Shown here: in pieces, positions 1-64,000 of the stretch | Layout: every line of letters starts with the position of its first letter | Numbering within the stretch: position 1 is the stretch's first letter | Assembly: GCA_963850905.1 (NCBI GenBank) | Contig: CAWKMU010000003.1 | Location: 832,001-896,000 of the forward strand | Source of the DNA: an uncultured Gemmatimonadales bacterium | GTDB lineage: Bacteria > Gemmatimonadota > Gemmatimonadetes > Gemmatimonadales > Gemmatimonadaceae | Reading direction: 5' to 3' | Length of the DNA: 64,000 nucleotides | The notes under the pieces: generated by a model | The model's database searches: none | What the model saw: only the letters and a program-made list of their open reading frames with translations | What the model was told of the DNA's origin: nothing | Translations under genes and position numbers: made by a program

Positions 1-531
1 ATCCGCTCGGAGGACGTTCCGTCGCGAGGCGGTCGGCGTCGGGACGGTTTTCTTGGCCAAGACGTCGTACTTGGGCACCATCGCCGACAGGTCGAGCGAC
101 ACCAGATTCCCGGTGAGGTCAGTCACCGTCTTGACGGACTCGTAGTCCCCATCCGGCGTCGCGATGGCCGTTATCACGTTCAATCCGACACGCAATGGCA
201 CGGTGTCGCCGACTGATGCGCGGCCGGGCGTCCACGGCTGCAGATTGGGCACGCTGTCAGGCTCAGTTTCATCGGCGAGGCACGCGTGCTGTATCGCAGA
301 GACGCCGTCTGCTTCTGTCGCGCTTGGCAGGTCCTTGAATCCACTGTTGGACGATCCTCCCCCCGGTGCTGCCGCCGGCAGTGCGGCGAGCTGGGCGTCA
401 GCACTCTGCTGTGGCGTCTTTCCCTGCTTGTGGCCACCGCACGCCAACATCGCCGAAAGGAGGATGTACGCGCAGGCGCCGCGGATGCGGAGATTCGTTC
501 GGTCGGCGGTCGACTTCATCTGGCAGCACAT
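1..531 (-). CDS. Predicted lipoprotein, 5' part only (runs off the window); possibly the N-terminal region of an OmpA-family protein
   Basis: Not in the ORF track. The minus frame is open from ATG 531 (GAGAGGGAAG upstream) to base 1: MCCQMKSTADRTNLRIRGACAYILLSAMLAC-GGHK...VPLRVGLNVITAIATPDGDYESVKTV. Lipobox-like MLAC. Confidence 0.6.
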   Translation of the reverse strand, partial: MCCQMKSTADRTNLRIRGACAYILLSAMLACGGHKQGKTPQQSADAQLAALPAAAPGGGSSNSGFKDLPSATEADGVSAIQHACLADETEPDSVPNLQPWTPGRASVGDTVPLRVGLNVITAIATPDGDYESVKTVTDLTGNLVSLDLSAMVPKYDVLAKKTVPTPTASRRNVLRAD

Positions 532-995
532 GGCTTCCCTCTCGGACCCAGGAGGAGCGCTCGCACGCTGGACAGCCTTGTCGGGCCTCGACCTCGCGCG
601 ATCTGCGCGCAAATGCGCTAGCGCCCGCTCCACCTAGCGCGTTTTCAGCGGCAAAAGCCAATACTTTGAGGCGAACGAGCCAATAGGATGTGTATATGGC
701 CCCGGTACGCGGGGGCTGGACGCACCCGCCAGCTCGGAACGATCACCGTCTCACCTGGCACTCGGGACTCGACGGAATGGCGGCCGAGCCATGCCATGCG
801 TACGTGGCACGGTGCTGCGATAGCGACGAAGGTATGTGGTGACAATCCCAACGGCCCTCCTGCGCAGCGATGGGCACGGGATTTCCTAAGGCGATGCGGT
901 GCCCCACAGCGCGTCACGCCGGTTAGCATGCAGATGCAGGATGCAGATCCGTTCAGCCCGTCCGTCCCTTGTTCTCATTCGGTCGAGGATGGTCC

Positions 996-1220
996 ATGGA
1001 GCACTTTGCTGCAGGGCCCGTGTGCGACTGGTCGGGTGCCCGGCGCGAGCCCACCCCCGAGACCCGGTGTGGGGCGCCCGCCCGGGCGCTGGTGATGGTG
1101 GTCGACACCGGGAAGGACGCGATCGTCGACCAGCGCAACCTGTGCAACGATCACACGCGCGAAATGCGACAGGCCAACGATCGCCCCGGCCGTCGTGTCG
1201 ACATCTTCCCGCTCTCGTGA
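996..1220 (+). CDS. Small (74 aa) hypothetical protein, possible zinc-binding fold
   Basis: GAGGA upstream of ATG 996; C-x14-CGAPA...LCNDH pattern. Confidence 0.5.
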   Translation: MEHFAAGPVCDWSGARREPTPETRCGAPARALVMVVDTGKDAIVDQRNLCNDHTREMRQANDRPGRRVDIFPLS

Positions 1221-1280
1221 ATGCGGCGTGACGATTCGTCAGCGTCGTTCCTGGATCCCGAGTTCCGGATCCTCGATGCG

Positions 1281-1724
1281 TTAGCGCCCGTTACGTCGCC
1301 TCTGGCGCGCCCCTGATGGCGCCGGGGTCGATCGCATCCCGATCATCACTTCAGTCGATTTGACCACGGCCACCGCCTCGACGCCCGGCGCGAGGCCGAG
1401 CCGGTCGGCCGACTGCCGCGTAATCACCGCGATGAGCTCCTGCGGAGCGATCGCCATCGCCACTTCGGCCATGAGGCCGTCGCTGACGACGGAGCGCACC
1501 CGACCCACGAGTTGATTCCGTGCGCTGAGATCGACCGCGGTGCGCGCGATCGCATCACTGCGCGGCTGACGCCCTCGCATCAAATGGCTGCGCTGAAAGA
1601 GCCATCGCCGGCCATGGCGGATCGCCGGGATCTGACCCTGCCGCGCGAGTAGCTGCACGCGTTTGACGTGCAAGTGCAGCAGCGCCGCGGCCTCCGCCGC
1701 CGTGAGCAAGTCCCTTCGAGGCAT
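1281..1724 (-). CDS. Excisionase-type HTH plus TOBE/Mop molybdate-binding regulator
   Basis: N-terminal LLTAAEAAALL...IPAIRHGRRWLF; C-terminal LSARNQLVG...AVITRQSADRLGL...VVKSTEV. Confidence 0.9.
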   Translation of the reverse strand: MPRRDLLTAAEAAALLHLHVKRVQLLARQGQIPAIRHGRRWLFQRSHLMRGRQPRSDAIARTAVDLSARNQLVGRVRSVVSDGLMAEVAMAIAPQELIAVITRQSADRLGLAPGVEAVAVVKSTEVMIGMRSTPAPSGARQRRRNGR

Positions 1725-1751
1725 TCTCGTCCCGAGTCCCTGATCCCGCCG

Positions 1752-2729
1752 CTACGTCGGCAGTGATCGCCGATCTCTCCAGCACAGATACGCCACCACG
1801 CTGGCCACAATCGCAAATCCGGCGCCGAACTCCCCGATCGCGTAGTTCGTGAAAGGCGTGTGTCGCGTGAGCGGATCGAAGATCGCCTGGATGAAGAGGT
1901 TGTGACTCGCGTGCAGGAGCATGCACGGCCACACGCTCCCGGACTTGAGGCGCATCCAGGCGAAGAGCACGCCAATGCCCACGACGCCAACCGCGAAGCA
2001 GATCACCGAAAACCACACCGGATTGGCACCGTGATAGTCCGCACCGATGATGAGTGGCATATGCCACGCCGCCCAGATCGCACCGCTGATCAACCCCACC
2101 TTGGCGAATGAGGTCACCTTGGCCAGCTCCGGGACAAGGAATCCCCGCCAGCCCAGCTCTTCGCCGAGCGCTGACACGCAGCTTGGGATCAAGCCGACGG
2201 TGCCGACGACCAGGATGTACGTCAGCACTCCGCCAATCGACGCGCTCTGCACGCTGAGCGGCAGATGCAGTTGCGAGGCGATCCGGCCCATTGCGGCTGG
2301 AACGACGCCAAAGTCCCCGAGCCCCAACGCCCAGAGCGGCAGGTAAACGACCGACGCGTAGGCGATCGGGATCCAGTATCCGGCCCATCCGTACTTCGCC
2401 GCCGGCAGACGCCACCCGACCCCGCGGAGCGTGCGCTGAAACAGGAGTCGCGTCAGGATTCCCGCGGTGGCCGGGCACCACATCAGGTACAGCACGAGCG
2501 GCCGTCCGCGCGGATCCGCCAACGAGTGCTGCTGGATCATGATGCGCCAGAGGATCGCGCTCAATCCGGCGGTGAGCAGCACATAGGTCACAATTCCGAG
2601 GATCGTGCGTCGGCGCGCCTCGGCCGGCGTCATCGCGCCACGGCTCACGGTGGCCCGTGCCCCGGCTGTCGCGCCCGGCGCGACCGTCGTCGCGGCCAGC
2701 ACCGCTCCTGGTGTGATATCAGTAGGCAT
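1752..2729 (-). CDS. CPBP (CAAX/Abi) family intramembrane metalloprotease
   Basis: EELGWRG, WAAWH and LLHASHN motifs; multiple TM segments; start re-called at ATG 2729. Confidence 0.9.
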   Translation of the reverse strand: MPTDITPGAVLAATTVAPGATAGARATVSRGAMTPAEARRRTILGIVTYVLLTAGLSAILWRIMIQQHSLADPRGRPLVLYLMWCPATAGILTRLLFQRTLRGVGWRLPAAKYGWAGYWIPIAYASVVYLPLWALGLGDFGVVPAAMGRIASQLHLPLSVQSASIGGVLTYILVVGTVGLIPSCVSALGEELGWRGFLVPELAKVTSFAKVGLISGAIWAAWHMPLIIGADYHGANPVWFSVICFAVGVVGIGVLFAWMRLKSGSVWPCMLLHASHNLFIQAIFDPLTRHTPFTNYAIGEFGAGFAIVASVVAYLCWRDRRSLPT

Positions 2730-2886
2730 GGGTTCCCGTTGAAAAAGGGGACGTGATCGACGGGAAACTACCGCCGCGCGCTGCGATCGGTAGGACCAGG
2801 GAGCCCGGGTTCTATAGCAGGCCAACGAGGAGCCTCCGCCAGGACGAGGCATATCCCGCGTCGCCTGTCTACTTTCCACTTTCTGT

Positions 2887-4098
2887 GTGTCGACTCTCTC
2901 GGGCGCGCAAGCGCCCGCCGCCTCTAGCCCCCCGCTCTTGCACATCGACACCGAATTCGTGACTCGGACGCTGCGAGAGCTCGTCCAGATCAACTCCATC
3001 AACCCGACACTCGTGAGCGGTGCACCCGGCGAGTCGGCGATCGCCGAGTACGTCGCGCACGTGCTGCGCGGCCTCGGCCTCGAGGTCGGCGTCGTGGCCT
3101 CCACCCCCGGCCGGCCGAGCGTCGTCGGACGCTTGCGTGGGCGCGGCGGCGGACGGTCGTTGATGCTCAACGCTCACCAGGACACCGTCGGCGTTGACGG
3201 CATGCCCGAGCCGTTCTCCGGCGCCGTGCGCGACGGTCGGATGTACGGGCGCGGTACCTTCGATATGAAGGGCGGACTCGCAGCGAGCATCGGCGCCGTC
3301 AAGGCGTTGATCGATGCGGATGCGGTGCCGGCCGGCGACGTCATCGTGGCAGCCGTCGCCGACGAGGAACACTCGAGCATCGGCATGCAGGACGTGCTCG
3401 CGCACTACCGGGTCAATGGCGCGATCGTCACCGAGGCGACGGCGCTCGACCTGTGCGTGGCGCACAAAGGCTTCATCTGGGTCGAGATCGAGACGCTGGG
3501 CCGCGCCGCGCATGGAAGCCGGCCCGAGCTGGGCGTGGACGCCAACCTTCGGATGGGTCGCGTTCTATCGCGACTCGAACAACTCGAGCAGTCGCTGCGG
3601 CGACGGCCACCGCACGCACTACTCGGGAGTCCGTCGGTGCACGCGGCGACGCTGCAGGGCGGGACGGGTCTCAGCACGTACGCCGCATCGTGTAAGCTGG
3701 GCATCGAGCGCCGCACGATTCCCGGCGAGACGGCGGCGCAGGTCGACTCGGAGATGCGCGAGCTGATCGAGCCCCTCCAGGCCGCAGACCCGACGTTCCA
3801 TGCGACGGCGAAAACCCTTCTGGTTCGGGATTGGTTCGAGACGCCCTCCGGATCCGCGCTTGCGACGGCCGTCGACCGGGGCGTTCAGAGCTGCCTCGGA
3901 CGCTCACCGCGGCGAGTCGGCCAGTCGTGGTGGATGGATTCCGCGCTTCTCGGTGCCGCCGGCGCCGATACGGTGGTGATCGGTCCAGAAGGTGCCGGTG
4001 CCCACGCGGACGAGGAGTGGGTGGACCTGGACACCGTACACAACCTCACACGGATACTGGCCGAAACGGCGACGCTGTACTGCGGGAGCACCACATGA
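2887..4098 (+). CDS. ArgE/DapE family (M20) deacylase
   Basis: LNAHQDTV, GRGTFDMKGG, VADEE and C-terminal GAHADEE metal-ligand motifs. Confidence 0.92.
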   Translation: MSTLSGAQAPAASSPPLLHIDTEFVTRTLRELVQINSINPTLVSGAPGESAIAEYVAHVLRGLGLEVGVVASTPGRPSVVGRLRGRGGGRSLMLNAHQDTVGVDGMPEPFSGAVRDGRMYGRGTFDMKGGLAASIGAVKALIDADAVPAGDVIVAAVADEEHSSIGMQDVLAHYRVNGAIVTEATALDLCVAHKGFIWVEIETLGRAAHGSRPELGVDANLRMGRVLSRLEQLEQSLRRRPPHALLGSPSVHAATLQGGTGLSTYAASCKLGIERRTIPGETAAQVDSEMRELIEPLQAADPTFHATAKTLLVRDWFETPSGSALATAVDRGVQSCLGRSPRRVGQSWWMDSALLGAAGADTVVIGPEGAGAHADEEWVDLDTVHNLTRILAETATLYCGSTT

Positions 4099-5285
4099 CA
4101 TCACCGTCACGACCCCCCTCCCTCGACACCATCGCGGTGTGGGGCGGCGAGGAAGAGTCGCTCTGCCAAGGGGCCACCCAGGTCCCGGTCGTCCATAGTG
4201 TCGCGTTCGGATACCACGATCTCGATACGTGGAAGCAGGTCGCGTTGGGGGAAGCGCCCGGTCACATCTACAGCCGCAACACCAACCCGACGGTCCAGGC
4301 GTTCGAGCACAAGGTACGCTTGCTCGAAGGCGCAGAGGCGGCCACGAGCTTCGCGACCGGGATGGCCGCCATCAGCAATACGCTGTTCACCCTGCTCGCG
4401 CCGGGCGACCGCGTGGTGTCGATCAAGGACACCTACGGCGGCACGGCCAAGCTCTTCACCGAGTTTCTGCCGCGGTATCAGATCTGTACGACACTCTGCG
4501 AGACGGAAGATTACGACGCTATCGAACGTGCCGTGTCGACCGGCTGTCGTGTGCTCTACCTCGAGTCGCCAACCAATCCGACACTCAAGGTGATCGACAT
4601 CCAGCGTCTCGCGGCCGCGGCACATCGGGTCGGTGCGTTCGTCGTGGTCGACAACACCTTCGCCACACCAATCAATCAGAGCCCCCTGACGCTCGGCGCC
4701 GACATCGTGGTCCACAGCGCGACCAAGTTCCTCGGCGGCCACGCCGATGCGCTCGGCGGCGTCATCTGCGGCGGATCCGATCTCGTGCACCGCATCTATC
4801 ACTATCGCGAGATCACGGGCGCGACGCTGCACCCCTCGGCGGCATACTTGCTGTTGCGTGGACTGAAGACACTGCACCTGCGGATCCGTCAGCAAAACGC
4901 GAGCGCGCTCCGCATCGCCGAGCATCTGGCTCGACATCCGGCGGTGGGAGCGGTCTTCTATCCGGGTCTTGCCGCGCACCGACACCACGATGTGGCGGCG
5001 CGACAGATGCGCGGATACGGCGGTGTGCTGAGCTTCATGTTGACGGGTGGGTACGCGGCCGTCCGCACCTTCCTCCCAAAGCTCGAGCGGGCACACCTCG
5101 CGGCGAATCTCGGATCCGTGGAAACCGTCGCGGGTCCTCCAGCGACCACGAGCCACGTCGAGACCACGGCCGCCGAACGCGCGGCGCTCGGCATTCCAGA
5201 AGGTCTCGTCCGGTACTCGGTCGGCATCGAGGACCCCGAGGATCTCATTGCCGACCTGGATCAGGCCTTGGAGAGTGTACGCTGA
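4095..5285 (+). CDS. Cystathionine gamma-synthase / Met gamma-lyase family PLP enzyme
   Basis: YSRNTNPT, ESPTNP, DNTFATP, HSATKFLGGH (PLP lysine), RYSVGIED; ATGA overlap with the upstream gene. Confidence 0.93.
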   Translation: MTSPSRPPSLDTIAVWGGEEESLCQGATQVPVVHSVAFGYHDLDTWKQVALGEAPGHIYSRNTNPTVQAFEHKVRLLEGAEAATSFATGMAAISNTLFTLLAPGDRVVSIKDTYGGTAKLFTEFLPRYQICTTLCETEDYDAIERAVSTGCRVLYLESPTNPTLKVIDIQRLAAAAHRVGAFVVVDNTFATPINQSPLTLGADIVVHSATKFLGGHADALGGVICGGSDLVHRIYHYREITGATLHPSAAYLLLRGLKTLHLRIRQQNASALRIAEHLARHPAVGAVFYPGLAAHRHHDVAARQMRGYGGVLSFMLTGGYAAVRTFLPKLERAHLAANLGSVETVAGPPATTSHVETTAAERAALGIPEGLVRYSVGIEDPEDLIADLDQALESVR

Positions 5286-6445
5286 TGAGACGCGTGACCC
5301 GGTACCACACGTGGCGCGGAGTCCGCCCCGTTGCTGCCGCACTCGCACTCGGCGTCATGACACCGGGCGCACACACGACCACCGCACCGGTGCCGCCGGT
5401 CCGGCACGTGTTCGTGATCGTGCTGGAAAACCAGTCCTTCGAGGGCACGTTCGGAGCCCACGCGCCTGCGCCGTATCTGGGGCGGACGCTCCCCGCCCAG
5501 GGCGCGTTGCTGAAGAATTATTTCGGCATCGGGCACATGAGCCTCGACAACTATGTCGCATTGGTGAGCGGCCAGGCGCCGAACGAAGCCACGCAGCTCG
5601 ACTGCCCGATGTACGTCCCGTTTCAGCTGACGCAGCCCACACTCGACGCGGACGGGCAAGCGCTCGGCACAGGATGCCTGTACCCGCGCATGGTCCACAT
5701 GATCGGCGATCAGCTGGACGCTGCCGGATTCAGCTGGCGCGGATACATGGAGGATTTGGGACGAGATCCTGGGCGCGACGGCGGTGCGTGCGGACACCCG
5801 GCGATCGGCGCGGCTGATCCGACACAGACGGCGAAGCGTACACCGAATGATCAATACGCCATGTGGCACAACCCGTTCGTGTTCTTCCGAACGGTGGTCG
5901 ACGACCCGTCTCGCTGTACGTCGCACGTCGTTGGGCTCGAGCATTTGGCCACCGATCTGGCGACGACCGCCACGACGCCGAACTACGCTTTCATCACGCC
6001 AAATCTCTGCAATGACGCGCACGACGAGCCGTGCATGGATAACTCGCCAGGTGGTCTCATGCAGGCGGACCGGTTCCTTCGACACTGGGTGCCGATCATC
6101 ACGGGGTCGGCGGCGTTCAAGGCCAATGGCGTATTGATCATCACGTTCGACGAAGCCGCAAGCGCGACCGAGCCTGACACGTCGGCCGCCTGCTGCGGCG
6201 AGCGGGGACTACCCGGCGCCCCGAAGCCGCCAGGCGGCGACGGACCCGGCGGCGGTCGCGTCGGAGCCGTGATGCTGTCGCCGTTCATCCGGGGCGGCAC
6301 CGTGAGTACGACGCCGTACAACCACTATGCCTTGCTTCGCTGGGTAGAAGACGTCTTCGGGCTGCCGCACCTGGGCTACGCGGGCGCTCCGGGGCTCCGG
6401 GCTTTCGCGACGGACGTGTTCGGCAGCATCGCCCGCACGGACTGA
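5285..6445 (+). CDS. Secreted phosphoesterase family protein (acid phosphatase/PLC-like)
   Basis: Signal peptide; HVFVIVLEN, HNPF, ITPNLCNDAHD, ITFDE, GGGRV; TGATG overlap with the upstream gene. Confidence 0.88.
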   Translation: MRRVTRYHTWRGVRPVAAALALGVMTPGAHTTTAPVPPVRHVFVIVLENQSFEGTFGAHAPAPYLGRTLPAQGALLKNYFGIGHMSLDNYVALVSGQAPNEATQLDCPMYVPFQLTQPTLDADGQALGTGCLYPRMVHMIGDQLDAAGFSWRGYMEDLGRDPGRDGGACGHPAIGAADPTQTAKRTPNDQYAMWHNPFVFFRTVVDDPSRCTSHVVGLEHLATDLATTATTPNYAFITPNLCNDAHDEPCMDNSPGGLMQADRFLRHWVPIITGSAAFKANGVLIITFDEAASATEPDTSAACCGERGLPGAPKPPGGDGPGGGRVGAVMLSPFIRGGTVSTTPYNHYALLRWVEDVFGLPHLGYAGAPGLRAFATDVFGSIARTD

Positions 6446-7890
6446 GAGACCTCCTCCAGCAGCGTATCGACGTCGGTCTCGGTCGCGCGAGGATTGACGA
6501 AACAGGCGCGCAGCCAGAAGTGGCCGCCAAGCATCGTGCTCGAGAGAAAAGCGCGGCCCCCGAGCTGCACTCGGCGGACCGCCGCGCGATTGACTGCGTC
6601 GATCTGATCGTCCGCGCCGCGCAACTCCCTGGGCACCGCCCGAAAGCACACGACGCTGAGCCCTTGAGGCTCCCAGAGCTCGAGGTCGTCGCGCTGCCGC
6701 ACGCGCTCGGCCAGATAGCGCGCGAGGCTGAGATCGTGCTCGATGAGGGCCCGGTATCCGTCGGTCCCGAAATAGCGCAGCGCCGCCCACACCTTGAGCG
6801 CGCGAAATGGGCGCGTTTGCTCGGTGCTGTACTCGCTCAGCCACGGTGGTCCCTGCACACCATGTCGGTCGTCATCGGTGCGCAGATACGGCGGCACCAG
6901 GCTGAAGGCGTCGCGCATGGCTTGCGCGTCCCTGACGAGCACGAGGCCGGCGTCCACCGGCACGTACAACCACTTGTGCGGATCGACTGCGACGCTGTCG
7001 GCGCGTGCGATCGGAGCGAGTGACGCGCGATACGCGCTCGTGAGCATCGCGGGCCCGCCGTATGCCGCATCGACGTGCAACCACACGTGGTGGCGTGCAC
7101 AAACATCGGCGATGACATCGAGGGGGTCGATCGCTCCGGTGTTCACTGTGCCGGCGCTCGCGATCACCGCCATGGGAACGTGCCCCGCCCCTGCGTCGGC
7201 GGTCAGCATCGCATCGAGCGCCGCGGGCATCATGCGGAGTGCGGCATCGGTCGGCACGATCCGGAGGTTGGCATGGCCGTGTCCCAGAAGCTCGACCGCC
7301 TTCTGGTGACAGCCATGACCCTCGGCGCTGCGGTAGACGACGGGTCGCAGCGGCCGGCCCTCGCGCCCCGCGGCCGCGACGCCCTCCGCGCGCACATCGC
7401 GGCCGTGACGGGCAAAGGCACTGTGCCGAGCCACAGCAAGTGCCGTGAGCGCCGCAGTCGACGCACCGCTCACCAGTACGCCGGTACTCGTGGCAGGGAA
7501 GGCTAGCAGCTGCTTGAACCACTCGAGAACCTGACGTTCGACCCAGACCGCGGCGTGGTTGCCGCCAGCGACGCTCGGATTCATGGCGGCCGCAAGTGCA
7601 TCGGCGAAGATCCCGAGCGGCACAGGCGGCGAGTTGACCCAGCCGTAGAATCGCGGATGTCCGTTTCCGAACGGATACGGGTCGACCTCGTGCACAAAGC
7701 GGTCGAGGATCGCATCGGCGCTCTCGCCCGCGGTGGGCAGCGGCGTGGCCACGAGCTCGCCCGCCAGCGACTCTGGAAACGGACGAAAGACCGGACGCTG
7801 CGGAAGCTCCGTGAGGTGCGCAGCGATCAAGTCGACGACACGGTAGCCGACGCGTCGGATTTCTTCGGATGACCAGGTGAAGGAGGGCAT
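6376..7890 (-). CDS. Group II PLP-dependent (aromatic) amino-acid decarboxylase
   Basis: HPRFYGWV, AGTVNTGAIDPL, WLHVDAAYGG, DPHKWL motifs. Confidence 0.93.
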   Translation of the reverse strand: MPSFTWSSEEIRRVGYRVVDLIAAHLTELPQRPVFRPFPESLAGELVATPLPTAGESADAILDRFVHEVDPYPFGNGHPRFYGWVNSPPVPLGIFADALAAAMNPSVAGGNHAAVWVERQVLEWFKQLLAFPATSTGVLVSGASTAALTALAVARHSAFARHGRDVRAEGVAAAGREGRPLRPVVYRSAEGHGCHQKAVELLGHGHANLRIVPTDAALRMMPAALDAMLTADAGAGHVPMAVIASAGTVNTGAIDPLDVIADVCARHHVWLHVDAAYGGPAMLTSAYRASLAPIARADSVAVDPHKWLYVPVDAGLVLVRDAQAMRDAFSLVPPYLRTDDDRHGVQGPPWLSEYSTEQTRPFRALKVWAALRYFGTDGYRALIEHDLSLARYLAERVRQRDDLELWEPQGLSVVCFRAVPRELRGADDQIDAVNRAAVRRVQLGGRAFLSSTMLGGHFWLRACFVNPRATETDVDTLLEEVSQSVRAMLPNTSVAKARSPGAPA

Positions 7891-7900
7891 GGTGAGGGGC

Positions 7901-8023
7901 TAGACGTTGGACGTTAGACGCTAGGCGCTGGAACCAACCGGGGAGCCGGGTGCGGTGCACCGTGACCTGCCCACTATGTTAGTCTCCAGCGTCCAGCGTC
8001 CAGCGTCCAGCGTCTAGCGTCTA
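7901..8023. repeat. Heptamer-arm hairpin element: (TRGACGY)n ... (TCYAGCG)n
   Basis: Left arm tagacgt-tggacgt-tagacgc-taggcgc; right arm tccagcg x4-tctagcg-tcta; core contains cggtgcaccg. Confidence 0.85.
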
Positions 8024-8878
8024 ATGTCTCTCTTCACCACCGTCGCTGACCTCTACATCTATCCGATCAAGTCGGCGCGCGGCATCTCGGTGTCGGCGCT
8101 CGAGTTCGACGCGCGTGGTGCGAGCGGCGATCGTCGGTGGATGCTCATCGACCGAGACGCTCAATTCCTGTCTCAGCGCCGCATCGCTCGGATGGCCTTG
8201 ATCCAGGTCGCGCTCGACGCGGACGCCCTGGTCGTCGATGCGCCCGGTATGCCGACGCTGACGCTCCCGCGCAACGGTCAACATCCGCCATCGGGGGAGC
8301 GATTGGTCGCGGGCCTCTTCGAGGACGCCGTTGCCGTGCAGCGCGTCGACGCGGAAGTCGACCGCTGGTTCACGACGTTCCTGCGCTACCCGTGCTCGCT
8401 GGTCACCATGCCTGATGACACCCAGCGGCAGGTCGACCTCACGTACGCTCCAGCCGGCCGGACGGTCGCCTTCGCTGATGCGTTCCCCGCGCTGGTGCTC
8501 GGCACCGGATCGATCGATCAGCTCAATCGGCGCCTAGCGGCGAAAGGAGAGCCGCCCGTTGGCGTCAATCGGTTTCGACCCAACATCCTCCTGTCGGTCG
8601 CGGTGCCGCACGCCGAGGACGACTGGTGTCGCCTCGAGGGCCCGCGGATCGCGTTCGACATCGTGAAGCCCTGCGCACGGTGCTCGATTCCCGCCGTCGA
8701 TCCCGACCGCGGCGTCAGGGGGAAGGAGCCAACCAGGACGCTCAGCGAATACCGGACCCGCGACGGCAAGGTGTTATTCGGCCAGAACGCCCTGCACACC
8801 CGGCCCGGCCGTCTCGAGCGTGGCGACCGATTGACGGTCACCTCCGCTGCGCGATGCGCGGAAAAAGTCAAGCAATAA
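8024..8878 (+). CDS. MOSC domain protein (YcbX/mARC-like)
   Basis: IYPIKS, DRRWML, FADAFP, RFRPNI, KPCARC motifs. Confidence 0.93.
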   Translation: MSLFTTVADLYIYPIKSARGISVSALEFDARGASGDRRWMLIDRDAQFLSQRRIARMALIQVALDADALVVDAPGMPTLTLPRNGQHPPSGERLVAGLFEDAVAVQRVDAEVDRWFTTFLRYPCSLVTMPDDTQRQVDLTYAPAGRTVAFADAFPALVLGTGSIDQLNRRLAAKGEPPVGVNRFRPNILLSVAVPHAEDDWCRLEGPRIAFDIVKPCARCSIPAVDPDRGVRGKEPTRTLSEYRTRDGKVLFGQNALHTRPGRLERGDRLTVTSAARCAEKVKQ

Positions 8879-8882
8879 CTGC

Positions 8883-8984
8883 GGGGGTCAGGGGTCAGGG
8901 GTCAGGGAACAACACAGTTGGCAACTCGTAGTGCGCTCCGACTAGCCTATCGTTTTGTTCCCTGACCCCAGATCCCTGACCCCT
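8883..8984. repeat. Heptamer-arm inverted repeat (GGGGTCA)n ... (TGACCCC)n; possible terminator
   Basis: ggggtca x3-gggaacaa ... ttgttccctgacccc..ccctgacccc immediately after the MOSC stop codon. Confidence 0.8.
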
Positions 8985-9054
8985 GTCTCTTAAGGACTGG
9001 ACAAGCGACACACACTTAGCCAACGTCCAGTCTCCCTCCAACAGGTAGAATCTC

Positions 9055-9591
9055 GTGCGAGCGCACACCTCAGCTCTGACCCTTGCCGTCGTTGCACTCC
9101 TGCCGAGCCTGGCTGCGGCTCAGTCTGCACCGCTTGCTGATGCCCTCCGGAAGCAAGAGGCAAACGCGGCCAAGAATCTGACCGCAGCGGCCGAGGAGTT
9201 TCCCGCCGACAAGTACGGGTATAAGCCCACCCCAGCGCAAATGAGTTTTGGAAAAATCGTCGTCCATCTCGCGCAGGGTAACGACTTTTTCTGCGGCACG
9301 ATCGCCGGCGTAAAGGCGCCCGAGCGGTCCAAGGTTGACTCAGCGGCAGCCAAGGACGCACTCGTCGGCCGGCTCAAGGAAACCTTTGACTTCTGCAACC
9401 AGGCGCTGGCCAACGTCGACGACTCGAAGCTGGGCGAGCAGCTGCCGTTCTTCGGCGGCCGCACCATGACGAGAGCCGAGATGGAGATGATTACCGCAGC
9501 AGATTGGCAGGACCATTACAGTCAGTCGGCTATCTACCTTCGATTGAATGGACTCCTGCCACCGACGGCTCAGAAGAAGCCTGCGGCGTAA
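9055..9591 (+). CDS. Secreted DinB family protein
   Basis: Signal peptide; YKPTPAQMSFG..VVH and DHYSQSAIYLRLNGLLPP patterns. Confidence 0.85.
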   Translation: MRAHTSALTLAVVALLPSLAAAQSAPLADALRKQEANAAKNLTAAAEEFPADKYGYKPTPAQMSFGKIVVHLAQGNDFFCGTIAGVKAPERSKVDSAAAKDALVGRLKETFDFCNQALANVDDSKLGEQLPFFGGRTMTRAEMEMITAADWQDHYSQSAIYLRLNGLLPPTAQKKPAA

Positions 9592-9640
9592 AGTCGGCAC
9601 CACGCGCGCCCTCGCGCGCTGACTGCAAGACATTGACTGA

Positions 9641-9733
9641 TGAGGCCAGTCTCGGGATCGCGCGGGACTGGCCTCAGTGCGTCTTTGAAAAACACCGGTG
9701 CGGGACATTGCAGCGTCTAACGTCCAGCGTCTA
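9641..9733. repeat. GGCCAGT-family hairpin followed by heptamer units; likely terminator
   Basis: tgaggccagtc...gactggcctca (9641-9676), then agcgtct-aacgtcc-agcgtct. Confidence 0.65.
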
Positions 9734-9760
9734 CATTCACCTGAAGTGTCTGTCTCACAC

Positions 9761-11104
9761 GTGAGCGTCGCCGCCGGAGCGACTCGATTTCCGTCGCAGC
9801 GGTCCCGGCGCCCGACCGCGCGGGCAAGTCGAGTTGCCGGCCTCGTTGGCCTGTTGCTCGCGGCGCATGGCTGCAAGTCGAGCACCGCGCCCAACGCCAA
9901 CAACAGCGGGACACTGGTCATCACCGTCAAACCCACCAACGGCGCCACGCCGCTCGTCGTCGTCACCGGAGCAAGCGGTGACACGGCAGTCGTGACGAGG
10001 GTTGACACCACGCTCTTCGTCCCAGCCGGCACGTACACCGTCGCGAGCGCAAGCGCGGTCGTGGTGGGCCCGGTCACCACGGCCTTCTACGCCGGCACGG
10101 TGAAAGGCAGTCCGGCGACGCTCGCGACAGGCGGAAAGGCGGTCATCTCGATCACTTTTGCGCTGCGGCCCGGCTCTGGCCACCTCTGGGTAGTCGGTGG
10201 GCCGACCGGACACGCCGTGGCCGCCGCGTACGCGGGCGCCAACTTGGACAGCGGCGCTGCCACCGTCTCACTCGCTGTCGCTGGCCAATACGGCGCGTTC
10301 GATGCGGGCGGCAATCTGTGGGTTGCCGATTCGAGCACAAACACGCTCACGGGGTACTCCGCGGATCAACTCGCGGCGAGTGGCACGCCAACTCCCACGG
10401 TGACGATCACCAGCGCCGCGCTTCGGGGCCCCGTCGGCCTGGCCTTCGATCACACGGGCACGCTCTGGGTCTCGAACTTCGACGGGAACACGGTGGTGGG
10501 TTTCTTTACCAACCAACTGCGCGCCGGCGGCAACCAGAAACCGGCCGTTGTGATCAGCGGGATCGCATTCGACGGACCCGCTCGCATCCAGTTCGATACC
10601 GCGGGAAATCTGTGGGTACCCAATACGCTCACCAGCACCGTCGTGGCCATTGCGTCGTCCAGCCTGGCTGTGAGTGGCACGCCACTGCCAGCGGTCACGC
10701 TGACCTCGGACAGTGGATCACTCAACGGGCCGAGTGGCGTCGCATTCGACGCATCGGGCGATCTCTGGGTCGCGAACTCCGTCGGGAGCAGTCTCGTTGC
10801 CTTCAGCCCATCGGAGCTCGTGGCGAGCGGCCCGGCGGTTCCATTTGAGTTCCTGATTCCGCCGGCATCGACCGGCTCGCCGACCGCGATCGCCTTCGAC
10901 AACAGCGGCGACCTCTGGACCAATAGCACCACGGGCGGGGCCGTACTGGGCTACACAGGCGTCCAACTGGCCGTTGGTGATACCGTCCCACCCGCTGTGG
11001 TCGTGTCCGTCGCGAGTCCGCCTTCGACCCTCGCGTTCAACCCCGCGTCATCGAGCCTGCCCATCGCGGGTGGCGCCTTCGCCCGCATCCGGCGATCGCA
11101 TTAG
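9761..11104 (+). CDS. NHL-like repeat beta-propeller lipoprotein (paralogue A); start uncertain
   Basis: LLLAAHGC-KSSTAP lipobox-like signal; repeated GPxGxAFDxxGNLWVxN units. Confidence 0.8.
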   Translation: MSVAAGATRFPSQRSRRPTARASRVAGLVGLLLAAHGCKSSTAPNANNSGTLVITVKPTNGATPLVVVTGASGDTAVVTRVDTTLFVPAGTYTVASASAVVVGPVTTAFYAGTVKGSPATLATGGKAVISITFALRPGSGHLWVVGGPTGHAVAAAYAGANLDSGAATVSLAVAGQYGAFDAGGNLWVADSSTNTLTGYSADQLAASGTPTPTVTITSAALRGPVGLAFDHTGTLWVSNFDGNTVVGFFTNQLRAGGNQKPAVVISGIAFDGPARIQFDTAGNLWVPNTLTSTVVAIASSSLAVSGTPLPAVTLTSDSGSLNGPSGVAFDASGDLWVANSVGSSLVAFSPSELVASGPAVPFEFLIPPASTGSPTAIAFDNSGDLWTNSTTGGAVLGYTGVQLAVGDTVPPAVVVSVASPPSTLAFNPASSSLPIAGGAFARIRRSH

Positions 11105-11148
11105 AACGCCACTATCACGCCGACCGCACGGAATCCGTGCATACACGG

Positions 11149-11332
11149 GTAGGGGCGACGCAATGCGTCGCCCTCTGGCTCCGTAAGGCCGGGTTCGATA
11201 GCCGCCGCCTGTCCATGTAATCCGGGGTTACTCGCTCCGTAGGGGCGACGCATGCGTCGCCCTTATTTCCGTAGGGCCGGGATCGGCGTCACCCCCTGCT
11301 TGTCCATGCAATCGGTGGTCATTCGCTCCTAG
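11149..11332 (+). repeat. Two GTAG REPs (family 1) heading a degenerate ~90-bp tandem duplication
   Basis: GTAGGGGCGACGCA(A)TGCGTCGCCC at 11149 and 11239; both followed by related spacers (ccgtarggccggg..tgtccatg..tcgctcc). Confidence 0.85.
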
Positions 11333-11458
11333 TCGTATGGGGAAAAGCCCGACCCCCTGATCCCGAACGCCTAACCCTTGCCTCACCGGCCGTGCCCAAC
11401 AATCAGCGGGCCGCCACCGTAGTTTTTGAAGCGGAAGCCATATCCTACTGGAGCACTG

Positions 11459-12238
11459 ATGCGGATTAGACAGTCAATGAGCGCCATCGGCGTGCTCGCG
11501 GCGTTGGTCGCGGGCTGTTCGAACGGCGTCGACAACCTCAGTTCATCGACAGTGACGCTCGGTAACCCCGATAGCCTCACATACTTGCTGTTGCCGAGCC
11601 CGAGCTCGCCCGGCGTCCCGGCCGGGATCCTGCTCAAATGGGGCGCGGCGACCGATCCGAACGTGACCAACTACGTCGTGTTTGGCGCGGTTGTCGGCGG
11701 GGGTTGGGGGGAGGTCGCCGCTACCGGAGAGACGAGCTACTTCGTTCCTGGCACGCCTGCGAACGAGTATTACGTCGCGTCGTCGGACGCGAACGGGGAT
11801 GTCAGCAGCGGGACTTCCCCCATCACCGTCAACACCCAACAGGTGCTGCCGCCGCCTGACGGTCTGACGGCGGTGGCCATCGACTCCGGCGTCGAGCTCA
11901 CCTGGTCGGCGGATGCTCGGCTCAGTAACCCGTCCGAGTTCTCTTACTATCGCGTGTATTCCGAGCCCGCGGTCGTGACGAACAATACGGCGAACTGCCC
12001 CACGGGCGCGGCCGGCTTCGGCCTCGAGGGCTCGACCGTCTCCGAGGGGTACGTCGTCACGGGCCTGGCCAACGGCTCGACTTGGTGCTTCGGCGTAACG
12101 ACCATTGCCACGCTCGGCCAGGAAAGCGTGCTCACCGCCTGGGTCACCGCCTCGCCGACATCGGGTGGCGGAAGCTTTGACGTGACGTCGTCGCACATCA
12201 CGGTCGGGGTGCATAAGGCGAGCAAGGCGCGGCGGTAA
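11459..12238 (+). CDS. Lipoprotein with fibronectin-III-like beta domains
   Basis: GGAG RBS; LVAGC lipobox; PPDGLTA..VELTW..YRVY..VTGLANG pattern. Confidence 0.75.
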   Translation: MRIRQSMSAIGVLAALVAGCSNGVDNLSSSTVTLGNPDSLTYLLLPSPSSPGVPAGILLKWGAATDPNVTNYVVFGAVVGGGWGEVAATGETSYFVPGTPANEYYVASSDANGDVSSGTSPITVNTQQVLPPPDGLTAVAIDSGVELTWSADARLSNPSEFSYYRVYSEPAVVTNNTANCPTGAAGFGLEGSTVSEGYVVTGLANGSTWCFGVTTIATLGQESVLTAWVTASPTSGGGSFDVTSSHITVGVHKASKARR

Positions 12239-12254
12239 GGCGAAACGGCCGATT

Positions 12255-12368
12255 TGGGGTCTGGGGTACCCGCAACAAACCCAAAGGGCCAGTCACGGTG
12301 CGCTGTGACTGGCCCTCGCGTTTTGTCGCAGTCACCCCAGACCCCAGACCCCAAACCCCAGACCCCCG
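12255..12368. repeat. Heptamer-arm hairpin element between convergent genes; probable bidirectional terminator
   Basis: Core agggccagtcac-ggtgcgct-gtgactggccct (12285-12316); arms tggggtc / (accccag)n. Confidence 0.85.
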
Positions 12369-12372
12369 CTGC

Positions 12373-15300
12373 TCAGTCCCCGCGCACCTCCGCCTGCCCG
12401 GCCGCCTTCCGTTTCGCATTGAACGCGGCCAGCCCCTTGGTCTCGAGCGCGGTCCACCGCGCGAGCGCCGTCTGATAGTCTCCGCGCGCCTTGTCGCAAG
12501 CAGCGATCTCGCGCGCAGTAGGCGCGACATCGGCACCCTGCATCGCCATGGCGGCGGCCATCATCGCCGCGCTCGTGCTCGTGAGCGTTGGGGGACCCGG
12601 AGGTGCTGGGGGCCCGAAGCCAAAGCCGGGCTGCCGCCGCACCGGTACCGGGGCAACGGAATCGACCGCCGCTCGGAAGGTAGCGACGCCCTCTCCAGCG
12701 GCCCCATCGAGCTTGCCGATGAGCGCACGTGCCTGCAGGAACCTCGCGTGCGCCGCCAGCGCTCCGTCATACATCGCCTGTGACAGCGATGCGAGCTGTG
12801 CGAGGCCTGCGGCTGACGTCTTCACGCGCGGATCCAATCGCAGGACGAGCGGTTGCGTCATGCGCTTGCCGTCGACGGTCAGGCGCACGGTGTAGCGGCC
12901 CCGTGGCGCCCAGGGTGCGTTGACGAGCGGAAGCGTCCGGTGCGGCACCGCACCGACTGCCGCGTCTCCGCCCGCCGGACCATCGCTGTCGCCAGGAATC
13001 GGCGCGAAGTGGAGGTCCCAACTCAATCGGTGCATGCCCGGCTCCGTCGAGACGATCGTCGGCGGTGCCGGCCAGTAGAGCGGCAGACCGCAATCGCGCG
13101 CCGTCGGGGTCTGCTGGCACAGTCGATTGTACGCCGCCGAGTCGAGGGCGGGGTCGGGATGCCGCACCGGGTCAGCGCTCGAGTACGTGCGGACCACGCG
13201 CCCGGCCGAGTCCAGGATGTCGATGGTCACAGGCCCCGAGGGCGGGCTCGCCAGGTAGTAGTCGATGATTCGCGCCGGGCGGTGGATTCTCGCCTGCCGT
13301 GACCTCGGGCGGCCACGGCGTCGGATCGTTGGTGCCGAATCGGACGCGGACCGCGGTGACGGGCTTGAACAGATACGCCCCTGCGGCGGCGCGTGCTGCT
13401 GCCGCCTGGCGGAGCGGCGTCACGTCGTCGAGGATCCAGAATCCGCGACCATGCGTGCCGGCAACGAGATCGGAGCAGAGACAGGTGCTGTCGTCCTTCA
13501 CTTGCAGATCGCGCACCGAGATGGCCGGCATGTTGAGTCGCAGCGACTCCCAGTGATCGCCGTCGTCGAACGAGACCCACACCTGCGTATCGGTGGCGGC
13601 GTAGAGCAACCCCTTGCGCGGGTCTTCGCGAATGGAGTTGGCGACCGCGCCCGGCGCGATGCCGTTGTCGATCTCGGTCCACGTCTTGCCGCCGTCGTGC
13701 GTGCGCCAGAAGTGCGGGTTCATGTCGTCGAGGCGCAGCGTGTTGGCGGCGGCGTACGCCGTCATCGCATCGAAGTGGCCCGCATCCATGTTGAAGATGC
13801 GCGTCCACGGCTTGATGCCTGGCGGCGTGACGTTGGTCCACTTCGCGCCGCCGTCGGTGGTCACCTGGATGTTGCCGTCATCCGTGCCGGCCCAGAGCAC
13901 CCGCGCGCTCCTGGTCGACGGCGCGAGCGCGGTGATCGTACCCTGCGGGCGCCGGCTTCACATCGGCGGCGTACTTGCCCGCGTTGGCAGGAACGTCCCA
14001 GGTCTGCCGCGCGAGATCGCGGCTGATGCGCGTCCAGTGGTGGGCATGGTCGACGCTCTTCCACACGGCGTCCGAGGCGTAAAAGAGCACCGTCGGGTCG
14101 ATCGGCGACCAGGCGATCGGCATCGTGCGGACGTTGCGATTGTAGTTGACGGTCTTCGCGTTCGCGGTGCGAGGCGGAGTTCCACCGGTCATGTCGGGAC
14201 CGACGAACGTCGTCTGCCCGGTCTTGCGGTTGTAGAGCGACACGTTGTTGCGCATGCTGCCGTACACGAGGTCCGGGTCTTCGGGATCCGGCGCCGCTAT
14301 GCCGTACTCCTGGATGTCGACGGGATGCCAGTCGTGGAAGGTGATTTCGCCATCCATTGACCGGCTCTCGACGCACGCCGAGCCCGAGTCCTGCTGGCCG
14401 CTGCAGACGCGATAGGGGAACGCGTTGTCGGTGGTGACGTGATACATCGCGGCCGTCGGCTGCGTGTACCAGTTGCTCCACGATTCGCCGCGATTGGCGG
14501 AGACCACGCCGCCCTGGTCGCCACCACCAGCAGAATGTCGGGATTCCGAGGGTTGATCCAGGTCTTCTGGTAGTCGTCGCCGCCGGGCGCGCCGCGCACG
14601 GCGGACCAGGTCAGGCCCCGCATCTTCGGTCCGCCAGAACACGGTCGATCAGCTGTAGACGACGTTCTCGTTCTTCGGATCGACGGTGATCGTCGGGAGG
14701 TCGCCGCCGCCGATGCGGCCCAGCGGACGCGGATCGGGCTGTCGCGCATGGGCAGAGTCGGTGGCATTCGCATCGTGAATCGCGAGCCGCCAGTGTGCGC
14801 CGCCGTCGGTGGACTTGTAGAAGCCGATGACGCCCTGTGGACGTGGCGGACCACCTGCAGGCGCCGCTGCGGCGATCATCGCGTAGACCACCTGCGGGTT
14901 GCTGGCCGCGATGGTCAGGTTTGCCTGCATCACCCCGGCGGGCAGTCCGTCGGTCAGCTGCTTCCAGTTTGTTCCGCCATCGGTCGACTTGAAGATCCCG
15001 CCGCTCGTGCCGCCGAATGACCCGCCCTCGATGAAGCTCTGCTGCTGCTGCCACAGCGCGGCGTAGATGACGTTGGGATTACTCGGATCGATGTGGACGT
15101 CGTTGCCGCTCGTGTACTCGTCCTTGTACAGCACCTTCTGGAACGTCTTGCCGCCGTCGGTCGAGCGAAAGATGCCGCGCTCGGCGTTGGGTCCGTATGG
15201 ATGTCCCAGCGCCGCGACGAACAACCGGTTCGGATCAGACGCGTCGACGTCGATCATCGCGATCATCTGGCTGTCGTCGAGTCCGAGGTGGACCCACGTC

Positions 15301-15689
15301 TTGCCGCCGTCGGTCGACTTATACACGCCATCGCCGATCGCCAGATCGGGCCGAATGATCCCGCCACCCGTGCCGACGTAGATGATGTTCGGATCCGAGG
15401 GGGCCACCGCGATCGCGCCGATGGAGCCGGTCGGCTCATGGTCGAAAAGCGGCACCCAGTTGGCGCCGTAGTCAGTGGACCGCCAGACGCCGCCGTCGTC
15501 GAATCCGATGTAGAAGACGTTGGGCTGGCTCGCGACTCCAGCAAGCGCCCGCGCACGCCCCGCGCGCGGTGGCCCGATTTGCCGCCACCGCATGGCACCG
15601 TACAGGTCGGGAGTTTGTGCGGCGGCCACCGACGCGGTCACCGCAAGGGATCCAAGCGCCAGCACAGCGCGAGACACAAACGAGCGCAC
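12373..15689 (-). pseudogene. VPS10/BNR (Asp-box) repeat glycosyl-hydrolase-like secreted protein, interrupted (true pseudogene or assembly errors)
   Basis: GTG 15689 with GAGG RBS; repeated S-x-D-x-G-x-T-W boxes. In-frame TGA at 14649-14651; frameshifts near 14620, 14521, 13948 and 13270 join four ORF fragments. Confidence 0.85.
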
Positions 15690-15781
15690 GTCAGAACCTC
15701 GATGAAGAATGGAGAGAAGATGAAATTGTGGTACGTGACAAGCATTCGGCGAGTGGGCGGGGAAACGACGGACGGTAACTG

Positions 15782-15939
15782 CGGGGCCAGGGGTGAGGGG
15801 CCAGGGACCCAATCGAAGGGTCAGTGACGGTGCACTGAGACCGGCCTCGGACCGGTAGGGGCGACGCATTGCGTCGCCCGTCGTTGCCGTGGCGTTTGGT
15901 CGTTGTTCTCGACCCCTGGTCCCTGATCTCTGACCCCAC
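15782..15939. repeat. Composite element: heptamer arm + GTGCAC hairpin + REP (15855) + inverted heptamer arm
   Basis: Collinear with 26436-26582; both share ggaccggtaggggcgacgcattgcgtcgcccgt. Confidence 0.85.
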
Positions 15940-15965
15940 CGTTGCCGTGTCCCTGCATTTGCCCC

Positions 15966-16559
15966 TCACCTCACCTCCCGCCCCCCACTCCGGTCGTCGG
16001 GAACGAATCGCCCCTGGGCAGGCATCCGCACGAGCGGCAGCGTCCTCGCGTTCAGCACGGTGTTGCGTGGCACGATGTGGTTCTGGACCAGGATGAACGC
16101 CGTGAGCGCATAGGTCTGATGCGGAGTGAGCGAACCGGGCGACGGGAAGGGCATGGCCCGGGCGATGTAGTCGTAGAGCGTCGTGGCGTACGGCCAGTAG
16201 TTGCCGACGGTCGCGACCGCCGTCGTATCCGTCGCAAATGGAAATGCATCGCCGGGAATCCGACCCACGAGAGCGGGTGCCGGGGGAATCGCGCCGTGTA
16301 CGCCGTCGGCGCCATGGCAGACCGCGCACTGCGTCGCGTAGATCGCCGCACCTTGGGCGGCCGTCCCACTGTCGTGCGGCAGTCCACGGCCCGACGCATC
16401 GACATCCGTGTTCCATCGGGCGATGTCGTCACTGCTCGCGGCTTCGCCGAATCCGAACCGCGCGGGCGCGGCATCAGTGGACCGCACGGCCGCCGAGGAC
16501 TGGCCACAAGCGGCGACGGCGCCGCTCACTGCGACGAGCAGCAACGCGCGGCGACGCAC
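15966..16559 (-). CDS. soxD: Monoheme c-type cytochrome, SoxD-like (lipoprotein signal; alternative starts at 16625/16631)
   Basis: CAVCH heme motif; ATVGNYWPYATTLYDYIARAMP; directly downstream of soxC. Confidence 0.8.
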   Translation of the reverse strand: MRRRALLLVAVSGAVAACGQSSAAVRSTDAAPARFGFGEAASSDDIARWNTDVDASGRGLPHDSGTAAQGAAIYATQCAVCHGADGVHGAIPPAPALVGRIPGDAFPFATDTTAVATVGNYWPYATTLYDYIARAMPFPSPGSLTPHQTYALTAFILVQNHIVPRNTVLNARTLPLVRMPAQGRFVPDDRSGGREVR

Positions 16560-16587
16560 TCGGCCGCCGTTCGAGCGGCGCGCGCGA

Positions 16588-17862
16588 TCAGACACGGGCG
16601 GCAAAGGTGACGCGACCCGTCGCATCGACATCCCACGCGCGGATGCTGTTGAGATGGTAGTTCGTCCCGGGTCCACGCACGGCTCGCAGCTTGGCGAGGG
16701 TGGGCTGTACGTATCCCGTCTCATCTGTCGCGCGGCTCATGAGGGTCGTGGACTGCCCGCGCCACTCCCACAGGTGCCGGAAGCGCGCATGCGCCAGCGG
16801 AAGCACCGGCCCCTGCAACATTGCCGGCGTCCAGGTCGCGCCGCCGTCCGTGCTCACGTCGACACTGGTGATCCGTCCGCGGCCCGTCCACGCGATACCA
16901 CGGATCTCCCACCAGCCGCGGCCACTCAGCACGGTCGGGTAGGCGGGGAAGGTAATGATGGACTTCGCGTCCATGACGAAGCTGAACTGGCGTGCCTCGT
17001 CGCCGCGCAACGCATCCGTATAGCGGGAGGTTTCCTCGCGTGTCATGAACGGCGCATCGCCGACTTTGATCCGCCGCAACCACTTGATGTTGGTGTTACC
17101 CTCCCAGCCGGGAAGCACGAGGCGCACCGGAAATCCCTGCTCCGGTCGCAGCGGCTCGCCGTTCTGCGCATACGCGACGAGGGCGTCATTGAGAGCTTTC
17201 GACAGGGGGATGCTCCGCGTCATCAGCGCCGCGTCCCCGCCTTCCGCGAGCAGCCACCGGGCACCCGACTGGAGACCCACCTCGCGCAGCAGCGTGGCGA
17301 GTGGCACACCGGTCCATTCGCTCGTACTCGTGAGGCCGTCGATCTGCTGCGGCGTGGTCTGCGGCGACATCGCGCGATAGGCCGCGCGCCCGTTGCCAGA
17401 GCACTCGATGAAATAGATGTGGGACGCGGACGGAAATCGCTGCAGCTCGGCCAGGGTGAAGATGAGCGGACGGTCGACGAGTCCGTGAAGCAAGAGCCGG
17501 TACCGATCCGGATCGATCGCGGGGACGCCGGCATGATGACGCTCATAGTGCAAGTCGGACGGCGTGATGATCCCGTGCAGGTCCTGGAGGGGGGTAAATG
17601 ATTCTCCCGCCACCCTGCCCGCCGGCGCTCGCGCCAGATGGACCGATGGCGCGCGGGTCCCCACGGCACTCGTCCCGGGCCCGGGTGCACGCGTCGCCTC
17701 CGGCAGAGGAGGCGCGGGCGGAGCACCGACCGGCGTCCGCTCACCGAGCTCGGAGAGCACCTCGCCCGGCAACACTCGACTCAACGCCGCCGTCGCGGCG
17801 CCCAAGGCCCCTACGACCAGGGCCCGACGCGAGACCACCGGCTCTTCGTCAGGCTGTGCCAC
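16588..17862 (-). CDS. soxC: Sulfite-oxidase-family molybdoenzyme SoxC
   Basis: Tat-like SRRALV; TPLQDLHGIITP, YERHHAG, ECSGNG, QNGEPLRPEQGFP, SRATDETGYVQP. Confidence 0.9.
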   Translation of the reverse strand: MAQPDEEPVVSRRALVVGALGAATAALSRVLPGEVLSELGERTPVGAPPAPPLPEATRAPGPGTSAVGTRAPSVHLARAPAGRVAGESFTPLQDLHGIITPSDLHYERHHAGVPAIDPDRYRLLLHGLVDRPLIFTLAELQRFPSASHIYFIECSGNGRAAYRAMSPQTTPQQIDGLTSTSEWTGVPLATLLREVGLQSGARWLLAEGGDAALMTRSIPLSKALNDALVAYAQNGEPLRPEQGFPVRLVLPGWEGNTNIKWLRRIKVGDAPFMTREETSRYTDALRGDEARQFSFVMDAKSIITFPAYPTVLSGRGWWEIRGIAWTGRGRITSVDVSTDGGATWTPAMLQGPVLPLAHARFRHLWEWRGQSTTLMSRATDETGYVQPTLAKLRAVRGPGTNYHLNSIRAWDVDATGRVTFAARV

Positions 17863-17901
17863 AACTCGAACCTATCATCCGTCCGGTCGCGGGTCGATGT
17901 C

Positions 17902-19107
17902 CTACACCAACACCCACACCGTCCTCGGGGATCTGAATTCGTACCCATACGGTTCACTCGGACGGGCGGGATCACCTCGCAGTTTCGGAAAGCGATCCAG
18001 CAACGTCTCCAACACCACCCGGACCTCCGCCCGCGCGAGTGATGCACCGAGACAGAAATGCTTGCCTGACCCAAACGAGACGTGGTCAGCCGCGTTGGCA
18101 CGGTGGAGGTTGAAGAGGTCGGGTGCCTCGAAGTACTCGGGGTCGCGGTTCGCCGCGCCCAGCATGCACTGGACGATGTCGCCCGCGGCGAGCGTGACAC
18201 CACCCAGCTCGACAGGGCGGGCCACGTGTCGCGTGCAAGACTGCACCGCCGGCTCCCAGCGCAACGCCTCCTCAATGGCGTGCGACAGCAGCGCGCGATC
18301 GGCACGAACGGCCTCGAGCGCATTGGGATGCCGCAGGAGCGACCACACGACATTCAGGATCGTCGACTCCGTCGTCTCAATGCCGCCGAAGAACACGATC
18401 AGCGCGTTCGCGACGATCTCATCATCGGTGAGGCGATCCGCGGTCTCGCGGCTCAACGTCCCGAGCAACGATGGGTCGCTGCCCGTCGCCATTTGGTGCA
18501 CGAGCGGCAAGACCGCGCCGCGAAACTCCTGCACCGCCGCATGGCCTCGTGCGCGGATCGTTGGATCCCAGGAAAAATTGGCGAGCGCCGCCGCGAACGC
18601 GTCGTACCATTCGCGAATCGGCGCATGCAGCTCGCGCGGGACGCCAAGCACGGTCGCGACCAGGTAGACGGCGAGCTCACTCGTGAGGGCCGCGCGCAAC
18701 TCGATCTCACGCCTGCTGGCAACCGCCTCGACGAGCTCGGTCACCTTGGCCTCGGTCAGCGGCACGCCGTGCTCCCTGACTGATCGGGCGTTGAACGGGG
18801 CGTTGCAGTGACTCTTGTATCGGCGATGCCGCTCGCCCTCAGCACTCAACATCTGCTCGCCGAAGGTGTCGCGAATGGTGGAATGCGGCGAGTCGGTGCG
18901 AAACAGGTCGGGCTCGCGAAGCACCTGCACGACATCCGCGCGTCGCGTCACGAACCACATCCGCGCCTCGTCGACCCACGAGACGGGCTCCAGCGCCCGC
19001 AGACGCGCCAGGATCGGGTAGGGATCGACCGCCAGGTCTTGCAGGTGGACGTGCTGGCCGGCCTGCCGACCAGTCCTTTCCGTGGACCCGGTTGCTCGTA
19101 TTTCCAC
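17902..19107 (-). CDS. Cytochrome P450
   Basis: GGIETT I-helix, EEALR (ExxR), AANRDP, FGSGKHFCLG heme motif. Confidence 0.95.
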   Translation of the reverse strand: MEIRATGSTERTGRQAGQHVHLQDLAVDPYPILARLRALEPVSWVDEARMWFVTRRADVVQVLREPDLFRTDSPHSTIRDTFGEQMLSAEGERHRRYKSHCNAPFNARSVREHGVPLTEAKVTELVEAVASRREIELRAALTSELAVYLVATVLGVPRELHAPIREWYDAFAAALANFSWDPTIRARGHAAVQEFRGAVLPLVHQMATGSDPSLLGTLSRETADRLTDDEIVANALIVFFGGIETTESTILNVVWSLLRHPNALEAVRADRALLSHAIEEALRWEPAVQSCTRHVARPVELGGVTLAAGDIVQCMLGAANRDPEYFEAPDLFNLHRANAADHVSFGSGKHFCLGASLARAEVRVVLETLLDRFPKLRGDPARPSEPYGYEFRSPRTVWVLV

Positions 19108-19165
19108 GGATGTAGAATCTCCAGAAACCCACGGAGCGCAAGCTGACCATCACACGTTCCTGCAG

Positions 19166-19199
19166 GTCCCCGACCCCTGACCCCTGATCCCTGACCCCC
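19166..19199. repeat. Heptamer tandem (CCCTGAY)n
   Basis: ccccgac-ccctgac-ccctgat-ccctgac. Confidence 0.7.
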
Positions 19200-19293
19200 G
19201 TAGTTCTTTGGTCGTGTACGAAATCTCGCGCCGGTGGGCGCGCTGGCCTGACTCTTTCAGGTTCACCTCGCCGATTCCATCGGGGCGGCAGCG

Positions 19294-20388
19294 ATGCGGG
19301 TGAAGGAGCCCAACGCGCATGGCCTGACGGCAGCACATGTGACGCCGGCGCAACACTTCGGTGAGGCGTCGACGGCCCCACATGTCGCGGCCTCAGCAAC
19401 CGACCGGCCTTTGTCGCTGCCGGAATTCCCCCAGGCTGTCTATCGAGGTAATGCGAGCTCGGTCGGCGTGGCATTCGGGATGGCAGTGGGGCCCGGCGAA
19501 GGACGCATGGCGCTCGACGCACTGGAAAGCGTCGCGACGTTCTTCCCCGACGCGAGCCGGTGGGTCCTCGACGATTGCACGTTCGATGGCACCTACGATC
19601 TCCTGGCGCGCTGGATCGCGACGAACGGCGGCCATCTGCTCCGCAACGCCATCCCGCACGGCTACCGCGGCATCGCCAGCTCGTTCTACGCGCTGCTCGC
19701 GGCGATCGCGCGCGAAGAGCCGAGCCTCGACATGGCGATCAAGATCGATCCCGACACGTGCCTGCTCGGCGGCGACCTGCTCGAGCGCATCCGCCGGCGA
19801 TTCACGGATCACGGGCCGGGCATCGTCGGCGCCTACCGGGTCGGCGCTGGGGGACGCCCCCGTGTCTTCGGCCACATCAGGCGGAACATGCTCGTCGATC
19901 TCTTGTTGCCGGTCGGGCCCCACAAGACTTGGCGCTCGCTGCGCGTCGGGTTGCCGTACTGGGCGCGCTTCCTGCCGAGCGCGAGACGCAACGGATATGT
20001 CTTCGGTGAGCACGTGCTCGGCGCACTCGCCGCCATCCACGGCGACACACTCCGCGCCCTCGCCAGGTCCGGGTTCCTCGCGGTGCCGCCGCGGTTCCGA
20101 GCGCTCACGGTCCAGATGGACGTGCTCCTCGGCCTCGGCGTGCGGTCGGTCGGGCACAGCCTGATCGATCTCGACAGCGCGCCCCCTGCGCCGGCGACTG
20201 TGTGGCTTCAGTTTCTTCCGCCGGTCCCCGTCAGTGCCGAATCGTTGGTCGAGCGCGGCATCCTCGCGGTGCATCCCGTGAAGGGCACGCCCGATGGCGA
20301 TGCGATGCGCGCCGTTTTCCGCCGCCACCGACACCCACGCCAGGATCGCCTGGCACCCACACCGCCCGCACCGGTCACGCTGACGTAG
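19294..20388 (+). CDS. Hypothetical protein, probable GT-A-fold glycosyltransferase; start uncertain
   Basis: WVLDDCTFDGT resembles GT2 VVDDxSxDGT; IKIDPDT DxD-like motif; C-terminal VHPVK. Confidence 0.6.
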   Translation: MRVKEPNAHGLTAAHVTPAQHFGEASTAPHVAASATDRPLSLPEFPQAVYRGNASSVGVAFGMAVGPGEGRMALDALESVATFFPDASRWVLDDCTFDGTYDLLARWIATNGGHLLRNAIPHGYRGIASSFYALLAAIAREEPSLDMAIKIDPDTCLLGGDLLERIRRRFTDHGPGIVGAYRVGAGGRPRVFGHIRRNMLVDLLLPVGPHKTWRSLRVGLPYWARFLPSARRNGYVFGEHVLGALAAIHGDTLRALARSGFLAVPPRFRALTVQMDVLLGLGVRSVGHSLIDLDSAPPAPATVWLQFLPPVPVSAESLVERGILAVHPVKGTPDGDAMRAVFRRHRHPRQDRLAPTPPAPVTLT

Positions 20389-20471
20389 GGGCGACGCCAT
20401 GCGTCGCCCATGATTACGGCCGTCCGCGCTGTCTGGCCATACGCGGGTAGGGGCGGCGCAATGCGTCGCGG
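20385..20471 (+). repeat. Direct doublet of family-1 REPs
   Basis: GTAGGGGCGACGCCATGCGTCGCCC at 20385 and a degenerate copy at 20447. Confidence 0.85.
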
Positions 20472-20650
20472 CCCGCACCACATTCCTCCGCCCGGACAGG
20501 TTGACGCATTTCCGTCGCCCGGTCACCGGCACGTGATTGGCCTCTCGTTGACGCCGAGCGAGCTCAGCGCTAGTAGTTGAGCCCGTACGCGGATGTTTGC
20601 GCAAACGATTGCGAGACCACGATGGGCGGGGTTCGTCGAGAGACGGCACT

Positions 20651-23584
20651 ATGAAGCTGATTCGAATCACCTGTCTGATCGCGCTGACCGGGCGCGTCAC
20701 GGTCGTCCACGCGCAAGGGGCGACGGCGCATGAGCCATCCGCCCTGCGCGTCATGGGGCGAGTGATCGACGCAACAGCCACCGCACCGATCGCCGACGCA
20801 ACGATCAGCGTCAGCGGAACCACGATCGCGGCACACACGAATCGCGACGGTCAATTCGCGATCGCCGTGCCAACGGATGCCACGTCGTTCGTCGTTCGCC
20901 GCTCGGGGTTTCTCACGGCCCAGGTCCCAATCACTACTGGTAAAACCGATTACTCCATCATCCTCACCAAGGACGTCCTGCATTTCCAAACCGACGCGGT
21001 GAGTGGACTCGTGACGACCGTGTCATCCCAGAACGCCGCTGTTGCCATTGGCGGTGTAGTGACGCAGGACACGATACAACCTCCCCCGCCGCGTCTCGAA
21101 ACATTGATCGAAGGTGCGGTCCCGGGCGCGACGATCGAGTCCAGCACGAGCGATGCCCCTGGCGAGGGGATGCAGTTGCAGCTCCGGGGGCCTACGACCG
21201 TCTACGATGCCGCCTCCCCGCTCTACGTGATGGATGGTGTGTTGCTGATCAATCAGCTGGGCGCGAACCCGCTGGCCAACGGCGGCTTCCCAGAGGGCAA
21301 CGGGATCAATCGGATCGCCGACATCGACCCCGGTGACATCGCGCGCATCGAGATACTCAAGGGCGCGGCAGCCACGTCCATCTACGGCTCGAAGGCGGCC
21401 GCCGGCGCCGTGATCATCACGACCAAACGAGGGACGCACAGCGAACCGCACTGGGAGATCGACGGCCAAATTGGCCATTACTCCCTCGCGAATGAGGTTC
21501 CTGTTCGGCAGTTCCCGACGCTCCAGAGCGCGCAGGCGTGGTATCTCGGGGACGTGACACACGACTCGACCGCTCAGGCCACTGCCGCGGATGACGCGCT
21601 CATTCGCGGCATGTATGCCGGTCCGGAGAACTATCAGAGGCAGCTTTTCGGCAACACGCGGATGGCCTATCTGGGGAGCGTGAGTGCCAGCGGGATGCTG
21701 GGCGGCACACAGTACTATGTGTCCGCACTCTCGAAGTACGACAATGGCGTGTTGCTCAACACCGGCGATGACAAGCAGTCGGTGCGGGGCAACATCACGC
21801 AACACATCGGGTCCCGGTTCTTTGCCACGGCGAATCTGAATTACGTGAGCGACGTGACGCGCCAGGGATACGCGGCCGCGAACCCGTACGAGGTGATGAC
21901 GTACACGCCTGGGTTCGTGGCCCTCGACCAGCCGGATCCGAACGGCGCCTGGCCGCACAACCCCTTCGGCCCGTCAAACCCGTTTGCAGACGCGCTCGGG
22001 ATCTCGGCGCCGCTCAACACCAGCCGATTCATCGCTGGGGGTTCCATCGGGCTGACCGTTTGGCGCTCGACACACCAGAGTGTCGAGATCCAGGCCACGG
22101 GCGGCGCCGATCGTGCCGACCTGCACGACCGGCTGTTGGTGCCACCGAATCTAGAGTCGCAAGAGAGTCAAACGCTGCCCGGTCTGTCAGTCACGAACGT
22201 CGGCCGAATCAGCTACTCGAACTACGCTGGGCATCTCACGCATCATTACGCTGGCAACTGGATCGATGCGACCACGACAGTCGGATACGGTACGGACCGT
22301 GAGGCAAACACCAACCCGGTGACGATCGAGCAGAACCTGCTGACCGGGATCAATAGTCCGACGACTGGCACGGTGGAGAGCGAATTCTTCCAGGAGACGC
22401 ACACGCTTCAGCACGCCTACTACGCGCAGGAGCAGCTCATCACCCTCGCGTCGAAGCTCGCGCTCACTGCCGGTGTGACTGCCGAAAATTCGACCTTGAA
22501 CGGCAATACGAAGGAGTTTTACCCGTACCCGCGCTATTCCGCGTCCTACCGCATTCCGCACCCGTTCGCGATTGCGGACGAAGTCAAGTTCCGCGTCGCC
22601 TACGGAACGTCCGGCAACCTGGCACCGTACGGCGCGACGTTCGCGCCATATCAGCCGACGACTATCAGCGGTAGCAATGGCGTCTACCCCGGAGCGAGCG
22701 AGACACCGCAGTTCAAGCCGGAGGTCGAGCGCGAGACGGAGCTCGGTTTCGACATGCCCATGTTCCACGCTCGCGCACAGCTATCCGCCACCGTGTACCA
22801 GAAGCGGATTAGCGATCTCGTAGTCGAGTCGGCCGTCAACCAGCAGTTCGGGCCCGTCTTCTTCAACGGCGGCGCATTCAGCAACTACGGGGCCGAGCTC
22901 GAGGTACAGGCAACGCCGGTCCAGATGGCGAATGGCCTCACGTGGACCTCGACAACCACCTTCTATCGCAACTACAGCGTCGTCGACGCGCTGGCGACCG
23001 GCCAGTTCTTTACGGGACCGAACTATGGCCTGGGCGACAATCTCGTCGTCGTCGGTCGCTCGCTCACGGAGCTGGTCAATCCGAATCGAGCGGCGGCCAA
23101 TGGCTTGCCGCTGCAGGTGGGAGACATCATGCCAAGCTACGAGATGTCTCTTGGCAACGCCGTCAGCTTTCACAATGTCCGCATCTTCGCCCTCGCTGAC
23201 TGGAGCCGCGGCGGGACTGCCACTGACCTACTGGGGTACTATTTCGCTTTCAGCACCCTCACCGCGGACTCGGCGCTGGCGGCTCGACAACAAACGTCGC
23301 TCGAAGCGGGAGGGATGCCATTCACGGAGTCAGCGACATACTTCACCTTACGCCAGGTGGTCCTCACCTACTCGCTGCCGACTCGAGTCGTCGCTCGCGT
23401 GGGGTTCGGCCGGTTGACCAGCGTCCGCCTCAACCTCAGTGCCTACGACCTCTGGTCGACCTTCAGCTACAAGGGTCTGGATCCACAGGCAGGCGAGTTT
23501 GGCAACCTCTCCGCCGTCGGCTTCGAGCCGACACCGTACCCGCCGGCCCGCAGCTACTACCTCGGCGTCGCTGTCGGTATTTAA
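20651..23584 (+). CDS. SusC/RagA-like TonB-dependent outer membrane receptor
   Basis: N-terminal carboxypeptidase-regulatory-like domain; PLYVMDGV; DIARIEILKGAAATSIYGSKAAAGAVIITTKRG plug; KPEVERETELG; C-terminal YPPARSYYLGV. Confidence 0.92.
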   Translation: MKLIRITCLIALTGRVTVVHAQGATAHEPSALRVMGRVIDATATAPIADATISVSGTTIAAHTNRDGQFAIAVPTDATSFVVRRSGFLTAQVPITTGKTDYSIILTKDVLHFQTDAVSGLVTTVSSQNAAVAIGGVVTQDTIQPPPPRLETLIEGAVPGATIESSTSDAPGEGMQLQLRGPTTVYDAASPLYVMDGVLLINQLGANPLANGGFPEGNGINRIADIDPGDIARIEILKGAAATSIYGSKAAAGAVIITTKRGTHSEPHWEIDGQIGHYSLANEVPVRQFPTLQSAQAWYLGDVTHDSTAQATAADDALIRGMYAGPENYQRQLFGNTRMAYLGSVSASGMLGGTQYYVSALSKYDNGVLLNTGDDKQSVRGNITQHIGSRFFATANLNYVSDVTRQGYAAANPYEVMTYTPGFVALDQPDPNGAWPHNPFGPSNPFADALGISAPLNTSRFIAGGSIGLTVWRSTHQSVEIQATGGADRADLHDRLLVPPNLESQESQTLPGLSVTNVGRISYSNYAGHLTHHYAGNWIDATTTVGYGTDREANTNPVTIEQNLLTGINSPTTGTVESEFFQETHTLQHAYYAQEQLITLASKLALTAGVTAENSTLNGNTKEFYPYPRYSASYRIPHPFAIADEVKFRVAYGTSGNLAPYGATFAPYQPTTISGSNGVYPGASETPQFKPEVERETELGFDMPMFHARAQLSATVYQKRISDLVVESAVNQQFGPVFFNGGAFSNYGAELEVQATPVQMANGLTWTSTTTFYRNYSVVDALATGQFFTGPNYGLGDNLVVVGRSLTELVNPNRAAANGLPLQVGDIMPSYEMSLGNAVSFHNVRIFALADWSRGGTATDLLGYYFAFSTLTADSALAARQQTSLEAGGMPFTESATYFTLRQVVLTYSLPTRVVARVGFGRLTSVRLNLSAYDLWSTFSYKGLDPQAGEFGNLSAVGFEPTPYPPARSYYLGVAVGI

Positions 23585-23676
23585 GCCCGTCGCCGGTGCA
23601 AACGGACCGCGCGCCGGGGTCGCCGTCCGTGCCAGACGCACCACTTGGGACACCCACATGAACGATGCTCCGGCGG

Positions 23677-23700
23677 GTAGGGGCGACGCATGCGTCGCCC
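23677..23700 (+). repeat. Family-1 REP
   Basis: GTAGGGGCGACGCATGCGTCGCCC. Confidence 0.85.
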
Positions 23701-23821
23701 TCCATCGCCGCCCGCACCACGTCCGCGTCGGGGCATCCGCAAGTCTTTGCCAAGTACTGTACGTCGCGGTAGCTTCTCCACTCCGTAGCCCGATTAGTCC
23801 TCCCCTGTAGACAGAAGTTCT

Positions 23822-24517
23822 ATGCAGACCTCTCCGACATCGCGCCACGGCCGTGGCCTCGCGCAGCCGGTGGCGAGGCTGTCCCGCCGATGGCTTCGCT
23901 GGATGGGCTCGATCGCAGGGCTGGCACTCGTGCTCGCGGCGACCCACCAGGCCGCGCGTGCGCAAGCCCCGACGAGCCGATACGACACGGCGGACGTGCA
24001 GTTCATGCAAGGCATGATCGCACACCATGCGCAGGCGCTGGCGATGGTCGCACTGATCCCCACACATACGAGCCGCCCCGAGCTGCAGATGATCGGTGAG
24101 CGCATCAAGATCTCTCAGACGGACGAGATCGCGCTCATGCAGCGCTGGCTGACCGACCATCATGATGTCGTGCCGACAGTGGATGCCGACAACGTCGCAC
24201 ACATGCCCGGAGCCGATATGCCCGGCATGCACATGTCAGGCGGGACGATGATGATGCCGGGCATGTTGACGCCGGAGCAGATGAGGCAGCTCGCCAATGC
24301 CAAGGACACGCAGTTCGACACGCTGTTTCTCGTGGGCATGATCCACCATCACGAAGGCGCGCTCGCGATGGTCAAGTCGCTCCTCGGCACGGCGGGCGCG
24401 GCGCAAGGACCCGACGTCTTCACCTTTGCGGCGGATGCGGACGCCGATCAGCGCGCAGAGATCAAACGCATGCAGGCCGTGCTGGCCACTATCAATACCC
24501 AAGGCCACAAGTCCTGA
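23822..24517 (+). CDS. DUF305 domain protein (secreted, ferritin-like)
   Basis: ADVQFMQGMIAHHAQALAM and FLVGMIHHHEGALAM duplicated motifs; Met-rich linker. Confidence 0.9.
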   Translation: MQTSPTSRHGRGLAQPVARLSRRWLRWMGSIAGLALVLAATHQAARAQAPTSRYDTADVQFMQGMIAHHAQALAMVALIPTHTSRPELQMIGERIKISQTDEIALMQRWLTDHHDVVPTVDADNVAHMPGADMPGMHMSGGTMMMPGMLTPEQMRQLANAKDTQFDTLFLVGMIHHHEGALAMVKSLLGTAGAAQGPDVFTFAADADADQRAEIKRMQAVLATINTQGHKS

Positions 24518-24612
24518 CCGCTCCCGGTGCGGAGCATGTTGTACCGGTACGTGACAGGTCGAACGACATCACTAGCACTTCCACCACGAGATTCGAGAGG
24601 AGAGGCAGATCA

Positions 24613-26421
24613 ATGACTTGGCGTTCGCGCACACGATCGACGGGAGCGGTGATGCGACCGCTCGGCGTCGCCATTGGCGCGCTCACGTGCGCCGCAGTAG
24701 CCGGCGCGCAAATGGCAAACTCCAGTGACCCGCGGGTCGGCCTTGCGGGTGGCCACTGGATCGAAGCGGGTTCGGCCATCAGCAACCTGGACATGGTTGC
24801 ACACGTCGATCGGCCGACCGGATTCTCGAACCCGAGCAACCTGGGTGACTGGACCGTTATCAACTCCGATCTGGCCTTTAGTGGGAACTACATCTTCCAG
24901 GGCAACTTTCACGGGATTCAGATCTGGGACGTGTCGGATATCGGACATCCCACGCTGAAGACGACGGTCGTCTGCCCGGGCGGCCAGGGTGATCCGTCGA
25001 TCTATGGCAATTTGATGTTCGTGTCCGTCGAAACCGAGGACGGGCGCGTCGACTGCGGGACGCAGGGCGTCAAGGATTCAGTGAGCCCGGACCGATTCCG
25101 CGGTGTTCGGATTTTCGACATCAGCGACATCACGCACCCCAAGCAAATAGCGGCCGTGCAAACCTGTCGGGGCTCGCACACCCACACGCTCCTCCCCGAC
25201 CCGGTCGACAAGAACGTGCTCTACGTGTACGTGCAGGGGACCGCACCGGTCCGGCCGGGCGCCGAGCTCGCCGGATGCTCGGGCGGCACGGCGGAGCAGA
25301 ACCCGAACACGGCGCGATTCCGAATCGAAGTCATCAAGGTGCCCCTGAACGCACCGCAGGACGCCAAGGTCGTGGCCGAGCCACGCATCTTCGCCGATGC
25401 CAAGACCGGTGCGATCAATGGTCTGAACAAGGGGAGCGAGGGCGACTCGCTCAAAGGCGTGCAGGAGCAGGGGCTCACAGACCAGTGCCACGACATCACA
25501 GTGTATCCCGCGACCGGCCTGGCTGCCGGGGCATGCTCGGGCAACGGCATTTTGCTCGACATTCACAATCCTGCGGCGCCGAAGCGCATCGCGGAGGTCA
25601 GCGATCCGAACTTCGCGTACTTCCACTCGGCCACCTTCAGCAACGATGGCAAGGAAGTGATCTTCACGGACGAGTGGGGCGGTGGCGTTGCACCTCGCTG
25701 CCGGGCGAACGACCCGATCAAGTGGGGCGGTGATGCGATCTTCAGCGTGATGCCCGACAGGACGCTGAAGCTCGAAGGGTACTACAAGATGCCCGCGCCG
25801 CAGACCGCGACCGAGAATTGCGTCGCGCACAACGGATCGTTGATCCCGGTCCCGGGCCGCAACATCGCGGTGCAGGCGTGGTATCAGGGCGGGCTCTCCG
25901 TGTTCGACTTCACCGACCCGGCGCACGCGAAGGAGATCGCGTATTTCGACCGCGGCCCACTCGACGTCAACACGCTGTACCTCGCGGGCTACTGGTCGGC
26001 GTACTGGTACAATGGCCACATCTACGGCTCCGAGATCGCGCGTGGTCTCGACATCTTCGCGCTCAAGCCGAGCCAGTTCCTGTCGCAGAATGAGATCGAT
26101 GCGGCTGGGTTGGTGAAGTTCACGACGTCCAATCCGTCTGACCAGCAGAAGCTGATGTGGCCAGCGGCGTTCGTGGTCTCGCGTGCGTACCTGGATCAGC
26201 TCGAGCGCATGCAGGGCCTGTCCGGCGATCGGATCTCGTCGATCCGGGGTGATCTCGACAAAGCCGAGCAGATGCAGGGCGCCCAGCAAAAGAGCGCACT
26301 GGAGAAGCTCGCCAAGCGCGTCGACGGCGACGCGAAGGGCGCGCAGGACGCTGGGCGTGTGCGAGATCTCGCAGCGTCGATCAAGGGCCTGGCTGGCAAG
26401 GGTACCGCAAGCGGTGGATGA
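24613..26421 (+). CDS. LVIVD-repeat secreted protein
   Basis: NSDLAFSGN, CPGGQGD, QTCRGSHTH, CHDITV, ENCVAHNG, AWYQGG; adjacent to the DUF305 gene. Confidence 0.85.
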   Translation: MTWRSRTRSTGAVMRPLGVAIGALTCAAVAGAQMANSSDPRVGLAGGHWIEAGSAISNLDMVAHVDRPTGFSNPSNLGDWTVINSDLAFSGNYIFQGNFHGIQIWDVSDIGHPTLKTTVVCPGGQGDPSIYGNLMFVSVETEDGRVDCGTQGVKDSVSPDRFRGVRIFDISDITHPKQIAAVQTCRGSHTHTLLPDPVDKNVLYVYVQGTAPVRPGAELAGCSGGTAEQNPNTARFRIEVIKVPLNAPQDAKVVAEPRIFADAKTGAINGLNKGSEGDSLKGVQEQGLTDQCHDITVYPATGLAAGACSGNGILLDIHNPAAPKRIAEVSDPNFAYFHSATFSNDGKEVIFTDEWGGGVAPRCRANDPIKWGGDAIFSVMPDRTLKLEGYYKMPAPQTATENCVAHNGSLIPVPGRNIAVQAWYQGGLSVFDFTDPAHAKEIAYFDRGPLDVNTLYLAGYWSAYWYNGHIYGSEIARGLDIFALKPSQFLSQNEIDAAGLVKFTTSNPSDQQKLMWPAAFVVSRAYLDQLERMQGLSGDRISSIRGDLDKAEQMQGAQQKSALEKLAKRVDGDAKGAQDAGRVRDLAASIKGLAGKGTASGG

Positions 26422-26435
26422 GTAGGACCTGAACG

Positions 26436-26582
26436 GCGGGATCAGGGGTCAGGAACAAATTCAAAGGCCGGTCACGGTGCACAGTGACCGGCCTTTGGAC
26501 CGGTAGGGGCGACGCATTGCGTCGCCCGTTGTTGTCGTTGCGGTTGTCGTTCGCCGACCCCAAACCCCAAACCCCAGACCCG
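26436..26582. repeat. Composite element: heptamer arm + GTGCAC hairpin + REP (26503) + inverted heptamer arm
   Basis: caaaggccggtcac-ggtgcaca-gtgaccggcctttg (26462-26497), REP, then (accccaa)n; lies between convergent genes. Confidence 0.85.
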
Positions 26583-26586
26583 CAGT

Positions 26587-28086
26587 TCAGCCTCCGCCCC
26601 CCATTCCCGGCACCGGCTGCGGCGAATCATACATCGAGTCCGCCGTCGCACTCAGTCCAAGTTGTTGAGCGGTGTTGCTGCCCCAACAGTACATCACGTT
26701 GTTCGTCGTATAGCCGCAGGTGGACGTGCCACCCGCCATGATCGTTTTGAACGTCAGCCCACCGACCACGATGGTCGGCGTGGCCCCGCTCGACGAGAAC
26801 GATCCCGACCCGAGGGCGCCGTGATCATTGGCGCCCCAGCAGTACGCCGCGCCCGACGCAGTCAGCCCGCACGCGTGCGGACCGAACATCGAGATCGCGG
26901 TGAAGGTGAGTCCGGACATCTGCACTGCGGTGGGGGTGTATTCCGTGCTGGTCGTTCCGTTGCCGTTGACTTCGGAGCCCCAACAGTAGACCGTGCCGCC
27001 GCTGGCCAAGCCGCAGACAGCGATCGTTCCGACTGCGAGTGAAGTAAAGACCTGGCCGCCCGCGACGAGTTTCGCCGAGTCGGTCCACGCCGGCGAGCTA
27101 CTGCCGATCCCCAACGCACCTTCGGAGTTGCTTCCCCAACAGTATGCTGCACCGGCCGTGCTGAGCGCGCACGCGTATTGAGACCCGGCGGCAACCGATT
27201 TGAAAGTCACTCCGCTCGGGACACTAACCTTGGCGGGCGCCCAGCGATGGACGGTATCGCCGGTGCCGTCAGCCCCCTGGCCGTTGGGTCCCCAGCAGTA
27301 CGCCACGCCGCTCGACATGCCGCAGCTATTGCCCCAGCCGACGCTGACCGAAGTGAAGGTCATGCCGCTACCGGCGCTGACCGGCGTCGTGTACGGGGAA
27401 CCGCCCGGGGCCGTTCCGTTTCCGAAGTTCCCGTAGCTCGGATCTCCCCAGCAGTACAGCGCGCCGCCGGTCGCGACACCACACGCTACAAAGATCCCGG
27501 CGCTGATCTGAGTGAAGGTGTGGTTGCCCGATACCGGGACCGGACCCGTGTGCGCGGTCGTTGTGCCATTGCCAAGCAAGCCACTGAGACTGTTACCCCA
27601 ACAAAACGCCGCACCCTGGCTCGTCAGCCCGCAGCTGGCGAACAGCCCAGCGGAGAGATTGGCTGCACCGTTCGCGAGCACGATGAAGGACGATCCGCTA
27701 AACGTGACGCTGTGACCGTTGATAGCAGCGCTCACCGTGTACGCACCGGGCAAGCCGCTCAGAACCGGCGAGAACTGGGCCTGACCGCTCGCGTTCGTCG
27801 TCGTGATGTTCTGCTGCTGCGATCCGCCAAACATCGTCGTCAACCATGACACCGAAGTGCCGGTGACCGACTGGCCCACCGAGTCCGTGACTTTGACCAC
27901 CAACGGCTTGGGGATCGTCGCCTCGTATGCGCCCGTTTGGCTGTCGCCGCTGACTTTTGCGATGTTGGTCGGAGTGCCGCCCGACGGCCCCGTCGCGCTG
28001 CCGCCGCTGCTCGAACCGCAGGCCACGACAATCGCTGTCGTGACAATGGCCAGGAACGCGTACAATCGCTGCTCGTGCCGCCGCAT
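26587..28086 (-). CDS. Lipoprotein with an Ig-like domain and RCC1/BLIP-II repeats
   Basis: IVVAC lipobox; SGDSQTG..PLVVKVTD Ig-like start; about 7 repeats of CGLxxxGxAYCWGxN. Confidence 0.9.
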   Translation of the reverse strand: MRRHEQRLYAFLAIVTTAIVVACGSSSGGSATGPSGGTPTNIAKVSGDSQTGAYEATIPKPLVVKVTDSVGQSVTGTSVSWLTTMFGGSQQQNITTTNASGQAQFSPVLSGLPGAYTVSAAINGHSVTFSGSSFIVLANGAANLSAGLFASCGLTSQGAAFCWGNSLSGLLGNGTTTAHTGPVPVSGNHTFTQISAGIFVACGVATGGALYCWGDPSYGNFGNGTAPGGSPYTTPVSAGSGMTFTSVSVGWGNSCGMSSGVAYCWGPNGQGADGTGDTVHRWAPAKVSVPSGVTFKSVAAGSQYACALSTAGAAYCWGSNSEGALGIGSSSPAWTDSAKLVAGGQVFTSLAVGTIAVCGLASGGTVYCWGSEVNGNGTTSTEYTPTAVQMSGLTFTAISMFGPHACGLTASGAAYCWGANDHGALGSGSFSSSGATPTIVVGGLTFKTIMAGGTSTCGYTTNNVMYCWGSNTAQQLGLSATADSMYDSPQPVPGMGGGG

Positions 28087-28153
28087 TGGAATTCCCCGTT
28101 TGCTGTGCAAGCAGGACGAGCGGCGCGGGATGGGAGAAACGGTTGTGTGGCCG

Positions 28154-29101
28154 CTACCCGGCCTTCCGCAGCTCCACCGCCAATCCCCACGGATCCCGGG
28201 TCACATACCCATCGACGGATGGCACGACATCGGCCCCTGAGCGCCGCAGGTTCTCCGCTGCAGCAGCGACCGCCGCGTCGTCGGGAAGCAGGAGCTGCCA
28301 TCGCAGCAGCCCGGCGTCGTCAGCACCGGCCGGAGTCGTGTTCGCGGCAAACGTGTTCAGTGCGACGTGGTGATGGTATCCGCCGGCCGAGACGAACAAG
28401 ATGCCAGGGAAGGCGGTCCAATTCACTTTGCTGAATCCGAGCCCGGCGTGATAGAACGATTCCGCGCGCGGGAGGTCGCCGACGTAGAAGTGCATGTGGC
28501 CAATCGTCGTTCCCGCTGGCAGACCTGAGTACGGATGGGGCCCGCCTTCCCGGAGCACGGCGTCGATGTCGAGAGGTTCGGTCGGACCGACCAACTCGCC
28601 GGTCCCGTTCACGACCCATTCGCGGCGCGGTCGATCGCGGTAGACCTCGACGGTGATCCCGTCGGGATCGGTCAGATAGGTCGCCTCACTGAAGAAATGG
28701 TCGGCAGCATTGACGTGCGCCCGAACCGCTGCGGCGTGCCGGAGGAACCGCCCCAGATCGCCACGGCTCGGCAAGAGCACCGCAAAGTGGTAGATACCAA
28801 TGCGGCCCCGCGGTGGGATAGGCCGCACCGAGGCCTTCTCACGAAGTTCTAGCAGGGGGCGACCATCCGCGCGAGCGCCAAGCACCGCTGATCGTTGACC
28901 CGAGTCGTCGGACCGGCCGAGGACGTGAAAGCCGATCACGTCGCGGTAGAACGCCAGGGAGCGGTCGAGGTCTGCAATCTGGAGTGTGACACCCCCAATG
29001 TGCGTGTCATCGGGCAGTCGAAATCCGGGTGGGCGCACGCCGACGCGGTCGCTGCTGAGCGACGGATACGGGACCAGGAGGGCGTCGTCTGCTGCTCTCA
29101 C
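28154..29101 (-). CDS. VOC/glyoxalase family protein (CatE/YfiE-like)
   Basis: GIYHFAVLLP, DHFFSEATYLTDPDG..EVYRD, IGHMH, SAGGYHHH. Confidence 0.88.
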   Translation of the reverse strand: MRAADDALLVPYPSLSSDRVGVRPPGFRLPDDTHIGGVTLQIADLDRSLAFYRDVIGFHVLGRSDDSGQRSAVLGARADGRPLLELREKASVRPIPPRGRIGIYHFAVLLPSRGDLGRFLRHAAAVRAHVNAADHFFSEATYLTDPDGITVEVYRDRPRREWVVNGTGELVGPTEPLDIDAVLREGGPHPYSGLPAGTTIGHMHFYVGDLPRAESFYHAGLGFSKVNWTAFPGILFVSAGGYHHHVALNTFAANTTPAGADDAGLLRWQLLLPDDAAVAAAAENLRRSGADVVPSVDGYVTRDPWGLAVELRKAG

Positions 29102-29114
29102 GATGCCACCGGAG

Positions 29115-30467
29115 TCAGGCGTTGCGTTGCTCCACTGCTCCGAGGAACACCTCACGCAGGCGACGCGCCACGAGCAGCTCCTCGCCATCTCGCAGCACGC
29201 GCGTACGCGCTGTCGCGTGCCAGACGGTCGTGCCGGGGTCCTGTGTGAGAATGACTTCGAGTTGCACGCGCGGAGATCCCTGCAAGAGCCGCTCACGCAG
29301 CGTCTCGCGTGTGAGCGGGATGTGCCGTTCGTCCCAGCGGAGATCAGCGTCCCCGAACCCCGCCGTGTTGAGCGCGTAGGTCGCGGTCAGTCCCGGCACG
29401 CCCTGCAGGCGAGCCACGATCCGTCGCGCGCGTTCGTTCCATCGCTCCGTCTCGGCCGCGTGGTCCTGTTGGACGAATCGCTCGAGCGCGACGATGAGCC
29501 CGACGATTTCCTCTTTGCCGACCTTCATGCCTCGACCCACATTGTCATTCGGGCTGGCATTGAGCCGGGCGGCCTCGATCAGCGAGCGTTTTCCGAGCAG
29601 GATGCCGGTGGCTTGCGGGCCACTAATGCACTTGCCACCGCTCAGCACGACGAGGTCCGCTCCGGCCGAGAGGAAGCGGTGGACGTTCCCCCACGGCGGG
29701 AGATCGGATGCCATGTCGATGAGGACCGGTACGCCCGCCTTGTTGCCGATCGCGATCAGCTCCTCCGGCTTGACGAGGTGTGCGTCGGGAGGCGGAGCCC
29801 GGTGGATCTCGAAGGGGGGCGCGAAGACGCCCTGTCGTTCGGCGATGCTCAAACCGGCGATCATTGCCGTCCGATCGCTGAGATGCGCTTCGAGGTCCTC
29901 GCGCGTCTTGGCTTCGACGATCGTCGCTCCAGCCGAGCGGTAGGCTCGATCGTAGTCGAATCGCTGGGCACTTTGGATCAGGCATTCGCACCGGGGCCAC
30001 GTGGGGTGCGGCAGCAACTCGGCCTTGTCCTTGTCCGTCCCTGTCAGACATGCCGCGGCGCCAAGGAGTAGCGCGGAGAACCCGCCACACGTGATCATCG
30101 CGGCCTCGGCGCCCAGAAGCTCCGCGGCGCGACGGCCGGCAGCGTCGTTGAGCTCGACCATGTCGACGAAATAGTCGTTCGCCTCGGTCATGGCCGAGAG
30201 CACTTCAGGCGGCATCCGACCGCCGCCGAGCCGCGAAATGTGCTCATGCGCGCCCAGATGCGGGCGCACGCCGAGCAGTCGGGTGTAGATGTTGTTGTCG
30301 AGGTCGCGTTGCGTGTTCGCAGCGCCTGGGGTCCGGACCGCCGCATTCGGCATTTCGCTGATGCTGCAGCCGGTCGCCGCTACGAGACCAGCGCTCGCCA
30401 ACCCGGCAGAAGCGAGCGCAGCCGAGCCAAGAAACTCGCGGCGATCAACCAGGATCCCTTCGGACAT
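29115..30467 (-). CDS. SelA-like / D-glucosaminate-6-phosphate ammonia-lyase-like PLP enzyme with a Tat signal
   Basis: DRREFLG Tat motif; GADLVVLSGGKCISGPQATG; GRGMKVGKEEIVG. Confidence 0.82.
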   Translation of the reverse strand: MSEGILVDRREFLGSAALASAGLASAGLVAATGCSISEMPNAAVRTPGAANTQRDLDNNIYTRLLGVRPHLGAHEHISRLGGGRMPPEVLSAMTEANDYFVDMVELNDAAGRRAAELLGAEAAMITCGGFSALLLGAAACLTGTDKDKAELLPHPTWPRCECLIQSAQRFDYDRAYRSAGATIVEAKTREDLEAHLSDRTAMIAGLSIAERQGVFAPPFEIHRAPPPDAHLVKPEELIAIGNKAGVPVLIDMASDLPPWGNVHRFLSAGADLVVLSGGKCISGPQATGILLGKRSLIEAARLNASPNDNVGRGMKVGKEEIVGLIVALERFVQQDHAAETERWNERARRIVARLQGVPGLTATYALNTAGFGDADLRWDERHIPLTRETLRERLLQGSPRVQLEVILTQDPGTTVWHATARTRVLRDGEELLVARRLREVFLGAVEQRNA

Positions 30468-30786
30468 GTTCACATTCCCTGCTGGGCGCCCCCCACTGCA
30501 GGCGCGTGGTGTTCCGATGCAACCGATAGCTTCCCGCCCCGTGAGAGGTAAGTCAACCCAAGCCTCTCTGTCTCCGAGGGTTACCGCCGTCGTGTCCACC
30601 CCAAACAGGTGTTACGCCCACGAGGGAGCGATCAACTCCTGCACCCCGGTAGAGACCCGGCATTGCGTGTGACACATGTCACAGCCCCGCAGTGCGCCCG
30701 ACGCTTTATTTGGGGCTCCCCGCACCACACGCGCGCGGTACATCGATCGGCCGCGCCCCTGTACCGTAACCCTGCGAGCCAACCGG

Positions 30787-31035
30787 ATGGGGAATCTGTT
30801 CAATAGCATGGAGTTCGTCTGGCGCAAACGCGCCGACGAGAGCGAAGAGCCCCAAGTCCCGCGCAACGTGTCGCGAGCCGAGCGCATCCGTCGCGAGCGC
30901 GTGGCCGCCCGCATGCGCCGCGACCCCGTATTCGCGGACTTCACCGCCGAAGCCCAAGACAAGCTGATTCGCGCCGCGCTGACGGACAGCTGGGATTCGG
31001 TCTTGCCCCGGCTACCGAGGATTGGGCCGGAGTAG
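30787..31035 (+). CDS. Small charged hypothetical protein
   Basis: ORF with GC-typical codon use, followed by a hairpin element; no recognised motif. Confidence 0.5.
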   Translation: MGNLFNSMEFVWRKRADESEEPQVPRNVSRAERIRRERVAARMRRDPVFADFTAEAQDKLIRAALTDSWDSVLPRLPRIGPE

Positions 31036-31050
31036 CGGGACGGCAAACGG

Positions 31051-31153
31051 CGGGGTCGGGGATCAGGGATCAGGAGCAAATCGAAAGGCCAGTCGCCGTG
31101 AACTGCGACTGGCCTTCTGAGTTAGTTCCCCCGACCCCTGACACCTGACCCCG
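31051..31153. repeat. Heptamer-arm hairpin element between convergent genes
   Basis: Core aaggccagtcgc-cgtgaact-gcgactggcctt (31085-31116); arms gggatca / cctgacc. Confidence 0.85.
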
Positions 31154-31157
31154 CCGT

Positions 31158-31838
31158 TCAGCCCTTGTACTCCACCCACAACCCCGGCCACTCGCTCTTG
31201 AGGTGCTCCACCTTCGGCTTGTCGTTGATAATGATGTACAGCGAGGCCGGGTGGTGCACGTAGTAATCCTGGTGATAGTCCTCGGCCGTGTAGAACGCCT
31301 TCAACGGCGAGACCTCCGTCACGATGCGAGCAGGGAACACGTTCGCTTTCGTTAGTTGGTCGACATACGCCTTGGCGATGCGTTCCTGCTCAGGCGATGA
31401 GAACCAGATCGCCGAGCGATATTGCGTGCCCACATCGGGGCCTTGCCGATTTAGTTGTGTCGGATCGTGGCCCACCGAGAAGAACACCTTCAGCAGCTGG
31501 CCATACGAGATTTGCGACGGATCGTACACGATCTGCACCGACTCAGCGTGGCCCGTCGCCCCGGTGCTGACCTCTTGATATGAGGGCGACACGGCGTCGC
31601 CGCCCGAGAATCCCGACGTCACTTTGATGACGCCCTTCACGTGTTCGAACACTGCCTGGATTCCCCAGAAGCACCCTCCGGACAGCACCGCGGTCTCCTT
31701 GCCCGCCGTGGGCGCCAACGGCGCATCGACGATGGGCTCGGGCACTCGGACCGCGGGCTCAGGGCCGCTCGTTAAGACGGTGGCCGAGGGAGTGAATGTC
31801 AATGAGGCAACAACCAGGCGTAGGATCGGAAGAAGCAT
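31158..31838 (-). CDS. msrA: Peptide-methionine (S)-S-oxide reductase, probably exported
   Basis: GGCFWG, GHAESV, HDPTQLNRQGPDVGTQYRSAI, AEDYHQDY; AGGAG RBS. Confidence 0.95.
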   Translation of the reverse strand: MLLPILRLVVASLTFTPSATVLTSGPEPAVRVPEPIVDAPLAPTAGKETAVLSGGCFWGIQAVFEHVKGVIKVTSGFSGGDAVSPSYQEVSTGATGHAESVQIVYDPSQISYGQLLKVFFSVGHDPTQLNRQGPDVGTQYRSAIWFSSPEQERIAKAYVDQLTKANVFPARIVTEVSPLKAFYTAEDYHQDYYVHHPASLYIIINDKPKVEHLKSEWPGLWVEYKG

Positions 31839-32007
31839 GGTACGCTCCTCTAAGGAGACGCTCTGTAGACGCTCTGTACGTAGCGAAAGATAGTGCGTTT
31901 GGGATCGGGGGTCCCCGGAGCAAATCGCGGCCGCTTACAATAACGTGTCTCTAACCGGGTTGCCTTTCCCGATCCCGAGTCCCGGCGTCGCCCACCTTAT
32001 CCACCCG

Positions 32008-33177
32008 ATGACCCCAAGGGTTCCAACAGCCCCATCCGCAGATCTCGTCGTCATCGGCGGCGGGGTCATGGGCATGAGCTGCGCTTACCAGGTGGCAAGG
32101 CGCGGGGTGCGGGTCACCGTCCTCGAGGCGGAAGAGATGCTCGGCACCGGGTCCACCGGACTCAACGCCGGTGGTTTCCGGCACCAGTTCTCGACGTCGG
32201 TCAACATCGAGCTGTCGAAGGTGAGCCTGGCGATGCTCGAGCGGTTCGAGGAGGAATTCGAGCAGTCGGTCGCGCTCAATTTGTGCGGCTATCTGTTCCT
32301 GATCGATGCAGCAGACGATGTCGCCGCATTCGAGCGAAACGTCGCACTGCAGCACGCGCACGGCGTCGCGACACGCTGGTTGACGCCGGATGACGTCACG
32401 CGCCTCGCGCCGCAATGCGATGTGACCGGCATCATCGCGGCGACGTTCTACGATCGCGATGGCCTGGTCGATCCGAGCGGCGTGCTCCATGGCTACGCAA
32501 GAGGAGCGAGCCGCGCAGGTGTCGCCGTGCGAACGGGCGCCCGAGTGACCGGCGCGCGCACACAGGGCGGCCGCATCGTCTCGCTCGAGACCACGATCGG
32601 CGAGGTGAGCGGTGCAGCATTCCTCCTTGCGGCCGGACCGTGGTCCGGCGTCGTGGGCCGGTGTCTCGGGCTCGACATTCCGGTGCGGGCGATCCGGCGG
32701 CAGATCGCGGTCACGGCCCCCATTGCGGGCATCACCCGTACCCTGCCCTTCCTCATCGATTTCGGCCAATCACTCTACTTTCATTACGAGAGTGGCGGCA
32801 TCCTGACCGGCATGTCGAACCACAATGAGCCCCCGGGATTCGACACCTCCGTCGACGAAGCCTGGCGCGAGACCCATGTCGCTGCAGCCATTCGCCGACT
32901 GCCACTGCTCGCGGATGCACAGATCGCGAGCGAGTGGGCGGGCCTCTACGAGGTCACCCCTGACGATCAACCCATCCTCGGTCGATTGCCTCAGCTCGAT
33001 AATCTCTACGCCTGCACGGGGTTCAGCGGCCATGGGCTGATGCACGGTCCGGCCGCGGGCCTCGTCATGGCAGAAGAGATCCTGGACGGCCGCGCCCACT
33101 CCGTCGACATCGCACCCGTGCGGTGGCGCACTTTTGGTGAGGGCGAGTACGGCGAGAGCGAATACAACGTAGTGTGA
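32008..33177 (+). CDS. FAD-dependent oxidoreductase (DAO / sarcosine oxidase beta-like)
   Basis: VIGGGVMG, GSTGLNAG, WAGLYEVTPDDQPILG, GFSGHG. Confidence 0.92.
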   Translation: MTPRVPTAPSADLVVIGGGVMGMSCAYQVARRGVRVTVLEAEEMLGTGSTGLNAGGFRHQFSTSVNIELSKVSLAMLERFEEEFEQSVALNLCGYLFLIDAADDVAAFERNVALQHAHGVATRWLTPDDVTRLAPQCDVTGIIAATFYDRDGLVDPSGVLHGYARGASRAGVAVRTGARVTGARTQGGRIVSLETTIGEVSGAAFLLAAGPWSGVVGRCLGLDIPVRAIRRQIAVTAPIAGITRTLPFLIDFGQSLYFHYESGGILTGMSNHNEPPGFDTSVDEAWRETHVAAAIRRLPLLADAQIASEWAGLYEVTPDDQPILGRLPQLDNLYACTGFSGHGLMHGPAAGLVMAEEILDGRAHSVDIAPVRWRTFGEGEYGESEYNVV

Positions 33178-33306
33178 GGGGCTAGACGTTGGACGCTAGA
33201 CGTTAGACGTTAGAGACAAACCTCGGGGCCAGTGGCAGCGTAGCTGGCTGTCCCCGAGGTTTGTTCTCCAGCGTCCAGCACGTCCAGCGTCTAGCGTCCA
33301 GCCCCC
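33178..33306. repeat. Heptamer-arm hairpin element filling the entire intergenic spacer
   Basis: ggggc-(tagacgt)n-acaaacctcgggg ... ccccgaggtttgt-(ccagcgt)n-gcccc. Confidence 0.88.
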
Positions 33307-35055
33307 ATGCCATCAAAGAAAACCGTCCCCCTCCGTGGCAGCGCGAAGCAACCGCTCCCCAATGCTCGCGTCGTGGCGCCGGCGCCGGCCGACGAACGAC
33401 TCGAGGTGACTGTGCGACTGCGTCCTCGCACGCCACTCCCGGACGCGACATCGTTGCTGCAGCCGTCCACCGATCCAGCACCCATCCTGACTCGACAGGC
33501 CTACAACGCCCGCTACGGCGCGGATCCCAAGGACATTGCCCGCGTCCGTCGCTTTGCGAGTGCGCACCATTTGACCGTCGTGCGCGCGAGTGCGCCACGA
33601 CGCAGCGTGATGCTCTCTGGCACCGTCGCCGAGTTCAACAAGGCATTCCACGTCGATCTCCACACGTACGAGTATCCCGGCGGGACGTATCGAGGTCGCG
33701 TCGGCTCGATTCGGGTGCCGAGCGACCTCGCACCTGTCGTGGAAGGGATCTTCGGCTTGGACAATCGCCCCGTTGCGAGACGGCACTTCCGCATCGCGCG
33801 ATCGACAGCGCGACAGGCCAATGGCGCGCAGCCGTTCAATCCGCCGGACGTGGCGAAGTTGTACAACTACCCCGTGGGAGTCGACGGCACGGGGCAGACC
33901 GTGGGCATCATCGAGCTTGGCGGTGGCTATCGCGCGCAGGACCTGCAGGCGTACCTGGGAGGGCTCGGGTTGAGTTCTCCGACCGTGATACCGGTCTCCG
34001 TGGACGGCGCGACCAATTCGCCGAGCGGGGATCCGGGCAGTGACGACGGCGAGGTCGGTCTCGACATCGAGGTGATCGCCGCGGTAGCGCCCGGAGCGAA
34101 GATTGTGGTGTACTTCGCGCCCAACAGTCGCACATCGAAAGGATTCCTGGATGCCATCACGAAGGCTGTACACGATGACGCGAATGACCCGTCGGTGATC
34201 TCGATCAGCTGGGGAGGGCCGGAGGCAGGTCCCGGAGATGCCTTCCAAACGCAGTTCGATCAGGTGCTACAGTCCGCGGCGATGCTGGGCGTCACCGTGT
34301 GCATCGCGGCCGGGGACAACGGCGCCGCGGACATGGGTCCGAAAGCGTGGGACGGCCTTGCGCACGTCGACTTTCCGGCCGCGAGTCCGTTCGCGTTGGC
34401 GTGCGGCGGCACGCGCCTGGTCGCCACGGCGGGGGCGATTTCCGCGGAATCGGTCTGGAACCAGCACGCGGCGGACACGTCGGCCGACGCGGGACCCGAC
34501 GGCTCGTTCGGCGCGAGCGGGGGCGGAGTGAGCGGCGCATTTCCATTGCCTGCTTATCAAAATGCAGCGCAGGTGCCTCCGTCCCTCAATCCCCAGGGCT
34601 ACAAAGGGCGCGGCGTGCCCGACGTGACAGGCAACGGTGATCCCGCATCGGGCTACAACGTTCTCGTCGATGGAACGTCGTTCGTCGTCGGCGGTACGAG
34701 CGCGGTGGCACCGTTGTGGGCCGCGTTGGTCGCACGACTCAACCAGAAGCTTGGTGGACGCGTGGGGTTTCTCAACCCGCAGATCTACGCGGTCCCCATG
34801 GCGACAGGCGCATTGCACGACGTGACGGTCGGAGACAACCGTGTGAGCTACCAGACGCACAAGAACGTGGGATACAGCGCGGGCGCTGGTTGGGATGCCT
34901 GCAGTGGCCTCGGATCGCCCAATGGCGCCGTACTCGCGGCGCAGCTCACGGTGAGCAAGCCGGCGCGCGCAGCGTCGCCGAAGGCGGCTCGTCGCGCCCG
35001 GACCCCGGCCCGCGCGCGCAAACGCACACGCCCGAAGCGAGTGGTGCGCCGATGA
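33307..35055 (+). CDS. S53 (sedolisin/kumamolisin-like) peptidase with propeptide
   Basis: EVGLDIE, ISISWG, AAGDNG, RGVPDV, GGTSAVAP, GWDACSGLGSP. Confidence 0.95.
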   Translation: MPSKKTVPLRGSAKQPLPNARVVAPAPADERLEVTVRLRPRTPLPDATSLLQPSTDPAPILTRQAYNARYGADPKDIARVRRFASAHHLTVVRASAPRRSVMLSGTVAEFNKAFHVDLHTYEYPGGTYRGRVGSIRVPSDLAPVVEGIFGLDNRPVARRHFRIARSTARQANGAQPFNPPDVAKLYNYPVGVDGTGQTVGIIELGGGYRAQDLQAYLGGLGLSSPTVIPVSVDGATNSPSGDPGSDDGEVGLDIEVIAAVAPGAKIVVYFAPNSRTSKGFLDAITKAVHDDANDPSVISISWGGPEAGPGDAFQTQFDQVLQSAAMLGVTVCIAAGDNGAADMGPKAWDGLAHVDFPAASPFALACGGTRLVATAGAISAESVWNQHAADTSADAGPDGSFGASGGGVSGAFPLPAYQNAAQVPPSLNPQGYKGRGVPDVTGNGDPASGYNVLVDGTSFVVGGTSAVAPLWAALVARLNQKLGGRVGFLNPQIYAVPMATGALHDVTVGDNRVSYQTHKNVGYSAGAGWDACSGLGSPNGAVLAAQLTVSKPARAASPKAARRARTPARARKRTRPKRVVRR

Positions 35056-36233
35056 CTCGTTGGCTGTACCGCCTCACGACGATGACATTTGCCGCGGTCG
35101 CAGTCGCGGCGGCATCGACTGCGTGTTCTCACACATCGACCACCGAACCGGCCACGGGAGGAGGAGGATCCGGCTCGCACCCTCACTTGGTCGACACGTT
35201 CGCGTTCAACGTCGCCAGCGCCGACACGCCGTGGACGATCGGCATCGGAGACATCGCGACGTATCTGATCGGCGCGTCGCATGTCAGTGCGCGCGGCCGA
35301 CTGGCGGCCTATCCACCGTCGGGGGTTCGACCGCGCCTGTTGCTGGACACGATCACCGTGAATGATACGATCTCAGGCCCACCCTTTGGTACGAACTTGC
35401 AGAGGCCCAGCTCTCTGGCGTTCGATGGGAACGGCAACCTGTGGATGTCGGTCGGCGGCCGCCACGACTCTGGAAGCGTCATCGAGTACGTCCGCTCGCA
35501 AATCAACCAGAACGGCCGACAGACGCCAATGGTCACGCTGTCTGGCGCACACGCACCGCGGGGCCTCGCGTTCGATGCGAAGGGCTCTCTCCTGGTGGTC
35601 GACAGCTCGGCAGCCGCGTTGCTCGAGTACACGGGCATTGAGCTGACGACCAGCGGCCCCCCGGCTGATACCATCTCACTGAGCGGCATCACCGCTGCCG
35701 GCGCGACGTGGTCTCCCGTGGGCCTCGCAGTCGATCAACAGGGCAACGTGTGGGTGTCGGCTGTTCCGCGCACCCTTCCTGGTGGCCCCGCCGCCGACAG
35801 CGTGCCCGCGTACGTCGTCGCGAAGTTTACGACCATAGCGCTACAGGGTGGTGGCACGCCGGCGCCAGCACTGACGTTGGTTCAGACTGGGTCGAATCCC
35901 GCCGGATATGGGCCGGGTATGGCGTTCGATTCAGCAGGAGATCTCTGGACCGCGAACGCCGCTGCCACCAGCGTGACGGAGTTCACCGCGGCATCGCTCA
36001 CAGCCGGCGCAAACCCTGGTCCCTCGGTCACCATTACCGGGGCAACGCTGGCCGGCATAGCCGACATTGCCATCGATCCGGGCGACGTCCTCTACGTCGG
36101 CGGGAACGCGTTTGGCACTCCCGGCGAGGGGATGTTTGCGTATCGCCTCTCCCAGCTCACCGTCAGTGGCTCGCCAACTCCCGTGCTGAACTTCACGCCG
36201 CCGAATGGCTTGAATCATTTTGCGATAAGATAG
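35052..36233 (+). CDS. NHL-like repeat beta-propeller lipoprotein (paralogue B)
   Basis: ASTAC-SHTSTTEP signal; LAFDGNGNLW-type repeats; ATGA overlap with the S53 gene. Confidence 0.78.
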   Translation: MTRWLYRLTTMTFAAVAVAAASTACSHTSTTEPATGGGGSGSHPHLVDTFAFNVASADTPWTIGIGDIATYLIGASHVSARGRLAAYPPSGVRPRLLLDTITVNDTISGPPFGTNLQRPSSLAFDGNGNLWMSVGGRHDSGSVIEYVRSQINQNGRQTPMVTLSGAHAPRGLAFDAKGSLLVVDSSAAALLEYTGIELTTSGPPADTISLSGITAAGATWSPVGLAVDQQGNVWVSAVPRTLPGGPAADSVPAYVVAKFTTIALQGGGTPAPALTLVQTGSNPAGYGPGMAFDSAGDLWTANAAATSVTEFTAASLTAGANPGPSVTITGATLAGIADIAIDPGDVLYVGGNAFGTPGEGMFAYRLSQLTVSGSPTPVLNFTPPNGLNHFAIR

Positions 36234-36343
36234 ACGCTGGACGCTGGATGCTGGAAAGAAACCTCGGGGCCAGTAGCAGTGCACATCGCCGGCCCCGAGG
36301 TTTGTCTTCTAGCGTCCAGCGTCTAGCGTCTAGCGTCTAACGC
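36231..36343. repeat. Heptamer-arm hairpin element (sister of 33178-33306)
   Basis: (tagacgc)n-aaacctcggggcc..gtgcac..ggccccgaggttt-(ctagcgt)n. Confidence 0.88.
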
Positions 36344-36378
36344 ACTAGGTTCACGTCTCCTCTATCCAGGACCCGTGG

Positions 36379-36870
36379 ATGCCATACCGTTCGCTCGCTC
36401 GTCGTGTCGCCATCACCCTAGCCGTTGTCGCAACCGCCGGCCCTCTCTCGGCCCAGACCACTGCACCGGCGAAGTTGATGGGCAGTTGGGTCATGGATAC
36501 GACGAACGGATCGGATGATCACGGCCTGCCCAAGAGCGAGAGCCTGGTGTTCTCACCTCAGCCGAACGGCTTCCATCTCGTCGCGACCTCGGACGATGGA
36601 AAAGGACCGGGCACGTCGACCTTCGATTGCGCACCCGGCGGGGCGTCGACGACACTCAGCCCGACGACGGTCATGTTGTGCACCATTCACCTGATGGCGG
36701 ACAGCGTCCTGTACACCGTGGACGTCCTGAACAACGGGCAGACCGTCTCGACGGAGCGCGGCCGACTCGTGGTCTCGCCGTCAGGCCAATCGCTGCGCGA
36801 CCAGTACGACGCAACCTCCGGATCCGCGAAGGCGACGCACCACCGGCATGTATATGTGAAGCAGCCGTAA
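36379..36870 (+). CDS. Secreted hypothetical beta-rich protein
   Basis: Signal peptide ending LSA-Q; LMGSWVMD lipocalin-like GxW start. Confidence 0.7.
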   Translation: MPYRSLARRVAITLAVVATAGPLSAQTTAPAKLMGSWVMDTTNGSDDHGLPKSESLVFSPQPNGFHLVATSDDGKGPGTSTFDCAPGGASTTLSPTTVMLCTIHLMADSVLYTVDVLNNGQTVSTERGRLVVSPSGQSLRDQYDATSGSAKATHHRHVYVKQP

Positions 36871-36873
36871 GCC

Positions 36874-38265
36874 TTACCGCCGAATCCGCATCACCCGCCT
36901 GCCAGTCGGCGCCACGAATGGCTTCACCCGTTCCCACTGGGGACCGACGAGTGGCACGCCGTCCGGTGGGGGATTGAACACCAGGCTGACCGGGTTGCTG
37001 GCGACCGAGATCGTGAAGCTGGGCTGACTCGCGCCGCCCACGGTGATCTGCGCCGCAGAGTACTCGATGACACTGGAGCTCGCCGACCCGAAGGCCCAGA
37101 GATCGCCGCTGTTGTCGAACGCGAACCCCGCCGGGGCGCCGACGCCAGCGGGGACGGTGAGAATCTCGGCCGGTGTCGGGCTACCGCTCGCGGTCTGCTG
37201 GGCATTGCCGAATTTGACGAATGAGTTGCCCGTCGAGTTGGCGACCCAGAGGTTGCCTTGCTCATCGAAGATGATCGCTCGCGGGCCGGCGATCGAGCCG
37301 TTCGTCGCCGTGAGCGTGACCGCAGGCGTGGGACTCCCGCTCGCGCCGAGCTGGCTCGGCGAAAACTCGGCGACCGTGTTCAACGCGGTATTCGGTACCC
37401 AGAGGTTCCCGTAAACATCGAAGGTGATGCGCCCGGGATTGCCGATGGCCGCACCACTCAGCGTCACAGCCGGCGTTACCGCGCCGCTGGCGGTGAGCTG
37501 ACTCGCTACGAACTCCGTGATCGTGTTGCTGTTGGCGTTGGAGATCCAGAGATCGCCGTTCCGGTCGAACACCATGCCAACGGGTCCGTTGAGCGCGGTG
37601 CTCGTGATGGCGACTACTGCTGACGGGGTCCCACTCGCCGCGAGCGAAGTCGGGGTGTATTCCGTCAGCGTGGTCGATGTCGAGTCGGCAACCCAGAGAT
37701 TGCTATTGATATCGAGCACTTGATACGGCCCCGTGATCGACAGCGTCGTGCTCGCTGCAGCGGCCGTGGTCAGCTCGGTGCTCGTGTAGCCGGCAGAGAT
37801 CGCCGAACCGCCGTTGGTACTGCCAATCCACGCGCGGCCGGTCCCGGCGACCCGCGCGAACGTCGCGCCCATCCGCGCCGTATCGGCATCGTTCAGGGTG
37901 ACCGGCGTCCCACTCACCGTTCCAACGTAAAACGGCGTCACAATGGGGTCGGTCGCGGTCGCTATCGGGTCCGACAGCGTATACGTCCCAGTGCCCAGGA
38001 GGGTGAGTGTATCGATTCCGCTCGCGTTGATCGGAACGAACACGGCATAGCCACTGCCGGGCGGACCGCCGACGACCGCACTCGCGGTGGTGCCCGGCGG
38101 TACAACGACCGTCGTGATGAGTGTACCCGTTGTGGCGGCGGTAGGCGCCGTGGAGCTGTGACAGGCCACCCCCATCGCGGCAACGCCGAGGAGCGGCAGC
38201 CAGAAACAATGAAAGGACGGGAGTGAATCGCGGCGCCGAGCGCCCACCAATGCGAAGTGAACCAT
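36874..38265 (-). CDS. NHL-like repeat beta-propeller lipoprotein (paralogue C)
   Basis: GVAC-HSSTAP lipobox; same architecture and repeats as 9761-11104. Confidence 0.82.
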   Translation of the reverse strand: MVHFALVGARRRDSLPSFHCFWLPLLGVAAMGVACHSSTAPTAATTGTLITTVVVPPGTTASAVVGGPPGSGYAVFVPINASGIDTLTLLGTGTYTLSDPIATATDPIVTPFYVGTVSGTPVTLNDADTARMGATFARVAGTGRAWIGSTNGGSAISAGYTSTELTTAAAASTTLSITGPYQVLDINSNLWVADSTSTTLTEYTPTSLAASGTPSAVVAITSTALNGPVGMVFDRNGDLWISNANSNTITEFVASQLTASGAVTPAVTLSGAAIGNPGRITFDVYGNLWVPNTALNTVAEFSPSQLGASGSPTPAVTLTATNGSIAGPRAIIFDEQGNLWVANSTGNSFVKFGNAQQTASGSPTPAEILTVPAGVGAPAGFAFDNSGDLWAFGSASSSVIEYSAAQITVGGASQPSFTISVASNPVSLVFNPPPDGVPLVGPQWERVKPFVAPTGRRVMRIRR

Positions 38266-38330
38266 ACGTAGGCGGAAAAGTTACACGGGGTTACACGCCT
38301 GCTGTAGTCGCAAAGATCGGGTTCCTCGTT

Positions 38331-38428
38331 CTGGGTTGTTGGGTCTGGGGACTCAGAGAATCTGGAGGGCTGATCACAGTACGCCGTGACCAGCCCTCGC
38401 AGTTTGTTCCGGACCCCTGACCCCTGCG
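38331..38428. repeat. Heptamer-arm hairpin element; further C-rich heptamers at about 38532-38561
   Basis: Core gagggctgatcac-agtacgcc-gtgaccagccctc (38365-38398); arms gggtctgggg / acccctg x2. Confidence 0.75.
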
Positions 38429-38575
38429 GTTTACCCTACATCCGCCCCAAATCCGTCTGGTGCGACCAAAACACGCAGGACAGGCTGGTCAACGGTGCGC
38501 AGCGATTGCCCTTCGAGTGCTGTTGTAGGCGCCTAAACCCCGAGACCCCTAACCCCAGACCAGCAGGTTTCAGCG

Positions 38576-39517
38576 TCACCGCCCAATCACGGCCCCGATC
38601 TCCTGCAACACCCTCTGATCCAGCAGCACGTCATGCGGTGCGCCTGGGATCTCGACCAGATCCACGTGGGCGTCGCCGGCGGCCCGGAGACGTTGCACGT
38701 ACTCGCGGCTGAGTTGGGGCGGCGTGGTGTTGTCGGCCGAGCCCACGACGACGCGGACGACGGTATGAGAATCGACTCGGTCGGTGAGGTCGATCGGCGA
38801 GAGGCTCTCCACGGGGACGCGCCAGATGGGGTCGTGCTGGACGGAGTCCATGTGACGCCGCCATGCGGGCACGTCACAGGGACACGACACGAGGATCGCT
38901 CCACCAGTGACAAGCTTGGGATGTCGGCCAATGATGTCCGCGACGATCGCGGCGCCACCCGAGTGGCCGACAAGAAACACGCGGCCGGGGAGGTACGTGT
39001 CGGCCAGCGCCCCGATCGCCGCGGCGATCGCGTCGACGTCGTGCGCGGTGTAGTTGTCACCGATCGCGCGCCCGCGAATCCCGCTGGACCGGTGGCCGTC
39101 GCGGTCCGTATAGCCCGGCCGAAGCAAGCCAATGGCGATGACGTTCTCGATATCGCCCGTAATGCGCCGCGCGACCGCGTACTGATACTCCGGCCGCTCG
39201 AACGGCGAGTCGCCGTGCAGCACGACGACGAGATCTGGATTAGCCGTGAGGGACGCGCTCCGGTATTCCTCGAAGTGTAGGCACTCGGCGCCGCCACGGA
39301 CCCACTCTTCCTCCACCGTGCTCTGACAGGCCCTCGAGTCGCTCGAAGAACGACGTCGCCCGCCCACTATCCACCAGAGCCCGGCGACGAGCACGAGGAT
39401 CAGGAGTCCGCCGCCGACGCGCTGCGTGATCCGCATCCAGCGGGGTGTTGGCCGCGGCGCGTCCCCGTCGCCTGTCGGCCCGCGCGGCCGTTCCCGCTGC
39501 CTGCCTGCACTACCCAT
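38576..39517 (-). CDS. Membrane-anchored alpha/beta hydrolase
   Basis: N-terminal TM helix; VVLHGD, GHSGG nucleophile elbow, D and H near the C-terminus. Confidence 0.85.
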   Translation of the reverse strand: MGSAGRQRERPRGPTGDGDAPRPTPRWMRITQRVGGGLLILVLVAGLWWIVGGRRRSSSDSRACQSTVEEEWVRGGAECLHFEEYRSASLTANPDLVVVLHGDSPFERPEYQYAVARRITGDIENVIAIGLLRPGYTDRDGHRSSGIRGRAIGDNYTAHDVDAIAAAIGALADTYLPGRVFLVGHSGGAAIVADIIGRHPKLVTGGAILVSCPCDVPAWRRHMDSVQHDPIWRVPVESLSPIDLTDRVDSHTVVRVVVGSADNTTPPQLSREYVQRLRAAGDAHVDLVEIPGAPHDVLLDQRVLQEIGAVIGR

Positions 39518-39656
39518 GACGCAGAATGCTTCGAGGTTCGAGTGTCGGTGGGTGGTCGGTTCGATTGCGGAGAAGAGGAGCGCATCCAATGTCCAAATGA
39601 ACTGCGTGAGCGATGAAAGTCGAGGCCCCGGTAGTCGACTGTCGCCTTACGGCACC

Positions 39657-40463
39657 GTGGTTTTCCCTTCATATTCGCCGCCTCTTCGACCCCACCAGAC
39701 CCTGTCCTCTCCGACACCGCTCCGAGACTTCGACGGACGCGTCGCTATCGTGACGGGCGCGGCGCGAGGCCTCGGCCGTGCCGCCGCTCAGCGACTCTAC
39801 GAGCGCGGCGCGGCCGTTGGTGTGCACGTCCGGGATCAGGCGCGCGCCGCAGCGGTATCGACGGCGCTCGGCGAGCGAGCGATCCCGCTTCCGGGCGATC
39901 TGGCCGAGGCGGGCGTCATCGACGGACTCGTTGCCCGCACCTTGGAGCGCTTCGGCAGGATCGACATCCTGGTGAATAACGCAGCCGTGGCGCTGCCAAC
40001 GCGCTTCGCGCAGCTGTCCGCGGACGAGTGGCGGCGCGCGCTCGAGGTGAACCTCACCGCGCCGTTCTTGCTGATCAAAGCGGTGCTGCCGGCGATGCAG
40101 GCACAGGGGTTTGGCCGCATCATCAACATCTCGTCCACCGCCGGACGCATGGTCAGCACGCTGGGGGGCGCGCATTACACGGCATCGAAAACCGGCCTCC
40201 TCGGCCTGACCAGAGCGGCGGCCAAGGAGCTGGGCAAATTCGGCATCACCGTCAACGCGGTCTGTCCCGGTATGATCGATACCGAGCTGACGCGCGAGAC
40301 GGCCACGCCGGAGCAGCTCAACCGCTTGGCCGCCGCGTATCCAGTCCCTCGGCTGGGCACCGCACGGGAAGTCGCCGATCTGATTTGCTTCGCCGCCTCG
40401 GATGCCGCCGGCTACATCACCGGCGCCGCGTTCGACATCAATGGCGGCGACCTCATGATGTAG
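39657..40463 (+). CDS. SDR family oxidoreductase; start uncertain
   Basis: TGAARGLG, NNA, YTASK, NAVCPG. Confidence 0.92.
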   Translation: MVFPSYSPPLRPHQTLSSPTPLRDFDGRVAIVTGAARGLGRAAAQRLYERGAAVGVHVRDQARAAAVSTALGERAIPLPGDLAEAGVIDGLVARTLERFGRIDILVNNAAVALPTRFAQLSADEWRRALEVNLTAPFLLIKAVLPAMQAQGFGRIINISSTAGRMVSTLGGAHYTASKTGLLGLTRAAAKELGKFGITVNAVCPGMIDTELTRETATPEQLNRLAAAYPVPRLGTAREVADLICFAASDAAGYITGAAFDINGGDLMM

Positions 40464-40472
40464 GATGGATCA

Positions 40473-41765
40473 ATGAAAGACAGCAAACGCGTGCTCATCG
40501 CGCTCGTATTGGCCCTCGTACTCGGAGCGGCGATCGCTGCCTCAGGCAGTGCGTCATTGCTCAGCGCCGCCGACGCAATCGCGCCGGTCGGGGCCCTCTG
40601 GGTCAACGCGATTCGGATGACCGTGATCCCGCTCGTCGTGGCGCTGCTCATTACCGGCATTGCAACCACCTCGGGGCTGAGCGCGATCGGCCGCATCGGG
40701 GGCCGCACCATTGCCGTGTTCGGGCTGCTGCTCGTGGGGATTGCCACGATCATCGTACCGATTGTCGCCACGATCTTCGGGAGCGTGCTTGCTCGGTTGC
40801 CGATCCGGCCCGCATTGCCAGCGGGTGCGGCTCAAGCCGCGAGCGACCTCACGGCGGCGGGCGGCGCTCAGACCTTCGCGTCGTGGTTGGTGTCATTGGT
40901 GCCGACCAACCCGATCGCAGCGGCGGCGAACGGCGCCATGATCCCGCTGATCGTGTTCTCCGTCCTGCTCGCGCTCGCAATCGCGAAAAGTCCCCCCGAT
41001 GCTCGCGACCGGCTCGCCGGCTGGTTCGAGGCGTTGCGCGACGCAATGCTGGTCCTCGTCGGCTGGGTCGTCGCGGTTGCGCCGATAGGCGTGTTCGCAC
41101 TGCTGCTGCCCATCGCCGCGCGCGGCGGTGTGGCGCTCGCCGGTACGATCGGCGTCTATATCGTTTCATACTCGATCGCCCATCTTGTGGCGTCGTTGGC
41201 GACGTATCCGGCCGTCGCGTTGATCGCGCGCGTGCCCATCGCACAGTTTGCCCGGGCCGCACTCCCCGCGCAGCTCATTGGGTTCAGCTCGAGCTCCTCG
41301 ATCGCATCGTTGCCGGCCATGGTGGAGAGCGTCGAACGGGACCTTGCCGTCGAACCGGCAGTTTCGGGGTTCGTGTTGCCGCTCGCCGTATCGGTGTTCA
41401 AGTTCGCGGCGCCCTTGTCGTGGACGATGGGCGCGCTGTTCGTGGCGTGGTTCTACGGCATCCCGCTTCACGTGCGCGACATCGCCACGGTCGCAGCCGC
41501 CGGCGTGTTCCTGGCCTTTGCCGCGCCCGGGGTCCCGCGCGGAGCGTTTCTGATGCTGGCGCCGCTCTTCCTTGCGATCGGCCTCCCGATCGAAGGCCTG
41601 GGCATCCTCATCGCGATCGACGCGATTCCTGACCTGTTCGCGACGATTCTCAACGTGACGGGCGATCTCGCCGCGACCGTGTTGGTCGCGCGGTTCGGCA
41701 AGAAGGAGGCAGTGGCGCCCCTTTCGGACGTGGTCGATCAGCAACGCTCGACCGTGGGTGCGTAG
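40473..41765 (+). CDS. Dicarboxylate/amino acid:cation symporter (DAACS)
   Basis: IRMTVIPLVV, PTNP, FSSSSSIASLP, GVP, ATILNVTGD. Confidence 0.92.
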   Translation: MKDSKRVLIALVLALVLGAAIAASGSASLLSAADAIAPVGALWVNAIRMTVIPLVVALLITGIATTSGLSAIGRIGGRTIAVFGLLLVGIATIIVPIVATIFGSVLARLPIRPALPAGAAQAASDLTAAGGAQTFASWLVSLVPTNPIAAAANGAMIPLIVFSVLLALAIAKSPPDARDRLAGWFEALRDAMLVLVGWVVAVAPIGVFALLLPIAARGGVALAGTIGVYIVSYSIAHLVASLATYPAVALIARVPIAQFARAALPAQLIGFSSSSSIASLPAMVESVERDLAVEPAVSGFVLPLAVSVFKFAAPLSWTMGALFVAWFYGIPLHVRDIATVAAAGVFLAFAAPGVPRGAFLMLAPLFLAIGLPIEGLGILIAIDAIPDLFATILNVTGDLAATVLVARFGKKEAVAPLSDVVDQQRSTVGA

Positions 41766-41914
41766 CAGGAGTCACCGGTCAGCGGGGCAGGGTTGCTGTT
41801 GCCGGCACGGACGCGCGAAGAACTTTCTAGAAACATCTGGCTAACGACCTCGGCTGTAACGTATGTTTGGGCCGATCCGCCGGAGTGCGCACGGTCCTCG
41901 GCGTCGGAGGTCGG

Positions 41915-42937
41915 ATGCGTTCAGCCCTGTCCCCGGTATCGGTTGGCAGCTTGCTGTGGGTCGTCAGCGCGTGCGGTTCGTCAACCGGGCCACACGTAGC
42001 CAGCATCTCGGGCACGTGGTTCGACACGACGAACTACTACCAGTCAGCCAACGTCCTGAACGTCACGCAGCACGGCGACAGCGTGCAAATTGTCAGCCCC
42101 GGCTACTACGTGAGTTTCACGTACGGCGGCGTCTCGTGGTGGAGCGAAGAAGGACAAGCCGCGGCCGCAACCGGTGCGATCTTCAAGGATTCGATCGCGA
42201 TCTGCGATGCGGACATCGGCCCACCGTGTCCAAACGTTACCGGCTATCTCCGCGACAGCGATCTGGTTTTGTATTTGGGGCCGTTGCCGGGCGTTCCGTT
42301 CGATACTGCTGGCCTGGGGTTTACCTTCTCTCACGGGGCATGGACACCAGGCAATACCAATCCGCCTTCAGGCGCCCCGGCTCCCGTGCAGGTCAGTAAT
42401 GTCTGGGTCTCCGACTCAATGTCGTGGAGTGGTACTTGTCCCGGCGTCGTGCAGATCGGACTCGGCGTAGGGAACTCGATCCTCCACGGTCTCCCTCCAA
42501 CGATATTCCAGCTCGTCCTCCCACTTTCCGATGGACAGTCGTGGGTTCGTCAGTGCGGCAGCTCATTATGGACCTCGCAATCCGACTATGTCGTGACGTG
42601 GTTTCCCATGCCGTGTACGTCGACCAATGCGTGCTTCATAGATGTGAGCGATACGATCGCCGCCAAGGACACGATCGATAGCTGGATCCTGCAGCCAGGT
42701 GGTGTGGATACGCTGGCAGACGTGACCCCGACGTACGTCAACACCGGGTGGCTCCCCCAGTTTTTCGTGCTGGATAGTGGCGCCACCTCGCTCGGGCGGG
42801 TGAGGAATGGACCGTGGCAAAGTCGCCCGATCGCGGCCGCGAGCCTGGCAGGTGTGACGGCGTATCAGAGCAGGTTGCGCCGGTACCGCGAAGCGCAGAC
42901 CCGTGCGCGTCGCCAGCGTCCACCCTGGGCCGCCTGA
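41915..42937 (+). CDS. Hypothetical lipoprotein
   Basis: GGAGG RBS; VVSAC-GSSTGP lipobox; ISGTW. Confidence 0.7.
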   Translation: MRSALSPVSVGSLLWVVSACGSSTGPHVASISGTWFDTTNYYQSANVLNVTQHGDSVQIVSPGYYVSFTYGGVSWWSEEGQAAAATGAIFKDSIAICDADIGPPCPNVTGYLRDSDLVLYLGPLPGVPFDTAGLGFTFSHGAWTPGNTNPPSGAPAPVQVSNVWVSDSMSWSGTCPGVVQIGLGVGNSILHGLPPTIFQLVLPLSDGQSWVRQCGSSLWTSQSDYVVTWFPMPCTSTNACFIDVSDTIAAKDTIDSWILQPGGVDTLADVTPTYVNTGWLPQFFVLDSGATSLGRVRNGPWQSRPIAAASLAGVTAYQSRLRRYREAQTRARRQRPPWAA

Positions 42938-43033
42938 TGGCGCACCATATACGTCGTAACGCACCGCCCCGCATCGCACGGTGGCCGCGGGATGCGCCGG
43001 GATAGCAGCAGCCTTATTGTGATCGCACATCGG

Positions 43034-43066
43034 GGGTGGCCTGAAGGCCGCCCCTACATGTCGGCG
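43034..43066 (-). repeat. Family-2 REP downstream of RAYT, inverted relative to the array
   Basis: Reverse complement is cgccgacatGTAGGGGCGGCCTTCAGGCCACCC. Confidence 0.88.
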
Positions 43067-43545
43067 CGCAGTCCATTGTCTGGCGCCAGCCAGCGACGGG
43101 GATTGTTTGCGATGTAGCGCCGACAAGCAGCTAATTCCGTGGCGTTTCGGATTACGCGATCATGGAAACCGCGCTGCCAGAATGGACCAGCCCGGCTCCA
43201 GGCGACGTTGATGCGTTTCGCAGCGAGACCCTTGAATGCGCCAACGACCTGCCCAAGGGTGATCGATTCACCAGCTGTCATCGACAAAATGACGTGAACG
43301 TGGTCCGGCATGATCACATAACGGTCTACCGCGATCGACCAGTGTCGCTCAACGACAATACCCAGCGCCTCGGCCGTGGCCTCACCTGCAGCCGTGAGAT
43401 GAATGGTGCCGCCTTTCACGACGCTCAGCACGTCTGCACGGGTCCGAACAACGGTGGTCACAAGGTACGATCCGTTGCGCGCGTATACCCGGCCCGGCAG
43501 TCGCAGACTGGGATTTCTCGGCCTTCGCAAGAACAATCGCGGCAT
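43054..43545 (-). mobile_element. rayT: REP-associated tyrosine transposase (RAYT, IS200/Y1 HUH superfamily)
   Basis: SLRLPG..Y, YLVT, YVIMPDHVH (HUH), FWQRGFHDRVIRN, YIANNP (catalytic Tyr); flanked by GTAG palindromes. Confidence 0.92.
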
Positions 43546-43640
43546 GCCGCCAGATGGCGCTCCCGCGTCATCGCAACGTCAAACGTTGCGCTAAGGGATG
43601 AGGCTCAAGTCGACAAAGGCGCTCCGTTCCCGGAAACGGC

Positions 43641-44054
43641 ACGCCGACATGTAGGGGCGGCCTTTAGGCCGCCCACCATCCATGCGCCGACCGCCGAACT
43701 CCCTGGCCAACGGCGCCGACGTTTCCCCGACAGCCGTACGATTCGTTCTCGGTAATGGCCACGCCGACATGTAGGGGCGGCCTTTAGGCCGCCCACCCTC
43801 CACGCGCCGACCGCCGAACTCCCTGGCCAACGGCGCCGACGTTTCCCCGACAGCCGTACGACTCGTTCTCGGTAATGGCCACGCCGACATGTAGGGGCCG
43901 CCTTCAGGCCGCCCACCATCCACGCGCCGACCGCCGAACTCCCTGGCCAACGGCGCCGACGTTTCCCCGACAGCCGTACGACTCGTTCTCGGTAATGGCC
44001 ACGCCGACATGTAGGGGCGGCCTTCAGGCCGCCCACCATCCATGCGCCGACCGC
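43641..44054 (+). repeat. Tandem array of ~3.5 x 120-bp units, each carrying a family-2 REP
   Basis: GTAGGGGC(G/C)GCCTT(T/C)AGGCCGCCC at 43651, 43771, 43891 and 44011 with near-identical intervening sequence. Confidence 0.95.
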
Positions 44055-44064
44055 ACTCCGGTCG

Positions 44065-44802
44065 TCAATGCGCGCCCAACGACTCCCGCACCACCCCGTA
44101 CGACGTGCCCCACGCGTCCGTCATCTGGTTGCGGATCTCCCAGAGCTCGGGGAAGAAATAGGTCTTGACGCCCTCGAGCATCCGGTCGACGGGACGACCC
44201 TTGAGCGACTTGGCGCCGAGCCCGATCGTACGGTTGATCAATTGCACGTGACAGTACCGGAATCGCTGGAACAGCTCATCGAATTCCGCAAGCGCCTCGG
44301 CGACGACATAGGCGTCGGAGTGTGAGTACTCGGAGTTGTAGATCTTCTCGACCGTGAGGTCGTGCCGCTCGAGGTAGCTCGTGCGGAACGATTTCCACAG
44401 CTGCGCGGGCATCTTGAGAATCGTCCGGAACCCGGGCGACTCCTGTCCGCTGCCGTTCCCCAGCTGCACACGGATCTCCTGATACTCCTTGGGCGACATC
44501 GTCTCCAGCAGCGACAGCTGCTCCGTCATGAGGCGCAGCGCAATGCGCACCCGGTGCATCAGCGTGAGCACGCGATTCGTGTTCTCCTGCTGCAGGTAGT
44601 CATCGACGTCGAGCAGCGTGTAGCCGATGAGCTTCATCCACAGCTCTTCGACCTGATGCACGATCTGAAACTGCAACTCGTCGCGGTTGCAGAACTCGTG
44701 GAAATCCTTCTGGCACGAGAGCAGTGCCTTGGTGTTGAGGTAGAGCTCGTAGTCGAGCGTCCCCTCGCCATTCATCGTTGCGTAGAACTGCTCGCGGTCC
44801 AC
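44065..44802 (-). CDS. Tryptophan 2,3-dioxygenase superfamily heme enzyme (atypical, possibly MarE-like)
   Basis: DYELYL, DELQFQIVHQVEELWMKL, LETMSPKEY..IR, GSGQESPGFR, RYCH, FFPELW; SLKGR occupies the GTGGS position. Confidence 0.88.
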   Translation of the reverse strand: MDREQFYATMNGEGTLDYELYLNTKALLSCQKDFHEFCNRDELQFQIVHQVEELWMKLIGYTLLDVDDYLQQENTNRVLTLMHRVRIALRLMTEQLSLLETMSPKEYQEIRVQLGNGSGQESPGFRTILKMPAQLWKSFRTSYLERHDLTVEKIYNSEYSHSDAYVVAEALAEFDELFQRFRYCHVQLINRTIGLGAKSLKGRPVDRMLEGVKTYFFPELWEIRNQMTDAWGTSYGVVRESLGAH

Positions 44803-44885
44803 TAGAGCCCCCAGCGCAGGTACGGTGGAAAGTTACTCAACGCCGCGACTGCTCGGTCCAAACACCACGGACTGGCCTACGGCGG

Positions 44886-44909
44886 GTAGGGGCGACGCAT
44901 GCGTCGCCC
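44886..44909 (+). repeat. Family-1 REP
   Basis: GTAGGGGCGACGCATGCGTCGCCC. Confidence 0.85.
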
Positions 44910-44959
44910 GCAATCGCGGCACCGCCCGTCCACGGTCGAGCGCGCCCGCGGCGGCCGCC

Positions 44960-46420
44960 TCAGCGCCCAGTCGCCTCCAAGGGGGCGTCGTTCGCCGTCT
45001 CCGACACGGGGCGGCGGGCGCCCGCGCGCCTGGACCGCACGAGCAGGTACACCAGGCTCACGACTCCCAGCCAGGGAAGGCCCCAGAGAAGCGCTGGACG
45101 CATCCCATCCACGAACCAGGTCGTGATCATGATCGCCACAATGGCCGCGGCCCCCAGGATCGAGGTGTACGGATAACCGATCATGTGCACCGGCAGTCGC
45201 GGACGGCCCAACGCGACCCAGCGCCGGCGGAAGTAGAGATGGGTGATGAAGATCATCAGCCAGACGAACAGTGCACCGAACAGCGCAACGCCAAACAAGA
45301 CGACGTACGCCGTATCGGGGTACCTGAGTGCGACCGCAACGGCGATGATGAGACCGGCGGCCGAGACCAGCAGTGCGACGAGCGGGACGCCTCGCTTGGA
45401 AACGCGGCCCCATGAAGCGGGCGCGAACCCACCGCGAGCGAGTGAGAACAGCATGCGCGAGGTGAGATATAGGTTGCAGTTGATGCTCGATGCAGCAGCC
45501 GTGATCACGACGAAGTTCACCAGGTTCGCCGCCGACGGGATCCCGATGAGGCGGAAGACATTGACGAATGGACTCGCCGTCACGTCGGCGCCCGGCTGGA
45601 TCTCGGTCCACGGGACGATCGCCACGAGTACGAACATCGCGCCCAGATAGAACACGATCAGGCGACCCACAACCTGACGCATCGCCCGCGGCACCGCTCG
45701 CGACGGGTCCTTGGCCTCGCCCGCAGTCACGGCGACGACCTCCGTCCCAATGAAGCTGAAAATGACGAAGACGATCGCGGTCCAGACCGGCGGTCCGCCC
45801 TTCGCGAAAAAGCCCCCGTGTGCCGTGAGGTTCGTGAGGCCAATGGCTGGGCGATGCCCGATCCCCGTGAGCAACGCGAAACCCAGCGCAATGAACAGCA
45901 CGATGGCGACGACCTTGATCATCGAGAGCCAGTACTCGACGCCGCCGAAACTGCCCACACTGCTGGCATTCACAAACAACAGGGCCGCGCCGAACACGGA
46001 CACCCATAACCACTGTGGCGTGTGCGGAAACCACCATTGACAGTAGATAGCGATCGCGACCGCTTCGCCACCAATCGCGATGACCTGACACGCCCAATAC
46101 GTGTAGCGCACCACGAATCCCGCCCACGGATTCACGTACATCTCGGCGTACACGCCAAATGAGCCTGGAGCCGGGTGGGCAACCGCCATCTCCGACAATG
46201 CGCCCATGAACAGCAGTGCGATCACCGCGCCAATCAGGTACGTGATCAGCACGGCTGGCCCTGCCATGTGGACCGCCAGCGAACTGCCGAGGAAAAGGCC
46301 GGTGCCGATCGCCCCACCGATGGCGATCATACTGAGCTGGCCGGTCGTCAGCGCGCGCGACAGCTCCTCGCCGCGCTCGATCGCGTCCGGCGCCCGCGCG
46401 CCGGGCGCCTCCTCAGTCAT
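44960..46420 (-). CDS. Amino acid permease (APC superfamily, AAT family)
   Basis: MIAIGGAIGTGLFLGS, FSFIGTE, GEAKDP, SPFV, SRMLFSLA; start overlaps the cupin stop. Confidence 0.94.
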   Translation of the reverse strand: MTEEAPGARAPDAIERGEELSRALTTGQLSMIAIGGAIGTGLFLGSSLAVHMAGPAVLITYLIGAVIALLFMGALSEMAVAHPAPGSFGVYAEMYVNPWAGFVVRYTYWACQVIAIGGEAVAIAIYCQWWFPHTPQWLWVSVFGAALLFVNASSVGSFGGVEYWLSMIKVVAIVLFIALGFALLTGIGHRPAIGLTNLTAHGGFFAKGGPPVWTAIVFVIFSFIGTEVVAVTAGEAKDPSRAVPRAMRQVVGRLIVFYLGAMFVLVAIVPWTEIQPGADVTASPFVNVFRLIGIPSAANLVNFVVITAAASSINCNLYLTSRMLFSLARGGFAPASWGRVSKRGVPLVALLVSAAGLIIAVAVALRYPDTAYVVLFGVALFGALFVWLMIFITHLYFRRRWVALGRPRLPVHMIGYPYTSILGAAAIVAIMITTWFVDGMRPALLWGLPWLGVVSLVYLLVRSRRAGARRPVSETANDAPLEATGR

Positions 46421-47171
46421 CTTCGTACGCGGCGCCAGGACTACCTGACGGATGAAATACTCCGAGCACGCGGATCGGCGCCGGGCCCGGGTTCTCCAGA
46501 CAGTGCACCACGCCGACGGGGAAATAGATGCTCGAGCCAGCACCGAACTCCGTCACATGCCGCTGACCGCGCAAGTGGAGCATGCCATTGCCCTCGAGGA
46601 TGTAGATCCCTTCCTCATAGGTGTGCCGGTGGAACGGCGCACGACTCTTCGGAATCAACCCGACAAACTGCGTGACCGACTCGCAGCCGACATCGGTGTG
46701 CACCAGATACCGGAACACCCGGTCCTTGCCCGCACGAATCGGCTCACGTTCCTCCGCGCGCACACTACGCTTGGGCGCCTCGCCGGCACGCGGGCTCGTC
46801 CGCGTCTCGCTCACGTGGCGGCCGGAGTCCTCCGGGCAGCACGCGCTCACGAGACGCAATGCGTCCGGACCACGATTCTCGATGTGATAGTCCGTCCCGG
46901 GAGGGACGAACACGCCGACGCCGGGCTCGAGCGCGTAAGCGAATCCGCCGAGGTGACAGGTCCCCGTCCCTTGCACGACGTAGAGCACTTCCTCCGCCCG
47001 GGGATTCACGACTGACGGAGATGTCCCGACCGCGTAGTCGTTGATCATCTGCGTGATCAGCGTCGTTCCGCTCGCCCGACACATCACCGTCCGGGCGGTC
47101 CACGGACCGGCCGACACGACCTCACCATCACCGGGCTCGTAGACTCGACAGCCGCCCGTGAGGACCTTCAT
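46413..47171 (-). CDS. Bicupin protein
   Basis: EEVLYVVQGTG (domain 1); FHRHTYEEGIYILEG...HCLEN (domain 2, full metal motif). Confidence 0.85.
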   Translation of the reverse strand: MKVLTGGCRVYEPGDGEVVSAGPWTARTVMCRASGTTLITQMINDYAVGTSPSVVNPRAEEVLYVVQGTGTCHLGGFAYALEPGVGVFVPPGTDYHIENRGPDALRLVSACCPEDSGRHVSETRTSPRAGEAPKRSVRAEEREPIRAGKDRVFRYLVHTDVGCESVTQFVGLIPKSRAPFHRHTYEEGIYILEGNGMLHLRGQRHVTEFGAGSSIYFPVGVVHCLENPGPAPIRVLGVFHPSGSPGAAYEDD

Positions 47172-48313
47172 GCTCGCACCATCAGGTCGATGTTGTCCTC
47201 GAGCGCCGCCAGCGTGGCGTCGACGTCCGCCGTGTTGTTGTACACATGAAACGCGAAGCGGACCCCGTCATGTCGGGCCGACACGATCACCCCTCGCTCG
47301 GCCAACTTGGCAACCATCGCGCGCGTGTCATGCGAGCGGAGCACGACCAGCGGACCGACCGTGGACGCCGGCGTCTTGCAGTCGATGCCGAGCGCGCGAG
47401 CGCCGTCGAAGAACAACCGGGACAGCCGCTCGACTTGCGCCGCCACGTTCTCCATCCCGATGCGCGTGAGCAGCTCGAGCGCGGGTCGTGCCAGGAAGAT
47501 GTTCGGGATCGATGGCGAGCCGCCCTCGAATCGACGGGCCGTCGAGGCGGGGTCGAGATGCAGCGTGTCGTACGCGAACATGTTCTGCTGCGCCATCCAG
47601 CTCGTCACGGTCGGCGAGAGCGACTCGATGAGTCCCCGCCGCACGTAGAGGAACGCCACCCCCGGTGGACCCAGGAGGTACTTCAAGGTGCCGGTGACGT
47701 AGAAATCTACGTTCGTCGCCTTCACGTCGACCGGCCTCGTGCCGGCGTCCTGGAAATCATCGAGAAAGAGCAGCGCGCCACGGTCGTGCGCGAGCCGTGT
47801 GATCGCGCCCACGTCCGACCGCATGCCATTGATGAACGACACGTGGGCCAGCGGGACGATAGCGGTGCGCTCGTTGATCGCGCGCTCGTAACACTCCGTC
47901 GGCAGCGTGTTGTGGCTGCCCTTGAGGAACTGCACCTTGGCGCCGCGCGGCTGCTGTGCGAGCCAGATCTGCCCCATGGTCGGGAATTCGTACTCACTCA
48001 TCACGACCTGGTCGCGCCCGTTGAATTGCACCGCGGTCGCTATCGGGTTGATCCCGGCCGACGCGCTCGTCACGATCGCCACTTCATCCGGCTCGGCGTT
48101 GATGAACCGCGCGAACAGCCGTCGCAGATCCTCGTACGCCTCGATCCACTCGTCCCAGGGCGCGACCGCCGTCCGCCAACTCGCGGCAAAACGTCGCATG
48201 CCCTCTTCGGACGCATCGGACATCGCTCCCTGCGAGCAGTTGTACAGGTAGGTCTTCTGCCGCAGGATCGGGAAATGTGAACGGACCTCAGCCAATTGGG
48301 TTTCGGTCAGCAC
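47168..48313 (-). CDS. Class V PLP enzyme, kynureninase-like
   Basis: FPIL..TYL, EFPT, DDFQ, GTLKYLLGPPGVAFLYV, ARRFEGGSP; no desulfurase catalytic Cys loop. Confidence 0.85.
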   Translation of the reverse strand: MLTETQLAEVRSHFPILRQKTYLYNCSQGAMSDASEEGMRRFAASWRTAVAPWDEWIEAYEDLRRLFARFINAEPDEVAIVTSASAGINPIATAVQFNGRDQVVMSEYEFPTMGQIWLAQQPRGAKVQFLKGSHNTLPTECYERAINERTAIVPLAHVSFINGMRSDVGAITRLAHDRGALLFLDDFQDAGTRPVDVKATNVDFYVTGTLKYLLGPPGVAFLYVRRGLIESLSPTVTSWMAQQNMFAYDTLHLDPASTARRFEGGSPSIPNIFLARPALELLTRIGMENVAAQVERLSRLFFDGARALGIDCKTPASTVGPLVVLRSHDTRAMVAKLAERGVIVSARHDGVRFAFHVYNNTADVDATLAALEDNIDLMVRA

Positions 48314-48316
48314 GGC

Positions 48317-48449
48317 AGGGATAGGGGGTTAGGGGTTAGAAGTAGGGACAACAAAACGCGTGGGTGGACGTTACGAGCCGTGAGGGCCGAGGACAACGTC
48401 CCTGCCTCTGTTCTTCTCCCAAAGCCCTGGTCCCTAACCGCTGGTCCCG
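48317..48449. repeat. Degenerate heptamer-arm inverted repeat between divergent genes
   Basis: agggata-gggggtt-aggggtt ... ccctggt-ccctaac-cgctggt. Confidence 0.6.
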
Positions 48450-48471
48450 GCAGTTCGTACCTTCCGCCACC

Positions 48472-49959
48472 ATGCCAATGCTCTCCAGAACGGTTCGCCG
48501 ACTGGTGGGATGCGCCCTGGTCGCGGGGGTCGCGCCTCGCGGCGCCGCCGCGCAAGGACTCTCGCCCGACGTCCGCAAATTCGTCCGTGTCGACACACCG
48601 ATCGTCGTGCTGACGCATGTCCGGGTCATCGATGGGACCGGGGCACCGGCCCGCGACGATGAGACCCTGGTGCTCACACGCGGATCCATCACCGCAGTGG
48701 GCCCGGCGGGGTTGGCGACACCGGCCGGCGCGCAGGTGCTCGACCTGCGGGGTTACTCCGTCATCCCCGGCCTCGTGGGGATGCACGACCACATGTTCTA
48801 CACGCACTCGCTGGACCGCGACAGCCTGGGACGATCCGCGCCGCCCGGCCAGACGGCGGCGGAGCAGGCCTTCTCCTTTCCGCGCCTCTATCTCGCGGCC
48901 GGTGTGACGACGATTCGCACGACGGGCAGCATGGAACCGTACATGGACCTCAACCTGAAAACGCAGATCGATGACGGTCGCGCGCCAGGGCCGACCATGT
49001 ACATCTCGTCCCCATACCTCGAAGGGAAGGGAACGCAGTTCCCGCAGATGCACGAGCTCACGGGGCCTGAGGACGCACGGAAGATGGTCGACTTCTGGGC
49101 CGACGCCGGCGCGACCTCTTTCAAGGCATATATGCATATCACGCGGGGGGACCTCGGCGCCGCGATCGCCGAGGCCCACCGGCGTGGCATCAAGGTCACG
49201 GGCCACCTGTGCTCCGTCGGATGGCGTGAGGCCATGGCCCTTGGCATCGATGACTTCGAGCACGGTCCCGTCGGCACGGACGCCGAGTTCGTGCCGGGCA
49301 AACAGCCCGACACCTGCCCCGGGGGAGCCGCGATTTTCGGCAGCTGGCTCAACACCGACGTGCCCGGTCCGAGAGCCGATTCCCTGATTCACGATCTCGT
49401 CGCGCGTCACGTGGCCGTCACGTCCACATTGCCGGTGTTCGAGCTCACCGTGCCCGATCGCCCGCCGCTCCAGCGCCGCGTACTCGATGCGATGTCCGCC
49501 GAGTCGCGCCTCAGCTACCTGACCATGCGAGCGCGCGGCACGCCGCCATGGAACGGTCGCCCCCTCCCGTGGGCGAGCCTCCTCGCGAAAGAGGAGGCGT
49601 TCGAGCTCGCCTTTGTGAAGGCCGGCGGCCTGCTCCTCGCCGGGCCGGATCCCACGGGCATCGGCGGTGTGCTCGCCGGCTACGGCGACCAGCGCGAGGT
49701 CGAGCTCCTGGTCGAGGCGGGGTTTACGCCCCTTGAAGCGATTCGGATTGCGACCGCCAACGGCGCCCAGTTCCTCGGCCAGGCCGACCACTTCGGCACG
49801 ATCGCACCCGGGAAACAGGCAGACCTCGTGGTGATCCGAGGCGACCCATCGACCCACATCGCCGACATCGAGAACGTGGACATCGTGTTCAAGGGAGGCG
49901 TCGGGTATGACTCGGGCAAATTGATCGAGGCGGTGAGGGGGGTCGTCGGAATACGTTGA
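48472..49959 (+). CDS. Secreted metal-dependent amidohydrolase
   Basis: Signal peptide; PGLVGMHDH, GVTTIRT, GHLC, EHG, GTIAPGKQADLVV. Confidence 0.9.
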   Translation: MPMLSRTVRRLVGCALVAGVAPRGAAAQGLSPDVRKFVRVDTPIVVLTHVRVIDGTGAPARDDETLVLTRGSITAVGPAGLATPAGAQVLDLRGYSVIPGLVGMHDHMFYTHSLDRDSLGRSAPPGQTAAEQAFSFPRLYLAAGVTTIRTTGSMEPYMDLNLKTQIDDGRAPGPTMYISSPYLEGKGTQFPQMHELTGPEDARKMVDFWADAGATSFKAYMHITRGDLGAAIAEAHRRGIKVTGHLCSVGWREAMALGIDDFEHGPVGTDAEFVPGKQPDTCPGGAAIFGSWLNTDVPGPRADSLIHDLVARHVAVTSTLPVFELTVPDRPPLQRRVLDAMSAESRLSYLTMRARGTPPWNGRPLPWASLLAKEEAFELAFVKAGGLLLAGPDPTGIGGVLAGYGDQREVELLVEAGFTPLEAIRIATANGAQFLGQADHFGTIAPGKQADLVVIRGDPSTHIADIENVDIVFKGGVGYDSGKLIEAVRGVVGIR

Positions 49960-49988
49960 CGGACGTGCCTCGCGCGGGCGGTGACCGT

Positions 49989-50012
49989 GGGCGACGCATG
50001 CGTGGCCCCTAC
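49989..50012 (-). repeat. Family-1 REP (minus orientation)
   Basis: gggcgacgcatgcgtggcccCTAC. Confidence 0.8.
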
Positions 50013-50137
50013 CCGCCTGGGCCAGTGCGTCGTAGTCTCCTTTCTCCTTTCTGTACTTCTCCTTTCTTGAGCGCCTTAGCGCCCGCCCCCTGATCCCTGA
50101 TCCCGCCCCTTCAGGTTCAACCCCAATCCCTACCACC

Positions 50138-50920
50138 GTGCCAGACCTACTCACCCAATTCGCAACTGCGATTGCGAGCGGCGCGATCCGCGTCATCGAT
50201 CTCACGCAGCCGCTGGACCCCACGACACCGGTCATCCAATTGCCACCGGACTTCGGGAAGAGCTGGCCGTTCGAGATCGAAGAGATCTCGAAGTACGATA
50301 GCCGCGGACCGGCCTGGTACTGGAACAACTTCTCGTGCGGCGAGCACACCGGCACGCATTTCGACGCGCCAATCCACTGGGTCACCGGGAAGGACTACCC
50401 GAGCAACGCCACCGACTCGATCCCAGCCGAGAAGTTCGTCGCCCCTGCCTGCGTGGTGGATGTGTCGAAGGAAGTCGCCAAGAATGCCGATTTTCTGCTC
50501 ACGATTCAGCACATCGAGGGATGGGAGAAGACACACGGTCGCATCGAGGCCGGATCGTGGGTGCTGATGCGCACCGACTGGTCGAAGCGACGCGATCCAT
50601 CAGCATTTCTCAACATGAAAGAGGACGGTGCCCACGTACCGGGCCCGCACCCCGACCTCGTCCCTTTCCTCGCGCGTGAGCGCAACGTCATCGGCTGGGG
50701 CTCCGAGGGCGTCGGGACTGACGCCGGCCAGGCTTTCACGTTCAATCCGCCGTTCCCCTGTCACAGCATCATGCATGGCAGCAACAAGTTCGGGCTGGCC
50801 AGCCTCACGAACCTCGACAAACTGCCGCCGAAAGGCGCGATTCTGATCACGCCACCGCTCAAGATCGTTCGCGGCTCCGGGAGCCCGTGCCGGGTCCTGG
50901 CACTGGTTGGGCAGGCGTGA
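50138..50920 (+). CDS. Cyclase family amidohydrolase, isatin-hydrolase-like
   Basis: GEHTGTHFDAP (HxGTHxDxP); IQLPPDFG, WYWNNF, HWVTGKD, GTDAGQA and FGLASL recall isatin hydrolases rather than KynB (recognised from memory). Confidence 0.85.
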   Translation: MPDLLTQFATAIASGAIRVIDLTQPLDPTTPVIQLPPDFGKSWPFEIEEISKYDSRGPAWYWNNFSCGEHTGTHFDAPIHWVTGKDYPSNATDSIPAEKFVAPACVVDVSKEVAKNADFLLTIQHIEGWEKTHGRIEAGSWVLMRTDWSKRRDPSAFLNMKEDGAHVPGPHPDLVPFLARERNVIGWGSEGVGTDAGQAFTFNPPFPCHSIMHGSNKFGLASLTNLDKLPPKGAILITPPLKIVRGSGSPCRVLALVGQA

Positions 50921-50923
50921 GGG

Positions 50924-51080
50924 GGGTGACGGGTGACGGGTGACGGGTGACGGGTGACGGGTGACGGTGACGGGGAAAACGCGACGTGCACTGGCTTGTC
51001 AACCGAGCTCTACAATTACCTTCGCCTCACGATATGTTGTCGTTCCCGTCACCCGTCGCCCGTTTGCCTTTATCCGTCGC
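50924..51080. repeat. (GGGTGAC)6 tandem with a downstream inverted arm
   Basis: Six perfect units at 50924-50965; cccgtca-cccgtcg-cccgt at 51045-51063. Confidence 0.88.
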
Positions 51081-51166
51081 CCACACCTCTCGCCGCTCAG
51101 TCCCGGGACTTACTAATTAGGTAGGCCCAAACCCGCTCTCGTCCTTCCCTTTAGCCCCTCGCCACC

Positions 51167-53337
51167 ATGGCCGAGCGGTCCTTTACGAAGGAAGTCCAGA
51201 AGCTGTACCTCGGCGAGGGCGAGACCTTCCGCGGCGAGGGCATTCTCGCGGTCACCAAGGCGCTGCTCCAGTCCGGCGTGTCATACGTGGCCGGCTATCA
51301 GGGCGCGCCGATCTCGCACCTCATGGACGTCCTCACCGACGCCAACGACATCCTCGAGGAGTTGGGGGTGCATTTCGAGCACAGCGCCTCGGAGGCGACA
51401 GCGGCAGCCACACTCGCGGCGTCGGTCAACTATCCCCTGCGCGGCGCCGTCACCTTCAAGTCGACGGTGGGTACCAACGTCGCCTCTGATGCGCTTGCGA
51501 ACCTGGCGTCGGGTGGCGTCACCGGCGGGGCGCTCATCATCGTCGGCGAGGATTACGGCGACGGCTCGAGCATCATGCAGGAGCGCTCCCACGCGTTCGC
51601 GATGAAGTCGCAGATGTGGCTGCTCGATCCGCGGCCGAATCTGCCCTGATCGTGCGGGCGGTTGAAGAAGGATTCGCCCTGTCCGAGGCAACCAACACAC
51701 CGGTCATGCTCGAGCTCCGCATCCGGGCGTGCCATGTGCACGGCCAGTTCGCCGCCAAGAACAACGTCCGGCCCACCTTCACGCTCAAGGATGCCATCGA
51801 GCATCCAGTTCGCGATGTCACGCGCATCGTGTTGCCACCTGCGAGCTTTCTCCACGAGCAGGAGAAGATCCGCACGCGCTGGCCTGCGGCGCAGCAGTTC
51901 ATCCAGGATCATGCGCTCAACGAGTTCTTCGCGGCCGACGCCCGTGACTTCGGCATCATGTTGCAGGGCGGGATGTACAACGCGACCATCCGGTCGCTGG
52001 AGTTGCTCGGTCTCTCCGACGCGTTCGGCGACTCCAGGATCCCGCTGTACGTCCTGAACGTCACCTATCCGCTCGTCGAGGCTGAAGTCCAGCGGTTCTG
52101 CGCCGGTAAGCGCGGGGTGCTGGTGATCGAAGAGGGACAGCCCGACTTCATCGAGCAGAACTTGCACGCCATCCTGCGGAAGGCGGGGATGGACACGACG
52201 TTGCACGGCAAGGACATGCTGCCGATGGCGGGCGAGTACACCGGCGCCACGGTTACCAAGGGCGTCTTCGCGTTCGTGGACCGGTACGCGCCAAACCTGC
52301 TCGATCGCGCGAAGCTGCCATCCATCGTTCGCCCCGCCCCAGCCCCCACGCCTGCGCCGGGCGCCGCCACTCTGAACGTCGGGGCACAGGTGCATGCCCG
52401 CCCGCCGTCGTTCTGTACGGGGTGCCCTGAGCGACCGATTTTCGCTGCGATGAAGCTCGTGGAGCGCGAGATTGGCCAGCACCATGTCAGCTGCGACATC
52501 GGATGCCACCTGTTCTCGATTCTGCCGCCGTTCAACATCGGCGCGACGACAATGGGGTACGGACTGGGCTGGGCCGGGGCCGCCGCCCTCAACACCAAGA
52601 CGACCAATCGCCGCACGCTCGCCGTGATGGGCGACGGGGGGTTCTGGCACAATGGGCTCACGAGCGGCGTTGGCAATGCCGTCTTCAATCAGAGCGACAA
52701 TGTTTTGATCGTCGTCGACAACACCTACACCGCCGCCACCGGCGGGCAGGACATCCTGTCCTCGGCCGCCACGAATCCCATTCGCACGACACGGCTGTCG
52801 ATCGCCGATGCCGTGCGCGGCGTGGGAGTCAAGTGGGTCCGCACGATCACGAACACCTACGACGTCGCGAAGATGCGCGACACCCTGCGAGAGGCGCTCA
52901 CGACCAAGGAGCGCGGGCCGAAGGTGATCGTCGCGCAAAGCGAGTGCATGCTGAACAAGCAGCGCCGCGTCAAGCCACAGCTCGCGAAAGCAGCGCAAGA
53001 GGGCGTACGCGTCGTGCGCGAGCGATTCGGCGTCGACCCGGATACCTGCACCGGTGACCACTCGTGCATCCGGCTCTCCGGCTGTCCGTCGCTGACGGTC
53101 GCGCCCAACCCCGACCCGCTCCGCCAGGACCCGGTCGCGACGGTGATCGACAGCTGCGTCGGCTGTGGTCTGTGTGGAGAGGTCGCGCACGCCGCAGTCC
53201 TCTGCCCGTCGTTCTATCGCACCGACATCATTTCCAACCCGAGCCTCTGGGAACGCTTCGCGGGCCGTGTCAGACAGGCCGTGATTCGCATCCTGCAGCG
53301 TCGCATCGACCGCCGTTTGGCGGGGGTTTTCGGATGA
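51167..53337 (+). CDS. iorA: Indolepyruvate:ferredoxin oxidoreductase-family alpha subunit (1-nt frameshift near 51647)
   Basis: GYQGAPIS, RPPSFCTGCPER, DIGC, GDGGFWHNG..VDN (TPP motif), CTGDHSC..GCP and CVGCGLC Fe-S motifs; restoring one base gives LPSIVRAV. Confidence 0.9.
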
Positions 53338-53464
53338 CGGTTAGTAGCAAAATCAGTGGGCGACCGACGTAGTGGTTGCCCAGGCCTCCGTAACCATTAG
53401 AACCGCCTCTACCCTAACCCCTGTAGTTACGTCTCCTCTCTCCTCTCAGGAGTCCTCCTCTCTC

Positions 53465-54996
53465 GTGGCCGCTCCGCCTCAGGCGGAGCGGCCACGCGCC
53501 ACCACGGTCGCCATTCTCGCAATGGGAGGCGAAGGGGGTGGCGTGTTGGCGGATTGGATCGTGGATGTCGCCGAGCATGCCGGCTACTACGCGCAGACGA
53601 CGTCGGTCCCCGGTGTCGCCCAGCGCACCGGTGCGACGATTTACTACCTGGAGATCTTCCCCGAGGCGGCGGTCGCAAAAGCCGGCCGGCCGCCTGTACT
53701 GTCGCTCATGCCCGTGCCGGGCGAGGTCGACGTCGTCATCGCATCCGAGCTCATGGAGGCCGGCCGCGCCGTGCAACGCGGACTCGTGACCTCTGATCGC
53801 ACGACGCTGATCGCGTCGACCAATCGCGTCTACTCGATGACCGAGCGCACCGCGATGGCAGACGGCCGCGTCGACAGCGCAGCGCTCATCGAGGCGGGGG
53901 CGGCAGCCGCGAAGCGATTCGTACAAGGTGACTTCGCGCAGATCGCGGAAGAGACGCGGAGTGTCATCAGCGCGGCGCTGTTCGGCGCCCTGGCCGCGAC
54001 CAACGTGCTGCCCTTCTCGCGCGAGCAGTACGAGGAGGGGATTCGCCGTGGCGGAGTCGGGGTGACCGCCAGTCTGGCGGCTTTCGGGGCAGGGTTCGCC
54101 ATGGCCTCACAGACCACTGCGCAGCCGGCAGTGACTGCTCCAGCACCCGCGACCACCGCCGAGCCGCCTGTCGGGCCGCGGCTGTATTCGCTGGCGTCTC
54201 GTTTACAACGAGGCTTCCCCGAGGCAGCGCACGACATTCTGTTCGCCGGCATCACGCGACTTGCCGATTATCAGGATGTCCGGTATGCCACGCAGTACCT
54301 CGACCGCCTCGAGCCGATCCGCGAGGTCGACGCACATCGGAATGGGGAATGTGCGCTGCTGCGCGAGACGGGACGCCACCTGGCGCTCTGGATGGCCTAC
54401 GAGGACGCGATTCGCGTCGCGGACCTGAAGATTCGGCGGAGCCGATTCGAGCGCGTCGAGCGTGAGTCTCGAGCGAGGCCCGCCCAGCTGGTACGCATCA
54501 ACGACTTTCTTCATCCGCGCATCGAGGAGATGAGCGACATTCTGCCGGCAGGCATCGGTCGATGGCTGCTTCGCTCGCGCTGGGCAGGAGCCGTAATCGA
54601 TCGATTGACGCGCCGCGGCAAGGTCGTACCTACCACGTCGCTGCACGGGTACCTCCAGCTCTACGCGATCGCCAGCTTGCGACCGGGTCGCCGGCGATCC
54701 TTGCGGTTCGGTCGCGAGCAGGTCGCGATCGACGCGTGGCTCGCGCAGGTGCCCGCGCTGGCGGAACGAGAGTACGAGCTCGCACTCGCCGTCGCCGCAT
54801 GCCCGCGGCTACTCAAGGGCTACGGCGACACACATGCGCGCGGCCTGAAGAATTTTGATGCGGTGATGGCCGCCGTACCCGCGCTACGAGGCCGCACGGA
54901 TGCGGCGTCGCGCCTCCGCGCCCTGCAGGACGCCGCTCTCGCGGACGACACGGGAGAGAGGCTGGCCAAGGCGCTGTGCGACGTCCCGCCGGGCAC

Positions 54997-55000
<4 letters not shown>
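53465..55000 (+). CDS. iorB: Indolepyruvate oxidoreductase beta-subunit family protein (long form)
   Basis: AGGAG RBS; AMGGEGGGV, SVPGVAQRTGAT, LADYQD, WMAYED, KGYGDT. Confidence 0.88.
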
Positions 55001-57282
<2,282 letters not shown>

Positions 57283-57286
<4 letters not shown>

Positions 57287-58080
57287 CAGCGCCCACGAGC
57301 AGTCCACCAGGAGGGCTGGAGGGGAAACACGCGATCGTGACCGGCGGCGGGCGTGGTATTGGCGCGGCCATCACGCGCGCACTGTCGACACACGGCGCGC
57401 GTGTGACGATCGTCGGCCGAGATGAGAGCGCGCTGCGAACGGCGATCCAGTCGCTGGGAGATCCACGGCGCCTGCATGCGGTGCCGGGCGATGTGACGGA
57501 TGCCGAGGTGCTCGCGCGCGCCTTCGACCAGGCGCGAGCCCGATTCGGGCCGATTCAGATCCTGGTCAATAACGCCGGGCAGGCCGGTTCGGCGCCCATT
57601 CGCAAAACGGATCTCGCGCTGTGGCGCCGGCTCATGGCTGTGAACCTCGACGGCGCCTTCCACGCAACTCTGGCGGTCGTGGCCGAAATGACCGCGGCCG
57701 GGTGGGGACGCATCGTGAACATCGCAAGCACCGCTGGACTCGTCGGCTATCGCTACGTGTCGGCCTACTGTGCATCCAAGCACGGCCTGGTCGGCCTCAC
57801 ACGAGCCCTCGGTGTCGAGCTGGCCACCACAGGCGTGACGGTCAACGCGGTCTGTCCCGGCTTTACGGAGACCGATATGCTGACGGACGCGGTCACCGCG
57901 ATCGTCACGAAAACTGGCCGCACGCGGGAGCAAGCCATGGCCGATCTGTTGGCGCACAACCCCCAGCAACGACCCATTCGTCCCGACGAAGTCGCCAACG
58001 CGGTCGTCTGGCTCTGTCTCCCCGGGAGCGAAGCAGTCACCGGCCAAGCGATCGCTGTCTCTGGCGGTGAAATGACATGA
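57283..58080 (+). CDS. SDR / 3-hydroxyacyl-CoA dehydrogenase-like
   Basis: [21 protein letters not shown] overlap with the upstream gene. Confidence 0.92.
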
Positions 58081-58111
58081 GCAACCAATCTCCAAGCCCA
58101 CCAACCGTCCC

Positions 58112-58969
58112 ATGACCCGCTTCCTGCCAGGGGAACCCCACTCGCTACCCGGCAACCGCACAACGCTCGCTGAATATCAGAGCCGGCACTTTCGTTACAG
58201 CGTCAGCAACGCCGTGGCCACGATTACGCTCGACCGACCACAGCGCAAGAATCCGCTGACGTTCGATTCGTACGCGGAATTGCGAGACCTGTTCCGCGCG
58301 ATGCCGTATGCGGAAGACGTCCGAGCGATCGTGATCGCGGGGTCGGGCGAGAACTTCTGCTCCGGCGGCGATGTACATGAGATCATCGGCCCGTTGACGA
58401 AGCTCGACATGCCAGGCCTGCTCGCGTTCACGCGGATGACGGGCGATCTCGTCAAGGCGATGCGGGGAGCGCCGCAGCCCATCGTCGCCGCGATCAATGG
58501 CGTGTGCGCAGGCGCCGGAGCGATCCTGGCGCTCGCGTCCGACCTGCGCTTCGGCACCGCGCGCAGCCAGACCGCGTTCCTGTTTACGCGCGTCGGACTT
58601 GCTGGGTGTGACATGGGGGCGTGCGCGCTGCTGCCCCGTCTCATTGGCTCCGGGCGCGCGGCGGAGCTGCTGTATACCGGTCGCAGCATGAGCGGCACCG
58701 AAGCCGAGCGATGGGGATTTGTGAATCGGCTGTGCGAGCCCGCAAGCCTGCTCGGTGAAGCGCATGCCATCGCCGCGGAACTGGCGGCCGGCCCCACCTT
58801 CGCCCACGCGATGACCAAGCGCATGCTGCACCACGAGTGGAGCATGAGCATCGACGATGCGATCGACGCCGAGGCGCAGGCACAGGCCATTTGCATGGCC
58901 ACGAACGATTTTCACCGCGCCTATCACGCGTTTGTGGCGAAGCAGAAGCCGGTATTCGAGGGAAACTGA
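58112..58969 (+). CDS. Enoyl-CoA hydratase/isomerase family protein
   Basis: [37 protein letters not shown]. Confidence 0.93.
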
Positions 58970-58972
58970 ATC

Positions 58973-60157
58973 ATGCACGGCCGAGAGCATCTCGAGTGGC
59001 CATTCTTCGAGCCGCACCACCGGGCATTCGCCGAGCGACTCGACGAATGGGCGCGCGCCCATGCCGACCCGGCGCGGCCGGCGGACATCGATGCGGCATG
59101 CCGCTCGTTGGTCCATCGCCTCGGTGAAGCCGGGTGGCTCAAACACACCGTTGGCGGGACGGCTTATGGTGGCGTGGCCGACCGAATCGATACGCGCACC
59201 GTGTCCCTCGCGCGCGAAACGCTCGCCTGGTATTCGGGGCTCGCCGATTTTGCATTCGCCATGCAGGGCCTCGGGTCCGGCGCGATCACCCTGTTTGGCA
59301 CCGACGCGCAGCGGGAGCGGTATCTCCCGGGCGTGGCGAGCGGGACCACGATTCCGGCGTTTGCGCTGTCCGAGCCGCAGGCCGGCTCCGACGTCGCTGC
59401 ACTGGAGTGCCGAGCGCGACGCGTGGGCGACGAGTACGTGCTCGACGGCGAAAAGACGTGGATCTCGAACGGAGGCATCGCGGACATCTACGTCGTGTTC
59501 GCCCGAACGGGTGAGGCGCCGGGCGCCAAGGGCATTTCTGCATTCGTGATCGACGCGGAGACGCCGGGCTTCACATGCGCCGAACGGATCGAAGTGATGG
59601 CACCGCACCCGCTGGCACGCCTGACGTTTACGGAATGTCGGATCCCGGCGACGCAGCTGTTGGGTGAAGCCGGGCGCGGGTTCGCGATTGCCATGGCCAC
59701 ACTCGACGTGTTCCGCATCTCGGTCGCCGCGGCAGCGCTCGGCTTTGCCCGCCGGGCGCTGCACGAGGCGCTCCAGCGCGCGACGTCGCGCCGGATGTTC
59801 GGCCAGACGTTGGGCGACTTCCAATTGACACAGGGCAAGGTGTCCGCGATGGTAACGGGCATCGACGCCGCCGCGCTCCTCACCTATCGCGCTGCGTGGC
59901 TCCGCGATCGAGGGCAGCGCGTCACCGTGGAAGCCGCGATGGCGAAATTGACCGCCACGGAGACCGCGCAGCAGGTGATCGACGCGGCGGTGCAGATGTG
60001 TGGCGCGTTGGGTGTCATGAGCGAGGAGCCTGTGGAACGATTGTACCGTGAAATTCGTCCGTTGCGCATTTATGAGGGCGCAAGTGAGGTACAGCAGTTG
60101 ATCATCGGGCGTGGCGTCCTGCAAGCGTATCGAGACCACGAGGCCGCGAGTGGCTGA
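58973..60157 (+). CDS. Acyl-CoA dehydrogenase
   Basis: [30 protein letters not shown]. Confidence 0.95.
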
Positions 60158-60608
60158 GGCGCGAACGGCGCGGAAGCGATCGAGCGCTGGACAGGTCTAC
60201 CGATCGGACATCCGGATTCGGTTCGCGCACTGCGATCCCGCGGGCATCGTGTTCTTTCCGCGGTATCTGGTGATGTTCAACGACCTCGTTGAGGACTGGT
60301 GTCGCGACGAGCTCGGATTCACGTTCGCCGACATCCATACGGGGCGTGGGTGGGGACTGCCGACCGTCCGCCTGGAGGTCGATTATCTGGCACCCAGCCG
60401 GATCGGTGACCAGCTCACCGCGCATCTCAGCGTCCGCGCGATCGGCACCAGCTCGCTTCGCCTGGCGATCGTGCTCCGTGGGCCCAACGATCAAGACCGC
60501 GTCCGCGCCGAGATGGTGGTGGTGCTGACCGATCCGGGCTCCATGCGGGCCACACCGATCCCTGACGACCTGCGCAAACGCATCGCGCCGTTTCATGCGG
60601 CCGACTGA
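60150..60608 (+). CDS. Acyl-CoA thioesterase (4-HBT / hot-dog fold)
   Basis: [17 protein letters not shown]. Confidence 0.9.
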
Positions 60609-61077
60609 CCCCCGATCAGCGGCGCCGGCAGGCGGTCGGTCTGACCCAGCGCCGAGCGGGCGCGACCAGCGGCCGGCTCGCGAGTTGCTGCATCCACCCG
60701 GATGGCCGCGGCCCAAGGGCTATGCCTACGGCGTCGTCGCAGAAGGTCGGGTCGTGTGCCTGAGCGGCATCATCGGGTGGGACGCGCAGGGCCGCCTCGT
60801 CGGTGACGACCTGGTGTCGCAGACGCGCCAGGCGCTCACCACCATCGCGTCCCTCGTTCGCGAGGCGGGCGGGGCGCCGAGCGACATCGTCCGCATGACC
60901 TGGTACGTCGTCGACAAACGGGAATATCTCGCCGCGCAGGAACCCCTGGGCGCCGCGTATCGAGACATCATCGGCCGGCATTTCCCGGCGATGACCGTCG
61001 TCGAGGTCGCGGGACTCCTCGAGGACCGCGCGCGCGTCGAGATCGAGGCGACCGCCATCCTGGGGGGAACGAGTTGA
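60595..61077 (+). CDS. RidA/YjgF family protein
   Basis: PPGWPRPKGYAYG, DIVRMTWYV, FPAMT, VEIEATA. Confidence 0.9.
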   Translation: MRPTDPRSAAPAGGRSDPAPSGRDQRPARELLHPPGWPRPKGYAYGVVAEGRVVCLSGIIGWDAQGRLVGDDLVSQTRQALTTIASLVREAGGAPSDIVRMTWYVVDKREYLAAQEPLGAAYRDIIGRHFPAMTVVEVAGLLEDRARVEIEATAILGGTS

Positions 61078-61454
61078 ATACCGATATCGTGCAGCGCCTG
61101 ATCGACGCGTACAACGCCATGGACGCGGACGCCTTGCGCCCGCTGCTCGACGCGGAGGCGAAGCACTCAGCGCCGGGATCGGATTTTGGGGCCGACCTCG
61201 TTGGGTCGCAGAAGATCATCGAGTACTTTCGCACCGGAGTCTTCCCCGCATTTCACTCGGTCCGGTTCGAGGTCGTGCACATGTACGAAGACCAGCGGCA
61301 GGGGGCCGTCGTGGTGGAGTGGCGCAGCCACCTCGAGCCCAAGAGCGGCCGGAACTACAGCAACACCGGCGTCTTCGTCATCGACCTCGCGGGCGGGAAG
61401 ATCGTGTGGGTGCGCGAGTATTTCGATACCGAGAAGTCTCACGCCAACGTGTGA
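61074..61454 (+). CDS. NTF2/SnoaL-like protein
   Basis: TTG start overlapping the upstream stop; IDAYNAMD..L, GKIVWVREYFD. Confidence 0.85.
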   Translation: MNTDIVQRLIDAYNAMDADALRPLLDAEAKHSAPGSDFGADLVGSQKIIEYFRTGVFPAFHSVRFEVVHMYEDQRQGAVVVEWRSHLEPKSGRNYSNTGVFVIDLAGGKIVWVREYFDTEKSHANV

Positions 61455-61466
61455 TCGCTAGGCCGA

Positions 61467-62192
61467 ATGCCGACTGACCTCAAGAATCGGACGGCCATCG
61501 TCACGGGCGCGGCCCGCGGCCTCGGCCTCGTGATCGCCGAAGATCTCGCGCGCGAAGGCATGCGCGTCGCGGGCGTCGACATCCGGAGCGAGGAATTGGT
61601 GCGCGCCATGGCGGATATCGCGCAACGGCACAGCGTCGAAACGCTCGCGTTCCCAGCGGATGTCGGCGACGAGAAGTCGGTCAAGCACGTGATCGGCGAG
61701 GTACGGCGCCGGTGGGATCGGATCGACGTGCTCGTGAATAACGCGGGCATCCGGCAGATCGCGCCCGTGTGGGACGCGTCGACCGAGCTCTGGGACCGCG
61801 TGCACAACACGAACCTCAAGGGGCCGTTCTTGTTCACGCGCGAGGTGCTCGCGCAGGACATGCGCGCACGCGGCGAGGGCGTGATCATTTTCATTTCGTC
61901 CGGGTCGGGGAAGAAGGGCGAGGAAGACAGCTCGGCCTACTGCGCGTCGAAGTGGGGACTCCTGGGATTCTCCGAGTCCGTCGCCAAGGACCTCAAGAAG
62001 ACGCGCATTCGTGTGACCGCGTTGACGCCCGGCATGATTCTCACGCCCATGGCCGAAGAATCCGAGGTCTGGCATCTCGGACTCGACTGGTTGGATCCCG
62101 CGCCCGTCTCTCAGGCCGTCGTGTTCTGCATCAAGCAAGATCCGGACACGATCATACCCGAGCTGCGCATATATCATAGGGCGCAGGTATAG
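61467..62192 (+). CDS. SDR family oxidoreductase
   Basis: TGAARGLG, NNAG, YCASK. Confidence 0.9.
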   Translation: MPTDLKNRTAIVTGAARGLGLVIAEDLAREGMRVAGVDIRSEELVRAMADIAQRHSVETLAFPADVGDEKSVKHVIGEVRRRWDRIDVLVNNAGIRQIAPVWDASTELWDRVHNTNLKGPFLFTREVLAQDMRARGEGVIIFISSGSGKKGEEDSSAYCASKWGLLGFSESVAKDLKKTRIRVTALTPGMILTPMAEESEVWHLGLDWLDPAPVSQAVVFCIKQDPDTIIPELRIYHRAQV

Positions 62193-62195
62193 GGG

Positions 62196-64000
62196 CTATT
62201 CTGCCCTCAACGCCACAATCGGATCGATGCGGGCTGCGCGGCGCGCGGGGATGAGACCGGCGATCGTGATGCAGAGGATGAGGCCTGCGGCCGCCAGGGC
62301 GGAGTTTCGGGGGTCCGTCGGACTCACCCCATAGAGCTGGCTCGCGATCACGCGGCTGGCGATGAACGCGATGGGGATGCCGAGCAGCACACCGATGGCG
62401 CCCTGCACGAGGACGCGCTCGAGCACCATGCCCGTCACGACGCCGCGTCGCGCCCCCAGCGCCATCCGCAGACCGATTTCGCTCGCACGTCGTGACACAC
62501 CGAAGGCGGTCAGCCCATAGAGACCCACGCTCGTGAGCACGAGCGCGAGTAGCCCGAAGAACGTCGCGAGCGCGGCAACGACATCATCTTGGCTGAGCGC
62601 GTTGCTGAGATGATCCGCCACGGTCGCGACGTGCATGACGCTGAGTTTGGGGTCGATACCGGTGAGTGCGGAACGGACTTCGCTCGCAAGGGCGTCCGGC
62701 CGGCCTATCGCCCGGATTTCAATGACGTCGGCGAAATCGGTTTCCGTCAAGACGCCGATCGGATTGTGCGGCGCCTGCAGGAGCGGCAGGAAGGCGGTGG
62801 GGAAAGGATCTTCGCGGATGTCATCGTACTTCGCGTCCTCGACGACGCCGACAATCTCCAGATCCCTGGCCTTGTCCGCGCCCCCGCCAAAACCGAAACG
62901 CTTGCCGATAGGATCATCGTGGGAGAAATAGCGTCGGACAAAGGCCTCGCTCACCACGGCCACGGGCGGGGCATCGGGTGTGTCGCGCGCATCGAATGTG
63001 CGGCCACGGATGAGCTGCGTTCCGATCGTCTGGAAGTAGCGTGTCGACGCCCGATCGATCCGGGCATGGGGTTCCTCGTCCGGCTTGTGGATGTAGCCGT
63101 CGATTGCAATCGAGAATGACGTACAGCACTCGTTGAGGGGACTGTAGGTCGAGAAACTGGCGCTCGTCACGCCGGGAAGCGCGTTGAGCCGTTGCTCCAT
63201 CTCCCGGTACAGCGGTGCCAGTTGCTGGTGGTCGTAGCCAGCGCGTTCGGGATCGACGTTGATCGTCAGCACGTGTGCACGGTCGAATCCGAACTGTTGC
63301 TGTGCCAGGTTCTCCAGGCTGCGCACAAAGGCGCCGGCGCACGTGAGCACAACCACTGACAGGGCGGCTTCGCCAATGATCAGAGCAGCGCCCAGTCCGA
63401 GTCGGGCGCGACGGTGCCCCGACCACTCGTCGGGCGCGGTCGCGCCCTTCATGCCGTGAGCAATTTCGGTCCCAATGTGCAGGGTCGGCAAGACACCGAA
63501 CAGCACCACGGCGACCACGGACAGCGCCAGTGTAAACGCGAGCACCCGGAGGTCCGGCGCGACCTGGATCGGGACGAAGTCCGCTCCCCGAAAGGCCGCG
63601 GCGACGAGGAGCTTCGTGCCAACGCCCGCAATCACCAGTGCCAGCCCTCCGCCGAGGAGGCCCAGGGTGAGGCTTTCCGCCAGTGACTGCCGCATCAGAC
63701 GCCCGCGACCGCCTCCGAGCGCGAGACGAAGCAGTCGTTCCCCCCGGCGGCTCGAGCCGCGTGCGAGCAGGAGCGCGGCAATGTTGGCACAGGCGACGAT
63801 GAGCACCGTCAGTGTGATCGCGAATAGAATCTCGAGGCTGTGGCCATACTCGCGCTTCATCCCGGCAACACCACCACCCGCCGGCGTGAGCTCGATGTAG
63901 TTCGCCAGGATTTGCTGCCGGTCCTCGTCGGAGATGGCCGAGCCTTCCCGGGCGAAGCGCCAGTTTCGCAGCGCGGCGGTGAGGCGAACCTGCGCCCGGG
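62196..64000 (-). CDS. ABC permease, ADOP/MacB-FtsX duplicated type; 5' end lies beyond the window
   Basis: LIVACANIA, RLALG, GLYG..VSRRASEIGLRMALGA, PARRAARIDP..ALRAE; frame open to the window edge. Confidence 0.92.
   Translation of the reverse strand, partial: RAQVRLTAALRNWRFAREGSAISDEDRQQILANYIELTPAGGGVAGMKREYGHSLEILFAITLTVLIVACANIAALLLARGSSRRGERLLRLALGGGRGRLMRQSLAESLTLGLLGGGLALVIAGVGTKLLVAAAFRGADFVPIQVAPDLRVLAFTLALSVVAVVLFGVLPTLHIGTEIAHGMKGATAPDEWSGHRRARLGLGAALIIGEAALSVVVLTCAGAFVRSLENLAQQQFGFDRAHVLTINVDPERAGYDHQQLAPLYREMEQRLNALPGVTSASFSTYSPLNECCTSFSIAIDGYIHKPDEEPHARIDRASTRYFQTIGTQLIRGRTFDARDTPDAPPVAVVSEAFVRRYFSHDDPIGKRFGFGGGADKARDLEIVGVVEDAKYDDIREDPFPTAFLPLLQAPHNPIGVLTETDFADVIEIRAIGRPDALASEVRSALTGIDPKLSVMHVATVADHLSNALSQDDVVAALATFFGLLALVLTSVGLYGLTAFGVSRRASEIGLRMALGARRGVVTGMVLERVLVQGAIGVLLGIPIAFIASRVIASQLYGVSPTDPRNSALAAAGLILCITIAGLIPARRAARIDPIVALRAE

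Follow-up and report, generated by a model that had tools for sequence, protein, structure and literature searches.

A plausible route from tryptophan through isatin to 2-aminobenzoyl-CoA in an 18-kb gene cluster of a soil bacterium

Which substrate is degraded, and by what route, by an 18-kb cluster (44065..62192) in which members of the KynA, KynB and KynU superfamilies stand beside an AbmA-type gene? We analysed this cluster, from a soil bacterium, within a stretch of 64,000 nucleotides (the window). It consists of a minus-strand block and a plus-strand block (Table 1), with gene positions and layout as the preliminary description had placed them. The same gene set, in varying order, was found again in other genomes and contigs, which puts the arrangement beyond chance. 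We propose that three modules are combined here in a single pathway that breaks down an imported aromatic amino acid, L-tryptophan being the likeliest, a reading that we regard as evenly poised between right and wrong. We found no description of a route from Trp via isatin to 2-aminobenzoyl-CoA in the literature searched, and it is plausibly a new catabolic route.

Table 1. Features of the cluster and its left edge (positions in the window)
Feature	Position	Strand	Basis
IS200-like transposase gene, left cluster edge	43054..43545		
TDO-family haem oxygenase, short (245 aa)	44065..44802	-	PF03301, 95.6 bits
APC-family amino-acid permease	44960..46543 (ORF)	-	PF00324, 348 bits
Bicupin	46413..47171	-	Cupin_2, 93 bits
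Class-V (fold-type I) PLP enzyme, uncharacterised 381-aa family	47168..48313	-	PF00266, 148 bits
Amidohydrolase-superfamily peptidase-like protein, secreted (predicted)	48364..49959	+	Amidohydro_1
Predicted isatin hydrolase (IH), Mn-dependent cyclase-fold amidohydrolase, GLAS type	50138..50920	+	PDB matches, motifs
Tandem 7-mer (GGGTGAC) repeat, IH-iorA spacer	50925..50975	.	Read from sequence
iorA-type TPP/2x[4Fe-4S] subunit, 2-oxoacid:ferredoxin oxidoreductase	51167..53337	+	TIGR03336 on both pieces
iorB-type subunit, POR gamma-like domain + DUF6537	53372..55000	+	NF006179, 690.7 bits (cut-off 348)
AbmA/SdgC-type bifunctional aroyl-CoA 5-monooxygenase/reductase	55016..57286	+	NF006101, 1244.6 bits (cut-off 1078); FAD_binding_3 + Oxidored_FMN
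Beta-oxidation-like block: SDR, enoyl-CoA hydratase (PRK08258), ACAD, 4HBT thioesterase, RidA-family, SnoaL/NTF2-like, second SDR	57160..62192	+	

Three features had escaped the preliminary description: the amidohydrolase gene between the blocks, a one-base frameshift in iorA and the IS200-like gene. The amidohydrolase gene has 531 codons and a signal-peptide-like N-terminus, with a likely start at the M of codon 37; among PDB entries, the Arg carboxypeptidase Cc2672 (3MTW, E 1e-27) is nearest to it. The PF00324 match of the APC permease begins at residue 70 of the ORF, and its true start is probably near 46400 rather than at the ORF limit. Its best NCBIfam matches are GABA, Phe, AroP and ProY permeases, all below their cut-offs.

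Isatin hydrolase and the genes that follow it

The cyclase closely matches the solved isatin hydrolases (5NMP, E 2e-107; 5NNB/5NNA, E 5e-101; 4J0N, E 2e-94) and shares about 65% identity with the best of them, as judged by eye from the printed alignment. It carries the metal motif HTGTHFDAPIH and GLAS, and HxG[T/A]HxDxPxH with GLAS is the signature of isatin hydrolases (PMC6117287). Where all verified KynB enzymes have Glu the cyclase has Ala, and a search of NCBIfam at E <= 1e-5 gave no match, hence none to an arylformamidase model. The resemblance to isatin hydrolase remarked on earlier thus holds, down to the Mn-binding residues, and we consider the prediction that this protein is an isatin hydrolase (IH) well supported.

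Downstream, iorA is split over two frames in the window by a one-base shift near 51648. The gene is intact in a genome of the same genus, and one soil-metagenome contig (run X1, depth 5.3) has an extra C behind 51648; the frameshift is private to this assembly. Metagenome contigs also pile up and break at the GGGTGAC repeat. The iorB product and the AbmA-type protein both score above the cut-offs of their family models (Table 1), and membership of the AbmA-type family is well supported.

The preliminary description had remarked on the lack of an aminobenzoate-CoA ligase. This is borne out for the cluster and for window 1–44 kb, where no AMP-binding ligase is encoded, and in the genome (82% complete) no gene exceeds the TIGR02262 cut-off for the benzoate-CoA-ligase family. 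Generic acyl-CoA synthetases are encoded elsewhere in the genome. Among 80 genome loci, the 10 kb around IH held the C-terminal part of iorA in 55, iorB in 53 and abmA in 20, which makes iorAB the most constant IH neighbour; the order SDR-ECH-ACAD(-TE-RidA) followed abmA in 20/80. The linkage of IH to IorAB and AbmA without a ligase is therefore recurrent.

IH loci with IorAB include those of Variovorax, Achromobacter and Bordetella, which are auxin-degradation (iad) loci. The iad loci of Variovorax, Achromobacter and Bradyrhizobium (PMC9613470, PMC12633357) share an IH orthologue, IadI, 61–64% identical. It is adjoined, as here, by the IorAB-like genes IadA/IadB (COG4231/COG1014), with isatin and isatinic acid among the intermediates detected (PMC9613470). 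A preprint reports that IadI acts after C8H7NO2, that C8H7NO3 is not N-formylanthranilate, and that in Variovorax a set of nine iad genes lacking iadA/iadB is enough for anthranilate (PMC12633357), so isatinate can be processed without IorAB. Unlike this cluster, iad has the Rieske oxygenase IadCDE and a MarR regulator. Its entry substrate is indole-3-acetic acid, whereas here it is apparently an amino acid, given the permease, PLP enzyme and TDO-family oxygenase; and its reported end product is free anthranilate, whereas here an AbmA block is attached.

In the aerobic hybrid 2-aminobenzoyl-CoA (abm) pathway of Azoarcus/Aromatoleum evansii, cited in a review (PMC6221969), an AbmA-type monooxygenase/reductase is followed by beta-oxidation-like genes, as in our cluster. 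That pathway starts with a 2-aminobenzoate-CoA ligase, whereas here none is present and IorAB is the proposed source of the CoA ester. PadEFGHI offers a precedent for oxidative decarboxylation of an aryl-glyoxylate to an aroyl-CoA (PMC5109826), although that enzyme has five subunits and belongs to anaerobic phenylalanine metabolism, whereas a two-subunit IorAB type would act here, putatively on isatinate.

The haem protein, the PLP enzyme and the bicupin

The TDO-like protein scored 118 bits against TIGR03036, below the cut-off of 390.7. Aligned with the Xanthomonas campestris TDO (XcTDO), it retains the distal His, the proximal His and the Tyr/Arg carboxylate binders, and has SLKGR in place of GTGGS, confirming the preliminary description on this point. 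SLKGR is present in 19/19 full-length locus orthologues and in 120/120 best database matches, whereas the canonical TDOs of the same phylum sample (n = 4) all have GTGGS and a ~50-aa insert. Two reports on MarE, from maremycin biosynthesis, describe SLGGR in place of GTGGS and a loop swap that shifts the balance of mono- and dioxygenation (PMC11904535; PMC12312684). MarE and the TDO-like protein have in common the TDO-superfamily fold, the S-L-x-G-R loop and the His/Arg/His equivalents; MarE is biosynthetic and acts on beta-methyl-Trp, whereas the TDO-like protein has a catabolic context and presumably acts on L-Trp. Without ascorbate MarE itself dioxygenates (PMC12312684), so the product is not determined by the loop. 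Foldseek ranked MarE first (9CA3, TM 0.73, 19% identity in the structural alignment; XcTDO 0.66–0.68), whereas sequence scores favour XcTDO (86 bits) over MarE (23 bits), and NGSG stands at MarE's DATG. The motif comparison supports the earlier description of the protein as an SLxGR-type TDO, and assignment to the MarE loop type (2-oxindole-forming monooxygenase) is moderately supported. This genome lacks the canonical kynurenine genes: PF03301 and the cyclase are each represented by a single gene, and no kynureninase scored above cut-off.

For the PLP enzyme, the SufS model (130 bits) and the kynureninase model (81 bits, cut-off 246) both fell below cut-off, and PhnW and BhcA matched weakly. 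The top Foldseek matches of its AF2 model (pLDDT 83.7) were SufS/CsdA (TM 0.81–0.87), with no kynureninase among the matches listed, so the earlier label 'kynureninase-type' does not fit. The SufS catalytic-Cys loop is deleted in the alignment. A SufS/CsdA-like fold is associated with alanine-forming chemistry. Because the enzyme falls in the alanine-forming SufS/CsdA/kynureninase group and lacks the desulfurase cysteine, we infer a role as an alanine-forming C-beta-C-gamma lyase, a weakly supported assignment.

The bicupin has a full metal site in its C-terminal domain and a degenerate N-terminal domain, with the motifs HRHTYEEG...G and GSSIYFPVGVVHCLEN, and matched PDB entries only weakly. 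A cupin was found in 3/80 IH loci, and one set of loci centred on the TDO-like gene had none. Since most related clusters have no cupin, the bicupin step of the preliminary route cannot be essential, and we treat the protein as an optional cluster member.

Linkage of the two blocks across genomes

The two blocks do occur together in other genomes, contrary to the possibility, raised earlier, that they never do. The whole arrangement, its genes variously ordered, recurs in MAGs with the labels Gemmatimonadaceae, Terriglobia and Acidiferrales, and one metagenome contig (L163) holds the full cluster. In L002, L004, L014, L016 and L027/L113 a PLP gene, alone or together with the permease gene, immediately precedes IH on the same strand; in L002, L004 and L016 PLP(-cupin)-permease-IH form one-strand arrays with short gaps, and L113 reads TDO-like-PLP-IH-iorA-iorB. 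The TDO-like gene is near IH or abm genes on the same contig in eleven genomes. In the family sample (171 genomes), a TDO-like gene and a PLP orthologue are found together in 7/7 genomes with an IH of the clade of at least 79% identity (cluster-type IH), against respective base rates of 72/171 and 39/171; these counts take no account of relatedness, and the genomes include many incomplete MAGs. The TDO-like gene is present in 35 of the 39 PLP-orthologue genomes.

IH (E <= 1e-60) is absent, however, from 65 of the 72 family-sample genomes with a TDO-like gene, and a 6.8-Mb genome (G445) has the TDO-like gene without IH. Of 80 metagenome loci centred on the TDO-like gene, just 7 contained a gene of the cluster, in one case a weak match to an amidohydrolase, and of the 7 loci with 10 kb on both sides only 1 did; the usual neighbours were glycosyltransferase/YdjC genes or a flavin reductase. 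PLP-permease pairs (52–57% identity) without IH were found in 20 loci fetched from IH-negative genomes, where they adjoin a second class-V enzyme, a BBE-type oxidase or a gene for an outer-membrane protein. Co-occurrence in the neighbourhood thus held in part: IH, ior and abm are linked and the blocks stand together in some genomes, but in most cases both the TDO-like gene and the PLP-permease pair lie away from IH. For this reason the upstream half of the route, via (di)oxindolylalanine, is one that we infer.

A proposed route and its alternatives

In the route that we propose, the secreted amidohydrolase-type peptidase and the APC permease would supply the amino acid. The haem oxygenase, to judge from its motif and the MarE experiments, would oxygenate indole C2, and possibly C3, without ring opening, giving oxindolylalanine or 3-hydroxy-oxindolylalanine; the bicupin, where present, might add or speed C3 hydroxylation. 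Retro-aldol C-beta-C-gamma cleavage by the PLP enzyme would release isatin and alanine. IH, identified by sequence and motifs, would hydrolyse isatin to isatinate (2-aminophenylglyoxylate), and IorAB, given its gene linkage and the phenylglyoxylate to benzoyl-CoA precedent, would convert isatinate by oxidative decarboxylation to 2-aminobenzoyl-CoA, so that no CoA ligase is needed. The AbmA-type enzyme, placed by family membership, would hydroxylate the ring and reduce it, leaving the beta-oxidation-like block, RidA included, to complete degradation. Of the route as first sketched, isatin hydrolase and the later steps are well supported; a kynureninase-type PLP enzyme and a necessary bicupin step are not.

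The cluster might instead hold separate modules side by side, with IH-IorAB-Abm taking isatin from, for example, indole, auxin breakdown or abiotic tryptophan oxidation, and the TDO-like protein and PLP-permease pair serving an unrelated amino-acid pathway. The many TDO-like genes and PLP-permease pairs without IH, the iad loci with IH-IorAB but neither of these, and the IS200-like gene at the cluster edge, a hint of rearrangement, speak for this. The one-strand arrays and L113, the 7/7 genomes with both other modules and the recurrence in several groups of MAGs speak against it, and we consider it rather unlikely. In another scheme, which we find improbable, the haem enzyme would make oxindolylalanine, the PLP enzyme would free 2-oxindole, pyruvate and ammonia by tryptophanase-like beta-elimination, and the bicupin or other oxidases would yield isatin for IH. 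It is supported by the MarE-type loop, which favours 2-oxindole as product, by the complete metal site of the cupin and by the RidA-family gene in the cluster. Against it, most clusters lack the cupin, with no constant oxidase to take its place, RidA accompanies the abm block even where there is no PLP gene, for example in L031, L042, L047 and L049, and the SufS/CsdA-like fold points to alanine formation.

The missing ligase and a 2-oxoacid substrate for IorAB would also be explained if the class-V enzyme transaminated kynurenine, IorAB made 2-aminobenzoylacetyl-CoA and thiolysis gave 2-aminobenzoyl-CoA. Some class-V enzymes are transaminases, and PhnW and BhcA are among the weak matches. Yet the cluster has no thiolase, the 2-oxoacid of kynurenine readily cyclises to kynurenate, the identity of IH is left unexplained, and the PLP enzyme is closer to SufS/CsdA than to AGT-type transaminases; we think this very improbable indeed. 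A disguised kynurenine pathway, in which N-formylkynurenine from the TDO-like protein is deformylated by the cyclase or amidohydrolase, a PLP kynureninase gives anthranilate and alanine, and a ligase encoded elsewhere feeds Abm, also seems a poor prospect. It would suit the three superfamilies, the retained haem ligand and Trp-binding residues, the single TDO and cyclase genes and the acyl-CoA synthetases elsewhere in the genome, but none of the three passes as an equivalog of its Kyn counterpart; GTGGS is replaced, the cyclase is of isatin-hydrolase type with Ala for the KynB Glu, and the PLP enzyme falls far short of the kynureninase cut-off. IorAB, moreover, would be left without a role. 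Alanine and an ortho-aminoaryl product are expected both there and in the isatin route, in which the proposed order of ring opening is reversed, with side-chain cleavage first and lactam hydrolysis second.

Gene layout and the probable half from isatin to 2-aminobenzoyl-CoA

The gene list that a preliminary description had given for window positions 44065-62192 was borne out by ORF listing and by Pfam/NCBIfam scans; the observation itself is confirmed, and its interpretation as a tryptophan route through isatin is partly supported. Three features had been absent from that description: the amidohydrolase gene, whose product has a signal-peptide-like N-terminus and an arginine carboxypeptidase as its nearest solved relative, the frame split in iorA, and the IS200-like gene. 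No AMP-binding ligase was found in the cluster or in window positions 1-44 kb, which hold unrelated genes.

Features of the cluster, with window coordinates
Feature	Position	Strand	Remarks
IS200-like Y1 transposase gene	43054-43545	minus	left cluster edge
TDO-family protein	44065-44802	minus	245 aa; last of minus block
APC amino-acid permease	44960 to ~46400	minus	Pfam/NCBIfam scan
bicupin	46413-47171	minus	4-base overlap with PLP gene
class-V PLP enzyme	47168-48313	minus	381 aa; first in transcription order of minus block
amidohydrolase gene	48364-49959		531 codons; between both blocks
cyclase-family protein (isatin hydrolase)	50138-50920	plus	
iorA	51167-53337	plus	split over two frames near 51648
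iorB	53372-55000	plus	NF006179, 690.7 bits, over cut-off of 348
AbmA/SdgC-type bifunctional flavoenzyme	55016-57286	plus	NF006101, 1244.6 bits, cut-off 1078
SDR, enoyl-CoA hydratase (PRK08258), acyl-CoA dehydrogenase, 4HBT thioesterase, RidA-family, SnoaL-like, second SDR	3' of abmA	plus	
RidA-family gene	60595-61077	plus	the RidA-family gene of the row above

The cyclase-family protein aligned over its full length with four solved isatin hydrolase sequences (E 2e-107 to 2e-94, including 5NMP at 2.3e-107, 5NNB at 4.5e-101 and 4J0N at 1.7e-93). It contains HTGTHFDAPIH, an instance of the metal motif HxG[T/A]HxDxPxH, and GLAS; in the available text of PMC6117287, this motif plus GLAS or GLQC marks isatin hydrolases, and a conserved Glu, found in every verified KynB, forms the second Zn site in KynB. 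The window cyclase has Ala at the Glu position, inside GLAS. The metal motif recurred in all 80 related loci, and GLAS in L001-L027, the closest genome loci of the isatin hydrolase kind at at least 79%. Zero NCBIfam families matched the cyclase at E <= 1e-5, and hence no arylformamidase model did. Judged by its sequence, the cyclase is an isatin hydrolase and falls outside KynB.

The two frameshifted IorA pieces scored 63 and 217 bits with TIGR03336, under the equivalog cut-off of 650.9; IorA has TPP_enzyme_N and TPP_enzyme_C domains and visible Cys-rich motifs. Together with the IorB match, these features place IorAB in the indolepyruvate:ferredoxin oxidoreductase family. The AbmA-type protein carries both an FAD monooxygenase and an OYE domain, exceeds its equivalog cut-off and belongs to the AbmA/SdgC group of bifunctional aroyl-CoA 5-hydroxylase/reductases. 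Among 80 genome loci centred on isatin hydrolase relatives, a set that covers Variovorax, Achromobacter and Bordetella, the 10-kb flanks held the C-terminal part of iorA in 55, iorB in 53, and abmA with SDR-ECH-ACAD genes in 20.

The classical abm cluster carries a 2-aminobenzoate-CoA ligase gene, whereas the window cluster does not. In the genome from which the window comes (4.49 Mb, 82% complete), no member of the benzoate-CoA-ligase family was over its cut-off, the best being a TIGR02262 match of 296 bits against 375, encoded outside the cluster. A chemical precedent for the IorAB step is PadEFGHI, which turns phenylglyoxylate into benzoyl-CoA (part of PMC5109826). In Variovorax-type loci for auxin degradation (iad), IadA/IadB (COG4231/COG1014) represent the IorAB type, and isatin and isatinic acid were detected (PMC9613470, available text). 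According to the accessible portion of a 2025 preprint, IadI, the isatin hydrolase of these loci, acts after C8H7NO2, C8H7NO3 is not N-formylanthranilate, and nine iad genes without iadA/iadB suffice for anthranilate formation (PMC12633357); IorAB is therefore not the sole way onward from isatinate. The literature searched, largely outside subscription journals, never tied isatin hydrolase or isatinate to IorAB or 2-aminobenzoyl-CoA, and one review leaves them unconnected. We consider it likely that the downstream half runs from isatin through isatinate and 2-aminobenzoyl-CoA into the Abm pathway; within it, only the IorAB step is one that we infer outright.

The haem oxygenase and the PLP enzyme

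The TDO-like protein scored 95.6 bits with PF03301 (cut-off 34.9) and 118.5 bits with TIGR03036 (cut-off 390.7). Its His49, His185, Tyr107 and Arg111 align with His55, His240, Tyr113 and Arg117 of the Xanthomonas campestris enzyme (XcTDO), which supply the distal His, the proximal His ligand and a Tyr/Arg pair that binds the carboxylate of the substrate. It belongs to the TDO/HDAO superfamily. Relative to XcTDO, SLKGR replaces GTGGS, NGSG replaces the PASG-type loop and about 50 residues are missing. Among 28 aligned sequences, the 19 full-length orthologues (66-98% identical) without exception had SLKGR and [N/Q/H]GSGQES; the canonical TDOs of the same phylum sample (4/4) had GTGGS, ASGFQS and the insert. 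SLKGR was present in each of the 120 best database matches and GTGGS in none. The protein thus lies outside canonical KynA. We rejected the idea that it is merely the Acidobacteria form of KynA, as about 87 of the 401 genomes in the sample have partial TDO matches of a kind that, in all four inspected, carries GTGGS and the insert.

MarE has SLGGR and DATG where TDO has GTGGS and PASG (PMC11904535, in part); a loop swap shifts the balance of mono- versus dioxygenation, and MarE dioxygenates without ascorbate (PMC12312684, in part). SLKGR keeps the S, L, G and R of SLGGR, with K for the first G, and is invariant in the clade. Where MarE has DATG, with an Asp that pairs with the Arg of the loop, the window protein has NGSG. 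The AF2 model (pLDDT 78.9) had MarE 9CA3 as its top Foldseek match (TM 0.73 versus 0.66-0.68 for XcTDO); by sequence the protein is nearer to XcTDO (86 bits) than to MarE (23 bits). We expect it to work like a tryptophan-binding haem oxygenase, with a loop that predicts a non-canonical outcome, and hold the MarE-like reading with moderate confidence. No oxindolylalanine catabolic cluster was described in the literature searched, which lay largely outside subscription journals.

The PLP enzyme had been described as kynureninase-type, which did not hold up. It scored 130 bits with SufS and 80.9 bits with kynureninase TIGR01814 (cut-off 246.4), both far under cut-off; its AF2 model (pLDDT 83.7) matched SufS/CsdA desulfurases in Foldseek (TM 0.81-0.87), with no kynureninase among the matches listed at ranks up to 50, and 1QZ9 was a distant sequence match (E 2.7e-21). 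In the ESM Atlas, it matched nothing more specific than generic 'class V aminotransferase' clusters. The HHCAQP-containing loop of 8D8S, which we take to be the carrier of the catalytic Cys in SufS-type desulfurases, aligns to a gap, so that the enzyme appears to lack the SufS/CsdA catalytic loop. SufS, CsdA, kynureninase, aspartate beta-decarboxylase and UstD share a ketimine/enamine that ends as, or starts from, alanine, and kynureninase is reported to cleave gamma-hydroxy analogues by a retro-aldol reaction; a similar retro-aldol step that splits 3-hydroxy-oxindolylalanine into isatin and alanine is therefore chemically reasonable. By this analogy we propose, weakly, a PLP retro-aldol lyase step. 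The metal site in the C-terminal domain of the bicupin is complete; the bicupin gene is missing from most related clusters, so its product cannot be an obligatory step, and the case for a cupin step is weak.

Linkage of the modules and the proposed tryptophan route

Upstream and downstream genes are physically joined in several loci. The PLP gene, alone or with the permease gene, lies directly upstream of the isatin hydrolase gene on the same strand in L002, L004, L014, L016 and L027/L113, and the order in L113 is TDO-like-PLP-IH-iorA-iorB (IH, isatin hydrolase). A TDO-like orthologue (at least 72% identity) occurred in 14 of the 30 genomes that carry 30 of the 32 closest isatin hydrolase loci; in 9 of these 14, and also in G278 and G343, it is on the same contig near isatin hydrolase or abm genes. 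Metagenome contig L163 carries the full gene set, and the MAG labels of linked loci include Gemmatimonadaceae, Terriglobia and Acidiferrales. In the sample of the window's own phylum, the TDO-like gene was found in only 3 of 401 genomes, all of one genus.

An alternative is that independent modules are merely juxtaposed here, and its support comes from the frequent occurrence of the TDO-like gene and the PLP-permease pair without isatin hydrolase. Of 80 metagenome loci centred on this gene, only 7 had any cluster gene in the available flank, which in one case was no more than a weak match to the amidohydrolase, and where 10 kb was available on both sides the figure was 1/7; the usual neighbours were GT2 glycosyltransferase (22), flavin reductase (18), luciferase-like (12), FAA-hydrolase (12) and YdjC (11) genes. 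A sample of 171 genomes from one Acidobacteriota family (including the six unpublished genomes G832, G838, G850, G862, G967 and G968) held the TDO-like gene in 72, isatin hydrolase in 27, the PLP orthologue (at least 51% identity) in 39 and a kynureninase over cut-off in 4, and isatin hydrolase was missing from 65 of the 72. Around PLP orthologues, 20 loci were fetched, all from genomes negative for isatin hydrolase; the permease orthologue adjoins in about 8, and an outer-membrane protein, a second class-V enzyme (PF00266) and a BBE-type oxidase also recur. The pattern is nested. The 27 isatin hydrolase genomes split into 7 with the clade at at least 79%, all of which (G838 among them) carry the TDO-like gene as well as the PLP orthologue, and 20 with the 55-59% clade, none of which has the TDO-like gene; the TDO-like gene is present in 35 of the 39 PLP genomes (crude odds ratio ~22, ignoring relatedness). 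We read this as two widespread upstream modules, oxygenase and PLP-permease, which would yield alanine and an aromatic by-product that an optional downstream module salvages. Such a reading agrees with the order in which the steps are proposed to occur and with the physical adjacency of the PLP and isatin hydrolase genes; we do not weigh the nested pattern heavily, because shared ancestry in a few genera could give the same result. Juxtaposition of independent modules we regard as unlikely.

An ordinary kynurenine pathway is also unlikely, since the cyclase is an isatin hydrolase and the source genome has a single PF03301 gene, a single cyclase gene and no kynureninase over cut-off. A kynureninase-like protein encoded elsewhere in that genome scored 151 bits, under cut-off, and similar sub-cut-off proteins occur whether or not a genome has the TDO-like gene. 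Kynurenine-like and beta-elimination variants jointly make up the remaining possibilities.

In the tryptophan route through isatin, a MarE-like haem oxygenase would form (di)oxindolylalanine, from which a new class-V PLP C-C lyase would release isatin and alanine, isatin hydrolase would convert isatin to isatinate, and an IorAB-type isatinate:ferredoxin oxidoreductase would yield 2-aminobenzoyl-CoA without a ligase. Our confidence in this overall route is evenly balanced. That soil bacteria of the Acidobacteriota type run an undescribed aerobic tryptophan route, in which the side chain is cut off before the pyrrole ring is opened, we advance only tentatively. The route is absent from the literature searched, and the catabolic cluster is assembled from known superfamilies.

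Bacterial tryptophan catabolism is taught as kynurenine, tryptophanase or indolepyruvate routes. An oxindolylalanine/isatin route would be a fourth, would provide a biological source of isatin in soils and would bring with it two or three new enzyme activities, including a dioxindolylalanine lyase and an isatinate:ferredoxin oxidoreductase. If correct, it would also be the first case of MarE-type enzymes acting in primary catabolism, would reveal a physiological role for the recently described haem oxygenases that form 2-oxindole, and would explain what IadA/IadB do in the auxin-degradation loci. Separately, the linkage of isatin hydrolase, IorAB and AbmA is a candidate answer to the onward fate of isatinate and to the role of iadA/iadB in auxin degraders of the plant microbiome.

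The iorA frame and recurring neighbours

In the window's own assembly, iorA is broken by a one-base frameshift at 51640-51650. The whole cluster is syntenic in G278, a genome of the same genus (proteins 92-99% identical), and there both iorA parts share one frame, as they do in related loci in which both parts were detected. The site is also covered by a soil-metagenome contig of 499 bases (run X1, depth 5.3), in which one additional C behind 51648 brings the gene back into frame. The frameshift is confined to this assembly and is either a mistake in assembly or a lesion of very recent origin; we treated iorA as functional in the population. Between the isatin hydrolase gene and iorA, a tandem 7-mer, GGGTGAC, is present in about 6-7 copies (50925-50975). 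Metagenome contigs stack at it (word depth 12-30 versus 2-5 nearby) and break with loose ends, indicating that the repeat occurs at many places.

A RidA-family gene also trails the abm block in loci that have no PLP gene in the vicinity (L031, L042, L047, L049), and its product may act as a deaminase on the enamine that AbmA forms. The second class-V enzyme gene stands just upstream of the PLP-permease pair in 10 of 20 loci (L119:11491-12798, L120:7292-8599, L228:6217-7578 and others); in L119 and L120 its product is over the cut-off of TIGR01976, 'VC1184-type cysteine desulfurase-like'. GntR/FCD regulators and TonB-type outer-membrane proteins are encoded near these loci. The BBE-type FAD oxidase gene adjoins the PLP gene in 7 of 20 loci (for example, L231:9155-10564), all in genomes without isatin hydrolase; in 5 of the 7 it follows the PLP gene immediately and shares its strand.

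The SLKGR-type oxygenase gene often converges with a gene for a small flavin reductase (PF01613), as in L122, L123, L125 and 18 of the 80 loci L146-L225; the reductase could keep the haem ferrous. A stand-alone TDO-like gene in genome G445 adjoins a DDE transposase gene (L135:7459-8778), comparable to the IS200-like gene at the edge of the window cluster. A second short TDO-like clade, 35-38% identical (L126-L128, L136, L137), has a GTMGT loop in four members and SLKGV in one, and in the three loci examined for neighbours (L126-L128) it lies in a conserved PhzF-like/response-regulator/ABC-ATPase context.
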